A stretch of 63,325 bases of DNA, the filler included, from Dimorphilus gyrociliatus (Eukaryota; Animalia; Annelida), in NCBI GenBank assembly GCA_904063045.1. It is 3 parts of 3 records of this genome, joined end to end, with 100 filler letters (N's around TTAATTAATTAA, not from the genome) between each part and the next. Parts side by side here need not be neighbours in the genome. Positions count along the whole stretch, not along the records: positions 1 to 26,804 come from CAJFCJ010000116.1; positions 26,905 to 50,701 come from CAJFCJ010000169.1; 1 more part is not named here. One strand, 5' to 3'. Under the pieces are notes generated by a model that worked only from the letters and a program-made list of their open reading frames with translations, was not told the origin of the DNA and ran no database searches. The translations under genes and the position numbers were made by a program. Below are positions 1-63,325 of this stretch, piece by piece; the first letter of the stretch is position 1; each line of letters starts with the position of its first letter.

Positions 1-2065
1 GATTAATTGCAATTGATTCAAAACCATTTTTGTATTCCTTTAGGTGATTATGAAAAGTGATAGCTTCCTTTCTTTCCCTTAGAATTGAAGTACCAAGTTC
101 TTTAAGAAAACCTTTAAAAAGACATTTATATGGAAATGCTCTATCATATAAAATGTTGTTCATTCTGAACAATGCATTCAAAATGATTTCAATTGTTCTA
201 CCAATTTCAACAAAACTAGTAGTTTCATTTACTACTTGAGATTGCAGAAGTTTTTGCTGAGCAAATAAATCAGTAAAGTATGATGTGCACAATTTTCTGT
301 AAGGAAGGCTTCCATTTGTGATGAACTGCATTCCAAACAATCTTTCTATTTCTCTTCTGTATATTTCTTTAAACTCAGTGAGAATTTTGGAATAATCTAA
401 AAATAACTTTGCTCTTTCAAGAACAAAAATCCAAAATTGTCTAAAATTTGTACTAAATTGATTAAAAATGCTATAGCGAAAGTATTTCATAAATTTAATG
501 CAAATCGACGAATTCTTTTCCATATATGTTATCACTGATATGCATTCATTCATACTATTAACTATTTCACTTTTTCCATCAAAAGCAACTCCAAAAAGAT
601 AAGCCTTGAACAATTCTTTTTGTTTAAACATTCGAGTATAAAGCTCGAATAACTTCTCCATCTCCTTCGTTGATAAAAGACTTTTAAACTTATCACAAAT
701 TTTTTCACTTAGATCTAAATATTTCAAAACATTTTTAGAGAATTTATAGAAAATTGATTCATCTCTTCCAATCCATTTTAGTGATTGATTGTAAGCTTTC
801 ATGAATGGACTCATTTTTAAAAAAAATTCATTAAGCACTTTGTAATTTAAATCTAATTTATTTTTAAAATACTTTTCCCCAAATTCCAAAACGTTTAAAT
901 ATTCTGAATTTAATGCTTTCTTCTTATCTTCGTTTCCAATTAATATTGTCTCAGTCGAAAACATCGATAACGCTGAGAATGATATACTTGGTTCAAAACG
1001 AATTTGTCTACATGGAACAGTGCAGGAACAATCTAATTTATCTTTTTTTATTCTTTCCAATGTTGTTTTTATGCATTCGTAGTTTTCCCAAAACGAACAC
1101 TGTCTCATGCTTTGAAACGATTCATCTGTTAGAATTGACTTTGCTTCAAATGGAATGCAGTTGCATATTTGTGAAACTCTTTTCAGCCTACAGTGATCTA
1201 TACATTCAGCATGCGAGTTGTACTTTGATTGCGTACATTTCCCAAATGGCTTACCCAAACTCTGCGTTTCAGTCCGTTTTATTCCAATTAGGGTATGCAT
1301 TCCAGCTGCCACTGCAAAACCCAAATCAGACATTAACGGTCTCTTGTGGTCGTTATGCAAGAAAATCCTAACACCAACATTGTTATCTGGCCCAGGCATG
1401 TATTGATATTGCTCAATGTTTAGTAAAAGAGAAAGAGCACTGTTCATTCCAGATTCCGAAACAGTCAAAGGTTGTGTTTGTTGAAGCGAAGAAGGAGAGT
1501 TGAATGTAAAACAGATTCCATAATCGGTTATGGTTTGTGTAAAGTGTTTTGGAAGACATTGGCGACCCGACCAATGACAATTGAATATAAAATTAGATTG
1601 TTTATGACCTGTGTAGTTGTAAATCCACTCAACGTCGTCAGTTAAGTTGTTAGGCAAATATTGTCGGAAAGAATTGTTTGCAGTCATCTTTTTGGAATAG
1701 ACGCTGCTTAAATATTTATATAAACCCAATTCTATTGTCTGCTTCATTCTGTGCATTTTTGAAACATTTAAAGAAAGCAATTGATTAACTATGGAGAAGA
1801 TAAATTACCTGAATTTATTTTGGTTACAGATGGTCACTGATGGAAATTCGAGAAGATTAGGATAGATCATCTCAATGTTAACAGCCACTTCCCTCTTTCT
1901 AAAGTCATATTGCCTGGAATACACCTGATAGGAAAAGAGAGAAATTGCTCCCAAGACAATGATGGTCCAAATAAGACGTCGAAAAAGTGAGTAGTTTTTA
2001 TCAAAGATATTTTTTATTCCATGAAATGTTGTTTCATTGGAGAAATTGGACCAGGTGACCGCCAT
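1..2065 (-). CDS. DEG/ENaC (amiloride-sensitive/ASIC-like) channel, paralog 1; 3' part runs off the window
   Basis: Exon 2065-1809 encodes the HG motif (NETTFHG), TM1 and FPSVTICNQNKF. A 60-nt GT-AG intron spans 1808-1749. Exon 1748 to <1 appears to read open to the window edge (YGICFTFN, Cys-rich thumb, CSCTVPC, then a long helical insert), which explains why the ORF track does not list it. Confidence 0.9.
1101..1854. repeat. ~754-bp near-identical direct repeat shared with 5045-5798 (offset 3944), including an intron
   Basis: Direct comparison shows only a handful of substitutions (e.g. PGPD vs PDPD, PNN vs PDN codons). The flanking coding sequence of the two channels is clearly diverged. 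Confidence 0.95.
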
Positions 2066-3160
2066 CTTTATTTCTCCTTAGCTGGATATTTCATAGAGAA
2101 TGTCTGATGAATGAGAAGGTATTTTATTAGTAATGTATGTTGTCGACATTGTTACCTTTGCATATGCTGTTTTATATGAGGGAATATAGACAGATGATCA
2201 AGCATGAATAATTTTTTATATGGCAAGTAGTTTTTTTATTATTAATAAAATAACTGGGTTTGTGAACATGTTGCATATTTCAAGAACACACCAATTTCAG
2301 TTTGTTGAATATTTGAGGACTAATAATTCATATGGAGAGACAATTTTTCTGAATTAACATTAACAACTAATCAATTGTAATCTATAATTTATAAATATGC
2401 GATGATATAGTTAGTATTATGACTTTTTTATGCCATCGATGAGGAATGCGATAACTGACTGTATTTAACAAGCACATATATTGTTTTAAAGTTTTTAGGT
2501 TTTTTTGGCGTGATACTTAGAAATGCTATAGAGAAAAGACAAGAGCTATATGCTAATGAGTAGTAAAGGTGTAGGAGGGAAATAATATGGGTAGTGAGAA
2601 AAATGTAAAATAATTGTGATGTTTAGAAGATATCCTTTCCGATGGCTTCTTCATAATAGGATAAAATCTAGAGTCAGTATAAATAATTATATCGGTGAGA
2701 GAGTTTTAAAGAAAATGAATAATTGTTTATCTGTAAAGAATCCAGCTGTAGAACTATTGTCCAGTTATTCAGATTGATAAAGTCTTGTCACTTGAGAGAT
2801 AATTAGCGAAGGCAATTTTAGAAAGTTGTAGTAAGGTAAAAGATGCACCAGAAAATGTTATGACTTTGTATAGTTTTTAGTCTAATTCATAAATCATTTA
2901 TTTACTGCATTGGACTATTTACATTCCTACTAATCTCAATCCAGCTGTATAAGCTTCTTTTATTTGATCAATTAAAGATTAGTGAGAATGAAAGCATGAA
3001 GTAAAGATAATGATGGAATTAGGATTTTTTTTATAAACTATATAGCCGCACTTTCTCTTGCATCTAGTTTTAATTCTTTCACGGATTTCTTACGTTTGTT
3101 GGATAAAGTTTGCATTGACTATAGAAAAGATTAAAGATGAATATAAGAGATTTGTATAAT

Positions 3161-6036
3161 TTATAAAGAATGGAATACCTTGTAGACAAAAAAGTCAATA
3201 AATTCAATAACTGTTACAAGAGATGCTCCCAAAACTAATCCCATAAATCCACCAACTTCAGACAGAAATGACAAAAAGCTAAATTTTTCTTGTTGAATAA
3301 TCTTCAAGTAGCTTATATCTTTATAGAAAATATCAACTTTTACAAAATTCTTTCTATTGATAAAAAAAATAAATCAGTAATAAAAATGAAAAATATAAAA
3401 AAGAAAAACATTTTTTACAGGAAAAAATCTTTATCTATTTTTGAAATTCTATCAAATTCTTTCATAAATATGCTCAAATCATTAAAAGCCTCGAAAATAT
3501 TACTAGAATAATAATCAGAACTATTTTGAAATTTGAATAAGGCGTTTTCAACAACTTTTCCAGTTTTTAATAGGCAGCTATTAAAACTAATGGGAAATTT
3601 ATTGTTCAGAATATTCTTTGAACAATTAAATTTGATATGAAAAGCATCCCAAAACGAATAATTTATTCTTTTATCTAAGCTATAATCTATTTTTGGAAAT
3701 GGCCATTTCGATACTTTATATATTGATAGCAAATCATTTTCGATTGTCCTGATATCTTCAATAGAAATTTGAAATTGCTTGAAAGCATTTGCAGTATTTT
3801 TATGAAAATTTGTGAAATTTTTAATTTCGTCAGAGAAATCATCTGTCAAAAACAGACGAACCAAATTATTCTTATTATTTGATATTGAATATTTATTATT
3901 TAAATATGATTGTATTTGTTGAAGTTTTTTTAATAGATTCTCGTAAACTGGTAAAATTGACTTCAAATTCTTGTCAAATTCAAAAAAATTATTGTAAAAA
4001 TTTTTGTAAAACTTCTTAATATTCAAGACACTAGAATTTAATGTTGTAACAGTTTCTTTAAAAAAACATGAGGATTCCAATTTTTGATTTTCAAAGATTT
4101 TATCAATTTCAAAAATTACAGTCAGAAGTATCTGAATTTCATTATTAATTTCAGGAAAACTGCTATTATGATTGATAGGTGGACATTGCAGCAAGTTTAG
4201 CTGACTTAATATGTCTGTAAAGGATTGTTTGCAAAGTTGATTAAATGGTACCAACGTTGTATTGGATATTTTCAATCCATAAATATTTTCTATCTCCCGT
4301 ATATACATATCAATAAAATTGTCAAATTTGTTTGAATTACCCAAAAGTAGTTTTGCATTTTCAGTAGCGGAAATCCAAAATTCTGTAAAGTTTTTGTTAA
4401 CAAAATTGAAAATGCTAAATTGAAAATAATCCATGAATTTATTACAAATACTAGATTTCAAATTCCCTTCATTGAACAATGACAAACAATCTTTCATGTT
4501 CTTAAATAAATAGTTTCTTTGCACTTGAATTGGCCCAAAAAGATTATTTTTCAATAACGTGTTTTTATTAATCATTTCAGAGAAAAGCACCAACATCTCT
4601 TCCATCCTCTTAGAATATAACACATTTATTAATTTATTTATCTTTTTTTCCAATATATCTATAGATGCTAAATATAGCTTTTTAAAGTCAACACCAATCC
4701 AATCTCCTATTTCTACGCCCTTAAAAGTATTAATAAACTCTTTTAACATTGGAATCATTTTATTAATAAAATCATTCATTAATTTTGAATTTAAATTGCT
4801 TCTACTTGGAAGGTTCTTTTCCCCAATTTCCAAGATATTTAAATATTCCCATTGCAGTAATTGCTTTCCTTTCAAATTAGCACTTAGTATCTTATCAACA
4901 GTAAACTGGGAAATAGATGAAAATGATAGACTTGGTGCAAACGTAATCTCTTTACAGGGAAAAGAACAAGCACAGTCCATTTTATCCTTTTTAATTTTTT
5001 CCCATGTTGTCCTAACACATCCATAATTTTCCCAAAGAAAACATTGTCTCATGCTTTGAAACGATTCATCTGTTAGAATTGACTTTGCTTCAAATGGAAT
5101 GCAGTTGCATATTTGTGAAACTCTTTTCAGCCTACAGTGATCTATACATTCAGCATGCGAGTTGTACTTTGATTGCGTACATTTCCCAAATGGCTTACCC
5201 AAACTCTGCGTTTCAGTCCGTTTTATTCCAATTAGGGTATGCATTCCAGCTGCCACTGCAAAACCCAAATCAGACATTAACGGTCTCTTGTGGTCGTTAT
5301 GCAAGAAAATCCTAACACCAACATTGTTATCAGGATCAGGCATGTATTGATATTGCTCAATATTTAGTAAAAGAGAAAGAGCACTGTTCATTCCAGATTC
5401 CGAAACAGTCAAAGGTTGTGTTTGTTGAAGCGAAGAAGGAGAGTTGAATGTAAAACAGATTCCATAATCGGTTATGGTTTGTGTAAAGTGTTTTGGAAGA
5501 CATTGGCGACCCGACCAATGACAATTGAATATAAAATTAGATTGTTTATGACCTGTGTAGTTGTAAATCCACTCAACGTCGTCGGTTAAGTTGTCAGGCA
5601 AATATTGTCGGAAAGAATTGTTTGCAGTCATCTTTTTGGAATAGACGCTGCTTAAATATTTATATAAACCCAATTCTATTGTCTGCTTCATTCTGTGCAT
5701 TTTTGAAACATTTAAAGAAAGCAATTGATTAACTATGGAGAAGATAAATTACCTGAATTTATTTTGGTTACAGATGGTCACTGATGGAAATTCGAGAAAC
5801 TTTGGATAGATTACGTTTACATTAGCTATAGTGTCTCTTTTCTTATAATCATTATGTCTTTTAAGAGTTTGATAAAAGAAAAAAACAATTGCTCCAGAGA
5901 TAAAAATTATCCAAAGAATTCGTCTAAAAGTTGAATTATTATTATCAAAGATATTTTTTATTCCGTGAAATGTTGTTTCGCTTGAGAATTTCGTCCAAGA
6001 TTTGTTAGTTTCTGATAAAGATGTGTTGCTCTCCAT
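3161..6036 (-). CDS. DEG/ENaC channel, paralog 2, complete, with ~500-aa extracellular insertion
   Basis: Exons 6036-5753, 5692-3419 and 3353-3161 are joined by GT-AG introns of 60 and 65 nt that keep frame. Motifs: SETTFHG, FPSVTICNQN, YGICFTFNS, Cys-rich thumb. The last exon reads KNFVKVDIFYKD...FLSEVGGFMGLVLGASLVTVIEF (TM2 with GAS filter) to a TAA at 3161-3163. Confidence 0.93.
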
Positions 6037-6387
6037 TTTTATATGTAACACTTTGATATACTTACTTATAAATGTGTGTAAATGGTTTGTTCAAGTCATA
6101 TGCATTCATAGCAGACATGTGAATGGTTGAATGCTTTAGAAGTGTTAATTATTTAATGATGTATAATTTTGGTGTAGCGTGGTTATCGATTTGTAGCAGT
6201 AATTTTGCTTGGTTTCTAAGGGATATTTCTGTTATAGTTTTTTTATTTGAATAGCCTTGATGTTAACAAGATAGATTGCATTACTCAATATTAATGACAA
6301 GTTATTTTGAACAGGAATAGATGGAAATATTTCAGCTTATTACTCATCAATTAAAATTATTTTATTTTTGCATTTAATATTTATTGA

Positions 6388-7878
6388 TTATAATTTTAAA
6401 AATGTAATAAAACTGTACGAATTATCTCTAATCTTCAAACATTCTTGTTTACTTAAATTACAAGATTTGAAATTGATACACCAAAGAGTTTTTGACAATT
6501 TAGCAAGTGTTTTATAAACATCAACCATTTCTCTTCCTATATCTCCGTTATTGGCTAGATTGATTTTACCTATGTTTGAACAACTATTCAATAGATTTTC
6601 TATACTCTTCCATTGTTCTCTATTCAAATTACAGCTGTCAAAATTAATATCTTTTAAAGTTGTTGATGAGCTATGAAGTCCTTCACAAATGTATTCAAAA
6701 CCATTTCCGATATTTTTACAGTGTGCTATATTGACTGTTTCTATATTGGAACAATTTTTTAACAGATTTCCTAACCGTCTAGATTGTTGGGCGTTTAAAT
6801 TACAATTTTCAAAATTAATATCCTTTAATGTTTTGGAAGAACGAAGGAGTTGTTGATAAATATCGGATAATCCTTGTCCCATCTTCTCATTCCAACCCAT
6901 ATTAATTTTTTCAATTTGAGAACAATTATTAAAAAGTTGAACAATGTTTCTACTTTGTCCCAAGGTCAAATCACAATATGAGACATTAATATCCTTTAAA
7001 GTAGCTGAGGAGTTGACGAGTCCTTGACAAATATCTGAGAATGCGTATCCCATAGTCTTATTCCAACCAATATTTATTGTATCTATTCTGGAACATTTTC
7101 CTAAGAGATATCCAATTTTCCTGCAATGTTCTTCGTTTAAATCGCAATTTTCCAATTGTATTTCCTTTAAAGTGCTGCTCGAATGAGTTAATTGTTTACA
7201 AATGTTAAATAATCCGCTACCCATCATATGATTCCATGTTAGATTTATTGCTTCAATTAGATAAGAATTACGTAATAAATTTCCAATCTTTTTACTCTGT
7301 TTTTCATTTAAATTACAATGGTTAAGATTAATGATTATGAGCTGATTATCTGATTGTTGAAGAGTTGTATCAAGTAATTTTAGCTGTTCATCTTGTATCT
7401 GCCTCTCAGATAAGTCAATTAGTTTCTTTTCTTTTTGAACATCTGTCTGAGATATTTTTCTATTCCTATCCTCTTCTTTATCTTTTTTTTCGTCCAGTTT
7501 AAACATTGGAAGAACTGTACAATCCGCATGAAGTTCTTTCCAGCATAAGACGCATATATTTTTTATTTGGTGCGTTTCGCAATAAAGAGACGACTCCTTT
7601 TTATGTTGATGACAAAAGCTATTGTTTATTGATAGTTTTTCAATTGAGCTCTCTAACCGATTTTTTGGTAGATTAGTAACTTGACCTTGAGGGAGAGTAC
7701 AATTTTGCCTACATTCTGGACAGGTAATTTGAAAATTTTCATTTGGTAATTTATTCAAACATTCAAAACAAAAAGTATGTTGACAAGGCAATACTTTGGG
7801 ATTATTTTCAATCCAAGATTCTAGGCAAATAGCGCATATTAATTGTTCATCACTGATAAAGTATCCACAGGTAGCCAT
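6388..7878 (-). CDS. RING / B-box / short linker / RI-type LRR protein (TRIM-LRR A), intronless, 496 aa
   Basis: C3HC4 RING CAIC...PCQHTFCFEC...CPEC. B-box CHQH...CETH...CVLC...HADC. About 11 LRRs alternating LKDINFxxCxL (28 aa) and IExINxxWNxxMGxGL (29 aa). Confidence 0.9.
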   Translation of the reverse strand: MATCGYFISDEQLICAICLESWIENNPKVLPCQHTFCFECLNKLPNENFQITCPECRQNCTLPQGQVTNLPKNRLESSIEKLSINNSFCHQHKKESSLYCETHQIKNICVLCWKELHADCTVLPMFKLDEKKDKEEDRNRKISQTDVQKEKKLIDLSERQIQDEQLKLLDTTLQQSDNQLIIINLNHCNLNEKQSKKIGNLLRNSYLIEAINLTWNHMMGSGLFNICKQLTHSSSTLKEIQLENCDLNEEHCRKIGYLLGKCSRIDTINIGWNKTMGYAFSDICQGLVNSSATLKDINVSYCDLTLGQSRNIVQLFNNCSQIEKINMGWNEKMGQGLSDIYQQLLRSSKTLKDINFENCNLNAQQSRRLGNLLKNCSNIETVNIAHCKNIGNGFEYICEGLHSSSTTLKDINFDSCNLNREQWKSIENLLNSCSNIGKINLANNGDIGREMVDVYKTLAKLSKTLWCINFKSCNLSKQECLKIRDNSYSFITFLKL

Positions 7879-8254
7879 TTTGAAAAGATCTCTTTCTTCA
7901 CCTGTAGCTATGTCTTTGATACTGAAATGTTAACTAGTGTATATCATAATTCTTATCAGATAAGATGTACTTTAGATGTTCAATGCCATTGTAAGCCATG
8001 CTAATTTTAAAATATAAGATGCCAACGTTTTCAATCGATCGAGCCAAGTTTGTATTTTATCATGAGAAAGTTGTGGGTAGAGGACGGATCAAATACAATC
8101 TAATTAGTATATTCTACTTGATAGAAATGTAGAGGTAGGCGAGTACAGAACAATACGTTTGAGAACTTCCCTGATCTCTGCCAATTAATATATTATTAGG
8201 GTGGGAGTGATGTATCCTGCGTTAATGTAGTATAAGAGTCATATCTAGCCTTAA

Positions 8255-8400
8255 AATTGTAGGAATTTCTGCTTCTTCACAACAGAAATCATCCTTTTCA
8301 TTCATTTACCATTTTGCCAAAGTACCGGTCTAAATAGAACCTCAAGTTCGTCCACAAAAATACCAACCTTTAGAATGAATTTAGTATTAAATATTATTCT
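8255..8400 (-). repeat. Degenerate copy of the interspersed repeat found at 29175-30110
   Basis: The reverse complement reads TTTGTGGACGAACTTGAGGTTCTATTT...GTACTTTGGCAAAATGGTAAATGAATGAAAAGGA...GCAGAAATTCCTACAATT, collinear with 29983-30085. Confidence 0.7.
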
Positions 8401-9137
8401 AACTCCTACGAAATAAAGGTCTTCGCAAAGTTCTATCATATCTAAAGTCTAAATATCACTATGTCATTATTTCTAAGTATACAATTGTAAAGAAATGTAA
8501 AGAAATAATGTTAGCATAATTACATGTTACATGATAACATGATATTATAATTAAAATATGACTCAGGTATGGAAAGTACAACTTTTCATAAACAATGTAA
8601 TTAACATCCCTTCTAAAAGAATATGATACTGAGATGTGGGAAAATTAGAAAACCCTTTTTGCACATATGGAACTATTTAAGATTTAATGATCATATGATT
8701 CTCTTAATTTGAAGTGTAACAAGGTGTTTGATAAATGTAATTTGAATTATTTTTATAAATGAAAGACGTTACTTTATCCAGAACGAAAACAATAACAAGT
8801 GTATGAAGCGTCTGAAAAGTTCGACATTCGCCTTTTCAAACTTATTTGTTTCTTTACTATTTGAATAGTGTTTCACTTGTCATAGACCAACATTCTACTT
8901 CCTTTGATCTATAAATAAATATGTACTAATAATTTTTAAATATCAATATATCGTTATTTCAAAGTATATATTTTGCTAATTGGAATGTTTTAGGCCTGCG
9001 AGTGGGCGTTTAATAGAGTATGTCTATCATTTTTAGCTCATAGAAGAGATACGTATCATTCTAAAAACAGGGCTTTTATGACCGGATAATGAAAAGCTGG
9101 CCATTTATTAGAGAGTTGAGTATGATAATTATAGTCA

Positions 9138-10154
9138 ATGATGGATAGAATGATAAACTTCATACCATATTTTGTTTTCGATGGGAAAACTATGAATAAA
9201 AGCGAAGAAATCTTATTTTCCGATTATGTACAAATGTTTAATACTTTTTTCAAAATGAAATATAATATCTTCTTTATTATTATATCAATTTTCTATGCTT
9301 TAGTTGTTATCTATGGAATAATTGGAAATATTCTTATAATTATAATATTCGCAAAAGGTAAATATTATAAATCTACTCAATATGGATTCTTTCTTCAATA
9401 TCTCGCCTGGATGGACCTATTTTCGTGTATTTTCTCAGTACCATTAATTTATCATAGAGATATTCAAATACTCTTTTTACCAATAACAAATCAAGTTATT
9501 TGCAGTGTTTCAATAAGTTTACAAGATATTTTTCCATGGAATTCCATAACGATTCTCCTTCTAATTTCCGTTGAAAGATTTTTTGTAATTGTTAAACCAT
9601 TCACAAAAATCAGTAAAAGAACATGGAGGTCAATATGTTTATTCTATTTTATGATTATATTCACAACCTCTATTCTACATTCCATTCGTAATGACTCTAC
9701 TCAAGAAAAAAACTACCTGTGCTATCCAACAAGTGGCAGTAGTGGCAGTAGTATTACTGGTAAAATTGTTATGGTTGTAGCAGTATTTATGGCTATTGGT
9801 GTGCCAATAATTTCAACTGCATTGTATATTGTTATGTTTTATTATTTGAAAAAGCAAATGTCTACAATACGATACGTTTCATCAGTAGCAAATTCACAGT
9901 CTTGTCAGAAAAATAAAGGAATTAAACCTAATAGAAACATTGTTAGACAAATGTTTCTTTGTTTTTATCTTGTTGTTATTTTTATTGTTTTCACCTTTCC
10001 ACAAATCATTTCCGCTTCCGGAATAATTAAAGTTAACGAATCTATTTATTATCATATAATTTATTTAAATAATGTTATAAATTTTGGTGTTTATTGCATT
10101 AAATTAAAGTCTTTTAGAAACGATGTTAAATCTTTATTACGAAAAAATAAATAG
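9138..10154 (+). CDS. Intronless class A (rhodopsin-like) orphan GPCR
   Basis: Seven hydrophobic segments with GN (TM1), LAWMD (TM2), ISVERF (DRY-like), FTFP (TM6) and NNVINFGVY (NPxxY-like). The true start may be a downstream Met. Confidence 0.88.
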   Translation: MMDRMINFIPYFVFDGKTMNKSEEILFSDYVQMFNTFFKMKYNIFFIIISIFYALVVIYGIIGNILIIIIFAKGKYYKSTQYGFFLQYLAWMDLFSCIFSVPLIYHRDIQILFLPITNQVICSVSISLQDIFPWNSITILLLISVERFFVIVKPFTKISKRTWRSICLFYFMIIFTTSILHSIRNDSTQEKNYLCYPTSGSSGSSITGKIVMVVAVFMAIGVPIISTALYIVMFYYLKKQMSTIRYVSSVANSQSCQKNKGIKPNRNIVRQMFLCFYLVVIFIVFTFPQIISASGIIKVNESIYYHIIYLNNVINFGVYCIKLKSFRNDVKSLLRKNK

Positions 10155-10279
10155 TCCAAATTTCCCTATTTGGACTATTCTTTAACTAAAATATCACTGT
10201 GCAGTACGTTGTGCCATTGCTAAAACTACAAATGATGTATAACTAGTGCCACCTGTCGTATAAATAATCAGTTGCAATT

Positions 10280-12620
10280 TTAAAGACAAAGAAAAGTTGG
10301 CGGATTACAGTGCATTGGTGTTGTTAAAACTTGTCCAATAAAGTAACTTTCATTAGCCGGTTTAATAAAAAGAGAAGAAAGCGCAGTCAAATTCGATATA
10401 CAGCAAACTTTTTCAATAAAACTATAAGAGAATATTAAACAATATTTTTCATTATTACAAATATTAAAACAATCTTTTATAGATTGTTCTATTTTCCTCA
10501 TTTGACACGAAATATCTAAAGTAAATGTTGAATTCTGTATAATTCTAGTTTGCAATTGGCAACTGGAATTCTTTCTAACGTCCTTCTTTATGTTTATAGA
10601 ATAACCCCAAACTTTTATTTCGCAAATTTGTATAGAGTTCAACGAATTTGATTCAATAGATAGCTGATTACCATTTAGACGTCTCTCGCAATTTATTTCA
10701 ATAAAGTAACGATTCTTTTCTGATGTTGCTTGAAAACTTTTGCACAGCTGCCTATTTTCGCTCTGAGTTTTATTTTGAACGAATACTTTAAGTAGTAAAT
10801 CTGTTTTGAATAGATAAATTGATTATAACTGTTGATACTCGCCAGAATATTCATCATGAGATTGTTGAATAACTATTTGTTCAACTGTAAAATCACCATC
10901 AAAAGTGATTATTAAATGTTTAGCATGACTTAGAAGTGTACATGAACTTTCTTTTGATAATTTTGTAACATTGTTAAAATTACCATCAATAGCTTTAACC
11001 GTTTGATTAAAATATGCTTTATTATCTTCATTAGAGAAGGCTTCAATTAGAGGTATATTAATAGGATTAATTTTATCGACACTAACGTCATCTTCTTGAT
11101 TTTCAGGTATAGAACCAAACACATTTTGCTGGCATCAATTTGATTATATTCAATAGAATTTTGTAAGAGAACGTATCTGCCAAGGTTATATTTAATCGAA
11201 CAGTTCCATATTAATAATTCCCCGGCACGGTTCATATCAATATCTGTAATATTCTCACAGTCTGTCGTCCTAATCAAGAATTCTTTGGTCAAATTCTCTC
11301 TTCTTTTAGCAAATTGAAAATTGATATAATATCTTTCAATCTGCCACTCTTTATAAATTGAAAGAAAAAAAGAACAAAATGATGATTATCATATTTATCT
11401 AAATATTTATTTATTATTTATACCTTGTTTCTTGGGTATTGAAAGAATACCAACATTTTTAATATTATAAACACGAAATAGGTCAATTGCTATCCAATTT
11501 ATTATATTTATCTGTTTCTGCAAAATGTTTCCCACTAAATCCATCAGTTGCAAAGTATGGAGAATAATATTGATCTTTATTTTTCATTGTCGATGACCAT
11601 GCAGGTTTACCTCGGGCAATATTTGAAAATTTTTCATCTACATAAATAGTATATTAATTTAAGTTAGAATTTATGCAAAAGTAATAATGATTAATTACCA
11701 GTTTTGTCGCTATGAAATAAACCCCAAACTTTTACTTTACCAAATTTTGTATATTTTGTTAAATTTAAAATAATAAATTGAGCTAGAAAGTGTTGATTGC
11801 ATGGCATAAAGAGGTATTCGCTGTAAATCCTTTGTTCATGAAATGATGTACATAGCTCTTTTATAATATTTCCTTCGTTAGGGAAGAGAACATTTTGAGT
11901 TGAAAGGTAAATGTCTAAACCAGAAGTGGTAATGTTAAATAAATCTACACCATAAATAAGATAAATTCCTTGGATATCCAATATGAATTTTGGTAAAATG
12001 TCATAAAACCATGGCTGGAACAGCACATTTGTATCATACTCTTGTACAGAATAACCCGGGTAATTAAAACTGCTAACTGAAGAAGAAAATGCCTCTGCTT
12101 GAAGAGCTAAATCGCCTGTATAAATTGTTTAGAATTATAAATATTAAGAGAATTCTGGTATCATGTGACCAATAAAATTAATTATTCAAAATACTAACTG
12201 GTAAATATTTCAATTTCGCATATTGTTATTTCTGAAGTAGATGTTGAACTAAAGTAGACAAATCGACCAGTACTTGTACTTGCCTACATTATATTTTCCG
12301 GCTGACTGAACACCATAGCATAAATTTCTATAATATCTTGATTTTTCCCTTGAATCTGGTTGAGTAAAATGCACTGCATTTCCGGAAATTTTAATCATTT
12401 TCTGTATTATCTCATCTTCTTGATTCAATCCTTTCCAACCATCATAATTTTCTGTAAGCGCGAAACCCGACATTGAACACTTGGTATTCGTTCTCCAAAG
12501 TATCTCTAAGTTACTTAAGTCACTTGTTAATTTTTTGTGGGATTGTAGTTTAACTTCTATCACATGACCTAAGATTTGAAGAGAAAGAAGAATACCATAA
12601 AGGATAAAAGTCTTGGCCAT
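10280..12620 (-). pseudogene. Secreted multi F-type-lectin/F5-8C-like domain protein with C-terminal PAN/apple domain, frameshifted
   Basis: Signal peptide MAKTFILYGILLSL. Domain motifs NIARGKPAWSS...ATDG...WIAIDL, GRYVLLQ, IQICEIKVWG and GRFVYF...ITICEIE. Terminal C..IC....C..FSY PAN motif. Frame breaks inside domain motifs near 12270, 12205 and 11138. Confidence 0.65.
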
Positions 12621-12877
12621 TGTTGAAAAAGATAAATGAAGGATATCGTTTAAATAGTTATTGATGCTTTTAAAAAATATTTGCCTGTTCTTAAATATTT
12701 ATACATTCTTTCCTTTTTCATTGATTTTCTTCGCCTACAGTGTATTCTATCTTAATAAATTAATAAAATTAATAAATATCCATTATTTTACAAGGTCAGA
12801 ATCGTCTCTTATAGAAAATTACACGCTTTTCTTAACTTATTCAAGAATTTGGCCTACTTACACCTAAAGAAATTTTA

Positions 12878-13084
12878 GGGGCCGACAGAAAACGTCCCCA
12901 AATGAGATTTTTGAAAGCAACATTTCGGATTGAAAAATTGTTGGAAGGAGTAAAGTAGCTTTTGATTTATAGTTAGGGGGGTTCCATCTAAGGGTTAGGA
13001 GCAATCAAGAAGGTTAAGGAGAGACAAGGGGTAGGTTAGGGTTAGGGTTAAACCATGAATTTGGGGACGTTTTCTGTCGTATCC
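12878..13084 (+). mobile_element. MITE family A (Mutator-type), 207 bp, internal TTAGGG repeats
   Basis: TIR core CGACAGAAAACGTCCCCAAA / TTTGGGGACGTTTTCTGTCG. Perfect 9-bp TSD GAAATTTTA at 12869-12877 and 13085-13093. Confidence 0.9.
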
Positions 13085-13501
13085 GAAATTTTACTATCTT
13101 TCATCTGAAGATATTGATTACAATTAGACCTACATTTCTTAAATTAAACAATTTTTTTTTTGTTATTCAAATTTGATAGTCGATTTCTAAAATCCTTACT
13201 TTTTGTTACACTTTAAGTAAAACCACATAAGGTTGGAGTCACGTGACAATTATAACCATGTAACCTTAGAAATGTTACATTTATGACTTCGCTCTGACGA
13301 CGTTACATTTGCAACCACGCAGAACCTAATGAATACATAGATATTTTATCGCTATCTAAACAAACTACAGTAGAGACATCTATAATTTATAACGAACTAA
13401 ATATTTCCTCAGGCTATAGTTTTTTCGGCAATTTATAGGTGGCTCTAATAGTATTGAACTATGGTCTTTAGAAGTTGATTAAAGCTGTTGGAGAATAAAA
13501 C

Positions 13502-14599
13502 ATGGGACCATTCAGCTTAAAATATATTGTTTTCATGGCATCAATAGCAGTCTATTTTTACAGGCAAAACGTAGCTAATTTCATAATATCGAATGGATTT
13601 TTTCGTGAAATAATCAATCATCATCCAGGAAAATGCCGTGTTTTGAACGGTATTAAAGGCTCTGAAGATATGCATCAATTATCGAATGGTAAGGTTATTA
13701 TAACCTCTGACATTGGTAATATTGCAGATCCAACGAATCAACTACCAAATCACAAAGGACGCCTTTTTACAATTGATTTAGAAAGTGTTGCTAAGAAATT
13801 AATTGAATTAGAATTACCAAAAGAATTGGAGGCAAGTAATTTCTTTCCACACGGTATTAGCGTGCTGGAAAGGCCTGGAAAATTTCCCTTGGTCTATGTC
13901 ATCAACCATCCAAGGTTGTCTTCGGACAGAGTAGAGAAACTGGAATGGGATATTAACACAAACAAATTAAAATATTTGAAATCTTTTACTGATCCAAAAT
14001 TCACTTTTATCAACGATTTAGTCGTTTACGAAGAAGATGTATTTTACGTAACGGTCTTTTTAAGGTCTACTTCAAGGTTTATGAGGGAAATCGAAGGAAC
14101 TTTTAAATTACCTCTTGGATACGTTCTATTATATAATCACGGTGAAACTTCAATACAGGCGGATGGATTATCTATGCCAAATGGTATCAATTTATCAAAT
14201 GATAAGAAACTGCTCTATCTTGCCGAAGGTGGATCTTACAACATTCAAATTTTTAAACGGCATGGTATTGAAAAATTGGAATTAATTCAAAATGTTCCAT
14301 TGCATACCATGCCTGATAATATTTCTGTGGATAAAAATGGCGATTTACTTATTGGTTGTCATCCAAAACTTATTGATGTATATTTCCATCTCCATGACAA
14401 CAGCTTAATATCTCCTTCTCAAATACTACGAGTGAAAATTCAAAACGATAGAGCTCAGTCAGTAACTGAAATTTTTGCAGACAACGGAAACCTGGTGAAG
14501 GCTTCTACAGTTGCTGTTGTGAATAAAAATGCTCTACTAATTGGTACAATAGGCAATGAACTTTTATTGTGTGACATTCATCAAGATTATTTGCCTTAA
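13502..14599 (+). CDS. PON: Paraoxonase/arylesterase (PON family), intronless, 365 aa
   Basis: N-terminal hydrophobic anchor. Conserved PON motifs GKC, GSED, PHG, NH, INDL, PNG, PDN and CHP plus the C-terminal Cys. Six-bladed propeller calcium and catalytic residues appear intact. Confidence 0.93.
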   Translation: MGPFSLKYIVFMASIAVYFYRQNVANFIISNGFFREIINHHPGKCRVLNGIKGSEDMHQLSNGKVIITSDIGNIADPTNQLPNHKGRLFTIDLESVAKKLIELELPKELEASNFFPHGISVLERPGKFPLVYVINHPRLSSDRVEKLEWDINTNKLKYLKSFTDPKFTFINDLVVYEEDVFYVTVFLRSTSRFMREIEGTFKLPLGYVLLYNHGETSIQADGLSMPNGINLSNDKKLLYLAEGGSYNIQIFKRHGIEKLELIQNVPLHTMPDNISVDKNGDLLIGCHPKLIDVYFHLHDNSLISPSQILRVKIQNDRAQSVTEIFADNGNLVKASTVAVVNKNALLIGTIGNELLLCDIHQDYLP

Positions 14600-15368
14600 A
14601 TGAATAAAATAACAATAGAATAACTAGAAACAACTGTGTTTTATAGCGACTGTATATAATATAAAGAGTGAAAAATATAAACGGTACAAGGTCAAGGACT
14701 AGTGATAAGTTTATTATAAATTAAAATTATACTTAATAAAACAAACAAAGAAGAAAAGGCTACAATGTTGTTTGTTTAGATTATAATCTTTCATTTTTAA
14801 CAATGTCTTTTGCTTGAGAACAGTTTTGACAAACATCCTAAAATTATAAGTAAGCTCTTTCATATGGCTGATACTATCATCAATTGCAAGTGCAGCAGCT
14901 GCAGCATTATGATTATCTTGATGATAGTGAGGAGGAAAGTCAACAGTCGTATAATGGCCACATTTTTATTTAACATTACAAATTGCTCTACACACGAAAG
15001 GTATTTCTTTCTTTCTAAAAAAAAGAAAAGTAAATAAAAAATCTTAGTATCTTTTCATCAATATTTTAAATTTACTTGATAGAATATATGATCTTGGAGA
15101 TGTATGCATTTAAATGACAATTGATGTTGAAATAATAATTTTAAATCTTTAATAACATCTTTTAAACAGATTAAATACTGAAAATTATTCAAGAAATTAT
15201 CATCAAATGAATGTTTTCATAGGAACCAAAGCTTTGTTTTTTAATGAAAAATTCATCATTGTTTATAAAAGATATATCTACAGAGAGTGAGAAAGAGAGA
15301 GACGAATTTCATAAAATAAATTGATTGGCCCTAATTTGTTTTGTCAAGCTACATACGAAGAAAGCTAT

Positions 15369-15576
15369 GGGTGGGGGTGCGAATGTACCCAAGGAGGGTT
15401 GAAGCCTACCTTAATATATCTGAAGTTGAGTGTAATATCTGTGTTTTTTGATATTCCCTAACCCTAAGTTGGAGCCCCTTTAACAATAAATTCATTCAAA
15501 TATTCAAATTAACCCTTTCCTAAAATGTTTTCAGGGTTGGAAATATTTACTAACAGGTACGTTCGCACCCGACCCC
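15369..15576. mobile_element. MITE family B (Mutator-type), ~208 bp
   Basis: ~21-bp imperfect TIRs GGGTGGGGGTGCGAATGTACC / GGTACGTTCGCACCCGACCCC. 9-bp TSD (G/A)AAAGCTAT (8/9 match). Internal CCCTAACCCTAA. Confidence 0.8.
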
Positions 15577-15710
15577 AAAAGCTATTACTTGGCTCTATGA
15601 TTCTGCCATTTCAGCATATCACAGAGCGCTTTATATATAATTGGATTAAGTACTTATTTGGTATGAAAAATGCCATAATAACAACATAAATATCATTTTG
15701 TATATTCACA

Positions 15711-17200
15711 TTAAAAAATAATGATATGATTCCTGAAAATGCATGTATCATTGACTAATGAACCACCCACGAAATGGCCGCCTATCCAAACAACAACCCA
15801 TTTATTGTAGTTTATATTTGTTAACAAACCTAGTACGGATAACGGTGTCGATATTAGAACGATGGAAAATGATATAACATAGACGGTTGTAGATATTTCT
15901 TTGGTTTTGTTGAGTTTCTCTTTTAATGTGTAGCTTCTAACATATATAAATATATTAAGGTAAAGGCAACATATAAATAAACTTTGAATGAATGGTATAA
16001 GATTAAAGAAGAGAAATGAATATATCCATCCTTCACACTTTTCCTTTCTTATATAAATATTAAGGCAGATTGTTGTCTTTGAATAGAATTCCTTAAAAAT
16101 ATCCCAATAGAAAAACAATTAAATAAACACCTTTCCAAGTGATTTTAGTTTGGAAAAACTAAAATAAGATAAGATTAGGATGAAGATGGATTCATCCGTC
16201 TCTTTCTCTCTCTCTCTCTCTTGCCAACTTACTGTATATTGCACATTCAATATTATTATTAAAATCACCGCAAATATAATTGTTATCAATGTGAATACAT
16301 ATTTAAATTGTTTAATTTTATATTTTTTAAAAGGATTCATAATAACTGCGTATCTTTCCATTGCAATTAATAGAATACTTGACGTTGAGGAGAGCAATGA
16401 AAATGACATTAAACAATGACGCAGATGGTATATTGTACTATTTCTCCATTCTTCTTCATTTGCTAGAAAAGACTCATTGTTGTAATAAATATCGTCAATA
16501 CATATTGAAATGATATAGATTGACACTAGAAAGTCGGCTAGCGATAAATTCAATCTAAACAATTTTAAAAAAAACAACTTGAGAATGATATTAAGAGAAT
16601 AAAATTCGCCAATAGGCTTATTATTCCAAAACATCAAAATAGAATTTTAATATGTCTATTCGGAGTGACAAGTGATAAATTTTGGTGGTAATGGAGTACA
16701 ATTTACTTCTGATCCATGATATTTATCAATAAAGCAACATTTTTGAAATTTTTCGGCAATGATAGTTTCAATTCGTTTGAGTAGTTTTAAATTTTTCGCC
16801 ATACCATTTAATGGAAGTTTTGTCCTTTTCATTGATATTTTTCGAATGGTGTAAAAATTTTGAAAGACGCCATCTTCTTTTTCTATAATAAAACTAGATT
16901 ATTACAGACTACAGACTATTCGCTGTATAAATAAGATAAAATTCCTTTTATAAAGACTCTTATAATTTAATGACCTATGACATTAATAAGTGGTACTGAT
17001 AATGGGCCAGTAGTTTCAGATGCTTTTTGACAAACAAAAGATCTTATTTCTAAGTCGTCAATTCTACCATCAAATAACAATACACCAAAACCATACAATT
17101 TTGAATAATAGAAGTAAAGTAATCTATTTTGGAAAATTATTATTAATAAATTTAAATTAGAAAAAAAACTGGTACCAAAGATTTAGCCATTTAAATTTGA
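15711..17200 (-). pseudogene. LRR-containing GPCR (RXFP/GRL101-like LGR) pseudogene
   Basis: Hinge CC...CTPLPPKFITC, LNLSLADFL (TM2), WRNST, IAMERY and EFYSKTTICL (after an intron containing a GA microsatellite), then TM5-7. Around TM1 there is a frameshift, a TGA where W is expected (KILF*CFGIISLLANF) and a second frameshift. Decayed LRRs lie upstream. Confidence 0.75.
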
Positions 17201-17284
17201 AATATCTTTGTAAAATTTCTTTGAAATGTTTCTTGTGCCTTAAAATTCTACTAATACTAAATCCTTTCTGGGGAGCAAAAAAAG

Positions 17285-17535
17285 TTATCATCAGTAGTAT
17301 CCCTATCTACTTGCAAGAATTTTTTAAGGAAACATAACTTGAGAGGCTATGTTGCAGCAAAAAATCCTCTATTAAAAAAAAGGCATTTAATAAATAGGAG
17401 ACAGTTTTGTAAAAGACTCCTCTCTTGGAACAAAGAGCAAATTAATTCAATTGTGTTTTCAGATGAGACAAGGATAGGTTTATATCCAAAACACAGGCAG
17501 TTTGTCAGAAGGCATCCAGCAGATAGATTTTTTTT
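17285..17535 (+). mobile_element. Tc1/mariner transposase fragment
   Basis: RKHNLRGYVAAKNPLLKKRHLINRRQFC...W...IVFSDETRI matches the Tc1 second HTH and the start of the DDE domain (FSDE). Truncated; no TIRs seen. Confidence 0.85.
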
Positions 17536-18559
17536 AAAATATATATACAGAATATACATTTAATATCATTTCTCTCTACTGGAAGAATTTGATTTGTAAC
17601 AAGTTAATATTAATCTTTCATTTATCATTTCATCCTACTATTCACTAGAAAATAAAAAATATTACATTCTTATGACAATTTAATATAATTTTTATTTTTT
17701 TTTACAATTTGCAACAAGGCTTCCAAGACTTTAATGAAACAGCATCATCGTCAATTTTTGATAGATGAAACTCAAGTAATGAATAGGTTTTTTTGTATCC
17801 TAATTCTCTGCACATTTGACCTAACAATAACAGATTGAAATAATTTAAAAACATATTTTGTTATAATTATTGAATAAATAGAATTATCATCAGTTTCAGC
17901 AAATAAATATCCTTTAACGTAATTTTCATTTTCCTTAATTGGTTGATGAACAAATAATGCCATAATTTCGAAAGAAGGGAATGTGAAAAAATTGATAAGC
18001 AAAGTGAAAACGCCGTATTTAAACATAATGTTAATAAAGGACAAAAGAAAATGTAGTTGAGAGAAAACTAGCATAAGTTTATTTTTTAGATACTAAACAA
18101 ACATCTTTAAATGATAGTAAAAATTTATTTTTTCAAATTATATCAGTTTACGCAAATTAATAATCTTTTTCCTTTCTCTTCAATTAAGAACTTATTTGTC
18201 CAGAATTAAAACTTCATGGATATGTACTATAGCAGTATTGAGATAGAGAGAAAAATATTTGAAATTTTAGACTTGGAGGACTATTGGATGATGAACTATT
18301 AGTTCAAACATCATATATTTATGCTCCATTGTATTCTTTCTTTAATTTCACTTTTTTCCTATCTTTTATCTTTCATAGCTAAATGTTTCTTTATTATCAG
18401 TGTCTTATTGTCATTCAGTGTCTATTTATAAATAAAATGGCTAGAATTTCATGGGTACGTTTTCACCCATGTATGGTTTCACCTGCTGCCTTCAAAACAT
18501 TCTCTCTACCAACAAAGCGTACGGTTTTTCGTCATTATTCCTATCATTTTAAATGTTCT

Positions 18560-20270
18560 ATTCAAGTTTTGCTGCCAACTAACTTGTATCTGTCTACATA
18601 TGTCTGGTACTACATCAAAGCCATCTATTAAACAACAACTTTCATTGCGTAATTTTTAAAATATCAAAAGGTATGCTATTCCTTTGAAGAAGATTTGTTA
18701 TCTCGATATTTTCCCTCTCATCTAGATCGCATTTCTCAAAATTAATATACTTTAAAGTGTTTGTTGATTATTTGATGGATGAACTAGAAAACCTTTGCAA
18801 ATACTCTCGCAAGCGTTTCCATTCATAAAGTTATAATTAAGATTAATTGTTTCCATGCTGGAGGAGATTTTCAACAATTTATGTAACTTTTTACACTGCT
18901 CTTCGCCTAGGGAACATTTTTCAAAATTTATATATTTCAAAGTATTTAACGAATAAGAAAGTCCTTCGCAAATGTTTGAAAATCCTTTTTCCATTTCATT
19001 ATTTTGCGATAATTTGATTATTTCCAATTTCGTACAACATTTAAAAAGTTTTCCCAATCTAGTGCATTGTTCTTTATTTATCTTACAATTGTCAAGATAA
19101 ATATTCTTTAGAGCATTCGACGATTGAACGAGTCCTTCGGAAATCTTTGAAAATCCATATTCCATATTATCATTCTTTCTGAGACTGATTGTTTCTATTT
19201 TGGAGCAATTTTTCAATAATTTTCCTAAACTATTACATTCTTCTCTATTTAAATTACATTGATCAAAATACAAATATTTCAGAGCATTGGACGAATGGAT
19301 GAGTCCATCGCAAATATTCTGTAATCCTTCATTCATATAAACGTTACTTCCTAGATTGATTTTCTCAATTCTCCGACACGTTTCAAGTAAATTTCCAATA
19401 TATTTACAGTCATCATTAAATAATCTACATTCCTGAAAATCGATGCATTGTAGAGAATTTGATGAATTGGCTAAACCTTCGCAAATTTTGGGCAATCCAG
19501 TTGAAGAGATTTTAAAAAGATTTTCCAACTGTTGGCAATCTTCTTCTATCAGTTTACAACTTTGAAAATTAATAGTTTTTAAATTATTTGATGATTCGGT
19601 AAGTCCTTTACAAATATCTGACAATCCATTTTCAGTGATTCTGTTATTGCTTAGATTAATTGTTTCAATTCTATAGCTAAGTTTAAACAGGTTTCCTATC
19701 TCTCTACATAGCTCTTCATCAAAGGCGCAATTATTCAAATCGATCCTTATTAATTGTTCTGATGATGTCAGCGTATCGTGAATTATTTTTAGCTCCTTAT
19801 CTCCAATAATTCTGTTGGATAGGTTTAATAAACACGTTCCCTCCAATTGTGTAGTGGCGAATTGCGTTAGTTTCGAATTATTATTCAAGGCATAATCTAT
19901 TCTGATATCCTCAAAAATTTGTATATCCAATTGTTTAATATTTCTAATGATATCTTCTATCTGTTCATTTAAATATTTTCTTGAATAATTTCTGTCTTTT
20001 TTCATTCTCCTCTATAAAGATTCTTTTAATATTTTCAAATTCATCTTTCAATTTTGTTATGGCTCTCATTTCAAATTCAACAATTTTATTTAAAATTCTA
20101 TCTTTATTAGTTTCTTCTTTAGTTAGAAAACATTCAATAACATCTTTTCTATATGAAGACCAATAGGAATTGTTTTGATTTCTTTCCATATCTAAATCAG
20201 ATTGATTTTTCTTCACCTCTCCTTCGGATAGAATACAGTTTTGTCTACATTTCAGACAAGTAATTTCCAA
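18560..20270 (-). pseudogene. TRIM-LRR B, decayed paralog
   Basis: Only the second half of the RING survives (ITCLKCRQNC) and the B-box is lost. Frameshift between coiled coil and LRRs (~19990), an in-frame deletion in one LRR (LFKISS-TGLPKIC), and a further frameshift at ~18755 after which TLKYINFEKCDL continues in another frame. Confidence 0.82.
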
Positions 20271-21323
20271 ATATTTTGTAATCAGTATTTATATAAGTAT
20301 CAAGGTGATATTGATTATTTAGTGAAAGTCGTCCCCATTTTATAGTGTCCATAAACTTACTTGTAAACAATAGACAGTTGAATCAAAAAACAATGATATA
20401 TTTTATCACATGATGGCTATAAAAAAAGACAATTTTTGTCCAGTTAAATTCTGAAAAAAAAATTATCGTGCTATCTTCACTAGTTAATATTCATCAATCA
20501 GGAGATTTGCGATCTTTATCATTTATTCGTAAATATGAATTACTATTGAGAAGTTTGTAGTAAAGATAATACCGATGCTTTTTGTCTTTGTTCGTTTTGC
20601 AACCCTTTACAATTGTTGCTGATTACCAATCTTCTTTCAAATGAGCTTTTTGATGTATTAGTGTTGTAGAGAGCATTTTTCATTTAATTCATGAATATTT
20701 TGAATAGCTGTTATATACTGAGGATAAATATTGAGATATGAAAATTATTAATATTCATTTAATGAAATGGATTTTTTAATTAAATTTGCAGAATAATACA
20801 ATAATTATTTTGCATACTTCGAGTTGATGACTAACTTTAGCATAGACTTATAGCATAAATAGGAAGAACGTATTCTCTTCCCCATCATGTTAGTCCTACA
20901 TTTTCAAATCTCTCATTGTTCATATAGCTCATCCGGACCAACAAAGTCGTTTTGGCAGTGATATTTAAAGAAGAAATACTCGATATAATTATCAGCTATA
21001 AGTTAATCTGCAAATTGCAAACTGAGCTTGACGTGGATTAAAAATAATTAATGCCACTTTTATGACGGTTATTTTATACCTAGTATAGTAATACAGAATA
21101 CCTAACGCTCTGAACTAGGTCAATTCAATGAAATGTTTGACCTACCTTTTGTATATTATTATAAAATTTAAAGGAGAAAAATGGTTTTTATTTATTTATT
21201 AAAAAGTGAAGAAAATATTAATTGACATTACAGTGATGCATTTTTTTATCTAAATAACAAGGAAAATAAGGAAAGAACGCACAAATGCAAAAGAAACACA
21301 CCAAATATTTGATGCAGGACTTG

Positions 21324-22214
21324 TTAAGTAGTATTTGATGAAGTAGTACTCTTTTTATTTGAATCTTGAATTTTACTTTTACAGAAATGTTTATAAAAAG
21401 CTGTTTGTAAAATATTAAAGAATTTCTTATGAAATATTAAATAGATAAAGCAGTTTGTTGAATTATTAATAATATACATTCTATGTAGAATAGGACCACT
21501 TGTCTTTTCAGTTAAAACATTTATATATAAAGGTAACCAAGAGGCTATAAATATCAATGTTGTACCGAAAAGCATAAGAACTGTGCGAATTTCGGAAAAT
21601 TTTTCAAAGTTTTTCCCCATTTTTCGATGATTTTCATTCCTTTTCTTCAAAATAAAAAGAATATACGAATACATTAAAACCAATATAATAAAGCAGGCGA
21701 TTTGTCCATAAATAAGTATAGTAGTATTGAAGTTTGAACTTTTACTGACCTTGAGAAGGCAGTTGTATGTTTCGTTATTAGTTTGTAAAGTTAATGATTG
21801 AAAATGAATAATTTGATTAATATGAGAAAATAGAACGATTATCAAAGATATAGCATTTGCTGAATAGATTAGTTTTAATGATAGCAAATGAGGTTTGAAC
21901 ACTGAAATCCATCTTTCGAATCCTACTAACACGGTTAAAAGGAATGAATAACTTACAAAACAATAGGATACGTAAGTGTAAATTTTACACACAATAAGAT
22001 GCTTTGTACCATGTATGTTGAAATATAATGTAAAAGGTAGGACAATACCGAGGTAAATAGCATCATTATAGGCGGTAACTTTAACAAAAAAATTCACCAT
22101 CTTACTCTTTTGGCTTTTAAATGGAAAATACTTTAAAATAATAATATTTGAAATAACTCCAATAATTATACATGGAATTCCAAACACTATTGTCCATTTT
22201 GCTGTAAAGTCCAT
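21324..22214 (-). CDS. Intronless class A orphan GPCR, very short N-terminus
   Basis: GVISN (TM1), TAYND (TM2), VGFERW (DRY-like), ASWLP (TM6) and NNSTNCFIY (TM7). Confidence 0.87.
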   Translation of the reverse strand: MDFTAKWTIVFGIPCIIIGVISNIIILKYFPFKSQKSKMVNFFVKVTAYNDAIYLGIVLPFTLYFNIHGTKHLIVCKIYTYVSYCFVSYSFLLTVLVGFERWISVFKPHLLSLKLIYSANAISLIIVLFSHINQIIHFQSLTLQTNNETYNCLLKVSKSSNFNTTILIYGQIACFIILVLMYSYILFILKKRNENHRKMGKNFEKFSEIRTVLMLFGTTLIFIASWLPLYINVLTEKTSGPILHRMYIINNSTNCFIYLIFHKKFFNILQTAFYKHFCKSKIQDSNKKSTTSSNTT

Positions 22215-22869
22215 TTTCTACATTTCTTTTTCAAAGTAGGCAGCTAAATAATAACTACAGTTGTTAGACGTGTCCAGCAGCAAAATGACATTTTTTCCCT
22301 CAGGTGTAAATAGTCTAGCCAAAAGATTTTTTTAGTTTAGGAAATAAAGCTAACTTAATAAGGAATTTTGACAAATTAGCCTTATTATTCTTGTGATTTA
22401 TTCTTGTTAAATACAGACCTTCGTCTGTACAATTGGCGTTATTATCCAAGTATTTTTATTATGCTTGATAATATCCATTTTATGCTTATACTTCATTATC
22501 ATGCCATAATCCTTATCTTAAGCTTACCTACTAATTATTCTCTATATCAGATTTGAATTCCAGCCAGCAGTTAATTCTAACAATTTGGTGTTAAATTTTC
22601 CGGATAAAAGCTTTTATTTTATGTTCTTTTAGATTACAGTATTAAAGACTATGATAGGCTTAAGATCATTGTCTTTTTAAATGATTATTAAAGTCTTAAA
22701 GTAAAATCTTTGTGTTTATGATTTCGGCCTGAATTTATCTACAAGTAGCCAACTTTTCTCTATACTCTTCCTGAAATCAAAAAATCGCTGCGTCTGTCAT
22801 TTTAAAGTTTCTTTGTTTAGATTTGTACATTGAAATGTACCGTTTTGTTAGAATTTCTTAATTTTTAGC

Positions 22870-25800
22870 AGATTTCATGATTTTTTTTCTACAATCGAAA
22901 AACTATGGAAAAAAGAAGGAAGGAAATGTGCAAAAATACTTTGTTCTCTTTAAGAGAAAATCGATCCATTGCAAAGTATATAAACAAAATATATTCTGTA
23001 TCATTACAGAAGAACGAAAAAATCAAAATCAAAGATCGTTGAATCTGTTCAAAAGTGTATTTATTCAGAATAATTACTGCCAACTGCAGTACAAGTCGGG
23101 ACTATGTTCTCAGTGTTTGATGTTTTTCCGTCTAAATTATGGATAAAATGTGATATTGAATACAAATATCACGGCATTAAGATAAAAGTATTGAGCAGAG
23201 TAGATTAAAGCTATACGCCTGCTTTCTTGAATCCAATTAATATATGCAACATTAGTATAAAAAGGAAATGTAACACAATAGACTGAATAGAAATCCTCTA
23301 ATTTTTCACTATGTCGAGAATTTTAAACGGAACGCCAGCTCTATCTGCCTTATCTGGAATATCTTTATCCGGAAAGAGCTTTGTTCTTGAATAGAATAAA
23401 TGTGGATCTTCTCTAAAGCCTTTTGGAAATATAAAAAAGAAGAGTTTTTCTAATAGATTATATCATTTTTCGCAGATGCTTATTACTTTAATTTTTTTCA
23501 TCACTGTCATACTTTTAAATTTGCTATTATTGTTCTATTTTGGATAACATAGTTAGGTCAAATCCAGCTTATCAATTTAATTCAAAAGGTTTTAATAAAG
23601 AGAGAGACAAAATTTGCAAAGTTTTAAGTTCATCTACTTTTCTGGAAGAAATGATTAGGAATCACGAAATCGTGATAAGCTAAGAGACTGTCACGTACCT
23701 GTTCTTCAAAAAAAGACACCTAAATACCTCTCTTACATTTTACAACCGTGATTTAAATGTAATTTATTAGCACTTGAATTTTTAACCTTACAAGTTATAA
23801 TATTCATAGTTGTAACCAAATAGCTTAAAAAGGAACATACGCTTAAAGTAAAGTATTGTTTTGTTGTAATTCAATTTTTTCTAAATAATATTATTTCTAT
23901 AAATTTTTGAAAACAGATTTAGAAAATAGACGAGTCAGAGATATGAGAATTCGCACCATCAATTTCTTTGGGTCCTACTATGAAGAATACATTACTCTCA
24001 CAAAATCTTTCTATTTCTATTCCATATGTTTTTCATAACAGTGTAACTAAGATCATTGCGTGTCTATACATATGTAATACAATGATGAAAAATAATGGTC
24101 TAGAAAGGGTTCTATTAATCTCATTCATATAATTGAATTCAAACAGCCCTATGTTTAATAAAAGTAATAATAAACAAAACAGTCAAAAAATATCTTCCAC
24201 GGTTGTTCAATGAAAAGCTAAAATTTAAGTTGATAATTGCTATTATACAACTCAACAAATGTATGGAAAAGTGTATAATGCAGTATGTAAACTAAAATTA
24301 GAGAATGGTATGTAAAATTCGAACAACTCTCTCTCCCTAATAATGCTTCTATTATTTTAAAAAAGACCAAACAAACTCAACAAAAAGTTCTACATAAATA
24401 CAATATTTCACATGTAAATTTTTCCATTCAAGTCTACAATGAAGATAAATTATCAATTATTGGAAAAGTTTTTGTTCAAGTGAAAAATGAAAGTTTCCTA
24501 AGAGTTTTACAGTACAAAGACAATCCTCCTTCCTTTACAAATAAGATTTGTAAATTTCTTGGATATGATGATTATCACTCTTACACAATGTATTCAAAAT
24601 TAAAAAATTCAAGTAATTTTATAGCAATTATTGCAAGTGCATATTTTCAAAATCTGTAAATTAATATTTTAAAACGATTTCACATAAACTCAATAATTAA
24701 TCTTTTCAACTATTTCAAGAGTTTCAAGGAATATCCACGTGATAAAACTTGCCAGCCTTGGTTAATGGCAGTCATTTTTGTATCATATATCTATAATAAA
24801 ATATATTTCTAATGAAAAATTTGATATCATATTATTAAACTTTTCATTGTCAATATCTAAAAAAAATTTTTCAATCCAGTTCTGGATAGGATATGTATGA
24901 TTCAATAGCATATTTTAATGAAAAGTCAATTGCAAATGATTATAAAATTCTTAGAGGCGTTCCACAAATATTTTTCGTAAATGAAAATTGGCATATAAAG
25001 TATTTGAACTATTTTAATAGTATGAAGATAGGCTCTTTTTATGGTTTCAACTATGGAACAGTGTTGAATACTGTATCTAATAAACACTTCCAAACGTTAT
25101 ATTCTTATAAAACTTTGAATTTTTCAAATGCATAAACCTTTCAACAATGCAATTTTATTGATAGGTAATTAAAGAATAAAGAAAAAAATCATAATTGGCA
25201 GACTGAAAGCCTCAAAAATTACATATCTTTCAGAATTTCAAGTATAGAAGAGCATCCATTTATAATTGAATGCTCAAAAGGAGAGAGTGATGAATGTATT
25301 GATGAAAATGTTATTACAGTATACGTTTGCTATTTTATATTTGAAAGAGGAAGATTAATAGATTTAGAAGAAATGGAGAAAATTTTCGAAAAACAAATTT
25401 AACATCAGCTGACTATCCTACGTTGAGAAAGTCATCTACCTTTTTAATATTACAAACATATATAAAATACGTACTTAAATCATCAGATTTTGTTGAAAGA
25501 ATATGTAAACAAAATATAAATGTGATAAATAAATGAGCGAAAAAAATTTATAAAGCAACCTATTTTCCAGATGCTAAAACTATACAAAGGCCAGGGAAGT
25601 CATGGTGACTTCTAGTAATTTTGATATTAGTTTACCGTTACTTTATGGGAAACAATTTGTAAATATAATAAATAATATTTTTTAAACCCAAATTAGAATT
25701 CAACATCTAGTTCATCTTACCTTTTCTTTACAGTTGTACAGTTATAGAAAATTAGTCCGGAAATTCATCTACATATTGCAATTAATACAGCGAAAGGTAT

Positions 25801-26460
25801 GACTTTCTGTCTCAAGATTTCATTTCCTACTCAAGTATCTTTTCTTGAAATACAAAAAAAACACTTTTTTTAATATTAAACTTGTCTTTTAGCAACAAGT
25901 GGCTTTTTCGAATATTGAGTTTAAAACTATGTTGGAAACAGTAATCACTTGTCAAAAAATTTTGTGTACTTTTGCACTATCTGAATAACCTGATAATAAA
26001 ATCAATGACTTTTCTGTTAAAAAGCTATAAAGAAACCCTTTGTGTCATTGGCATATTATAGAAAAATGGGTGAATACCCTGCAAATTGTTTTTTTTGTGA
26101 AAAATATGAAATCTTTTTCTATACAAATTCTAAAAAGAAAAGATAGTCTGTTCACTAAATAGAGAGGATGAAAATTGCTTGGCTGAAAAAGATGACTATT
26201 TTGCTTGTAATGATTAAAAAAAAGCAAATACACTTTTACCTAGTCTGCAATTGCAAAGAAGACTGTTTGGATGGTTCTGATGAAAAACACTGCAGTATGA
26301 AAAATTCATCAATTTCATCTCGTATTTTTTTTTTTAGATTTTACAGATTGTACTATAGATGAAAGGTAATTTTGGATATCTGTCTATTGCCCAAGTTTGT
26401 GATAATTAAATTAATTGTTTCAGTAAAATTGATGAATTATGTTTTGAATAAAGTAGGAAA
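22870..26460 (+). pseudogene. Decayed N-terminal part of an SRCR/LDLa (GRL101-like) receptor
   Basis: Fragments: KVFVQVK...KICKFLGY (resembles 61569-61991 KVKVTIK...DICLDLGF), ACND...VCNCKEDCLDGSDEKHC (LDLa), and a second LDLa with a stop (QVCDN*INC...DELC). No long ORF; boundaries approximate. Confidence 0.5.
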
Positions 26461-26804
26461 AGACTATTTTAATAGTCACCGTGAAACATGATATGACGGT
26501 GAAGACAATCCAGTTACTAAATCGTATAAAAATGGAGCCACCTGGCGGGAGTTTATATGACGTTACGTTTTAAAGGGGATCATGGCATTCTGTTGGCTAT
26601 TATAAACGTTACTTAGCGTAACTTATTTAACACTACTAACAGCTTTGATTTTATCTAAATAAAACGTATAGAAAAATTTTCTGCTTTAAAACAGCTAATA
26701 ACCACTTTTAGCTCTAGCTGCGTGATTATTTTTGAAAAAAATATCAAATAGCATCTACAGTTCGTTAGACGTGTCTAACAGCAAAATAACAGTATTTTAT
26801 GTTG

Positions 26805-26904
26805 NNNNNNNNNNNNNNNNNNNNNNNNNNNNNNNNNNNNNNNNNNNNTTAATTAATTAANNNNNNNNNNNNNNNNNNNNNNNNNNNNNNNNNNNNNNNN
26901 NNNN
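26805..26904. other. Scaffold gap with synthetic six-frame-stop spacer
   Basis: 44 N + TTAATTAATTAA + 44 N. Confidence 0.98.
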
Positions 26905-29026
26905 GATTGCCTAGTTTTCTGCTAATTTCTTCAGTTAAGTTACACTGCTCAAGGCTGATATTTTTCAAGCTATTTGACAAAGACATTGCATTAAATATGT
27001 CATCAAAATGATTACCTATATATGGATTTTTGCTTAGAACGATTGTTTCAATTCTTGTACAGATTTTCAACAATTTCTCTATGCTTTTACATTCTATTCC
27101 ACTTAGATCGCAATCTTCAAAATTGAGATACTTTAAAGTATATGCTGATTGGGCAAGTCCATCGCAAATATCAATTAATCCAGGGCCCATATTCTGATTA
27201 GATTTCAAATTGATTGATTCTATATTGGAACAATTTTTAAATAGGTTTCCCAAATTCCTACTTTCCTCTTCATTCAAATTGTAAGATTGAAAATTTAAAA
27301 TCTTTAAATTATCTATTAAATGACCAACTTGTTGATAGATGTTTACTAATTTCGTTTCCAAATTTTTTTCTGATCTGATATCTATAGTTTCTAGTTTAGA
27401 ACAACATTGAAATAATTTCCCAATCAGTTCACATTCTATTGAATTGATATAAGAACATATCAATTCAATACTTTTTAAAGTCTTTGAGGATTGAAACAGA
27501 CTTTCAATCATATTTTTCAGTTCAATGGGTTTATAACTATTGTTTCTTAGCTTGACTGTTTCTATTTTAGGGCAAGTTTTCAATAAATTTCCCAATGCTT
27601 CCAAACATTTATCGTCACTATCACAAAACACAACATTGATGTACTTTAAGCTGTTTGATGAATGTAAGAGCTCCTTTAAAATAATTTCTGCACCTTGGCT
27701 TGTTTTAAAACTTTCTACATGAAAACTTTCTATTTTTGAGCAATCTCTCAGAAGAATACCAAGATTTTTACATTGGTCATTATAGAAATTTAATCCTGTT
27801 ACAGTTATCTGCTTTATGGTGTTTGCTGAAGAAATGAGTCCTTGAAAATATTCTGGATATATATAATTTTCGTAATATGCTATGTTTTGAAATTGTGAAT
27901 GTTTGAAATTTATTGATTCTAAGTTAGAAAAGTTTTTCAAAGAATTTCCCATTTCTTTCAAAGCCCATGAAGAGAAAGAGCAATGAGAAATATATATTTT
28001 CTTGAGAGTCTTTGACGAGATGAGAAGACGTGGTAAAATGTATTTTAAACAATTTTCTATTCCCCTATCATTTCCTTCTAAGTGTAAAGCTTGAATTTTT
28101 GAACAACATTTTATAATATTTCCTATGTTTTTACAATTCTCTTCACTGAAAGTGCAGTTATTGAAATATAGTTGTATCATTTTATCAGTTGAATATAGCA
28201 TGTCTTCTAGAAACTGGTGCTCTTGATAGCCAAACTCTCTAAAAGATAGGTTAATTATTTGAAATGGGGATTTCTCATCATTTTCCTTAATTTCCATGGG
28301 TTTTGGTAGTAGTATGTTACTGAGGTTTTCCATATGATTTTTGTCATTAATGTTAATATCATTTTCGAAACAATAATCTATTTTTATATTTTCCTTAATT
28401 TGTATATCAAGTCTTTTAACATTTTTTAAAATATCTACCGTATTACTATTCTCTTTTATTTGAGATTTGAAATATTTTTCCCTTTTTTCAATAAATTCCT
28501 TAAATTTACTTTTTACTCTGTCAAATTCATCTTTTACTTTTTTAATTGCTCTATTTTCGAATTCTTCAATTTTTTTTAGTTTTTCAATACTACTTCTCTT
28601 TTCTTCATTATGGAAATTATCAATTATTTCTTGTCTCCTTTCATATTTTATCATTGAAATAACTTTACAATTTTCATGCTTTTCTTCATAGCATAAAATG
28701 CAAATATTTTCTTTTTCATGTATTTCACAATAAAGTGAAGCCTCCATTTTGTGATCTCTACATAAATCTCTTTTAAATGATGATTTTTGTAATAAGTTTG
28801 AAATTAAATATTTGGGCAGCAAATCAATCTGTTTTATTGCTAGTCCACCATCTTGCTTACATATTTGGCAGCTAAGCAGGCCACTTTCATTTGCCAATTG
28901 TTTTAAACATTCAAAACAGAATATATGTTGACAAGGAAGTATTCTTGGGTCATTTTCTAGCCAAGATTTCGAACAAATATGACAAGTTAGCTCTTCCGTG
29001 TTGATAAAATAACCTTTGGCAGCCAT
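26905..29026 (-). CDS. RING / B-box / coiled-coil / RI-type LRR protein (TRIM-LRR C), intronless, 3' end in gap
   Basis: ATG at 29026 (MAAKGYF). RING CHIC...PCQHIFCFEC...CQIC, B-box CRDH...CEIH...CILC...HENC, ~70-aa coiled coil, then ~16 alternating 28/29-aa LRRs. The ORF is open up to the N-run. 30/47 identity with the N-terminus of TRIM-LRR A. Confidence 0.9.
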
Positions 29027-29174
29027 TTTGTTTAAATGATTCCTTATCAAAATCTCAATACGCAGTTGTGTTGATAGTTTTGATTTTTTTTGTCAGCCGA
29101 TTTGCATTGATAGAGATAAGCAGTATTGATCTACTTTATCTTGGGATAAAACAATAGAAAATTTTCCTATGTGT

Positions 29175-30110
29175 ACACATACATTCGTCAGCTATATTCT
29201 ACAATAGAGAAGTAGTATTGAACCAGTATTGTACTATGCAGATAGCACTGATAAAGATAAGCAGTAGTGACCTAGTTTCGCATAGGGCAGTGCATACACA
29301 TTATGCAGCAATAAAACCTATTGAATTATATAAAGAATATTTGCTATTTGCAACCTAGCATTAATATTACAATTTATTAATCCATACATTTAGGATTTCG
29401 AACTAAAACTAGTTCAATTAATTATCAATTATGCTTAAATTCTAAGTTTAGATTATATTCACTATTCAACAGTATTGTATACACAATACTGTTCTTTTTA
29501 ATGTGCATTAATCAGATATACTTCCTCCTTATATGCTGATGCTAAATTTACTAACTCAATCAATTGAATATCATTATTAAGATAGAATATAAAAACGGTT
29601 AAATATACAATCTACATGTTTTCTTGATTGTTGGACTTGTCCTACTAAAATTGTTACATCTTATGCAACTCTCCAACCTGAGAAATTCAACTATTCTTTA
29701 GAAGAGGAAAACAATAAAAACATGACCATATTTACAACTTTTCTTTGTCTTCAAATGTTACTTTTGTTTTTGTCAACATTGAAATTTGTCAACTATCAAC
29801 CCTTAAAAGAGTATATAAACCCTACGAAATTAACAGTTGATAGTTCAGTTTTCTAACCATCAGCTAGTTGTTTAAACTAGCTTGTTTAGAACTAGAAGCT
29901 CATTTTACTCAATACATATTCTTTGCATGAAATACTGGTGTTTTGTTAATTAATTTCTACCGAAATTGCCTTTGTTAGACTATTTGTGGACGAACTTTAA
30001 AGGTTCTATTTGTTTGAGTACTTTGGCAAGTTGGTAAATGATTGGAAAGGACAATTACAGTTGTGACAAACCAGAAATTCCTACAATTACAATACAACAA
30101 AGTACACTAT
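29175..30110 (+). repeat. Unclassified interspersed repeat; second long copy at 46022-46832
   Basis: Collinear high similarity to 46022-46832 over ~800 bp. Its right end also matches 8255-8400 (reverse), 30455-30495, 48770-48810 (reverse) and 55755-55830. Confidence 0.85.
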
Positions 30111-30651
30111 GGTATTCACAATACTCTTTTTTTAGGTAATCTACCAATTTAGAGACCTTTAGATAGTAATAGTAAAAACTTTTATAATTGGCAGTTGAAC
30201 ATAGATAAGTTATGTTCATCTTGCTTTCTATCAAAAATATTATATAATTTTTAATTTCTTTCTTTTTTGAAATATACAGAAATGAAATGTAACTGTGCAC
30301 TTAGATACTTAATGACTTAACGATATTTAGACTTAAGATATAGAGGAACTTTAGAATAACTTCTATTTCTTAGGAATTATAATAGTGGAACTTTAGAAAG
30401 ACTTTTATTTTCTAGAGTTAGATTTTAACACTTTGACCATAACAGATGGAGATTTGAAGCAGAAATTCCTACAATTATAATACAACAAAGTATAGTGCTG
30501 AAACTGCTCAGAATGATATATTTTCTCTTGGACAGAATTCAACATAAAGATTACAACTAGTGAACAAATGTGAGATTATATATTTGTGTGAGTAGTTTGA
30601 TAAAATTGGTTAATGATTTTTTAATACAATACTGACGCGCACACTTTTAAT

Positions 30652-30860
30652 GGAATATGACAGGAAACGTCCCAAAATGCATGGTTTTAACCCAACCCTA
30701 ACCTAGCCCTTGTCTCTCCCTAATCTCTTTGCTTACACCTAACCCTTAGATGGAACCTCCCTAACTACAAATCAGTAGCTACTTTAGTCTTCCTAGCCAT
30801 TTTTCAATTCAAAATGTTGATTTCAAATATCACACTTGAGGACGTTTTCTGTTGGCCCTC
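30652..30860 (-). mobile_element. MITE family A, reverse orientation
   Basis: GACAGGAAACGTCCCAAAA...CCCAACCCTAACCTAG...GAGGACGTTTTCTGTTGGCCC. No clear TSD. Confidence 0.8.
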
Positions 30861-31658
30861 CTTAAATGATATACTGTAAGTGTTCAAGTGGCCAAGCGAC
30901 CTTAATCCTTTAAATATAATGGGGTGCTTAGGGAAGTTCAATAGCAGGTTTCCAAATGAGCGAAAATAACACCCAATGTGGTAGGCTATAATAACTTGTT
31001 ACTATTTTTCTTTTTAGACAAATACAATCCAAATTTTAAAAAAATTATACCAAAATTACAAAAAAACAACAAATATAAAATAATTTTAAATTTATTTTTT
31101 AAAATTCAAATATTTTGTTCTGTACAGCAAAAAAATTGACATTAAAAAATATCTGATTTCCTTCTACTGTTGAAAAAACTGTTGCAAAAAAAAATATTGA
31201 ACGTATAGCCGCCATTTTTGTTTTCTTAAAAAGTACGCACTTGTAGAATTTATTGAATGCTTGCAGCCATTTTACTGCTACTTTAAAGAATATTTGATTG
31301 TAAGGAAAAAAGAAAGAAGATATTTACTAGATAGAATATCATACATTCAATGGTGGATAACTTGTAAGTAGTGATAAATTGGTGTTATACTTTTATAATA
31401 CAACTATGTAAGAGTAAAAAACTGTAGCATTTTTAACTGTTTAAAAAATTAGTAAAAACATTTTCTTAATAGGCCAATTTTGAAAAAGTTCCTATTAACA
31501 TTCTCTAGAATTTATCAATACTAAAATATTAGCCTATTAACTCAGCGGTTCCCCATAGTTCCCTCAAAAACAAAGTAAAATCAATATACAGTATATATCA
31601 CTATTAATGGAATTTCTATAAAAATATTTACTCTTTACTTTTCAGAGTTTTATGAAAA

Positions 31659-34600
31659 ATGATGAATGAATTACTAAAATTTCATTATAAAGAAATTGAA
31701 ATGTGTTTGAAGGAGGATGAGAAGTTAATTACTCATTTAATAAGCCAAGGAATCGTCCCTAATGATTTTTTATGTGAAAAAGTTGAATTTGAAAAGATTT
31801 TTACAGATTATATTCAATGTTTATCAACTTTTGAATTTTTAAAAATATTAACAAATATGCATACAGTAAAATGTAAAAAATTGATTAATCTAATAAGAAA
31901 TACTTGGAATAATTTGATAAAAGAAAGAAAGAATAGCGTTCTAGAACAATTTCAAACAATAAGAAAATTTCCATTTTGGAAAGAAAGTAAATCTATGGTT
32001 AATTTTAATCATATTTTTACACCCATTCAATTGGCATCTTGTAAGAAACAATCAATATATAATGATGGAGATTTTAATAATGTGAACAATTTTCAAAAGA
32101 TCCTTAATGATAAAAATGATAGAATTTTAATTAGAGGAGATGCTGGTATGGGAAAAACTTATCATGCAATGAAAATCTTGAATACATGGGTTCATAATGA
32201 ACACTTTCTAAAAGATTATCTCCTTTTATACATTAAACTTGGAGATATTGAAACAAATTCAAATTTTGAAGATGTTTTATTAACAAATAATTTTCAAGCA
32301 AATTCCCAAGTGACTAAAGAACTTTTGAAATATTTCCTTTATGGCAAAGAATTTCAAGATAATAAATTTTTGTTTTTATTTGATGGAATTGATGAATTAA
32401 AATGTGACAATTCAATTTTTCATTCAATAATACAAAATAGTATTGATTTAAATTATCCAATTCTTGTTTGGTCAAGAAATTGGAAAATTAAAGACATTGT
32501 TGATACTTTTGATTATGTATTTGATATTGAAGGATTTAATGAAGAACAATTACAAGATTATTTCAAGAAATTTTTCTATGAAAGAGGAGGTAAAATTTCA
32601 AACTTTATTCATTTACTGTAATAATTACTTGATTACTTTCCATTATTTCTTCAACTACAGAAAAAAAACTTCACAAATCTGCTCAACTTTTACAATTCCT
32701 ACGTACAAAGAGGAAAAAACTTCTGACGTTGTGTAATTGTCCATTAATGGCTTGTCTAGTTGCCGGTGTATGGGAAGAAAATCAATCTGAAATGACCTCT
32801 GATAAATATTCAATATTTGAAGATGCAATTAAAATTCTCTTATCTAAAAAAGGTATTCATTATCAGAGTAACATTTACAAGAAAATTTTAAACTATTCAT
32901 CAAAAATTGCTTTTGAAAATTTACTTTACAACAAAAAAATTTTAATGAATGACATTATAAAAACATCTGATTGTATTGGAGGAATTTTAATTCCAACAGT
33001 CAAAAGATCAACAATGAGCACATGTAATCAATTGACTTTTATACATTTTCTATTTCAAGAATATCTTACTGCAAGATACATTATTAATCAATATCAAACT
33101 GCCAATGATTGCAGAGGAAATATTCTATCAATGGAACAGACAACAAACTTATTTTTATTAGCAAATGCTTTCCATTTTATTAAAGAAACAAACACTGAGA
33201 TATTTTCTAAAATCATTCAGGATAGGGAAGAAATTCTTACGGTTTTGGATACTGATGAACAAATTATTGATGTTATTAAAAGGAAAGATATGGAACTTGT
33301 TGAATTGAATACAATTACTTTGGAAACAACTATTGTTCATGTTATTCAAGATTCTTATCAATATAACATCAAAATCATTGATTTCATTCATGTCAAATTG
33401 GATTTTCTAATATTTATTCAAAGTTGCATTAAGTATTTAAACAACAAATTACAAGTTTTAAAACTTTTTAGTGGTGTTGATAAACAATTTCATATTCAAA
33501 TTCTTCATAATTTAATAGCTAATATGAAAAAATTAAAAATTTTAAACATTTCTCATATATCCTTTCATGGTTCTGTAGATTGTCAAATTAGCATTGAATC
33601 AGACACATTGGAAGAGTTAATTTTAAAAAATTGTAATCTACATGATTATGAACAACCAAATTCATTCTTTAATATGAAAATTTATTGTCTTCAAAATTTA
33701 GATTTATCTTCTAATTTACTGACAGGTAAGAATTTTTCTTTTATAGTAAATACTGCTATCTGATTAATATTGTTTGTCATAGAAAAAACTATGGAAAGAG
33801 TATTTAATATGTTAGAAGATAGTGGAAATTTAACAGTTTTAAAACTGTCCAAATGTGGATTATGTTCTTTAAATTCAACAGAAAATTTATTAAAATTTAT
33901 TGAAAATAATGAAAGGATATCTTCTCTTAACTATTCTGAAAACAAACTTAATAATCAGTATGGTTACAAAGTGTTTAAATTGTTCACCAATATAACAACT
34001 TTACAATTAAACAACTGCAATTTAGAGCTTGATTCAAATGTTATAATAGATTTTCTGGATAGAAATAAAGAGTTATCAGTACTTGAACTAAAAGGAAATG
34101 TGGTGAAGGAAAACAATAGTAAACAGACTGTTTTAGAAATTTTATCTAGGTCAAGGTCATTGACAAGTTTAAAACTCCCAACAATAAATTACGAATTGCA
34201 AGAAGTGAATTGTATTTATGAGAGCTTTTTGGATTTAACATCGTTAGATATTGGAGAAAATTGCCTTCAAAATGAATATATTATTGAATTTACAACAAAA
34301 GCTTTAAAGAGTTCAACAAGTTTATCTCATCTTTATATTAACAATTCGTCAATTTCTCATGAAACTTTAAACAAAATCTCACATTCACTAGGTAATTTTA
34401 ATCCTGATATAAAGCAGTTGTCTTCAAATGACACTAATTTTAAAAGGAAACAACCATTTTCAATAAGTCTTGGCTACTCAAATTGCTCGAATTTACAGGA
34501 AAATGATATTAAGAATTTTTTAAACTCTATTCATTCTTTTCACCATTTGAATCTATCTAACATAAAAGCAACATTATTCACAAATACTCTACTGGAATCA

Positions 34601-37600
34601 ATATCCATTGAAAATCTTAGAGAATTAATACTGGAAAAATGTCTTCTAAAATCAACGGATTTAATTAAAATGGGAAAATATATTCATAAATTTTTATCTT
34701 TATATAAATTGAATTTGTCATTCAATGATTTTAACTCATTTTCATTTCTCTCATTCTTAAAAGGATTTAAGGAAGAAAACAAAAATACTCTAAAAGAATT
34801 ATTCGCTCACAATTGTAAATTTGCTCTAAAAGATATAATTGAAATTTGTCAATCTATAAAACAATTTCAAAAGTTGCAAGTTTTCAATTCATTACATAAT
34901 GGACACTATTCTCATCAACAAACAAATTTACATAATAAATTAAATTCAAAAGGGTTTAATCTCTTCTTCATTAATAAACTATTTACAGATTTTAAAATCA
35001 TTTTGGATAAAAAAATTCTTAGTTTAAATAGAAAAAGATTTGTATCAAAGGATGACATTTTATCAATAATTTATACAAATGGAATAATTGTTGAAAATAT
35101 TATAATAAGTAGCGAATTGAATGCTGAACAATCATTTTTAATGGATAAGATTTTGCAGATGGGAAATTCTGTTAAATCATTTCAAGAAATGACTATTAAA
35201 AATAATGATTTCTCTTCAAAGGCTAAATATACAATACTTCAGAATATTCAACCAAATTACATTGAAATATTTAAAATTTCAATTGAAAACTGCAAAATTT
35301 CTATAAATGACATTGAAAATCTATTTAACAGAGTTATTGTTACTACTAAACAAAGTGAATTAAAACTGTTAGAGTTATTAAATTATTACATTGAAAAACC
35401 ATATGGGAAAGAATTATTCGACAATATCAAAGAAAAATGTAAGCAATTAACTACAATACAAATAAATGATTGTGATTTTGAGGTGACCATTAAAAACATG
35501 GCGGATAAAGACTATGAGTTAAAAGTTCTAGATTTACAAGATAATTCTCTTGGAACTCTATTTGGAAAGAGCCTATTTGAATATATTAGAATGAATGTTA
35601 GAAAATTAATTGCAATATCCTTAGGCAATTGTAACTTTGAATCAAGAATTGGAAATTTACTAGGGGAAGCCATTGGACAACAGCAACAACTTCAGATTTT
35701 AGAGTTAGGAGGTAATCCACTTGGAAGTTCAGTTGGAAAGTGTTTGTTAGAAAATATAAAAATGAATTGTAAGCAAATTGTTAATATAGATTTACATAAT
35801 TGTAAATTTGATTCAAGAATTGGAAATGCTATTGGTGAAGCAATTGAACAGCAAAAAGAACTCCTAGGTTTGAATATAGGAAACAATGCCCTTGGAAATG
35901 CAGTTGGAAAGAATATATTTGAAAAAATTAAACAAAACTGTTATCAAATAGATACAATTGAACTTCATAATTGTCAATTTGATTCAGAGATTGGTAACGT
36001 GGTAGCTGAAGCAATTGGACAACAACATCATCTTTTAACTTTAGATTTAGGAAATAATCCTTTGGGAAGTTTAGTTGGAAAAAGCTTATTTGAAAATATT
36101 AAAGAGAATTGTAATAAACTGATTGAGTTGTATATGTATAATTGCAAATTTGATTCAAATGTTGGATGTGTAATTGGTGAAGCTATTGGAAAACAAATGT
36201 ATCTTAAAACATTAAATTTAGGGAACAATTCATTAGGAAATTCCATTGGAATGAGTATTTTTACAAATATTAAAAACAATTGCAAACAATTAACAATAAT
36301 AAAACTGCAAAATTGTCAATTTACATCAGAAATTGGAGAGATAATTTGTGAAGCAATTGAACATCAAAATCAACTTGAAATACTGGACTTGAGTAATAAT
36401 CAAATTGGTAATAAACTTGGAAAATCTCTCTTTCAAAAACTTTTAAAGAATTTTAAACACATGACAACTATAGGATTACATAATTGTAAATTTGATTTAG
36501 ACTTCTTAGGGAATGTTGTTGCAACAGCAATTGGACAACAAACTTTCCTTAATGTTCTAGACTTAGGGAACAATAAACTGGGAAATGAAGTTGGAAAGAA
36601 TTTGTTTGAATGTTTAAAAAATAATTGCAAACAATTAACAATAATTGGATTATATAATTGCCATTTTGATTCAAGTATTGGAAATGTTATTGGGGAAGCA
36701 ATTGGTCAGCAAAATAATTTGAAAACTCTTAACATTGGAGAAAATTTTATTGGAAATTCTGTAGGAAAAAGCATTTTTAAAAATATAACAGAGAATTGCA
36801 AAAAGTTATCAGTACTGAAACTTCATAATTGTAAATTTGATTCAAACATTGAAGATGCGATTGGCGAAATATTTGCGCAAAAACATCAACTTCGAATTTT
36901 AAGTTTAAGTGATAATGAACTGGGAAATGTAGTTGCAAAATATTTATTTGAAAATATTAAAATAAATTGTAGAACATTGACAGATATAGAGTGCCATAAT
37001 TGTAAATTTGAATCAGGCATTGGAGTTGTAATTGGTGAAGCAATTGGGTATCAACAGCATCTTAAAATTATGGATTTTGGAAACAATCCACTTGGAAATG
37101 TAGTTGCAAAGAGTTTATTAGAAAATATTAGGAAGAATTGTAAGGAATTGAATAATATTGGATTATATTATTGTGATATCGATTCAAATATTGGAAATGT
37201 GATTGGTGAAGCAATTGGACAACAATGTGATCTTGAAAGTTTGAATTTAGCTAGAAATGCACTTGGAAGTTCTATTGGAAAGAATATATTTCAAAATATT
37301 AAAGAAAATTGTAAAAAATTGGTTTCACTGTGTTTTTACAATTGTGAATTTGATTCAAACATTGAAAGTGTAATTGGTGAAGCCGTTGGACAACAGAGAG
37401 AACTTCAGACTTTGAATTTAGGAGAGAATGCATTTGGAAGTGCAGTTGGAAAAATTGTTTTCAAAAATATAAGAGATAATTGTACAAAAATAACTACACT
37501 ATGTTCAGCTAGTTGTAAATATGACTCAAATATTGAAAATATACTTGGGGAAGCAATTGGAAAACAAATTGGACTCCAAGTTTTGGATTTAAGGAATAAT

Positions 37601-38749
37601 CCACTGGGAAATGAAGTTGGAAAGATTATTTTTGAAAATATTAGAGATAATTGTAAACAATTAACATCAATTGTATTCTATAATTGCAAATTTGATTCAA
37701 ATATTGGAAATGTACTTGGTGATGCAATTGGTCAACAATCAAACCTTCAAATCATGGATATAGGAGAGAATGCATTAGGAAGTGCAGTTGGTAGATCATT
37801 GTTTAAGAATATTAAAGAAAAGTGTACAAATTTAACAACAATATTTTTAGTCCAGTGTGAATTTGATTCAAAAATTGAGAATTTACTAGGCGAAGCTATA
37901 GGAAAACAATCTCAACTTCAAAGTTTAAATCTAAGTGATAATCCATTAGGAAATTCAGTTGGAAAGATTCTATTTAAAAATATGAAAGAGAACTGTAAAC
38001 ATTTAACTGAATTGTATCTGTCAAATTGCAATCTAGATGAAAATGTTGGATGTATAATTGGTGAAGCCATTGGAAAACAAAATCAATTACAAATTTTAGA
38101 GTTGGAAAAAAATTCATTGAAAAATAAAGTTGGAAACAGTTTATTTGAAAATATTAAAGAGAATTGTAGAAATTTAATTAAAATATGTTTAGGTAATTGT
38201 GAATTCGATTCAAATATTGGAAATGTGATTGGTGAAGCAATTGGACAACAACATCAACTTCAGGTTCTGGATTTTGGGCATAATCCACTGGGAAATGATG
38301 TTGGAAAGAGTTTGTTTGAGAGTATTAAACAAAATTGTAACCAATTAACCCAAATTGGATTTCATAATTGTAAATTTGATTCCGATATTGGTAATATACT
38401 TGGGGAAGCATTTGGTCAGCAATACCAGCTAAGTGTCTTTGATTTGGGAAACAATCCTTTAGAAAGTATACTTGGGAAACATCTATTTCAAAATATAAAA
38501 GATAATTGTAAACAACTAACAAAAATAGGATTTGAAAATTGTAAATTCGATTCCAATATTGGTAATGTGATTAGTGAAACAATTGGGCAACAGAATAAAC
38601 TTGAGTGCTTACATTTAGGAAATAATCCACTTGGAAATGAAATTGTAAATTGTTTATTTAAAACTCTTAAGGAGAATTGTAAAAATGTAACTTTTCTATG
38701 TTTAGATAATTGTAATATTGAGTCAAATATCGTCAGTAAGCTATTATAA
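31659..38749 (+). CDS. NLR (death-fold / NACHT / very long LRR), ~2320 aa, 3 exons
   Basis: Exons 31659-32589, 32661-33725 and 33783-38749; the GT-AG introns of 71 and 57 nt keep frame (6963 nt total). Walker A GDAGMGKT, Walker B FLFDGIDEL, sensor VWSR, GF, CNCPL, winged-helix FIHFLFQEYLTA. The N-terminal ~90 aa are helical and CARD-like (inference). Confidence 0.92.
35516..38746 (+). repeat. 19 tandem ~171-bp coding repeats (57-aa RI-type LRR pairs)
   Basis: Unit consensus xxLxxLDLGNNPLGxxVGKxLFENIKxNCKxLxxIxLxNCxFDSxIGNVIGEAIGQQ, counted 19 times; one unit is a residue longer. Confidence 0.95.
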
Positions 38750-39139
38750 TATCTAAAAAATTTCTTATGATTTGAATAAATTGACAAATTCAAAGAAAAT
38801 ATTCAGGGTTAGGATTAGGGCTTTTTCTTAAATAGTCATTGAACTATTACATATAACATTCAATTAGTAATATTACTAAAAATATTTTTCGATACAACTG
38901 TACTTTCCTGCCCTGGAATAGTAGGTAATTAATGGTCCAAATAGAACCAAATTATGAATATTTTTGGTTATGTACCATCTCATCTTTTATGATCTTCCTC
39001 ACTGAAATGCCACACTTGGTGTAGAACTGTTAAATACTTTGAGGTTTGCCTCTTAAATTCAATTATCAATTTACAATTGGCAAATTGTCTAACTTGTATT
39101 TATCGTTAGTATCAGAATGTTGCAAGGTCCAACAATTAG

Positions 39140-39323
39140 GTGATCTAAATGAATTATAACTGAACCACACGCCAGGAAATTCAATTAAATTATAATTTAG
39201 CCACATCCTAGGAGGACTGTTTGAATTACAACTGGACCACTCTTTAGGAAGGCCTATTGAATTATAGCTTGGCCACATCTTAAGAGAGCTAATTAATTTA
39301 TAACTTAGCCATACTTTATCCAT
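39140..39323 (-). repeat. Five degenerate 36-bp tandem units encoding a 12-aa WxSYNxxxxP repeat
   Basis: Plus-strand units such as GAATTATAACTGAACCACAC and GAATTACAACTGGACCACTC are spaced 36 bp apart. The ORF track shows a minus-strand frame open across them (39066-39323), while plus frames contain stops. Confidence 0.75.
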
Positions 39324-40491
39324 AATGAATCTTTGGGATGACTGGTTGAGATATAATTTGACTAAAGCTTATTGTGTTTTTTTTTACATTGGTTAGATAG
39401 TGATATTGTTTTAAGATGTGTATAATATATAGTTTGAGCACAAAATATAACCAAAGCTGTACAGTAGTATCCCATTGTACTGATTTCACGGATAGTGTAA
39501 GGCAGTGTCGACATACTTTTGTGTAATGCAGTGAATGGGGTCGGGACATTTCGCCCCTTTTGCCTGGACATTACATCCATTTAATATGGACATTTTTTAT
39601 GATTGGTTAGAATAACCATGTACTTTTCTGATCAATTTACCAGTTTTCTTTAATATATCTTCAGCAATTATTTTTTTCTTCAATGTCATTTATCATTCAG
39701 AAAGAAATACAGCTATTTTATCCCATTTGATTAGAATAATTGTGATTCTCTTTTTGTCAACACTTGAACGTCTTGAACATGATCCATCTAGAAAAAAGGG
39801 TGTAGGAGAAAATGTCCGCAGGAGAAAACATCCACAACTGGGGAGAAATTTTTAAGATAAACACTTGAAAAGAAAATTTGAAAGAACAGGTATATAATTT
39901 TATTTATGAAACAGCAAGTTTGGATGGAAGTCATGTACACATGAGAGAAAATCAAACTGCAAAAAAATATACTATAACAAGATATAGAGAGCAACAATGT
40001 TCTTATAAAAATCAAATTCCTCCTTCAAAAACCTTGCTTCTGCTTGTTAATTATTTCTTACATCTAAAATAATATGGTAGCTGTACACATAGAAGTGGTG
40101 ACATATTGATATTTGGGAATTAGAATGATGGAACTTTAGAAAGATATCTATTTCATACGATTTAGAATGGTAGAAGTTTAGAAAGAATCCTAGATTCTTT
40201 GGACATATTAGATGGAGCCACTGTGGAATTGACAAAGAAACAAAGAGCATTGAAAGGATGCATGTCAAAGCTTGCCAGTCTCTAATCTCTATTCATCACC
40301 TAAACTATACTATTAGATTGGAAACCAATTTACTTAATAGATATTCTATTGGCAAAACTACAGTTTGATGATAACAGTACACTAGATACAGTGCTATAAT
40401 TGTTAATCAATTCAATTTATTCAATTTTCGCAAGATGCTTGATAATTAATTGGGTTCAGATTTTCAAATTTTAATCTAATTTAATAAAATT

Positions 40492-41425
40492 TCAGTTTTT
40501 AATATATGCAAAGAATCCATAATGAATAACGTATCTTTTTATCGATTTCATTAGAACACAATGTTGTGGATTCTTATATGAAAAACCTTTACAATCGGTT
40601 CTATCGTTGCATTTAGCAATACATTCAGCAAATGGACATTTAAGATAGCTTTTTATTTCTTCTCCTCTCAAAACTGAATAAATATGTCGGGTATATCCTG
40701 AAGCTATGTTGTTTACTGAAAGAAAAAGAAAGTCAAAAGTTACTAGAAATTTTTGTCTCTGTCTCTCTTTCTTTTGGAATAGACACTTACATTCTAAATC
40801 TTTATAATACAGAAGGGAGTCAGGATCACTTTTGGCATAAAAGGGTCTGAACATTCTCAAAGTGTCACATTTTCTGCGTTTAACATTATATTGAAAACCG
40901 AAGCATTGAGAATTTCTACAAATTTCACTGCATTCCTTTATAGTTTTATAAAAGTAGGTCTTTATGATCCTCTGCTTTCTGTCATCATCTTTTGCGGAAT
41001 CACGATATTTAAATCCTTCTATGTCATCTGTTGTTTTAAAGAAACAAATAGAGAAATTTTCATGCACCCAGAAATTATTACTTACAAGATGTATCTCTAA
41101 TCTGTACAATCCTTGTTGATCCTCTATCTTTTGGTTTATTAGCGCCAAAGTATGTTTGACACGTGTTGTACCAATGCATGAATGATACACATTTTTGCAG
41201 TCCAGAACAACGATTAGCACAGTCTCTCTCAGTTTTATCCAGAGAATGAGTTCTTTTGATTCCACGTGGCTCACGCATTTTAACTTTCTTGTAAGTGATC
41301 CATGCACTACCTATAAAACATTTAACTCTATAATTGATGAAGAACAATTATAACATTTTACAAAATTGAAACTTACACATTTGTAGAACAAAAGCAAGGC
41401 AAATTAAAGTAGGCAAAACTTTCAT
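40492..41425 (-). CDS. Secreted protein with three PAN/apple domains, 4 exons
   Basis: Signal peptide MKVLPTLICLAFVLQMCSA across intron 41376-41311. Each domain exon carries C..C....C.GF.Y...C. All introns are phase 1. Confidence 0.8.
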
Positions 41426-42295
41426 ACTTGATTGCTGATAAGTACTCAGAATATTATGAAGCTACCATGAAAAAACTATTTACATATATGTACTTATATA
41501 TCTTGAAAATTATCGATGTCAGCAATTTTCTTGTTTTATTTCATTGCAAACTGTTTCAAACATTGTTTGAAATTAGTGCCTCTGTACTTTTACTAGTACA
41601 ATTCTCTATTGTTTAGTAAAAGAAACATGTTTACTTTGCCAAAGTTGTTAATTTTTTTTTAATTTTCAATCCATCTGTTTTTCTATAGGATAAAAAAATA
41701 TTGATCACTTCGGATTGGTAGAATTGAACTTAATTTAATCTTATAAAACGTATTGAAACATAGAAAAGAAGTTATATCTTAGACACCAAAGAACAGAAAG
41801 CTGGACAGACCAAATTCCAAGCAAAAACTCTTTTGTGTTGTTATTTATATACTAGGTGATCAGTTCGGTTCAATGAGTACAAAATTTGTTGTTTAAATCA
41901 CTTATGGAAAATTGCAACATAAATAAGACTTTAATTGTATTTGTTAAACTTATACAAGGTGTTGAAGATCATATGAAAAAATTTCTCAAATTCCCAATTA
42001 AAATGTCATTATATTTTGTATGTGTGATATAACAAGTCTTTCATATTTTTGTTACATGAGAATTATGAGACCGTCAGATTTCAACTTTGTAATCCTTTGA
42101 CCACTTGAACCCAAGCTTTGGGAAATGTATAAAAGGAAATGCATTTCCCCAGCTTGTCAGTTCAGTTCTTTAACCAACAAATGGTTGTCTAAACAACAAA
42201 AGTACATCTACATTGATTCTTAGAGCTAAGAAGGCTATTCCTTTCAAATATATAAGAGAAAAATTTGAAATTTTTTTCAGAAAACTTGTGAAAAT

Positions 42296-42460
42296 GGGGG
42301 CTGACAGAAAACATCCCCAAATGCATGGTTTAACCCTAACCCTAACCTAGCACTTGCTTCTCCCTAACCTTAGATGAAGCCCCCTAACTACAAATCAATA
42401 GCTACTTCACTCCTCCTAACCGTTTTTCAATCCGAAATGTTGTCTTTAAAAATTGCTCAA
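42296..42460 (-). mobile_element. MITE family A, truncated
   Basis: GGGGGCTGACAGAAAACATCCCCAAA...TAACCCTAACCCTAACCTAG; the second TIR is missing. Confidence 0.8.
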
Positions 42461-42499
42461 CCAACCTGAGATAAATCCAGTCATGTGATGTAGACAGGC

Positions 42500-42707
42500 A
42501 GATGCGACAGAAAACGGCCCCAAAAGCATGGTTTTACCCTAACCCTAAACCATCCCTAATGTATCCGTAACCCTTTTTCATTACTCGTAACCCTTAGATG
42601 GGACCCCCTTAACTACAAATCAATAAATGCTTTTTTCCTCCTAACCATTTCTTAACCCAAAATGCTGCCTTCAAATATCCTTCTTGGGGCCGTTTTCTGT
42701 TGATCCC
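42500..42707 (-). mobile_element. MITE family A
   Basis: Both TIRs present; perfect 9-bp TSD TAGACAGGC at 42491-42499 and 42708-42716. Confidence 0.9.
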
Positions 42708-42959
42708 TAGACAGGCCAATCACATTTTCATAACCGATGTTTTATCGAATTGAGATTTAAACTTGCGAAACTTTGAATAATTCTTTTCTTCTACTTTTTT
42801 AGTTGATTACTTTAAGCATAGAGCTTCTGTAATTCCTAGATTAAATTCCATTCCTACTGTCTATCGACCAAAACTAATAAAATATATGAAAGAGATTAGA
42901 GATTAAAATTTCAGTTGAAAGAATTATTCAAGTTTAAACCATAAGAGAAAATAAGACAT

Positions 42960-44180
42960 TTTATATTTTGTATCACCACCTTCCAGGAACTGTTACAAAT
43001 TTTTTCTGCTCAGAGATGAAACATTTTGTCCAGTATCATTCTTTACAAATGGCTGTTGGGAAAAATATCAGAATCATAGTGAAATTTTTCAGATAGAACA
43101 ATCAAAACAAAACAAAAAGGGAATTGGAAATGCTTATGAATTATGCTTTAAAGGAAATGATATTTTATTCTACATCTTTGAAAAGATCATCAAGATACTG
43201 AACTATATATAGAAAGTGAATTTATAACACATCTCAATATAGATTCTAAAGAATTCTCATCAGAATTGGTTATTGTTACACATTCTGCATTAGATCTAAT
43301 ATTTGTTGATATAACAAATGTTAAGAAATTGAATTTTTTACTTTGTAAATATTATCAATTCAAAGGTTTCTTTTCCACTTTCTTATTATTCTTCTTTAGA
43401 ATCTTTAAAAATATTGTTACAAACAGATGTTGAATTTAAACTTATGACTGATGCAAATAAATATGAAAAGGGCAACTCTTATTTCTCAAAAATCTTACAT
43501 AGAAGGGAAATAATTTATCACATCAAAATCCTTTGGTATTTCATTACTACTATTTAAGCAGAGTAAAGGTAAAGGTTCTGCTGAGAATTTATATGTAACT
43601 GACAAACATTCATATCTATCAATTAGAGGAAATATTCAAGTTTGTATTCAATATATTACTTATTATTAAAAACAAGAAGTTTGTTTTCCTTATTTTCATA
43701 GATCTGAAGAGGTATTTGGTATTATTTTTTCTATAGAAAGTTCAACATTAAATAAACTTTGTTCATTCTTTGGATTTTGTCGATCGTACTCTTATTTACA
43801 CAGATATGAGGATTACTCATTCAAAAGTCTTTTTGCCAGAAGGCAGTTTATGTTTTCTATAGTCCTTTATAATACGAAAAATACTCTTTATAAATGTGGA
43901 ATAGTATAAGACCTGTTTTTGTTTTTTATTCACTTTATAGTATGATTTGAAAAGGAAAGAGATAAAACTTCCGGTAATACTGACAGTTCTGATGAAAATC
44001 ACTGCGGTAAGTACATAATCATTTTCGTATATAAATGTTTTTAATGAGTACTTTCCATAAATTGTTTCAGAAATGGAAAACTGCAAACATACCAATAGAC
44101 AAAATTATTGTATAACAATAGATTTAGTTTGTGACAGTACAATACACTATCACCTTGGAGATTATGAATAAGATTGCGGT
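42960..44180 (+). pseudogene. Decayed LDLa/CTL-containing receptor fragment
   Basis: DETFCP...GCW, then DSSDENHC|GTAAGT intron, then NCKH...YCITIDLVCDSTIHY..GDYE*DC (LDLa with Cys loss and a stop). Boundaries approximate. Confidence 0.5.
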
Positions 44181-45024
44181 ACATACATTATATTATTGAA
44201 ATCTCCATATTGTTGATTTGCTTAATAAATCATTCATATGAATTTTTGAATTTTATTGGAAAAGTCCACTTTTCTGTGACATTTTAGCCACTAATAGATT
44301 TACAAATTAAAACTGTTTTTTTTGGATATTTCATTTTCTTTCATTTTGCAGTTTCGTAGTAATTTACTTTGCAATAAAAATAGTGTTATTCATTAGGAAG
44401 AGCAGTAAAGACTTGAACCAATTGATTAATTCCACTAGGAAAAACAAATACAATATTATTATTTTGGCTGTCACCCATTTTCTATTGATTTCGTCAACCT
44501 TTCTTAAAAAGGGTTTTCAATGATATGCTACACAATTTTTATGTTTTTCAAATGAAAAACACTGTAAAAAAATGTTTTCATTTCATACTTTTAAAAATTA
44601 TACCATATTTTGAACTGAGTTCAAAAATTGTCTTTGTTAAATTGTAATAAACTTACAAAAATTTTCAGCTGCCAGCTAAATAAAAAATTAAAAATAGATT
44701 AAGTACCTTGTTTACAACTGTTTTATTTCATACCAATACGTTTGACCTGTATATTGGAATACATGCAGAATTTTTTGCTTTGCCAGCTGTTTAAGTACTT
44801 TGGAAAATACAGACAATGAGTTCATTATTTCCTCTCAGCTAGACATTTAAAATGGCTTCAATTGTGTTTTTAAACCAATTCAGCTTCTATTAAAAATGCT
44901 AAAACACAAAGTAATACAAACACTACAAACCAAGACAATAGAAATACTTTCTATATAAATATGTTGCAGTTCACTGCAGTTGAAGCTGTCAAATACTCCA
45001 AATCTATTTGCTGTAGAAGAAAAT

Positions 45025-45960
45025 ATGAAGCCTGCAGTAAGTCTGTTAATGCTATTGGGCATAGCTGTTGTCAATATTTCAGGTATATTAACTTTTCAAA
45101 TTTTAGGTATGAAATTGCTAATGTATATTTTTTAAAAAAATCCAATAACTTCTTCAGCACTACCTAAACACTTTGATATGGCTATTAAGGAAAATAAGTT
45201 ATGTTCAAATCCAATTGAATCATTTTTTGTTGCCAATTTTCCTCTATGTTTTCTTCACAATCCTATACAATTGTCGGCTATTCCTATTATAACAGAACAT
45301 GCTATTTTTATGAAACAATTCCAGAATCATGTATCAAACCAATAAATGGATCAACATTGTACATTAGAAAGAAGGAATGTAAGTATTTTCGATGATTTTT
45401 GTTTTAAACTTTAAAAAAATTGAAACATTATTTAAAAATTGAATGATTTCAGATATTCTTCCACAATATTTCATAAAGCAACAAAAAGCATCAAGTGGAA
45501 ATGATATAATGACTTTCCCTAATGCTACACTAGAAATGTGTTATGATTGGTGTGAAAAGAATGAAACATGTTTAGCCTTCTCCTTTAACTTTAGAAGAAA
45601 GATGTGCTGGTTGAAAAACAAGTTGGTGGCTATTCATCTATATAAAACAAGACTGGACAATCTTTTCTATATAAAAGATCGATTTGGTATTAACTGTTTT
45701 TATTTTTGTGATATATCTTAACAATTTAATTACAAATTTCAGTAAGAAAAATATTGGATTTTGAAACACATCCTCATCGATTCATTGATGGTACCCAAAT
45801 AAAATTATTACCAATTCGTGATCATAAAAACTGTACAGATGTTTGTACTAGAACTAGTGAATGCATTGGTGTTTCTGTACAATCAAATGGTTGTGCAATG
45901 TTCAGCACAATTGAGAAATTGAGGCTTACAGAGCGACATTATACATATTTGAAGCAGTAA
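45025..45960 (+). pseudogene. Three-PAN-domain secreted protein gene, frameshifted in the first domain
   Basis: Signal exon MKPAVSLLMLLGIAVVNIS (45025-45082) plus three PAN exons with phase-1 introns. The first domain changes frame at ~45260 (LCFLH to VGYSYYNRTCYFY). This could be an assembly indel. Confidence 0.7.
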
Positions 45961-46021
45961 ATTAGTTTCTCTACTTCTCTTATTCAATCTTGTTTTTGTC
46001 TCACTTAAAATAAATTTATTA

Positions 46022-46832
46022 TACACATGCATTCATCAGCTATACCCTACAATAGATAAGTAGTATTGAACCATTATTGTATTATGCAGATAGCACTGAT
46101 AGAGATAAGTAGGATTGACCTAGTTTCGTGTAGGGCAGTGCATGTACAATGCACGGCAATAAAACCTATTAAATTATATACAGAATATTGTTATTTGCAA
46201 CCTAGCATTATTATTACAACTTATTAATCTATACATTTATGATTTTGAACTAAAAGCAGTTCAATTAAATATCAATTATGCTTAAATTCTAAGTATACAC
46301 AATACTGTTCTACTTAACATGCATTAATCAGATATACTTTCTCCTTATATACTGATGCTAAATTTACTAACTCAATCAATTCAATATCATTGATATAGTA
46401 GAATATAAAAACGGTCAAATAATCCACATGTTTTCTTGATTGTTGAACTTGTCGTATTAAAATTGTTACATCTTATGCAACTCTCCAACCTGAGAAATTC
46501 AACTATTCTTTAGAAGAGGAAAACAATAAAAACATGACCCTATTTACAACTTTTCTTTGTCTTCAAATGTTACTTTTGTTTTTGTCAACATTGAAATTTG
46601 TCAACTATCAACCTTTAAAAGAGTATATAAACCCTACAAAATTAACAGTTGATAGTTCAGTTCTCTAACCATCATCTGGTTGTTTAAACTAGCTTGTTTA
46701 GAACTAGAAGCTCATTTTACTCAATACATAATTTTTGGATGAAATACTGGTGTTTTGTTGATTCATTTCTATCTAAATTACATTTGTTAGACTATTTGTG
46801 GACAAACTTGAAAGGTTCTATTTGTTTGAGTA
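46022..46832 (+). repeat. Copy of the 29175-30110 repeat, truncated by a MITE
   Basis: Homology ends at ...TTTGTTTGAGTA exactly where the MITE at 46833 begins. Confidence 0.85.
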
Positions 46833-47025
46833 GGGTCTACAAATGAGAAATTTCAAGACAAAATTTTGGATTGAGAAATGGTTGGGCAGAAGAAAACAGC
46901 AACTGATTTGTAGTTAGGAGGATCTCCTCTAAGGGTTAGGAGTAATGCAAAAGGTTAGGTAGAGCTAAGGGCTGGGTTAGGGTTAGGGTAAAAGCACTGA
47001 TTTGTGGACGTTTTCTGTCGCATCC
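46833..47025 (+). mobile_element. MITE family A, left TIR partly deleted, no TSD
   Basis: Closely similar to the copy at 47285-47491; right TIR TTTGTGGACGTTTTCTGTCGCATCC intact. Confidence 0.88.
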
Positions 47026-48150
47026 ATCTGGTACTATAGGTTGCTTTAACTGATATGTCCTGACTACATCATGACCAGGGATTTTAATCATCATATGATA
47101 TGTTTTATTTCCTTCTCTTTACCAATCTTTAAATGTTGGTATACTTTCATGGTCTTTCTGAAGAGCATTCCTTAGCATTAGATTCTTTGACTGATACTTT
47201 TTCAAATAAGCTATTTCCCCTTCTGATGCCAGCTTAAATATGGCATTCTTTAGCATTACATCGTCTTGGTACCCAGATGTTGATGGGGTCGACAGAAAAC
47301 GTCCAAAAATGAGAAATTTCAAGACTAGATTTTGGATTGAGAAATGGTTAGGAAGAAGAAGACAGCAACTGATTTGTACTTAGGAGGGTCTCCTCTAAGG
47401 GTTAGGGGTAATGCAAAAGGTTAGGTACTGCTAAGGGCTGGGTTGGGGTTAGGGTAAAAGCACTCATTTGTGGATGTTTTCTGTCGCATCCGATGTTGAT
47501 AAATCTGTTCTCAGAAGTTGGTTTTCTTCAATAGGAACCATAACTCTTGTTCCTGGTCCTCTAAATCCTTCTATGAAACTATCTTTATTGTATTTATCCA
47601 TAATAGTATATTCAGGACAAGAAAAATATCCTGCAAACTTTATACATGATATCTTTCTTTAAATCACTCTCCATGGTGATTCTTGTCCCACGATTTTATT
47701 ATCTTTTAACAGTTGAAGGATAATAACTGAATTTATACTTCTGCAAAATCTTTGTTGGACTGGACAATCTTCCACAAAATCAAGATCTGTTGTTACATAG
47801 TTTTTCTAAGGTAACCAGTATGCTTTTCCAACTTGTATAATTGTAATATATTCTATAACTAAAGTTGTTGATGGGTATTTATATGCTGTTCCTTTCCTTT
47901 CATCATAAGTCCAAATATTTTTTTTGTTCTAAAGTTTCTGCCCAGAGTAAGCTTTCTTCTCTTGATACATCCTCCTGCATTCTTCTTCTGACAATGTAAC
48001 AATGAATTCTTTGACTCTGTGCTTCTTTCAACCAAAAAAATAATGAGTGTAGTAGTTCTCTCTCTTCCTCATCATCCATTTTACTGCTTCAATCTCTAAA
48101 TCGGCTGTGTTTATTTCATACACATTGGCTAATATTTTTGTCACAGGTTG
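47026..48150 (-). pseudogene. Env-like (putative viral fusion glycoprotein) relic, interrupted by a MITE
   Basis: One frame with scattered stops reads ...YYTHYFFG*KKHRVKEFIVTLSEEECRRMYQEKK...YKYPSTT...DCPVQQRFC...DLSTSGYQ... once the MITE and one TSD are removed. The family assignment is by motif resemblance only. Confidence 0.5.
47285..47491 (+). mobile_element. MITE family A inserted in the env-like ORF
   Basis: Perfect 9-bp TSD GATGTTGAT at 47276-47284 and 47492-47500; both TIRs present. Confidence 0.92.
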
Positions 48151-48173
48151 GTTGAATACTTAATTTGAGTACA

Positions 48174-48480
48174 GTAAAATGGGTAATGGCACTTATGGAT
48201 ATGGAATTTGAGATAATATACATACCTGGTAGGAACAACAGAGCTGATTGGATATCCAGAATTGGTGAAGAAAAGACCCAAAAAAGCTTTAAGGACTTAC
48301 TGAAGAAGGAGTTATTGGCAGAAAAGGCTGAAGAATCCTAACCCTTCCCAAGTGAGATATTTGTTGAGCTTGTCACATCCTTGGGTGTAAGGAAATCAAA
48401 ACTACAGCCAAAGCCAAAGCAATGACATAGTAGAAAGAAGAAACTTGGAAGTAAGACGAGCACTACATAAGTTAATGGGC
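48174..48480 (+). mobile_element. Ty3/Gypsy pol relic: RNase H C-terminus joined to the second half of the integrase core
   Basis: KWVMALMDMEFEIIYIPGRNNRADWISR (RNase H end motif), then PFPSEIFVELVTSLGV and, in a shifted frame, QSNDIVERRNLEVRRALHKL (integrase E motif). RH-before-IN order is Gypsy-like. Confidence 0.78.
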
Positions 48481-48908
48481 AAATTAAGGACAACTGCATT
48501 ATGTAAATCAGTAATAAAGAAAAAAGGAATACAGGGATAGAGGTAACAAAACCCTGATGAGAAATTCTAACAAGTTTATTAAATATTTGAGAGAAGTAGG
48601 CATAACATATTAAATTATATTTGTTTTCTAAGAGAGAGAAAAAAGTCTGATTTTTATCTATCTTTTTGGCTGGAACAGGGAACAAGACAAAAATTTGGTT
48701 TGTATAATGTTTTCAAAAAAATTTAGTCTCTTTAATTCTATGAGAATGAACATTTTAATATTTGATGATGTACTTTGTTGTATCGTGATCGTAGGAATTT
48801 CGTTCTCGTCCCAAACGAATTTGTCCGTACCGCTCATTTAATATTACACCAAACTACTTGTCCATAACATCAAGACAGGCTAAGAAAGTTGATATTTCTA
48901 ACTTATCT

Positions 48909-49095
48909 GGGGCCGACAGAAAAGGTCCCCAAGAGAGATTTTTGAAAGCAATATTTTGGATTGAAAAATGGTTAGGAGGCGTAAAGTAGCTTTTAATTTA
49001 TAGAAGGGCTCCATCTAAGAGTTAGGAATAAACAGACAAGAGTAGGTTAGGGTTAAAGTTAAACCATGCATTTGGGGACATTTTCTGTTGTATCC
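48909..49095 (+). mobile_element. MITE family A
   Basis: Both TIRs present; 9-bp TSD AACTTATCT / ACCTTATCT (8/9 match). Confidence 0.88.
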
Positions 49096-49493
49096 ACCTT
49101 ATCTACTACAGCAATTCATCCTTTAAAAATTTTATGAAATTAAGAGCAAGCTGTTGGAACAGAATGTATACAGTGAACTTTTGGAATAAATTGAACAAAC
49201 ATACATCAATAACAAAATTTTTCATTTAGCCTTTCTATTCATATCTTGCAATAATTTACTATTTAGACTGTTGGAAAATGGCCAGCCTCAAACCTATATA
49301 AATTTTAGGAGGCAATTTCAAAAGCTTTTCTCTAAGGCCTAGATTATAATTGTACAAATAACAATAAACGCTTTATTTATATATGAATATATATATATTT
49401 GATATTTTGGGATTTTGATCTTCTATTTTGTTAATTTCACTTCCTCTTTACACTTAAGAAACATTATTAAAACTATTTGGATCTTTCTCAGCA

Positions 49494-50701
49494 ATGTCAT
49501 TATTAAGTGTTTCCCCATTTTTGATATATTACCTTATACTTCTTCTCTCAACATATCTTTGTTGCATAAATTGCTTAGATTACAATACAGCATACAACAA
49601 TAAGAAACTAGTGATTCAGTCTGGCAGTCATAGGATTATTGGTAAAATTAGACCCTCTTCTCTTGTCATTAATGCAGGGGTCAATTTAACTTTCACCTAC
49701 CAAAGTTTTATAGAGGTAAATGGTGGTCATGTGACAATAAATGGATCCAATAACAATCAAATTTTTATGAATGTGGAAGAAAACCCTGAAATGGCAAATG
49801 TGCAATTTTCATTTAAAAACAGAGGTTTTTTTCTAATGCTATTAATAAGATGTTCTTTATAAAGTAAGTGAAATACTAGACAGATTTCAACTGCAGATCA
49901 AGTACAAAAATGAATTCAGAGACATCTGTTGGCCAGATGAAAGTTCACATAATACCGCAATTGAGGTGTTGAATAAAAATTGATTTTTGATATAAATTTG
50001 TATAATTTAAAATAGAAATAATAATATTAACTTTTTAGCTTGTCAATCAAACTTTAGGATTACAAAATGGCTATGCGGGACATTCTTCATATTGTACTGA
50101 AATTCAATGCAATATCTTCTCAAAATACTTAACAGATTGTCTATTTGGTAATATTTTCTATTGTACTTTTAGAATCTCTACACTGTTTTGTCTTTACAAA
50201 AACACAGCTGACATTAAAAAAATCTGGAAAAATACTTGGACATTTAGGTCTCCAGAGATTGAAATAATAAATGGAATTCTGATTAGAAATTCAAATTATG
50301 TTTACATTTCCAATTTGTTGAGTGAGAAAGCATCACTTTCTATAATAGATTCCACAATCAGTCAATTTGAGTTTGTAACAATAGATTCTCTTAAATAATG
50401 TTTATTAATTTTTATAATTTGTTAAAAATAAAAAGAACAATTCAAATTCGAAATTCAACATTCAGAGATGCTTTATATATTCAAAATCAATCCTATTCTA
50501 AAGAACTCAATCTAAAGTCAATTATCTTAGAAGATAATCACAATAATGGTCTATATATTATAACAAATAATAAGATAATAATTGACAATTTTATTGCTGA
50601 AGGTGAGTGACTGTTTTAAGAGTTTGATTACAAAATTTTGAATAGTGAACATTCTAACCTAATATCTCATATTCATACATATTCGATCCAGGAAATAGAG
50701 A
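49494..50701 (+). CDS. Secreted/surface protein with SRCR-like and parallel beta-helix segments (bark-beetle-like), runs into gap
   Basis: Signal peptide; INAGVNLTF...IEVNGG...ING motif. Short exons LQIKYKNEFRDICW and QTLGLQNG...IQC...LTDC (SRCR-like), then IRNSTF...LEDNHNNGLYI (beta-helix-like). Confidence 0.5.
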
Positions 50702-50801
50702 NNNNNNNNNNNNNNNNNNNNNNNNNNNNNNNNNNNNNNNNNNNNTTAATTAATTAANNNNNNNNNNNNNNNNNNNNNNNNNNNNNNNNNNNNNNNNNNN
50801 N
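50702..50801. other. Scaffold gap with synthetic spacer
   Basis: 44 N + TTAATTAATTAA + 44 N. Confidence 0.98.
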
Positions 50802-53066
50802 GGAGATCATGAATACAAGATGAATTGGTATGCCCAGTAATTGGAACAGTTGAACAGAATTTTAAAGTTATTGATGATGATAATAATGTAATAAAAAACA
50901 GTTTAGTCTCATCTCATAAATACATTGGATTGTTTTTTAGTAACAAAATCTGAAGCACTAGTATCAACCTTTACATTCTGGTTTTGTATATCCCGATATG
51001 TCAGCTAATCATAGACTTTGAAAGTATCTGTTGACGCATTCAGAGGTTCTGCTTTGTGCAGCGTTCACATGGAAGATAAATCCCTTATTTCAACAATGAA
51101 AAGGAATCATACAGTTCTGAATCGAGAAAGTTTAACTCTATCATTTAATGCCTGCAAATGTTGAAGAACTTTGACAACAGATATTACGGTTAAATGTATT
51201 GACCAATTGGACAAACATGAAGAAAAGATGAAATTTCCAGTTGTAATTGTCGATAAAAGTGAACTTTTTCAAATATTATTAAATATCCTTTAAATTCTTT
51301 TATTGTATTTTTACAGATTCAAAAAAAGCGATTGTCACAATATCAGGAATTTCTGTTAAATCGACTCTTTCATTTTTCATATAAACTCTGAAGATGGTGG
51401 GAGATTGTCAGTTAGTGTAACATTAAACTAGTTGGACAGTGTGAACAGCTTTACCTTCTTTCTTCTTTCAGAGTTAGCGAAGAGAGAGATATATTTAAAA
51501 CTAGGCATAAAGTCAAAAGACTATTTTCACCGGAAGTAGAAATGGTTTATCATTTAGAAGAAACAAAGACAACAACCTAAATGGTAAACAAAATATTAAA
51601 TTTAAAATGACATGTAATGTGGAGGAAATCAAATTTACTCGTTTTGTTTCCTATATGGATTTTGATTTAAACAAAAATGGCGGCAACAGAAATGAAAAAT
51701 ATTCATGTTGGTTTCTTTCTCTTTCTCTCTTTCTCTCTTTCTCTCTATCTTTTATCTATGATAAAACTTAATCTTTACGGCAAACCGTTAAAAAATTCAA
51801 AGATTTTTAAATAAAAAGTTTTTCAAGTCAATCTTTTGTACAATTCCTTTATGCAAAGAAAAGATTATTACTATAAATCTTTATTATTTAGCACCCTCTA
51901 TCATCTTTCCTTCGTCTTGTTTTGTCTCTTTATTCTCAAATATTCAGGACTATAATACTTAAAATCAAAATGGCTGCATTAATAATTGATGAATGGATAT
52001 GTCATAATAGTTGAATAAGCCAAAAAAATTTATTTTATCTTTTCTTGTATAAGCAAGTGAAGAGATTCTTCTATAGTCTAAAGAATATTCCCCATTGAAA
52101 CCTTCAATCTCTCTGTAAATGTAAGTTATTAGATCCTGATGAGTCCTTTGTAAATCCTAAGTGAATCCTAAATAAGTAGCATTCACTCTAAGATCCTTCT
52201 TGGGCTTTAATTGGTTTAAAATAGCACATTCAAACTATGTACTCAATCAATGAAAGAAACAAAAAAGTGAAGAAATAAAAATAAAGAATTCTATTAATTT
52301 TCAAAAAGATATGCATTATCTTCAGATAGAAAGACACTCTTCCTTATTGAATCATATCAATGAAATTGATGTTTAGACAGATAAGCAATATCTTATACCG
52401 CCCTCTGCATAAACAACAGTCAATAACCCTAGCCCTAATCTTAAAAAAAATACTATCTTACCACATGGGTCGTCCCCAAAATTTCCAGACTATAAGAAAG
52501 TTTTCCCAAACCCGTCTGAACAAGTTTGATTTTCTTGAGGCTATAATATAAATATAGCTACTTTAAATAAGTTCAAGAGTTTTTCAAAGTGAAAATAATG
52601 TTTAAAGTAAAATAATGATTCATTTTTCCCATTCAAAAAATATTCAATGGTAAAATATGTTCAATATTTTGTCATTTAATGCTATTTATATTTCAATAGA
52701 CCAATTTAGTGATAAACGTAAGTCTCTATGAAATGTATCAATTTATCTATTTATCTATAATCAATTAATGATTATTCTATGAAATACTTTCTATAGTTTT
52801 GAACAATATCTCATATTCAAAAGCTCTTCATGATTAACTTTTGAATAAATATAATGTTATATCTTATTAATAGAAATGAAAAACTGAAGTGATTGACAAA
52901 ACAAGGTGTATGAAATAGAAATTAATATGAAAGGTATTGTTGCTAAAGAAGAGAATTTTTTGATGAAATTAAACTCGAACAAGAAAATTACTGAATTTCT
53001 AAGAAAAAATAATGCTAAATGCTAAGGTAGTCTTCAAACAACAGATATTGATGAGATAATGAGTGA

Positions 53067-53275
53067 GGGGTCGACAGAAAACGTCCACAAGTGAGATACT
53101 TTAAGGCTAGAATTTTTAGTTGAAAACTGGTTTGCAAGAAAAATTCAAGTTCTGATTTGTGTTTGGAAGGATCTCATCTAAGGGTTAGGGGTAATGAACA
53201 AGTTCAGGGAAAGACAACGATTGGGTTAGGATTAGGGTAAAAAGCATCATTTTGTGGACGTTTTCTGTCGCATCC
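53067..53275 (+). mobile_element. MITE family A
   Basis: GGGGTCGACAGAAAACGTCCACAA...GGGTTAGGATTAGGG...TTGTGGACGTTTTCTGTCGCATCC; no TSD recognisable. Confidence 0.88.
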
Positions 53276-53652
53276 AAATAACAATTATCATTCATTAAAA
53301 TCCATTAGAAATTAATTTTTTTAGTTTGTATAAGTCATAAATCATTGTATTGAAATAAAAAATGTTGTTTTTTTTACCATATTTACAATGTTTGCTTGCA
53401 AACTTTATTGATTGAGTACATTGGAAGAATTCACTAGCAAAATTACAAAGAAAAACCAATAAGTGTGTATGGTATGTTGAAAAAAATTGTATTGTAACCA
53501 TGGTGAAGTATTAAATACATATATAGGAATTTTCCTCTTTTAAGTAATTGTTCAATTAATAATTAACAATTAATAATATATATGGTATAAATATCGCAAT
53601 TATTTATTGACATTGGCCTTATTTTGTCCATTAACTAAGTCTTAGTACAAAG

Positions 53653-55255
53653 ATGAAATTCATTTATATATCTTTGATAATATTCACTGGAACTTTTCAC
53701 ATTTCCATTCAAACTGGAAAGAGATTGATAAATGTTGCGTCAGCGGTGAATGGAGCCTCTTGTACAGCAAATTCTGAACGCCATTCTCATTATATATTGA
53801 ATTTTAAATGCGAAAATGTTCTAACACCACTCTGGTTTAATAATGATGGTTGGGCATCATATTGTAGTATAACCGGATGTAATGGAAAATCAATGACAGT
53901 ATATTTTAAAAAACCATATGATATAGTTGAAATTTGTCTTGTTCAAAGAATTATAGAACCTCATAGACCTTTGAAGGAAGTTAGCATAAAATATGGAAAT
54001 AATACTATTGAACTAGAATATAAATTAAAAACAATTACAAATTGTTTATTATTAGAAGAAGGATTTGGAAATAGTATTTCCAGTATAAAGTTTACAGCAA
54101 TAAATTGTGATTCTACTGCAGTAGATTCAGGTTTAAATTCAGTTTTTATAATGACAAACAGCGACGGTAATATGATGTTTATTTTTTTCTTAGATTTTGC
54201 TACAGTCCTACTAAACATAATTTTTCAGACCCTACTGATGTTGAAGAAGAGAAATATATCAATATAGCTGATTTGAATGTTGGCGCAACATGTACGTCAT
54301 CCGTTTCACTACCAGGAAAACCTTGTAGCAATGCCTTAGATAGATATTTTTCACTAGTTTGGCACCCAAATTGTGGTTCACCCCAGAATTGTGTCAATAT
54401 ATTTATCAGTATTACTTTTGGATATGCTGCTCAGCCAGTTTTGTATTCTTATGCTAATAGGTATAATATTTAATATTATTGGCACAACCATATTGTACTC
54501 AATTTACAGCTATTTAACAACTAATGCTTATATAAAAGCTATGCGTTTAACATGGAATTCAGGTTTTATAGATATACTGGATAATTTACCTCAAACAAGT
54601 TCATATCAATATTTCAACTATACTCATGGTCCAACTGTTGAATCTGGTATTCTTATCTTAATCCTAGATGTTTATTATCACGATTCAAATGGATTTAATT
54701 ATTTTAAAGTTTTTGCAAAACGTAGTTGTTTTTTTATTTATTTATTATTTTTTATCTAATATTCAAAACTTTTCAGAGACTGATGAGAGTATTTTTAGCA
54801 TTCAAAGTGTTAATGATGTAGTCTATCATTTACCAGAACATCTTCAAGGTAAATTGGTAGCAATGAAGTTCAAGGTCAAAGGTTTTAATTTTGATACAAG
54901 TAATGATTGTTCATCTTTGATTATTAGTTTTATGAGGAATACCACAACACAATTTATATTGACACTAGATGATAAAACTGGTAGTGAAATAGTATCATCA
55001 ATCAGTGTCATTCATCCAACTCTACATGAAATTGAATTTAGTGAATCTGTATCACTTATAAGTTGTAGTTCTTGGAATGAATATTGGATTATATTCAATA
55101 ATAATAAAATAAAATTTGGTTCTGGAAAAGTTTATGGTAGTAATACATTAGGAATTTTACAATCTGCTATTTCTTTAGAGATAACAAAGCTATTAATCAA
55201 AAATGACATTCCAAATATCATAAATTTTATTCAAATAACAGAAAAAGGTTGGTAA
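53653..55255 (+). CDS. Secreted protein: two discoidin/F5-8C-like domains plus a FaMeT (Methyltransf_FA)-like domain, multi-exon
   Basis: Signal peptide. Repeated N(V/I)A...GA.CT..S...C..(A)L...W motif in two exons. Last exon LISCSSWNEYWIIFNNNKIKFGSG resembles the FaMeT core. Short GT-AG introns; the 3' end is uncertain. Confidence 0.6.
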
Positions 55256-56580
55256 AGAATTTTATTAATTTTTTGATTTTGTACTGAAATATGAATCTGT
55301 TTTCATTATACATACAAATCCTTAAACAAAAAGTATTATTATAAACAAAATTTTAAATATTTCACATTAATATAAAAACCATTTTATTATATGATAAATG
55401 TTTTTTGAAATATTGAAAATCAAAAGTCTCTTGGTGTTTAAAAATTCTACAAACATTTATTTATTCAAAAGTAGGACTAGGAAATTTCATAATTTGGCAG
55501 AGCAGAGAAAGCACAAAATCATTTCTCCCTTCTTCTGCTCACTGGTGATATACACATAGAAGTAGGGACATGTTCAAATTTAGAACAATAGAAACATTAG
55601 GAAGACATAAATTTTGTAGGAATTAAAATGATGAATTTTATAGGAAATAGATTATTAGATAATAAATGATGGAGCCAGTATGAAATCGGCAAAGGAACAA
55701 ACAACATAGAAAACATGCATTTCAAAATGTTTTTGGCAAAACTTTCAAGTTTCTTTAATATAATATTTGGGACAGAACTCATTCTAAAAGTTAATACTTA
55801 TGGATGAACTTGAGGTTTTATCTACAATATTTGCAAAGATATTTCTAAGAGAGCATGCATTATCTCATTATAATATCTGTCTACTAACTAAATAAAAAGA
55901 GTGGACTCTGAAGTAGAATACAAGAATTTCAGAAAACAGCTAAGCACCCTAATGATGGTGGTAAACACTGCAAGTGATACTATTTAATGGCTTAGATATC
56001 ACTCCTTTAACTGCAAAAATTTCCTTTCTCTTTTACAGTGTTTTTATGTGTTTCTTCCCAACATAGAACACACAACTTTTCATTGTTTTCCATTTGACAA
56101 TTTAGTTAGGTTAGTTCATGTTTACTAGAAATATAACCTCAATCGGTATTTACTATTTGCGTTAAATTTTAAATACAAAATTTCTACAAATGCAACACAA
56201 CAAAGTAAAATTGTCTAGAGTTTATTTAATTAGACGTTTTTTGTAAATGAAATTTTTGCAATGCTGTTTTCACTAATAGTCCAAAATGATTAATATTTTC
56301 CTTCTTATTAACTATAGTCACAGATTTTTGTAACATATCTGTAAAGTTCACATTATCCTGATAAAAGAGATACAAAAATATATGAACAAAAAAGAAAAGA
56401 AAACATTGTTGAATCTATTTTCTTACTGTTTGAATTTCAAGAATATGTTCAATTTTTCCTTGAAAGTAGACATTCCTTTTGTGCACAAAAACTAATAGTT
56501 TAGCAATTTCGTGTATTTTAGTTTTAATTGAAAATATCTTTGGTGATAATTCATTAAATGAGAATTTCAATGTTTCCCTT

Positions 56581-59500
56581 CTAGAAATGAAATATACACA
56601 AATCTCTATAACTGTTTTGATTTTTTTTTTCACAAAAGATTATCTGATGGACTATTTTTTTCATAAAAAGTAATGGATGATTCTTACCAGGAAATACTTT
56701 TTGTTTATAGATGGCGTTGTCCCTTTGAGACTTTCTTATTTGATTATACTTGTGAAATATTTCTTTAATTTCACGAAACTTGAACATATATGGAAAGGCA
56801 AATAATCCAGGTAAGAAAAGTACAACTTTTGTGAATCTAATTTCAATGAAGCTATCATTTCCTTCTAAAACACTATCTACAATTGGAGAAAAAAGACTTT
56901 AAAGGATGATATTCTTCTTGTAGTTATGTTACCTACCATAAATTTGAGATGAGAGATAATTTACAAAATTTAAAATTGAATAAACTATTAAAAACTTTTC
57001 ATTTGTAGGCTTTTTGAATTTCCCAAAAAAGATATTTTTAATTAGTACAATACTTAAACTTAAAACTGGTAAGCAAATCAAAAGCAGTGGCAAAGTGACA
57101 TAAATAAATATTGATGAATTGTTTCTAAGTGTCAAAAATAGAATTGAACACTCATGAATATAATTTTGTGGTAAATTTTTCTGTTTTTGTGTTTTTTTTT
57201 TCAAACATTTTTCAAATTAGATGCTAAATTTACCTCAAAATGGACTAATAGGAGAATATTGACAAAAATGGATATAAACATGCATATAGGCTGTATAAAT
57301 AGTTTTTTTCTTTCTATATTATTATAATTTGTATTCAAGAGTATTATTTTAAAAATATATAAAGCAATGTGTAGAATGTACTGAAATAAAATTGAATAAT
57401 TGATTGTAAAATGGGTAAGGGAACATAATTTTGATTTTATCCATAAATTATAATGTTTACTGAAGTTGCCATCTTGAAAATCAATGGAAAATGTTAACAA
57501 TATTAGATGAAAGGTTAGAATCAGATCATTAAGTACCAAGAATATTTTAAAATGATTGCTTTTCTTGTAAATTAAAGTATACATTGTAATACTTTGAAGT
57601 AATGTAAAAATTAGTGATGAACAACTCATCACCCATAGTAACCACTTTACTGTAGCTATCAATAGGAAATGCCTTTGAAACTGCCTAAGTGAAATTGTCC
57701 AAGTACATTTTGTCAACTGTCTATAGATATTTGCATAAACACATAATTGTTTGTGGCTTGTATTCAATTTTTGAAGTTTGTCTGAATTTTGAAATAGTTT
57801 GCTATCAATTATGTGTAAAGAATTCTTTTTCAAGTAAATTGATAGTTCTTTTATATCATTTAAAATTGGAAATAAATGTTTGCCTATAGATTCCAGTTCA
57901 TTACCATTCAATGCCAATGATATTAAATGTTCAAGATATCTAAAGCAATCACTTTTTAAGCGCTTTATTTCATTGTGTGAAAGATTTAGATAGAAAATTG
58001 AATTTAAGCCCTTGAATGTAGTTATTTCTTGAAAAGAATTCCAACTCAAGTCCACAAAATGTAAATTTAATGACTTGAAAAAAAATTCCCTAGAGAAGTT
58101 ACTCAATTTATTTCTACTTAGATCAATAATTCTTAAATTTGGGAACTGTGTCAATGATATATTTTCGAAATACAATTTCCCATACGATATATTCAAAAAT
58201 GTCATTGCGTAGTGTATTCCGTTATCATTGCTTCCTTTTATTGCAGTTGGATTAACTATTGTTAAATGTTTGATGCTAAGAGGAGTGGGTGATGGAATAA
58301 TATTGGGACAAATTGCTTGAAGAGGACTTTTGCAACTGCAAGAAAATGGGCATAAAGTGCTACTACAAGCTTGCTCATCAACTCCACTGAAACAATCTAG
58401 TATTCCATCACAAACTTGAGACGTTTTAATGAATTTTCTTTGGTGATTGCATTTGAAAAATCCTTTGGGTTTAAATAATTCTTCAAAAAAACAATAAATT
58501 ATTAATTTTTTCTCTGTTATTTTATTTTGTTACCACATAAAACCTCATAATCTCCTTCTAAACAGTGGCTTATTCCATCACAGATTTGATCAATTTTAAC
58601 ACAATAATTGTGTTTTCTACATTTAAGCTGTCCACATTGTCCACAGAGTCATACCAAAAGTCTTTAGGAAATACTATCTTTTTGTTACAGGAGAATTCAT
58701 CCAAAATCTGTGATCTATTCTCCACAGATAATATATCTGTGAATGAAATCTCCGGCTTTTCATAATGATTGCTTTTTTATTTATCTATCATTAAAAGTTT
58801 GGGGAAGTCTAAGTTTCAAGATTACGGCAACCCAATAAAATCCTTGGATCAACTGTTCTTTATCTCTTTTGGTATCACTTTAATATATACGAATAAAAAA
58901 GTGGATATTCTTTACAAACTTTCATAGCAATGTTCATCACTGAAATCAATACAATCGCGTTTGTTATCGCAAAATTTTACGCCAGAAATGCATTCATGAT
59001 TTGAGCATTTTCTGTTTTTGTTCTTTTGTGAAAATTAAGGGAAAAAAGGTTCTTTGTTTTTATATAGTTACCTTTCATTTTCTGTTCAATTTGGAAAAAC
59101 TATTAAAAAGAATAGAAAACATAAAGTATATTATATTGATGAATGAATGGATGGATTGATGGATGAATACACAGATTAATGAATGAACAGAACAATTAAT
59201 CAATATCTTACAACAAAATTTTTCATCATCAGCTGACAGGTAGTTTTGAAAATAATTGCACATGTAAAATGGATTAATCAACTGGTTTGATTCAGGATAA
59301 ACTATTTCCATTATGAATGAGCAATTCCTTTCATCAGTCTTATCTGGACAATCGAAATGTCCATCACATTTTAAGTTGATACTAATACATATCATATCAA
59401 TCTCGCAAATAAGAGTATGTTCATTACACAATGGTGCCAGATCAGTACTATTGCATTCTTCAATTCTGGATGTCTCATCTAATGGATCTAAAGATTAAAG

Positions 59501-62500
59501 TTGTTATTACAAGAGTGAATATTCTACTATTTAATTAGCCAATTGACTAACCAATGTGTATATTGCAGAAAATGAAGAAAGTTGGAAAAACTGTGCATTT
59601 CAACGATTGAATTTCGAAACTTTTCGAGCCAATGTTAATAAAGAGGCATGTATCATTTCTGTCAAATGTTTCCACTCTATTTCCCATAATTATCTGTTTA
59701 GTATCATGACTGAAATGCACAGAAACTGTAAATTATTCAAAAAAGTGAGAACAGGAGATCAAGAGAAAAGCAATGAAGGAATACAACCCCCTGACTTTAC
59801 CCTATACTTTCAGTGATGTTTTCTCCTGCTTCCTCCTGTTCAACAGCTATGAAAGAGTTATTAACTTTGTTTCAATCCAAGTATTACCAATAATATTTTA
59901 TGGTATATTAAAACTATTTGTGGTTATAATGTTACCACTAGGCTCTTTTATTTCCTTGAAGCTCAAAACTAGAAAAGAAGAACTGACTATTTCAATTAAT
60001 AATGGAATTGTAAACAACCATTCAGAAATGAAATTTTAAAATCAAAGTTGCCCACTATGGGAGTTATTAGCTTTAAAAAATGATCAACTTCATTATTTGA
60101 ATACAGTGAAAGTCCTTTTAATCCATAATTTTCACAAAATCTGTCAACAGTTCTGGCATCTCTTGCCATTTTGGTTGTAAAATAATAATAACAATTATAT
60201 TCAATGGAAAATACTTTAGCTGCATCTTTTACTTTGGGACAACCTGGAAATGATAAAGATATGTTTACTATATGAGAAATTGCTCTGAATAGAAATCTTG
60301 CTAATATTAACTTAGTTGTTTTTCCATTGAACATCTTAGGTAAGATTTAATATTATATTTATAATAATTCTTATCAAAAAAGTTTTCAAAAGAACTATGA
60401 TCAATAGATGATGTGTTTATAGAACAATAAATTGAGAAAATAATTCCTCTTAGTATTATCTTTTTGTCAGAATTCATAGAATACAAGTATCCTGAATTAT
60501 AACCAAAACTCAAACATATCACCTACATAAACACACAGTTGGTAATTTATTTGGTAGAATGTTCCTTTTTGACTTACTAACATTTGCTGTATGCCTTTCC
60601 ATTAATGCTGTTTGTACATTAAACCAAACGTTTCGGTATTTCACAAGCAATAATCCAAAAAGATTGCTATCTCGTCCAGTTTTTGTGTTTTGAGGCTTTA
60701 TAGACATTTCAAAACCCTGAGTAAAAATTTTTGAGCGATTTGGCATCGATTCCTCAATACAAACAAAATATAATGTATAATTCGCATTTTCTGTTTCATT
60801 TTGCAGTGAAAATTTACATTCAGAAAGTTTCACTGAACTTTCATTACATAGAATCACTGCTTGCCTTAGATAAAAACCAGATGAAACTACTTTTAGGATG
60901 TACTCTTTGTTTTCCTGGATTAAAGGTACAAGGGAGAAATGATTGCACACTGTTCTTATTATATGCCAATGAGCATAGTTCCTACTCCATTGTGACACTT
61001 GAAGTACAACTGGAGAATGATTTATCCATACCAAAAGAACTTTCTTTCCAAAATATCTTCCAAAAAGTTTTCCAGCATCAATGAGTTCAAATTTCTTCAC
61101 CAATTGAGTAGATTTTGGACATTTGTAATTAAATTTTAAAGAATTGTTGAATTTAATTTTTATAAATGTATCATCTTTAAAATTATACATGTATTGTTGA
61201 TGAATAGACTCATTTCTATGAAAAAAATTAGTTCTGTCGAAAAAAAATCCACTAAGGCATAATTCGTTTAAATTTTCATCTTTTGCCAAAAGAGAAATGA
61301 TAAGATGTTTTATTAAATCTTGTATAAATGATATTCTTTTTGTGAAGCTTATCTCCACTAATTAGAAATGATAACTGGATGAATATAAAGAGTGAGAGTA
61401 TTCATTAAGAAGTTTTAAAATTCATTTTGTTGAAAGATGTACTTACAAGTTTTATTAGTTTTAAATCATTGAATACAAGGTTCAAAATTGTGTCCTCTAA
61501 TAAACTGGTTAGAAATGTAAAGGCAGGATGCAGGATAGAAACAACTGACATGAACTTTTAGAAAAGTGTCATATTCTTTGAAAAAATTGAAAATAGTATG
61601 ACAAACCTCTGTCATTGTAACTATAAACAAATACATTAAAATAATCAAATCCCAAATCTAGACAGATATCCTCAAAATTATGCCCAGAAGATTTCTCAGT
61701 ATTAAAAACTGGTATATAATCTTTTCCCTTAATTGTGACCTTAACTTTTCCTCTACAAGAATACTCATCACACTTAGTAGTTTTAGGTAGAAAATGATGT
61801 TTTACATCATTGTGTAAAAAAACATTAAAATGTGAAAAACAAAATTTGATTAAAAAGATAAAACTCGGAAAAATCTTAATCATTTTCTTCCCTTGAAATT
61901 CCTTACGGAAAATAAAGAAACAAAGTGTTAAATGCTGATGTTTAATCATTTTAAAATATGTAACAAAAAATCGAATTGCATCAAATAGCAATAGTTTATC
62001 TAATTGCTTTTTTTATATTTCTTCTTTTTAAGAAATTAAAAAGTTCACTCTTTAAATAATTAAATAGACTGGCTAATTAATAGATTGATTTGTAAAAACT
62101 TCTTGAAAAGGATGATGAAATTCTTGTTTTTATAAATTTACACTAGGCCTACCTACAGAACTATTAAAATTGAATAAAATGTCTCTCTAATGCTGTTTTT
62201 AAACATTTATTTTGTAATAAATATATTTCCTAATTAACTTTACAAGAAATTCTACATCTTTGCTGTATTCCTCTTCTTTAAATGTCATCCAAATGTTGTC
62301 TGGATTGACAGCTAAGAAATAAGATATCTTGCCATTCTCCTTCTAAAATTTTTTTCATATAAAACAATAAATAGAATGAAATTAAAAAACTAAAACTACT
62401 AATCCAACCTTATATACAAAACAATTGGCATGATTGTTATAAAAAGATATTCGCATATTGTGAAAATGTTTTAGTATGCTTATAGCTCTTTTAAATAATC

Positions 62501-62795
62501 TGAAAATAAGGTAAAAACTATTCATATGTTTCACACTGATCTTCTTAAGTTTGTCCTTTTTGTCTCTCTTATCAAAATCCACAAAGATGATGCCTAAACT
62601 ATTGGCATTTTCAAAAAAAACTTTAACTGTGTGTATAGAAACAATTAATGAATATAGGGAAGAGATGCAAAAAGGATGGCAGAAAATGTTCCCGAATGTA
62701 TGGTTTTTTAAATGTGTCACTTGGAGACATTTAAACAATATTAGGTTGGGCTGTGGTGAAAAACTTGAATTTAACATCTCCACATAACTATCCAT
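56581..62795 (-). pseudogene. GRL101-like multidomain receptor (SRCR/CTL/LDLa - LRR - divergent 7TM), N-terminal exons appear disrupted
   Basis: Open exon from 58480 (GFFKC...VCDGILDCFSGVDEQAC...CPFSCSC) through LRRs and TM1-4. TM5-7 follow (VVLFLPGLFAFPYMFKF). LDLa exons at 58560-59431, a CTL-like exon at 59996-60334, SRCR-like pieces at 60519-61991. Apparent stops/frameshifts near 58650-58720. The 5' boundary is uncertain. Confidence 0.65.
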
Positions 62796-63325
62796 TTGGC
62801 TATGCTTTCCTGCAAAAACTACCTAACTAAAAAACATAATCCGAAACCTTTCAACTCAAAATCTTAACCTTAAACATCTCATACATTGACATTTTCTGCC
62901 TACTACAAACATCAAACCTTCAAGATAATTTTGGCCTATGAGACTACCACAGATTTGTTTTCTGCAAAAGATGATAAAAATTGATTAGAAAGGAAAGAGC
63001 CAAATTAAGGATTAGACTTTTTGATTTTATTTTTTTCATGAAGAAAATTCCTTAGTTGTAATATATTGAAAATAAATGGATTCAATGCTGAATTTATGGG
63101 GATAAAAAAGACAAATATCCATTGATAAGTTTCCTTTTCCAATGGACTCATATTGAAAACAGCTAAAGAACCTTTTTTTCAAGATCAAGCATTAATTTCT
63201 TCTTTTAATGATTAAAATATTGAAAAATTTAGCCTACTTAATAAAAGAATTGGTATCCAAGCTACAATTTTTATTGTTACTACTAAACATGTAGTAAGAT
63301 AACTGATAAATAATTTGCATTCAAA

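Follow-up and report, generated by a model that had tools for sequence, protein, structure and literature searches.

Gene copies on the minus strand

In this study, which was based on a 63,325-nucleotide stretch of DNA from the annelid Dimorphilus gyrociliatus (the window), three gene copies, A, B and C, were compared. A reading of the ORFs and domains in the window showed that the fusion of a RING/B-box part to an RI-type LRR array is real, and that the copies differ in layout, two of the three (A and C) being unbroken. They match one another far beyond chance (tblastn, E about 1e-63), the profile of the LRR array matches ribonuclease inhibitor at E=9e-45, and a domain search found no NACHT in any of the three. 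The sequence-only reading had described three equivalent minus-strand paralogs. Its RING/B-box-LRR layout stands for A and C, where ORFs and domain matches place the TRIM-type N-terminus in one reading frame with the LRR array, but B is broken and A is without a coil.

Gene A (6388..7878, minus strand) is an intact ORF of 496 aa with a RING, a B-box and 12 RI-type LRRs, from which the coiled coil has been deleted. Its C3HC4 RING (aa 15-56; 7711..7836, minus strand) was matched by Pfam zf-RING_UBOX at E=1e-8 and keeps I17, L19, P54 and the linchpin R57. The B-box2-type zinc finger (aa 89-120; 7519..7614, minus strand) has all eight ligands; Pfam zf-B_box gave no score on the B-boxes of genes A and C, which were called from the eight-ligand pattern. 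The LRR array (aa 151-486; 6421..7428, minus strand), modelled at a pLDDT mostly above 90, comprises 11 repeats that alternate strictly between 28 and 29 aa, starting at aa 180, and, in the structure model, one further capping repeat from aa 151. A single 20-residue helix was modelled between the B-box and the LRR, and this linker is the shortest among the 35 family members measured. The protein of gene A derives from a TRIM, yet with only RING, B-box and LRR it falls short of a complete RBCC. Atlas matches to it were all under 0.9 and serve as leads only; among them were RING/B-box clusters from ciliates and, with no taxon recorded, B-box+LRR_4/8 clusters.

Gene C (26905..29026, minus strand) combines a RING, a B-box and a coiled coil with at least 16 LRRs over at least 707 aa, both values being lower bounds because the 3' end is lost in the N gap (26805-26904). 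In its RING (aa 15-56; 28859..28984, minus strand) Q replaces P at 54 and the linchpin is K57, and the B-box (aa 89-120; 28667..28762, minus strand) shows the eight-ligand pattern and was confidently modelled. The N-terminus, modelled at pLDDT 88, resembles the RBCC of TRIM28 (the best Foldseek match) as well as the RINGs of TRIM2, TRIM21 and TRIM23. The coiled-coil helix (aa 125-192; 28451..28654, minus strand), 68 residues long, is predicted to form an antiparallel homodimer in which 142 lies with 183 and 164 with 164. This prediction scored 0.40 against 0.00 for the best control, although solved TRIM coils exist and the pass may be memory; contact agreement between runs was at least 49% and the partner pLDDT at least 65. 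Among microbial proteins, the dimer-score mark was passed by 21 of 30 solved pairs and by 0 of 23 single chains; among animal proteins, by 7 of 16. Gene C is predicted, from the model, to form a TRIM-type antiparallel dimer. Head to head with it lies an NLR (NACHT plus a long RI-type LRR; 31659..38749, plus strand), whose LRR belongs to a different subfamily that the family profile misses; an identity of 18-22% rules it out as the LRR donor.

Gene B (18642..20270, minus strand) is a broken paralog with half a RING, no B-box and two frameshifts. Of the RING, the last CxxC alone survives at 20270, the B-box ligands are lost, and a coil remnant (20150-19980) is parted by a frameshift near 20000 from an LRR-only ORF of 417 aa (20005-18752). 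One repeat pair is 43 aa long rather than 57 aa, and the second frameshift lies near 18770. An upstream exon carrying the missing half of the RING was sought in the window, and none was found. Gene B would be either a pseudogene or an LRR-only decoy.

Contigs of run X1 over 6477-8400 and 18300-20307 were identical to the window (0 differences each), so the RING-LRR junction, the missing coil of A and the breaks of B are not obvious assembly slips; X1 is, however, a run of unrecorded kind that may share its source with the window, which leaves its independence uncertain, and parts of the window without X1 cover carry no meaning. One X1 contig omits a 69-nt GT..AG stretch (23848-23916), a weak hint of spliced RNA in X1 that was not taken as evidence of expression.

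Family size and conservation

A RING/B-box N-terminus joined to LRRs was found in 41 proteins, A and C included, which is a tally within the 170 proteins classified and not a genome-wide copy number. All eight named proteins among the 41 come from D. gyrociliatus, and a phmmer search of sequences representing clusters at 50% identity gave 70 matches at E<=1e-30, which bears out the proposal of a large, lineage-restricted family. P0115 and P0120 were rejected as RING/B-box proteins, their RING/B-box matches being internal and spurious. Overall identity across the family is about 30%, with dozens of paralogs below 50%; the LRR repeat number ranges from 1 to 19 units, and a coiled coil follows the B-box in gene C and most relatives.

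The RING is intact in 36 of the 41 members and not intact in five; that of P0004 is degenerate. Among the 36, a linchpin K/R is present in 26 and absent in 10, the Pro is kept in 27 and I/L/V in loop 1 in 32. Across 50 aligned proteins, all eight RING ligand positions are invariant or nearly so and the B-box ligands are 90% conserved. The linchpin residue matters for RING activity and some TRIMs are pseudoligases, according to the available part of PMC11992055. Judged from these residues, the RINGs mostly retain catalytic features and are candidates for E3 activity, as the sequence-only reading had suggested. On the LRR, no extra variability was seen on the concave face, the mean entropies (averaged by hand) being about 3.0 bits against 3.3, and 2.9 against 3.5, for concave against exposed convex positions. 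A diversifying pattern receptor is therefore not favoured.

Descent of the parts and likeness to known systems

In a tree of 32 rows the TRIM-LRR clade (support 99/95) is nested inside a TRIM family of the lineage (99/97), and the sequences indicate that its RING/B-box part descends from this lineage-specific family, which has a different tail. The family profile matches TRIM2/3 at E 1e-17 to 1e-21. No Pfam match was obtained for the tail of the sister TRIMs, and its likeness to NHL is weak (hmmsearch E 9e-5 to 0.03, against 0.3-1.2 for reversed sequences; hhalign 9.9% against 0.09%). In a larger but quick RBCC tree, built without seven rows whose RING is not intact, P0160 and P0065 fell outside their own groups, on long branches.

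The TRIM-LRR proteins (gene C and most relatives) share an N-terminal C3HC4 RING, a B-box2 and a coiled coil with the TRIM/RBCC proteins; the worm coil, however, is short (68 aa in gene C) or missing (gene A). The nearest TRIM RINGs, and the best PDB matches of the worm family, are those of TRIM2, TRIM3 and TRIM56 (class VII-like, with an NHL tail), whereas the worm tail is an RI-type LRR rather than filamin/NHL or SPRY. The C-terminal domains described for TRIMs include SPRY, NHL, FN3, PHD-bromo, MATH, ARF and TM. A C-terminal LRR is not known in any of the described classes I-XI, in agreement with the earlier view that LRRs stand outside the standard TRIM classes. The layout was not described in the literature searched (subscription journals lay outside its scope), and in the eukaryote-wide TRIM survey PMC3503706 'LRR' and 'leucine' have 0 occurrences.

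The architecture is not unique, contrary to what had been supposed. The ciliates Stentor coeruleus (SteCoe_3630, P0021) and Blepharisma stoltei (P0031), as well as P0038, carry RING-B-box-coil-LRR in the same order, and hhalign (98.9%) aligns the profiles over the RBCC and the initial repeats. The Stentor-type family differs in having only about three repeats and in being conserved. A shared origin with ciliates, or transfer from them, was rejected by an AU test (p=0.012) on 32 selected rows under LG+G4, with long branches in the tree, and the ciliate fusion probably arose separately from that of the worm. Identity within the ciliate family is 40-95%, and such conservation means that this layout need not signify an arms race.

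The LRR part was modelled as an RI-type horseshoe of alternating 28/29-aa repeats, with a TM of 0.57-0.62 to solved LRRs of the ribonuclease inhibitor/NLRP kind. Identity to these is 17-20%, which suggests a shared fold but not a shared ligand, and unlike NLRPs genes A-C are without NACHT. Of 25 NACHT proteins, 19 carry the same LRR unit, with scores of 32-63 bits, and the LRR of gene A is 33-36% identical to those of the NACHT proteins P0053 and P0081. The unit recurs, at 50-78 bits, in 28 proteins that begin with a VHL-box-like motif and are putative CRL2 adaptors. The Cul2-box consensus was found in 26/28 of the latter (3/25 and 6/41 in the other classes), the strict BC-box consensus in 12/28 (controls 1/25 and 1/41), and both together near the N-terminus in 11/28; searches with 20 of the 28 proteins gave nothing significant for the VHL-like motif in PDB or Pfam. 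The LRR thus appears to have been coupled twice to likely ligase modules, once behind a RING and once behind a VHL-box-like start. Only 4 of 88 branches were starred in the LRR tree (3 of 94 rows dropped), too few to establish NLRs as the LRR donor or a direction of exchange between the classes.

Other LRR-guided ligases include FBXL, LRSAM1 and IpaH. The CRL2 receptors LRR-1, PRAME and ZYG-11/ZER1, as presented in the available part of PMC4878042, resemble the worm proteins in that an LRR selects the ubiquitination substrate, and the 28 relatives with a VHL-box-like start recall them; genes A and C differ in that each supplies a RING itself, within a TRIM frame, and has its LRR at the C-terminal end. 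The fish NLR-B30.2 proteins, to judge from the sections of PMC4852459 at hand, are likewise a lineage-specific expansion mixing NLR and TRIM parts. They are the mirror image of the worm family, for there an NLR gained a TRIM-type B30.2, whereas in the worm a TRIM gained an NLR-type LRR.

Possible roles of the TRIM-LRR proteins

The reading we put forward, and regard as evenly poised between right and wrong, is that the TRIM-LRR proteins are an expanded, lineage-restricted set of single-chain ligases in which the LRR would bind a target for the RING to ubiquitinate, probably as a defence against invaders inside cells; it draws on sequence, models and analogy. By the logic of TRIM biology, two LRR arms would pick the target, clustering on it would gather the RINGs, and these would activate E2~ubiquitin, after which the target would be degraded or would signal. 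Gene A, without a coil, might act as a monomer or a B-box-linked oligomer. The family may have originated when a TRIM2/3-like family exchanged its beta-rich tail, once, for an NLR-type LRR array, copies thereafter being born and lost (birth and death). Counted in favour of the reading put forward is the D. gyrociliatus genome, where, according to the portion of PMC7854359 available, nine families are expanded, most of them local duplicates linked to immunity; the five text supplements of that paper held no relevant match, and its Extended Data Fig. 5 (expanded families) may include TRIM-LRR. The E3 part is weakened by the missing coil of gene A, the loss of the conserved Pro in gene C and the members without an intact RING (5/41) or a K/R linchpin (10/36).

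It is not very likely, yet deserves weight, that the LRR directs these E3 ligases to self proteins of the worm, with work in the germline, in development or in the control of transposons or protein quality, in an expansion like that of the PRAME, ZYG-11 and FBXL receptors. The VHL-box-like motif ahead of the same LRR, an arrangement known from CRL2 receptors whose substrates are self proteins, would suit such a role, as would the oocyte proteins NLRP5 and NLRP14, not pathogen sensors, among the closest solved LRRs, the concave face without hypervariability and the conserved ciliate counterpart. However, dozens of paralogs below 50% identity, arrays of 1-19 repeats and broken copies suit a conflict system, and the LRR is common to NACHT proteins. 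The kinship of gene A's LRR with those of P0053 and P0081, and the NLR head to head with gene C, could also mean that TRIM-LRRs regulate worm NLRs, with NLRs or partners of theirs bound by the LRR and ubiquitinated by the RING, and B-type LRR-only copies acting as decoys; TRIM27-NOD2 is a known case of TRIM control of an NLR. We consider this unlikely, given that the LRR of the adjoining NLR is only 18-22% identical and escapes the family profile. More improbable still is that most of them are scaffolds without catalysis or duplicates in decay, the RING being a relic, as the broken gene B, the degenerate RING of P0004, the lost coil of gene A and the existence of TRIM pseudoligases might suggest, since eight near-invariant ligand positions in 50 proteins and a K/R linchpin in 26/36 at about 30% identity speak against it.

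More broadly, the single-chain ligase reading could form part of a modular cytosolic surveillance, built by this tiny marine annelid lineage, in which a fast-evolving LRR cassette is set on NACHT oligomerisation for signalling, TRIM RING ubiquitination or cullin-2 adaptor degradation, TRIM-LRR being a new TRIM class invented at least twice in eukaryotes; we offer this tentatively, as something rather doubtful. If it is true, TRIM-LRR would let NLR-type recognition lead straight to ubiquitination. In TRIMs it is the C-terminal domain that sets specificity, and the LRR was not found among the described TRIM tails. Because ubiquitination is an easy readout, the family lets non-self recognition by invertebrate NLR-type LRRs be tested directly, and targeted degradation could find natural scaffolds in its single-chain RING-LRR ligases. 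This animal genome, though very compact, devotes many genes to the module.

Genes A, B and C in the window

Gene A (6388-7878, minus strand) is a single ORF of 496 aa, in which a RING (aa 15-56) and a B-box with eight ligands (aa 89-120) precede an LRR array of 11 exact 28/29 repeats and a cap. Gene C (from 29026, minus strand) combines RING, B-box and coil with at least 16 repeats before it is cut by the first of the two N stretches (26805-26904 and 50702-50801), in each of which a 12-base spacer separates two runs of 44 N. Gene B (18642-20270, minus strand) is a broken paralog in which the last CxxC is all that remains of the RING, the B-box has been lost and two frameshifts leave a 417-aa LRR-only ORF. 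Two of the three window genes are unbroken, and the RING/B-box-LRR fusion that the sequence-only reading had ascribed to all three paralogs holds for genes A and C but not for gene B. The coiled coil that it had placed, as an optional part, between B-box and LRR was found in gene C, whereas the AlphaFold2 model of gene A has a 20-residue helix alone at this position. Alignment of gene A with its relatives revealed a large deletion, and its linker is the shortest among the 35 measured. In the same model, which was based on 11 sequences, the pLDDT of the LRR is mostly >90 and the RING is of low confidence; ribonuclease inhibitor and NLRPs were the top matches of this LRR in Foldseek and profile searches. 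The mutual identity of the three genes is about 65-70% at the nucleotide level in local matches and 28-42% at the protein level, and judging from their sequences they are old paralogs. Contigs of the sequencing run X1, whose source is possibly shared with that of the window, matched gene A (6477-8400) and gene B (18300-20307) with 0 differences.

The window is AT-rich animal DNA (GC 24-33%), and its further genes include an ENaC/ASIC channel ORF (3415-5700, minus) in which a long helical stretch is inserted after residue 273, two intronless rhodopsin-type GPCRs (9138-10154, plus; 21324-22214, minus), a paraoxonase/arylesterase (13502-14599, plus), an LRR-GPCR-like exon (57201-58205, minus) and an NLR. 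The GPCRs, the paraoxonase and the LRR-GPCR-like exon are unremarkable neighbours. An X1 contig skipped a 69-nt GT..AG stretch (23848-23916, plus) that lies between genes B and C, where no long ORF is present; the contig may derive from a spliced non-coding or UTR transcript. A 5-bit match to the B-box of the family at 56040-56192 (minus) is perhaps a remnant or a chance hit.

Extent, relatives and origin of the TRIM-LRR family

A phmmer search with gene C against 1.84 billion representatives yielded 791 matches at a cut-off of E<=0.001, of which 158 passed 1e-10 and 70 passed 1e-30. Using local profiles, we classified 170 proteins, namely the best 150 of the 791 matches, four window proteins, one further LRR match and 15 outgroups. 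Within this set, 41 have an N-terminal RING/B-box and the family LRR (genes A and C included), 28 have a distinct N-terminal motif and the same LRR, 25 combine NACHT with LRR and 14 join the family RING/B-box to a beta-rich non-LRR tail; the TRIM-LRR genes of the window are part of a family of dozens. The source was looked up for 19 of the 39 TRIM-LRR proteins outside the window, which are among the best 150 of 791 matches: eight came from the miniature annelid Dimorphilus gyrociliatus, 11 from Logan contigs and none from another named animal. Named members of other classes also come from D. gyrociliatus (P0053, P0055 and P0081; P0062, of the VHL-box-like class; P0140, a sister TRIM).

No description of an LRR-tailed TRIM was found in the literature searched, to which subscription papers mostly do not belong. 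The words "LRR" and "leucine" occur 0 times in PMC3503706, in line with the earlier remark that LRR is not known among the standard TRIM tails, and the variant is undescribed in the available parts of PMC11992055, PMC4878042, PMC4852459, PMC8195603, PMC9334734, PMC6564038 and PMC7854359 (with a supplement search). TRIM-LRR is a real TRIM variant, undescribed in the literature searched. Its layout is not unique to the worm, as ciliates have it too; the named animal members are all from D. gyrociliatus (19 of 39 looked up). P0010 has a RING, B-box, coil and short RI-type LRR; its conserved family, which takes in Stentor coeruleus SteCoe_3630 and Blepharisma stoltei, aligns with the worm TRIM-LRR profile. 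P0038 is a second RING-B-box-coil protein whose tail is LRR-like by eye, with no Pfam score. Together with P0020-P0034, these proteins form a conserved, apparently unstudied heterotrich family that is TRIM-like outside animals and without a MATH domain. A single clade of ciliate and worm sequences was rejected (AU p=0.012, 32-row tree); therefore, their convergence is likely.

In the 32-row RBCC tree, 11 TRIM-LRR rows form one clade (99/95) nested in a larger clade that also holds eight non-LRR sister TRIMs (99/97). A 72-row quick tree recovers this grouping for 35 of 36 TRIM-LRR rows at SH-aLRT 92, although a single sister row and a fragment also fall within it. The simplest reading is that a single swap of a sister-type TRIM tail for an LRR array would have produced the family. 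The sister proteins (P0129, P0131, P0140 and 11 more) are about 500 aa long, and their best PDB matches are TRIM3 and TRIM2; the beta-rich tail is weakly NHL-like, has no Pfam match and is perhaps a diverged NHL propeller.

The LRR itself is common to several classes. With the profile of its 57-aa unit, 19 of the 25 NACHT proteins score 32-63 bits and the remaining six about 20 bits. In the LRR, gene A shares 33-36% identity with P0053 and P0081, and 26 of 91 proteins have their nearest LRR in another class (identity up to 49%). In a poorly supported LRR tree, the classes intermix. In the gene model of P0053, FLYWCH and MULE transposase domains sit between NACHT and LRR, for which a transposon insertion and an integrated domain are candidate readings. 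The NLR that stands head to head with gene C (31659-38749, plus; NACHT, Pfam E=2e-15) has a very long RI-type LRR, with about 38 regular 28/29 repeats in a 1652-aa ORF that short introns likely split. The 57-aa profile finds no match in it; it belongs to a separate LRR subfamily, kin to P0016 and P0173.

Putative ligase and defensive roles

The 28 VHL-box-like proteins (P0003, P0005, P0054, P0062 and 24 more) carry the same LRR array as TRIM-LRR. Their N-terminal motif, which we take to resemble the starts of ZYG-11 and ZER1, was recognised by neither PDB nor Pfam searches and is for this reason a motif-level lead. The published Cul2-box consensus, from the available part of PMC4878042 as is that of the BC box, occurs in 26 of the 28 versus 3 of 25 NACHT and 6 of 41 TRIM-LRR proteins; 12 of the 28 match the strict BC box, versus 1 of 25 and 1 of 41. 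These proteins are candidate CRL2 substrate receptors.

A defensive role of TRIM-LRR has about even chances. It is suggested by the expansion, divergence and decay of the family, by the LRR shared with NLRs and by the expanded immune families of D. gyrociliatus; the available part of PMC7854359 describes nine expanded families, mostly immune and locally duplicated. Against it count the concave LRR face, whose variability does not exceed that of the convex face (142 and 146 repeats), and the non-immune roles of the RI-type NLRP5/14, as given in the entry titles of matched structures.

According to the available part of PMC11992055, RING dimerisation and the linchpin matter in TRIMs, the tails set substrate binding, and pseudoligases exist. 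The RING is intact in 36 of the 41 TRIM-LRR proteins; among these 36, the linchpin is K/R in 26, the Pro is kept in 27 and the loop hydrophobe in 32. Gene A keeps all three, and gene C has Q for P. The predicted fold of C(1-245) comprises RING, B-box, a 68-residue helix and a return linker (pLDDT 88) and is nearest to the TRIM28 RBCC. An antiparallel dimer of gene C is also predicted, although this prediction may reflect TRIM coils that were already solved (0.40 vs 0.00 in the control; contacts agreeing at >=49%, pLDDT >=65); in microbes, 21 of 30 solved pairs and none of 23 single chains reach the dimer mark, and in animals 7 of 16 do. E3 activity in at least some members is quite probable, and the TRIM-LRR proteins are likely LRR-guided E3 ligases, in which the LRR would select the target, clustering would switch on the RINGs and ubiquitin would route the target to degradation or signalling.
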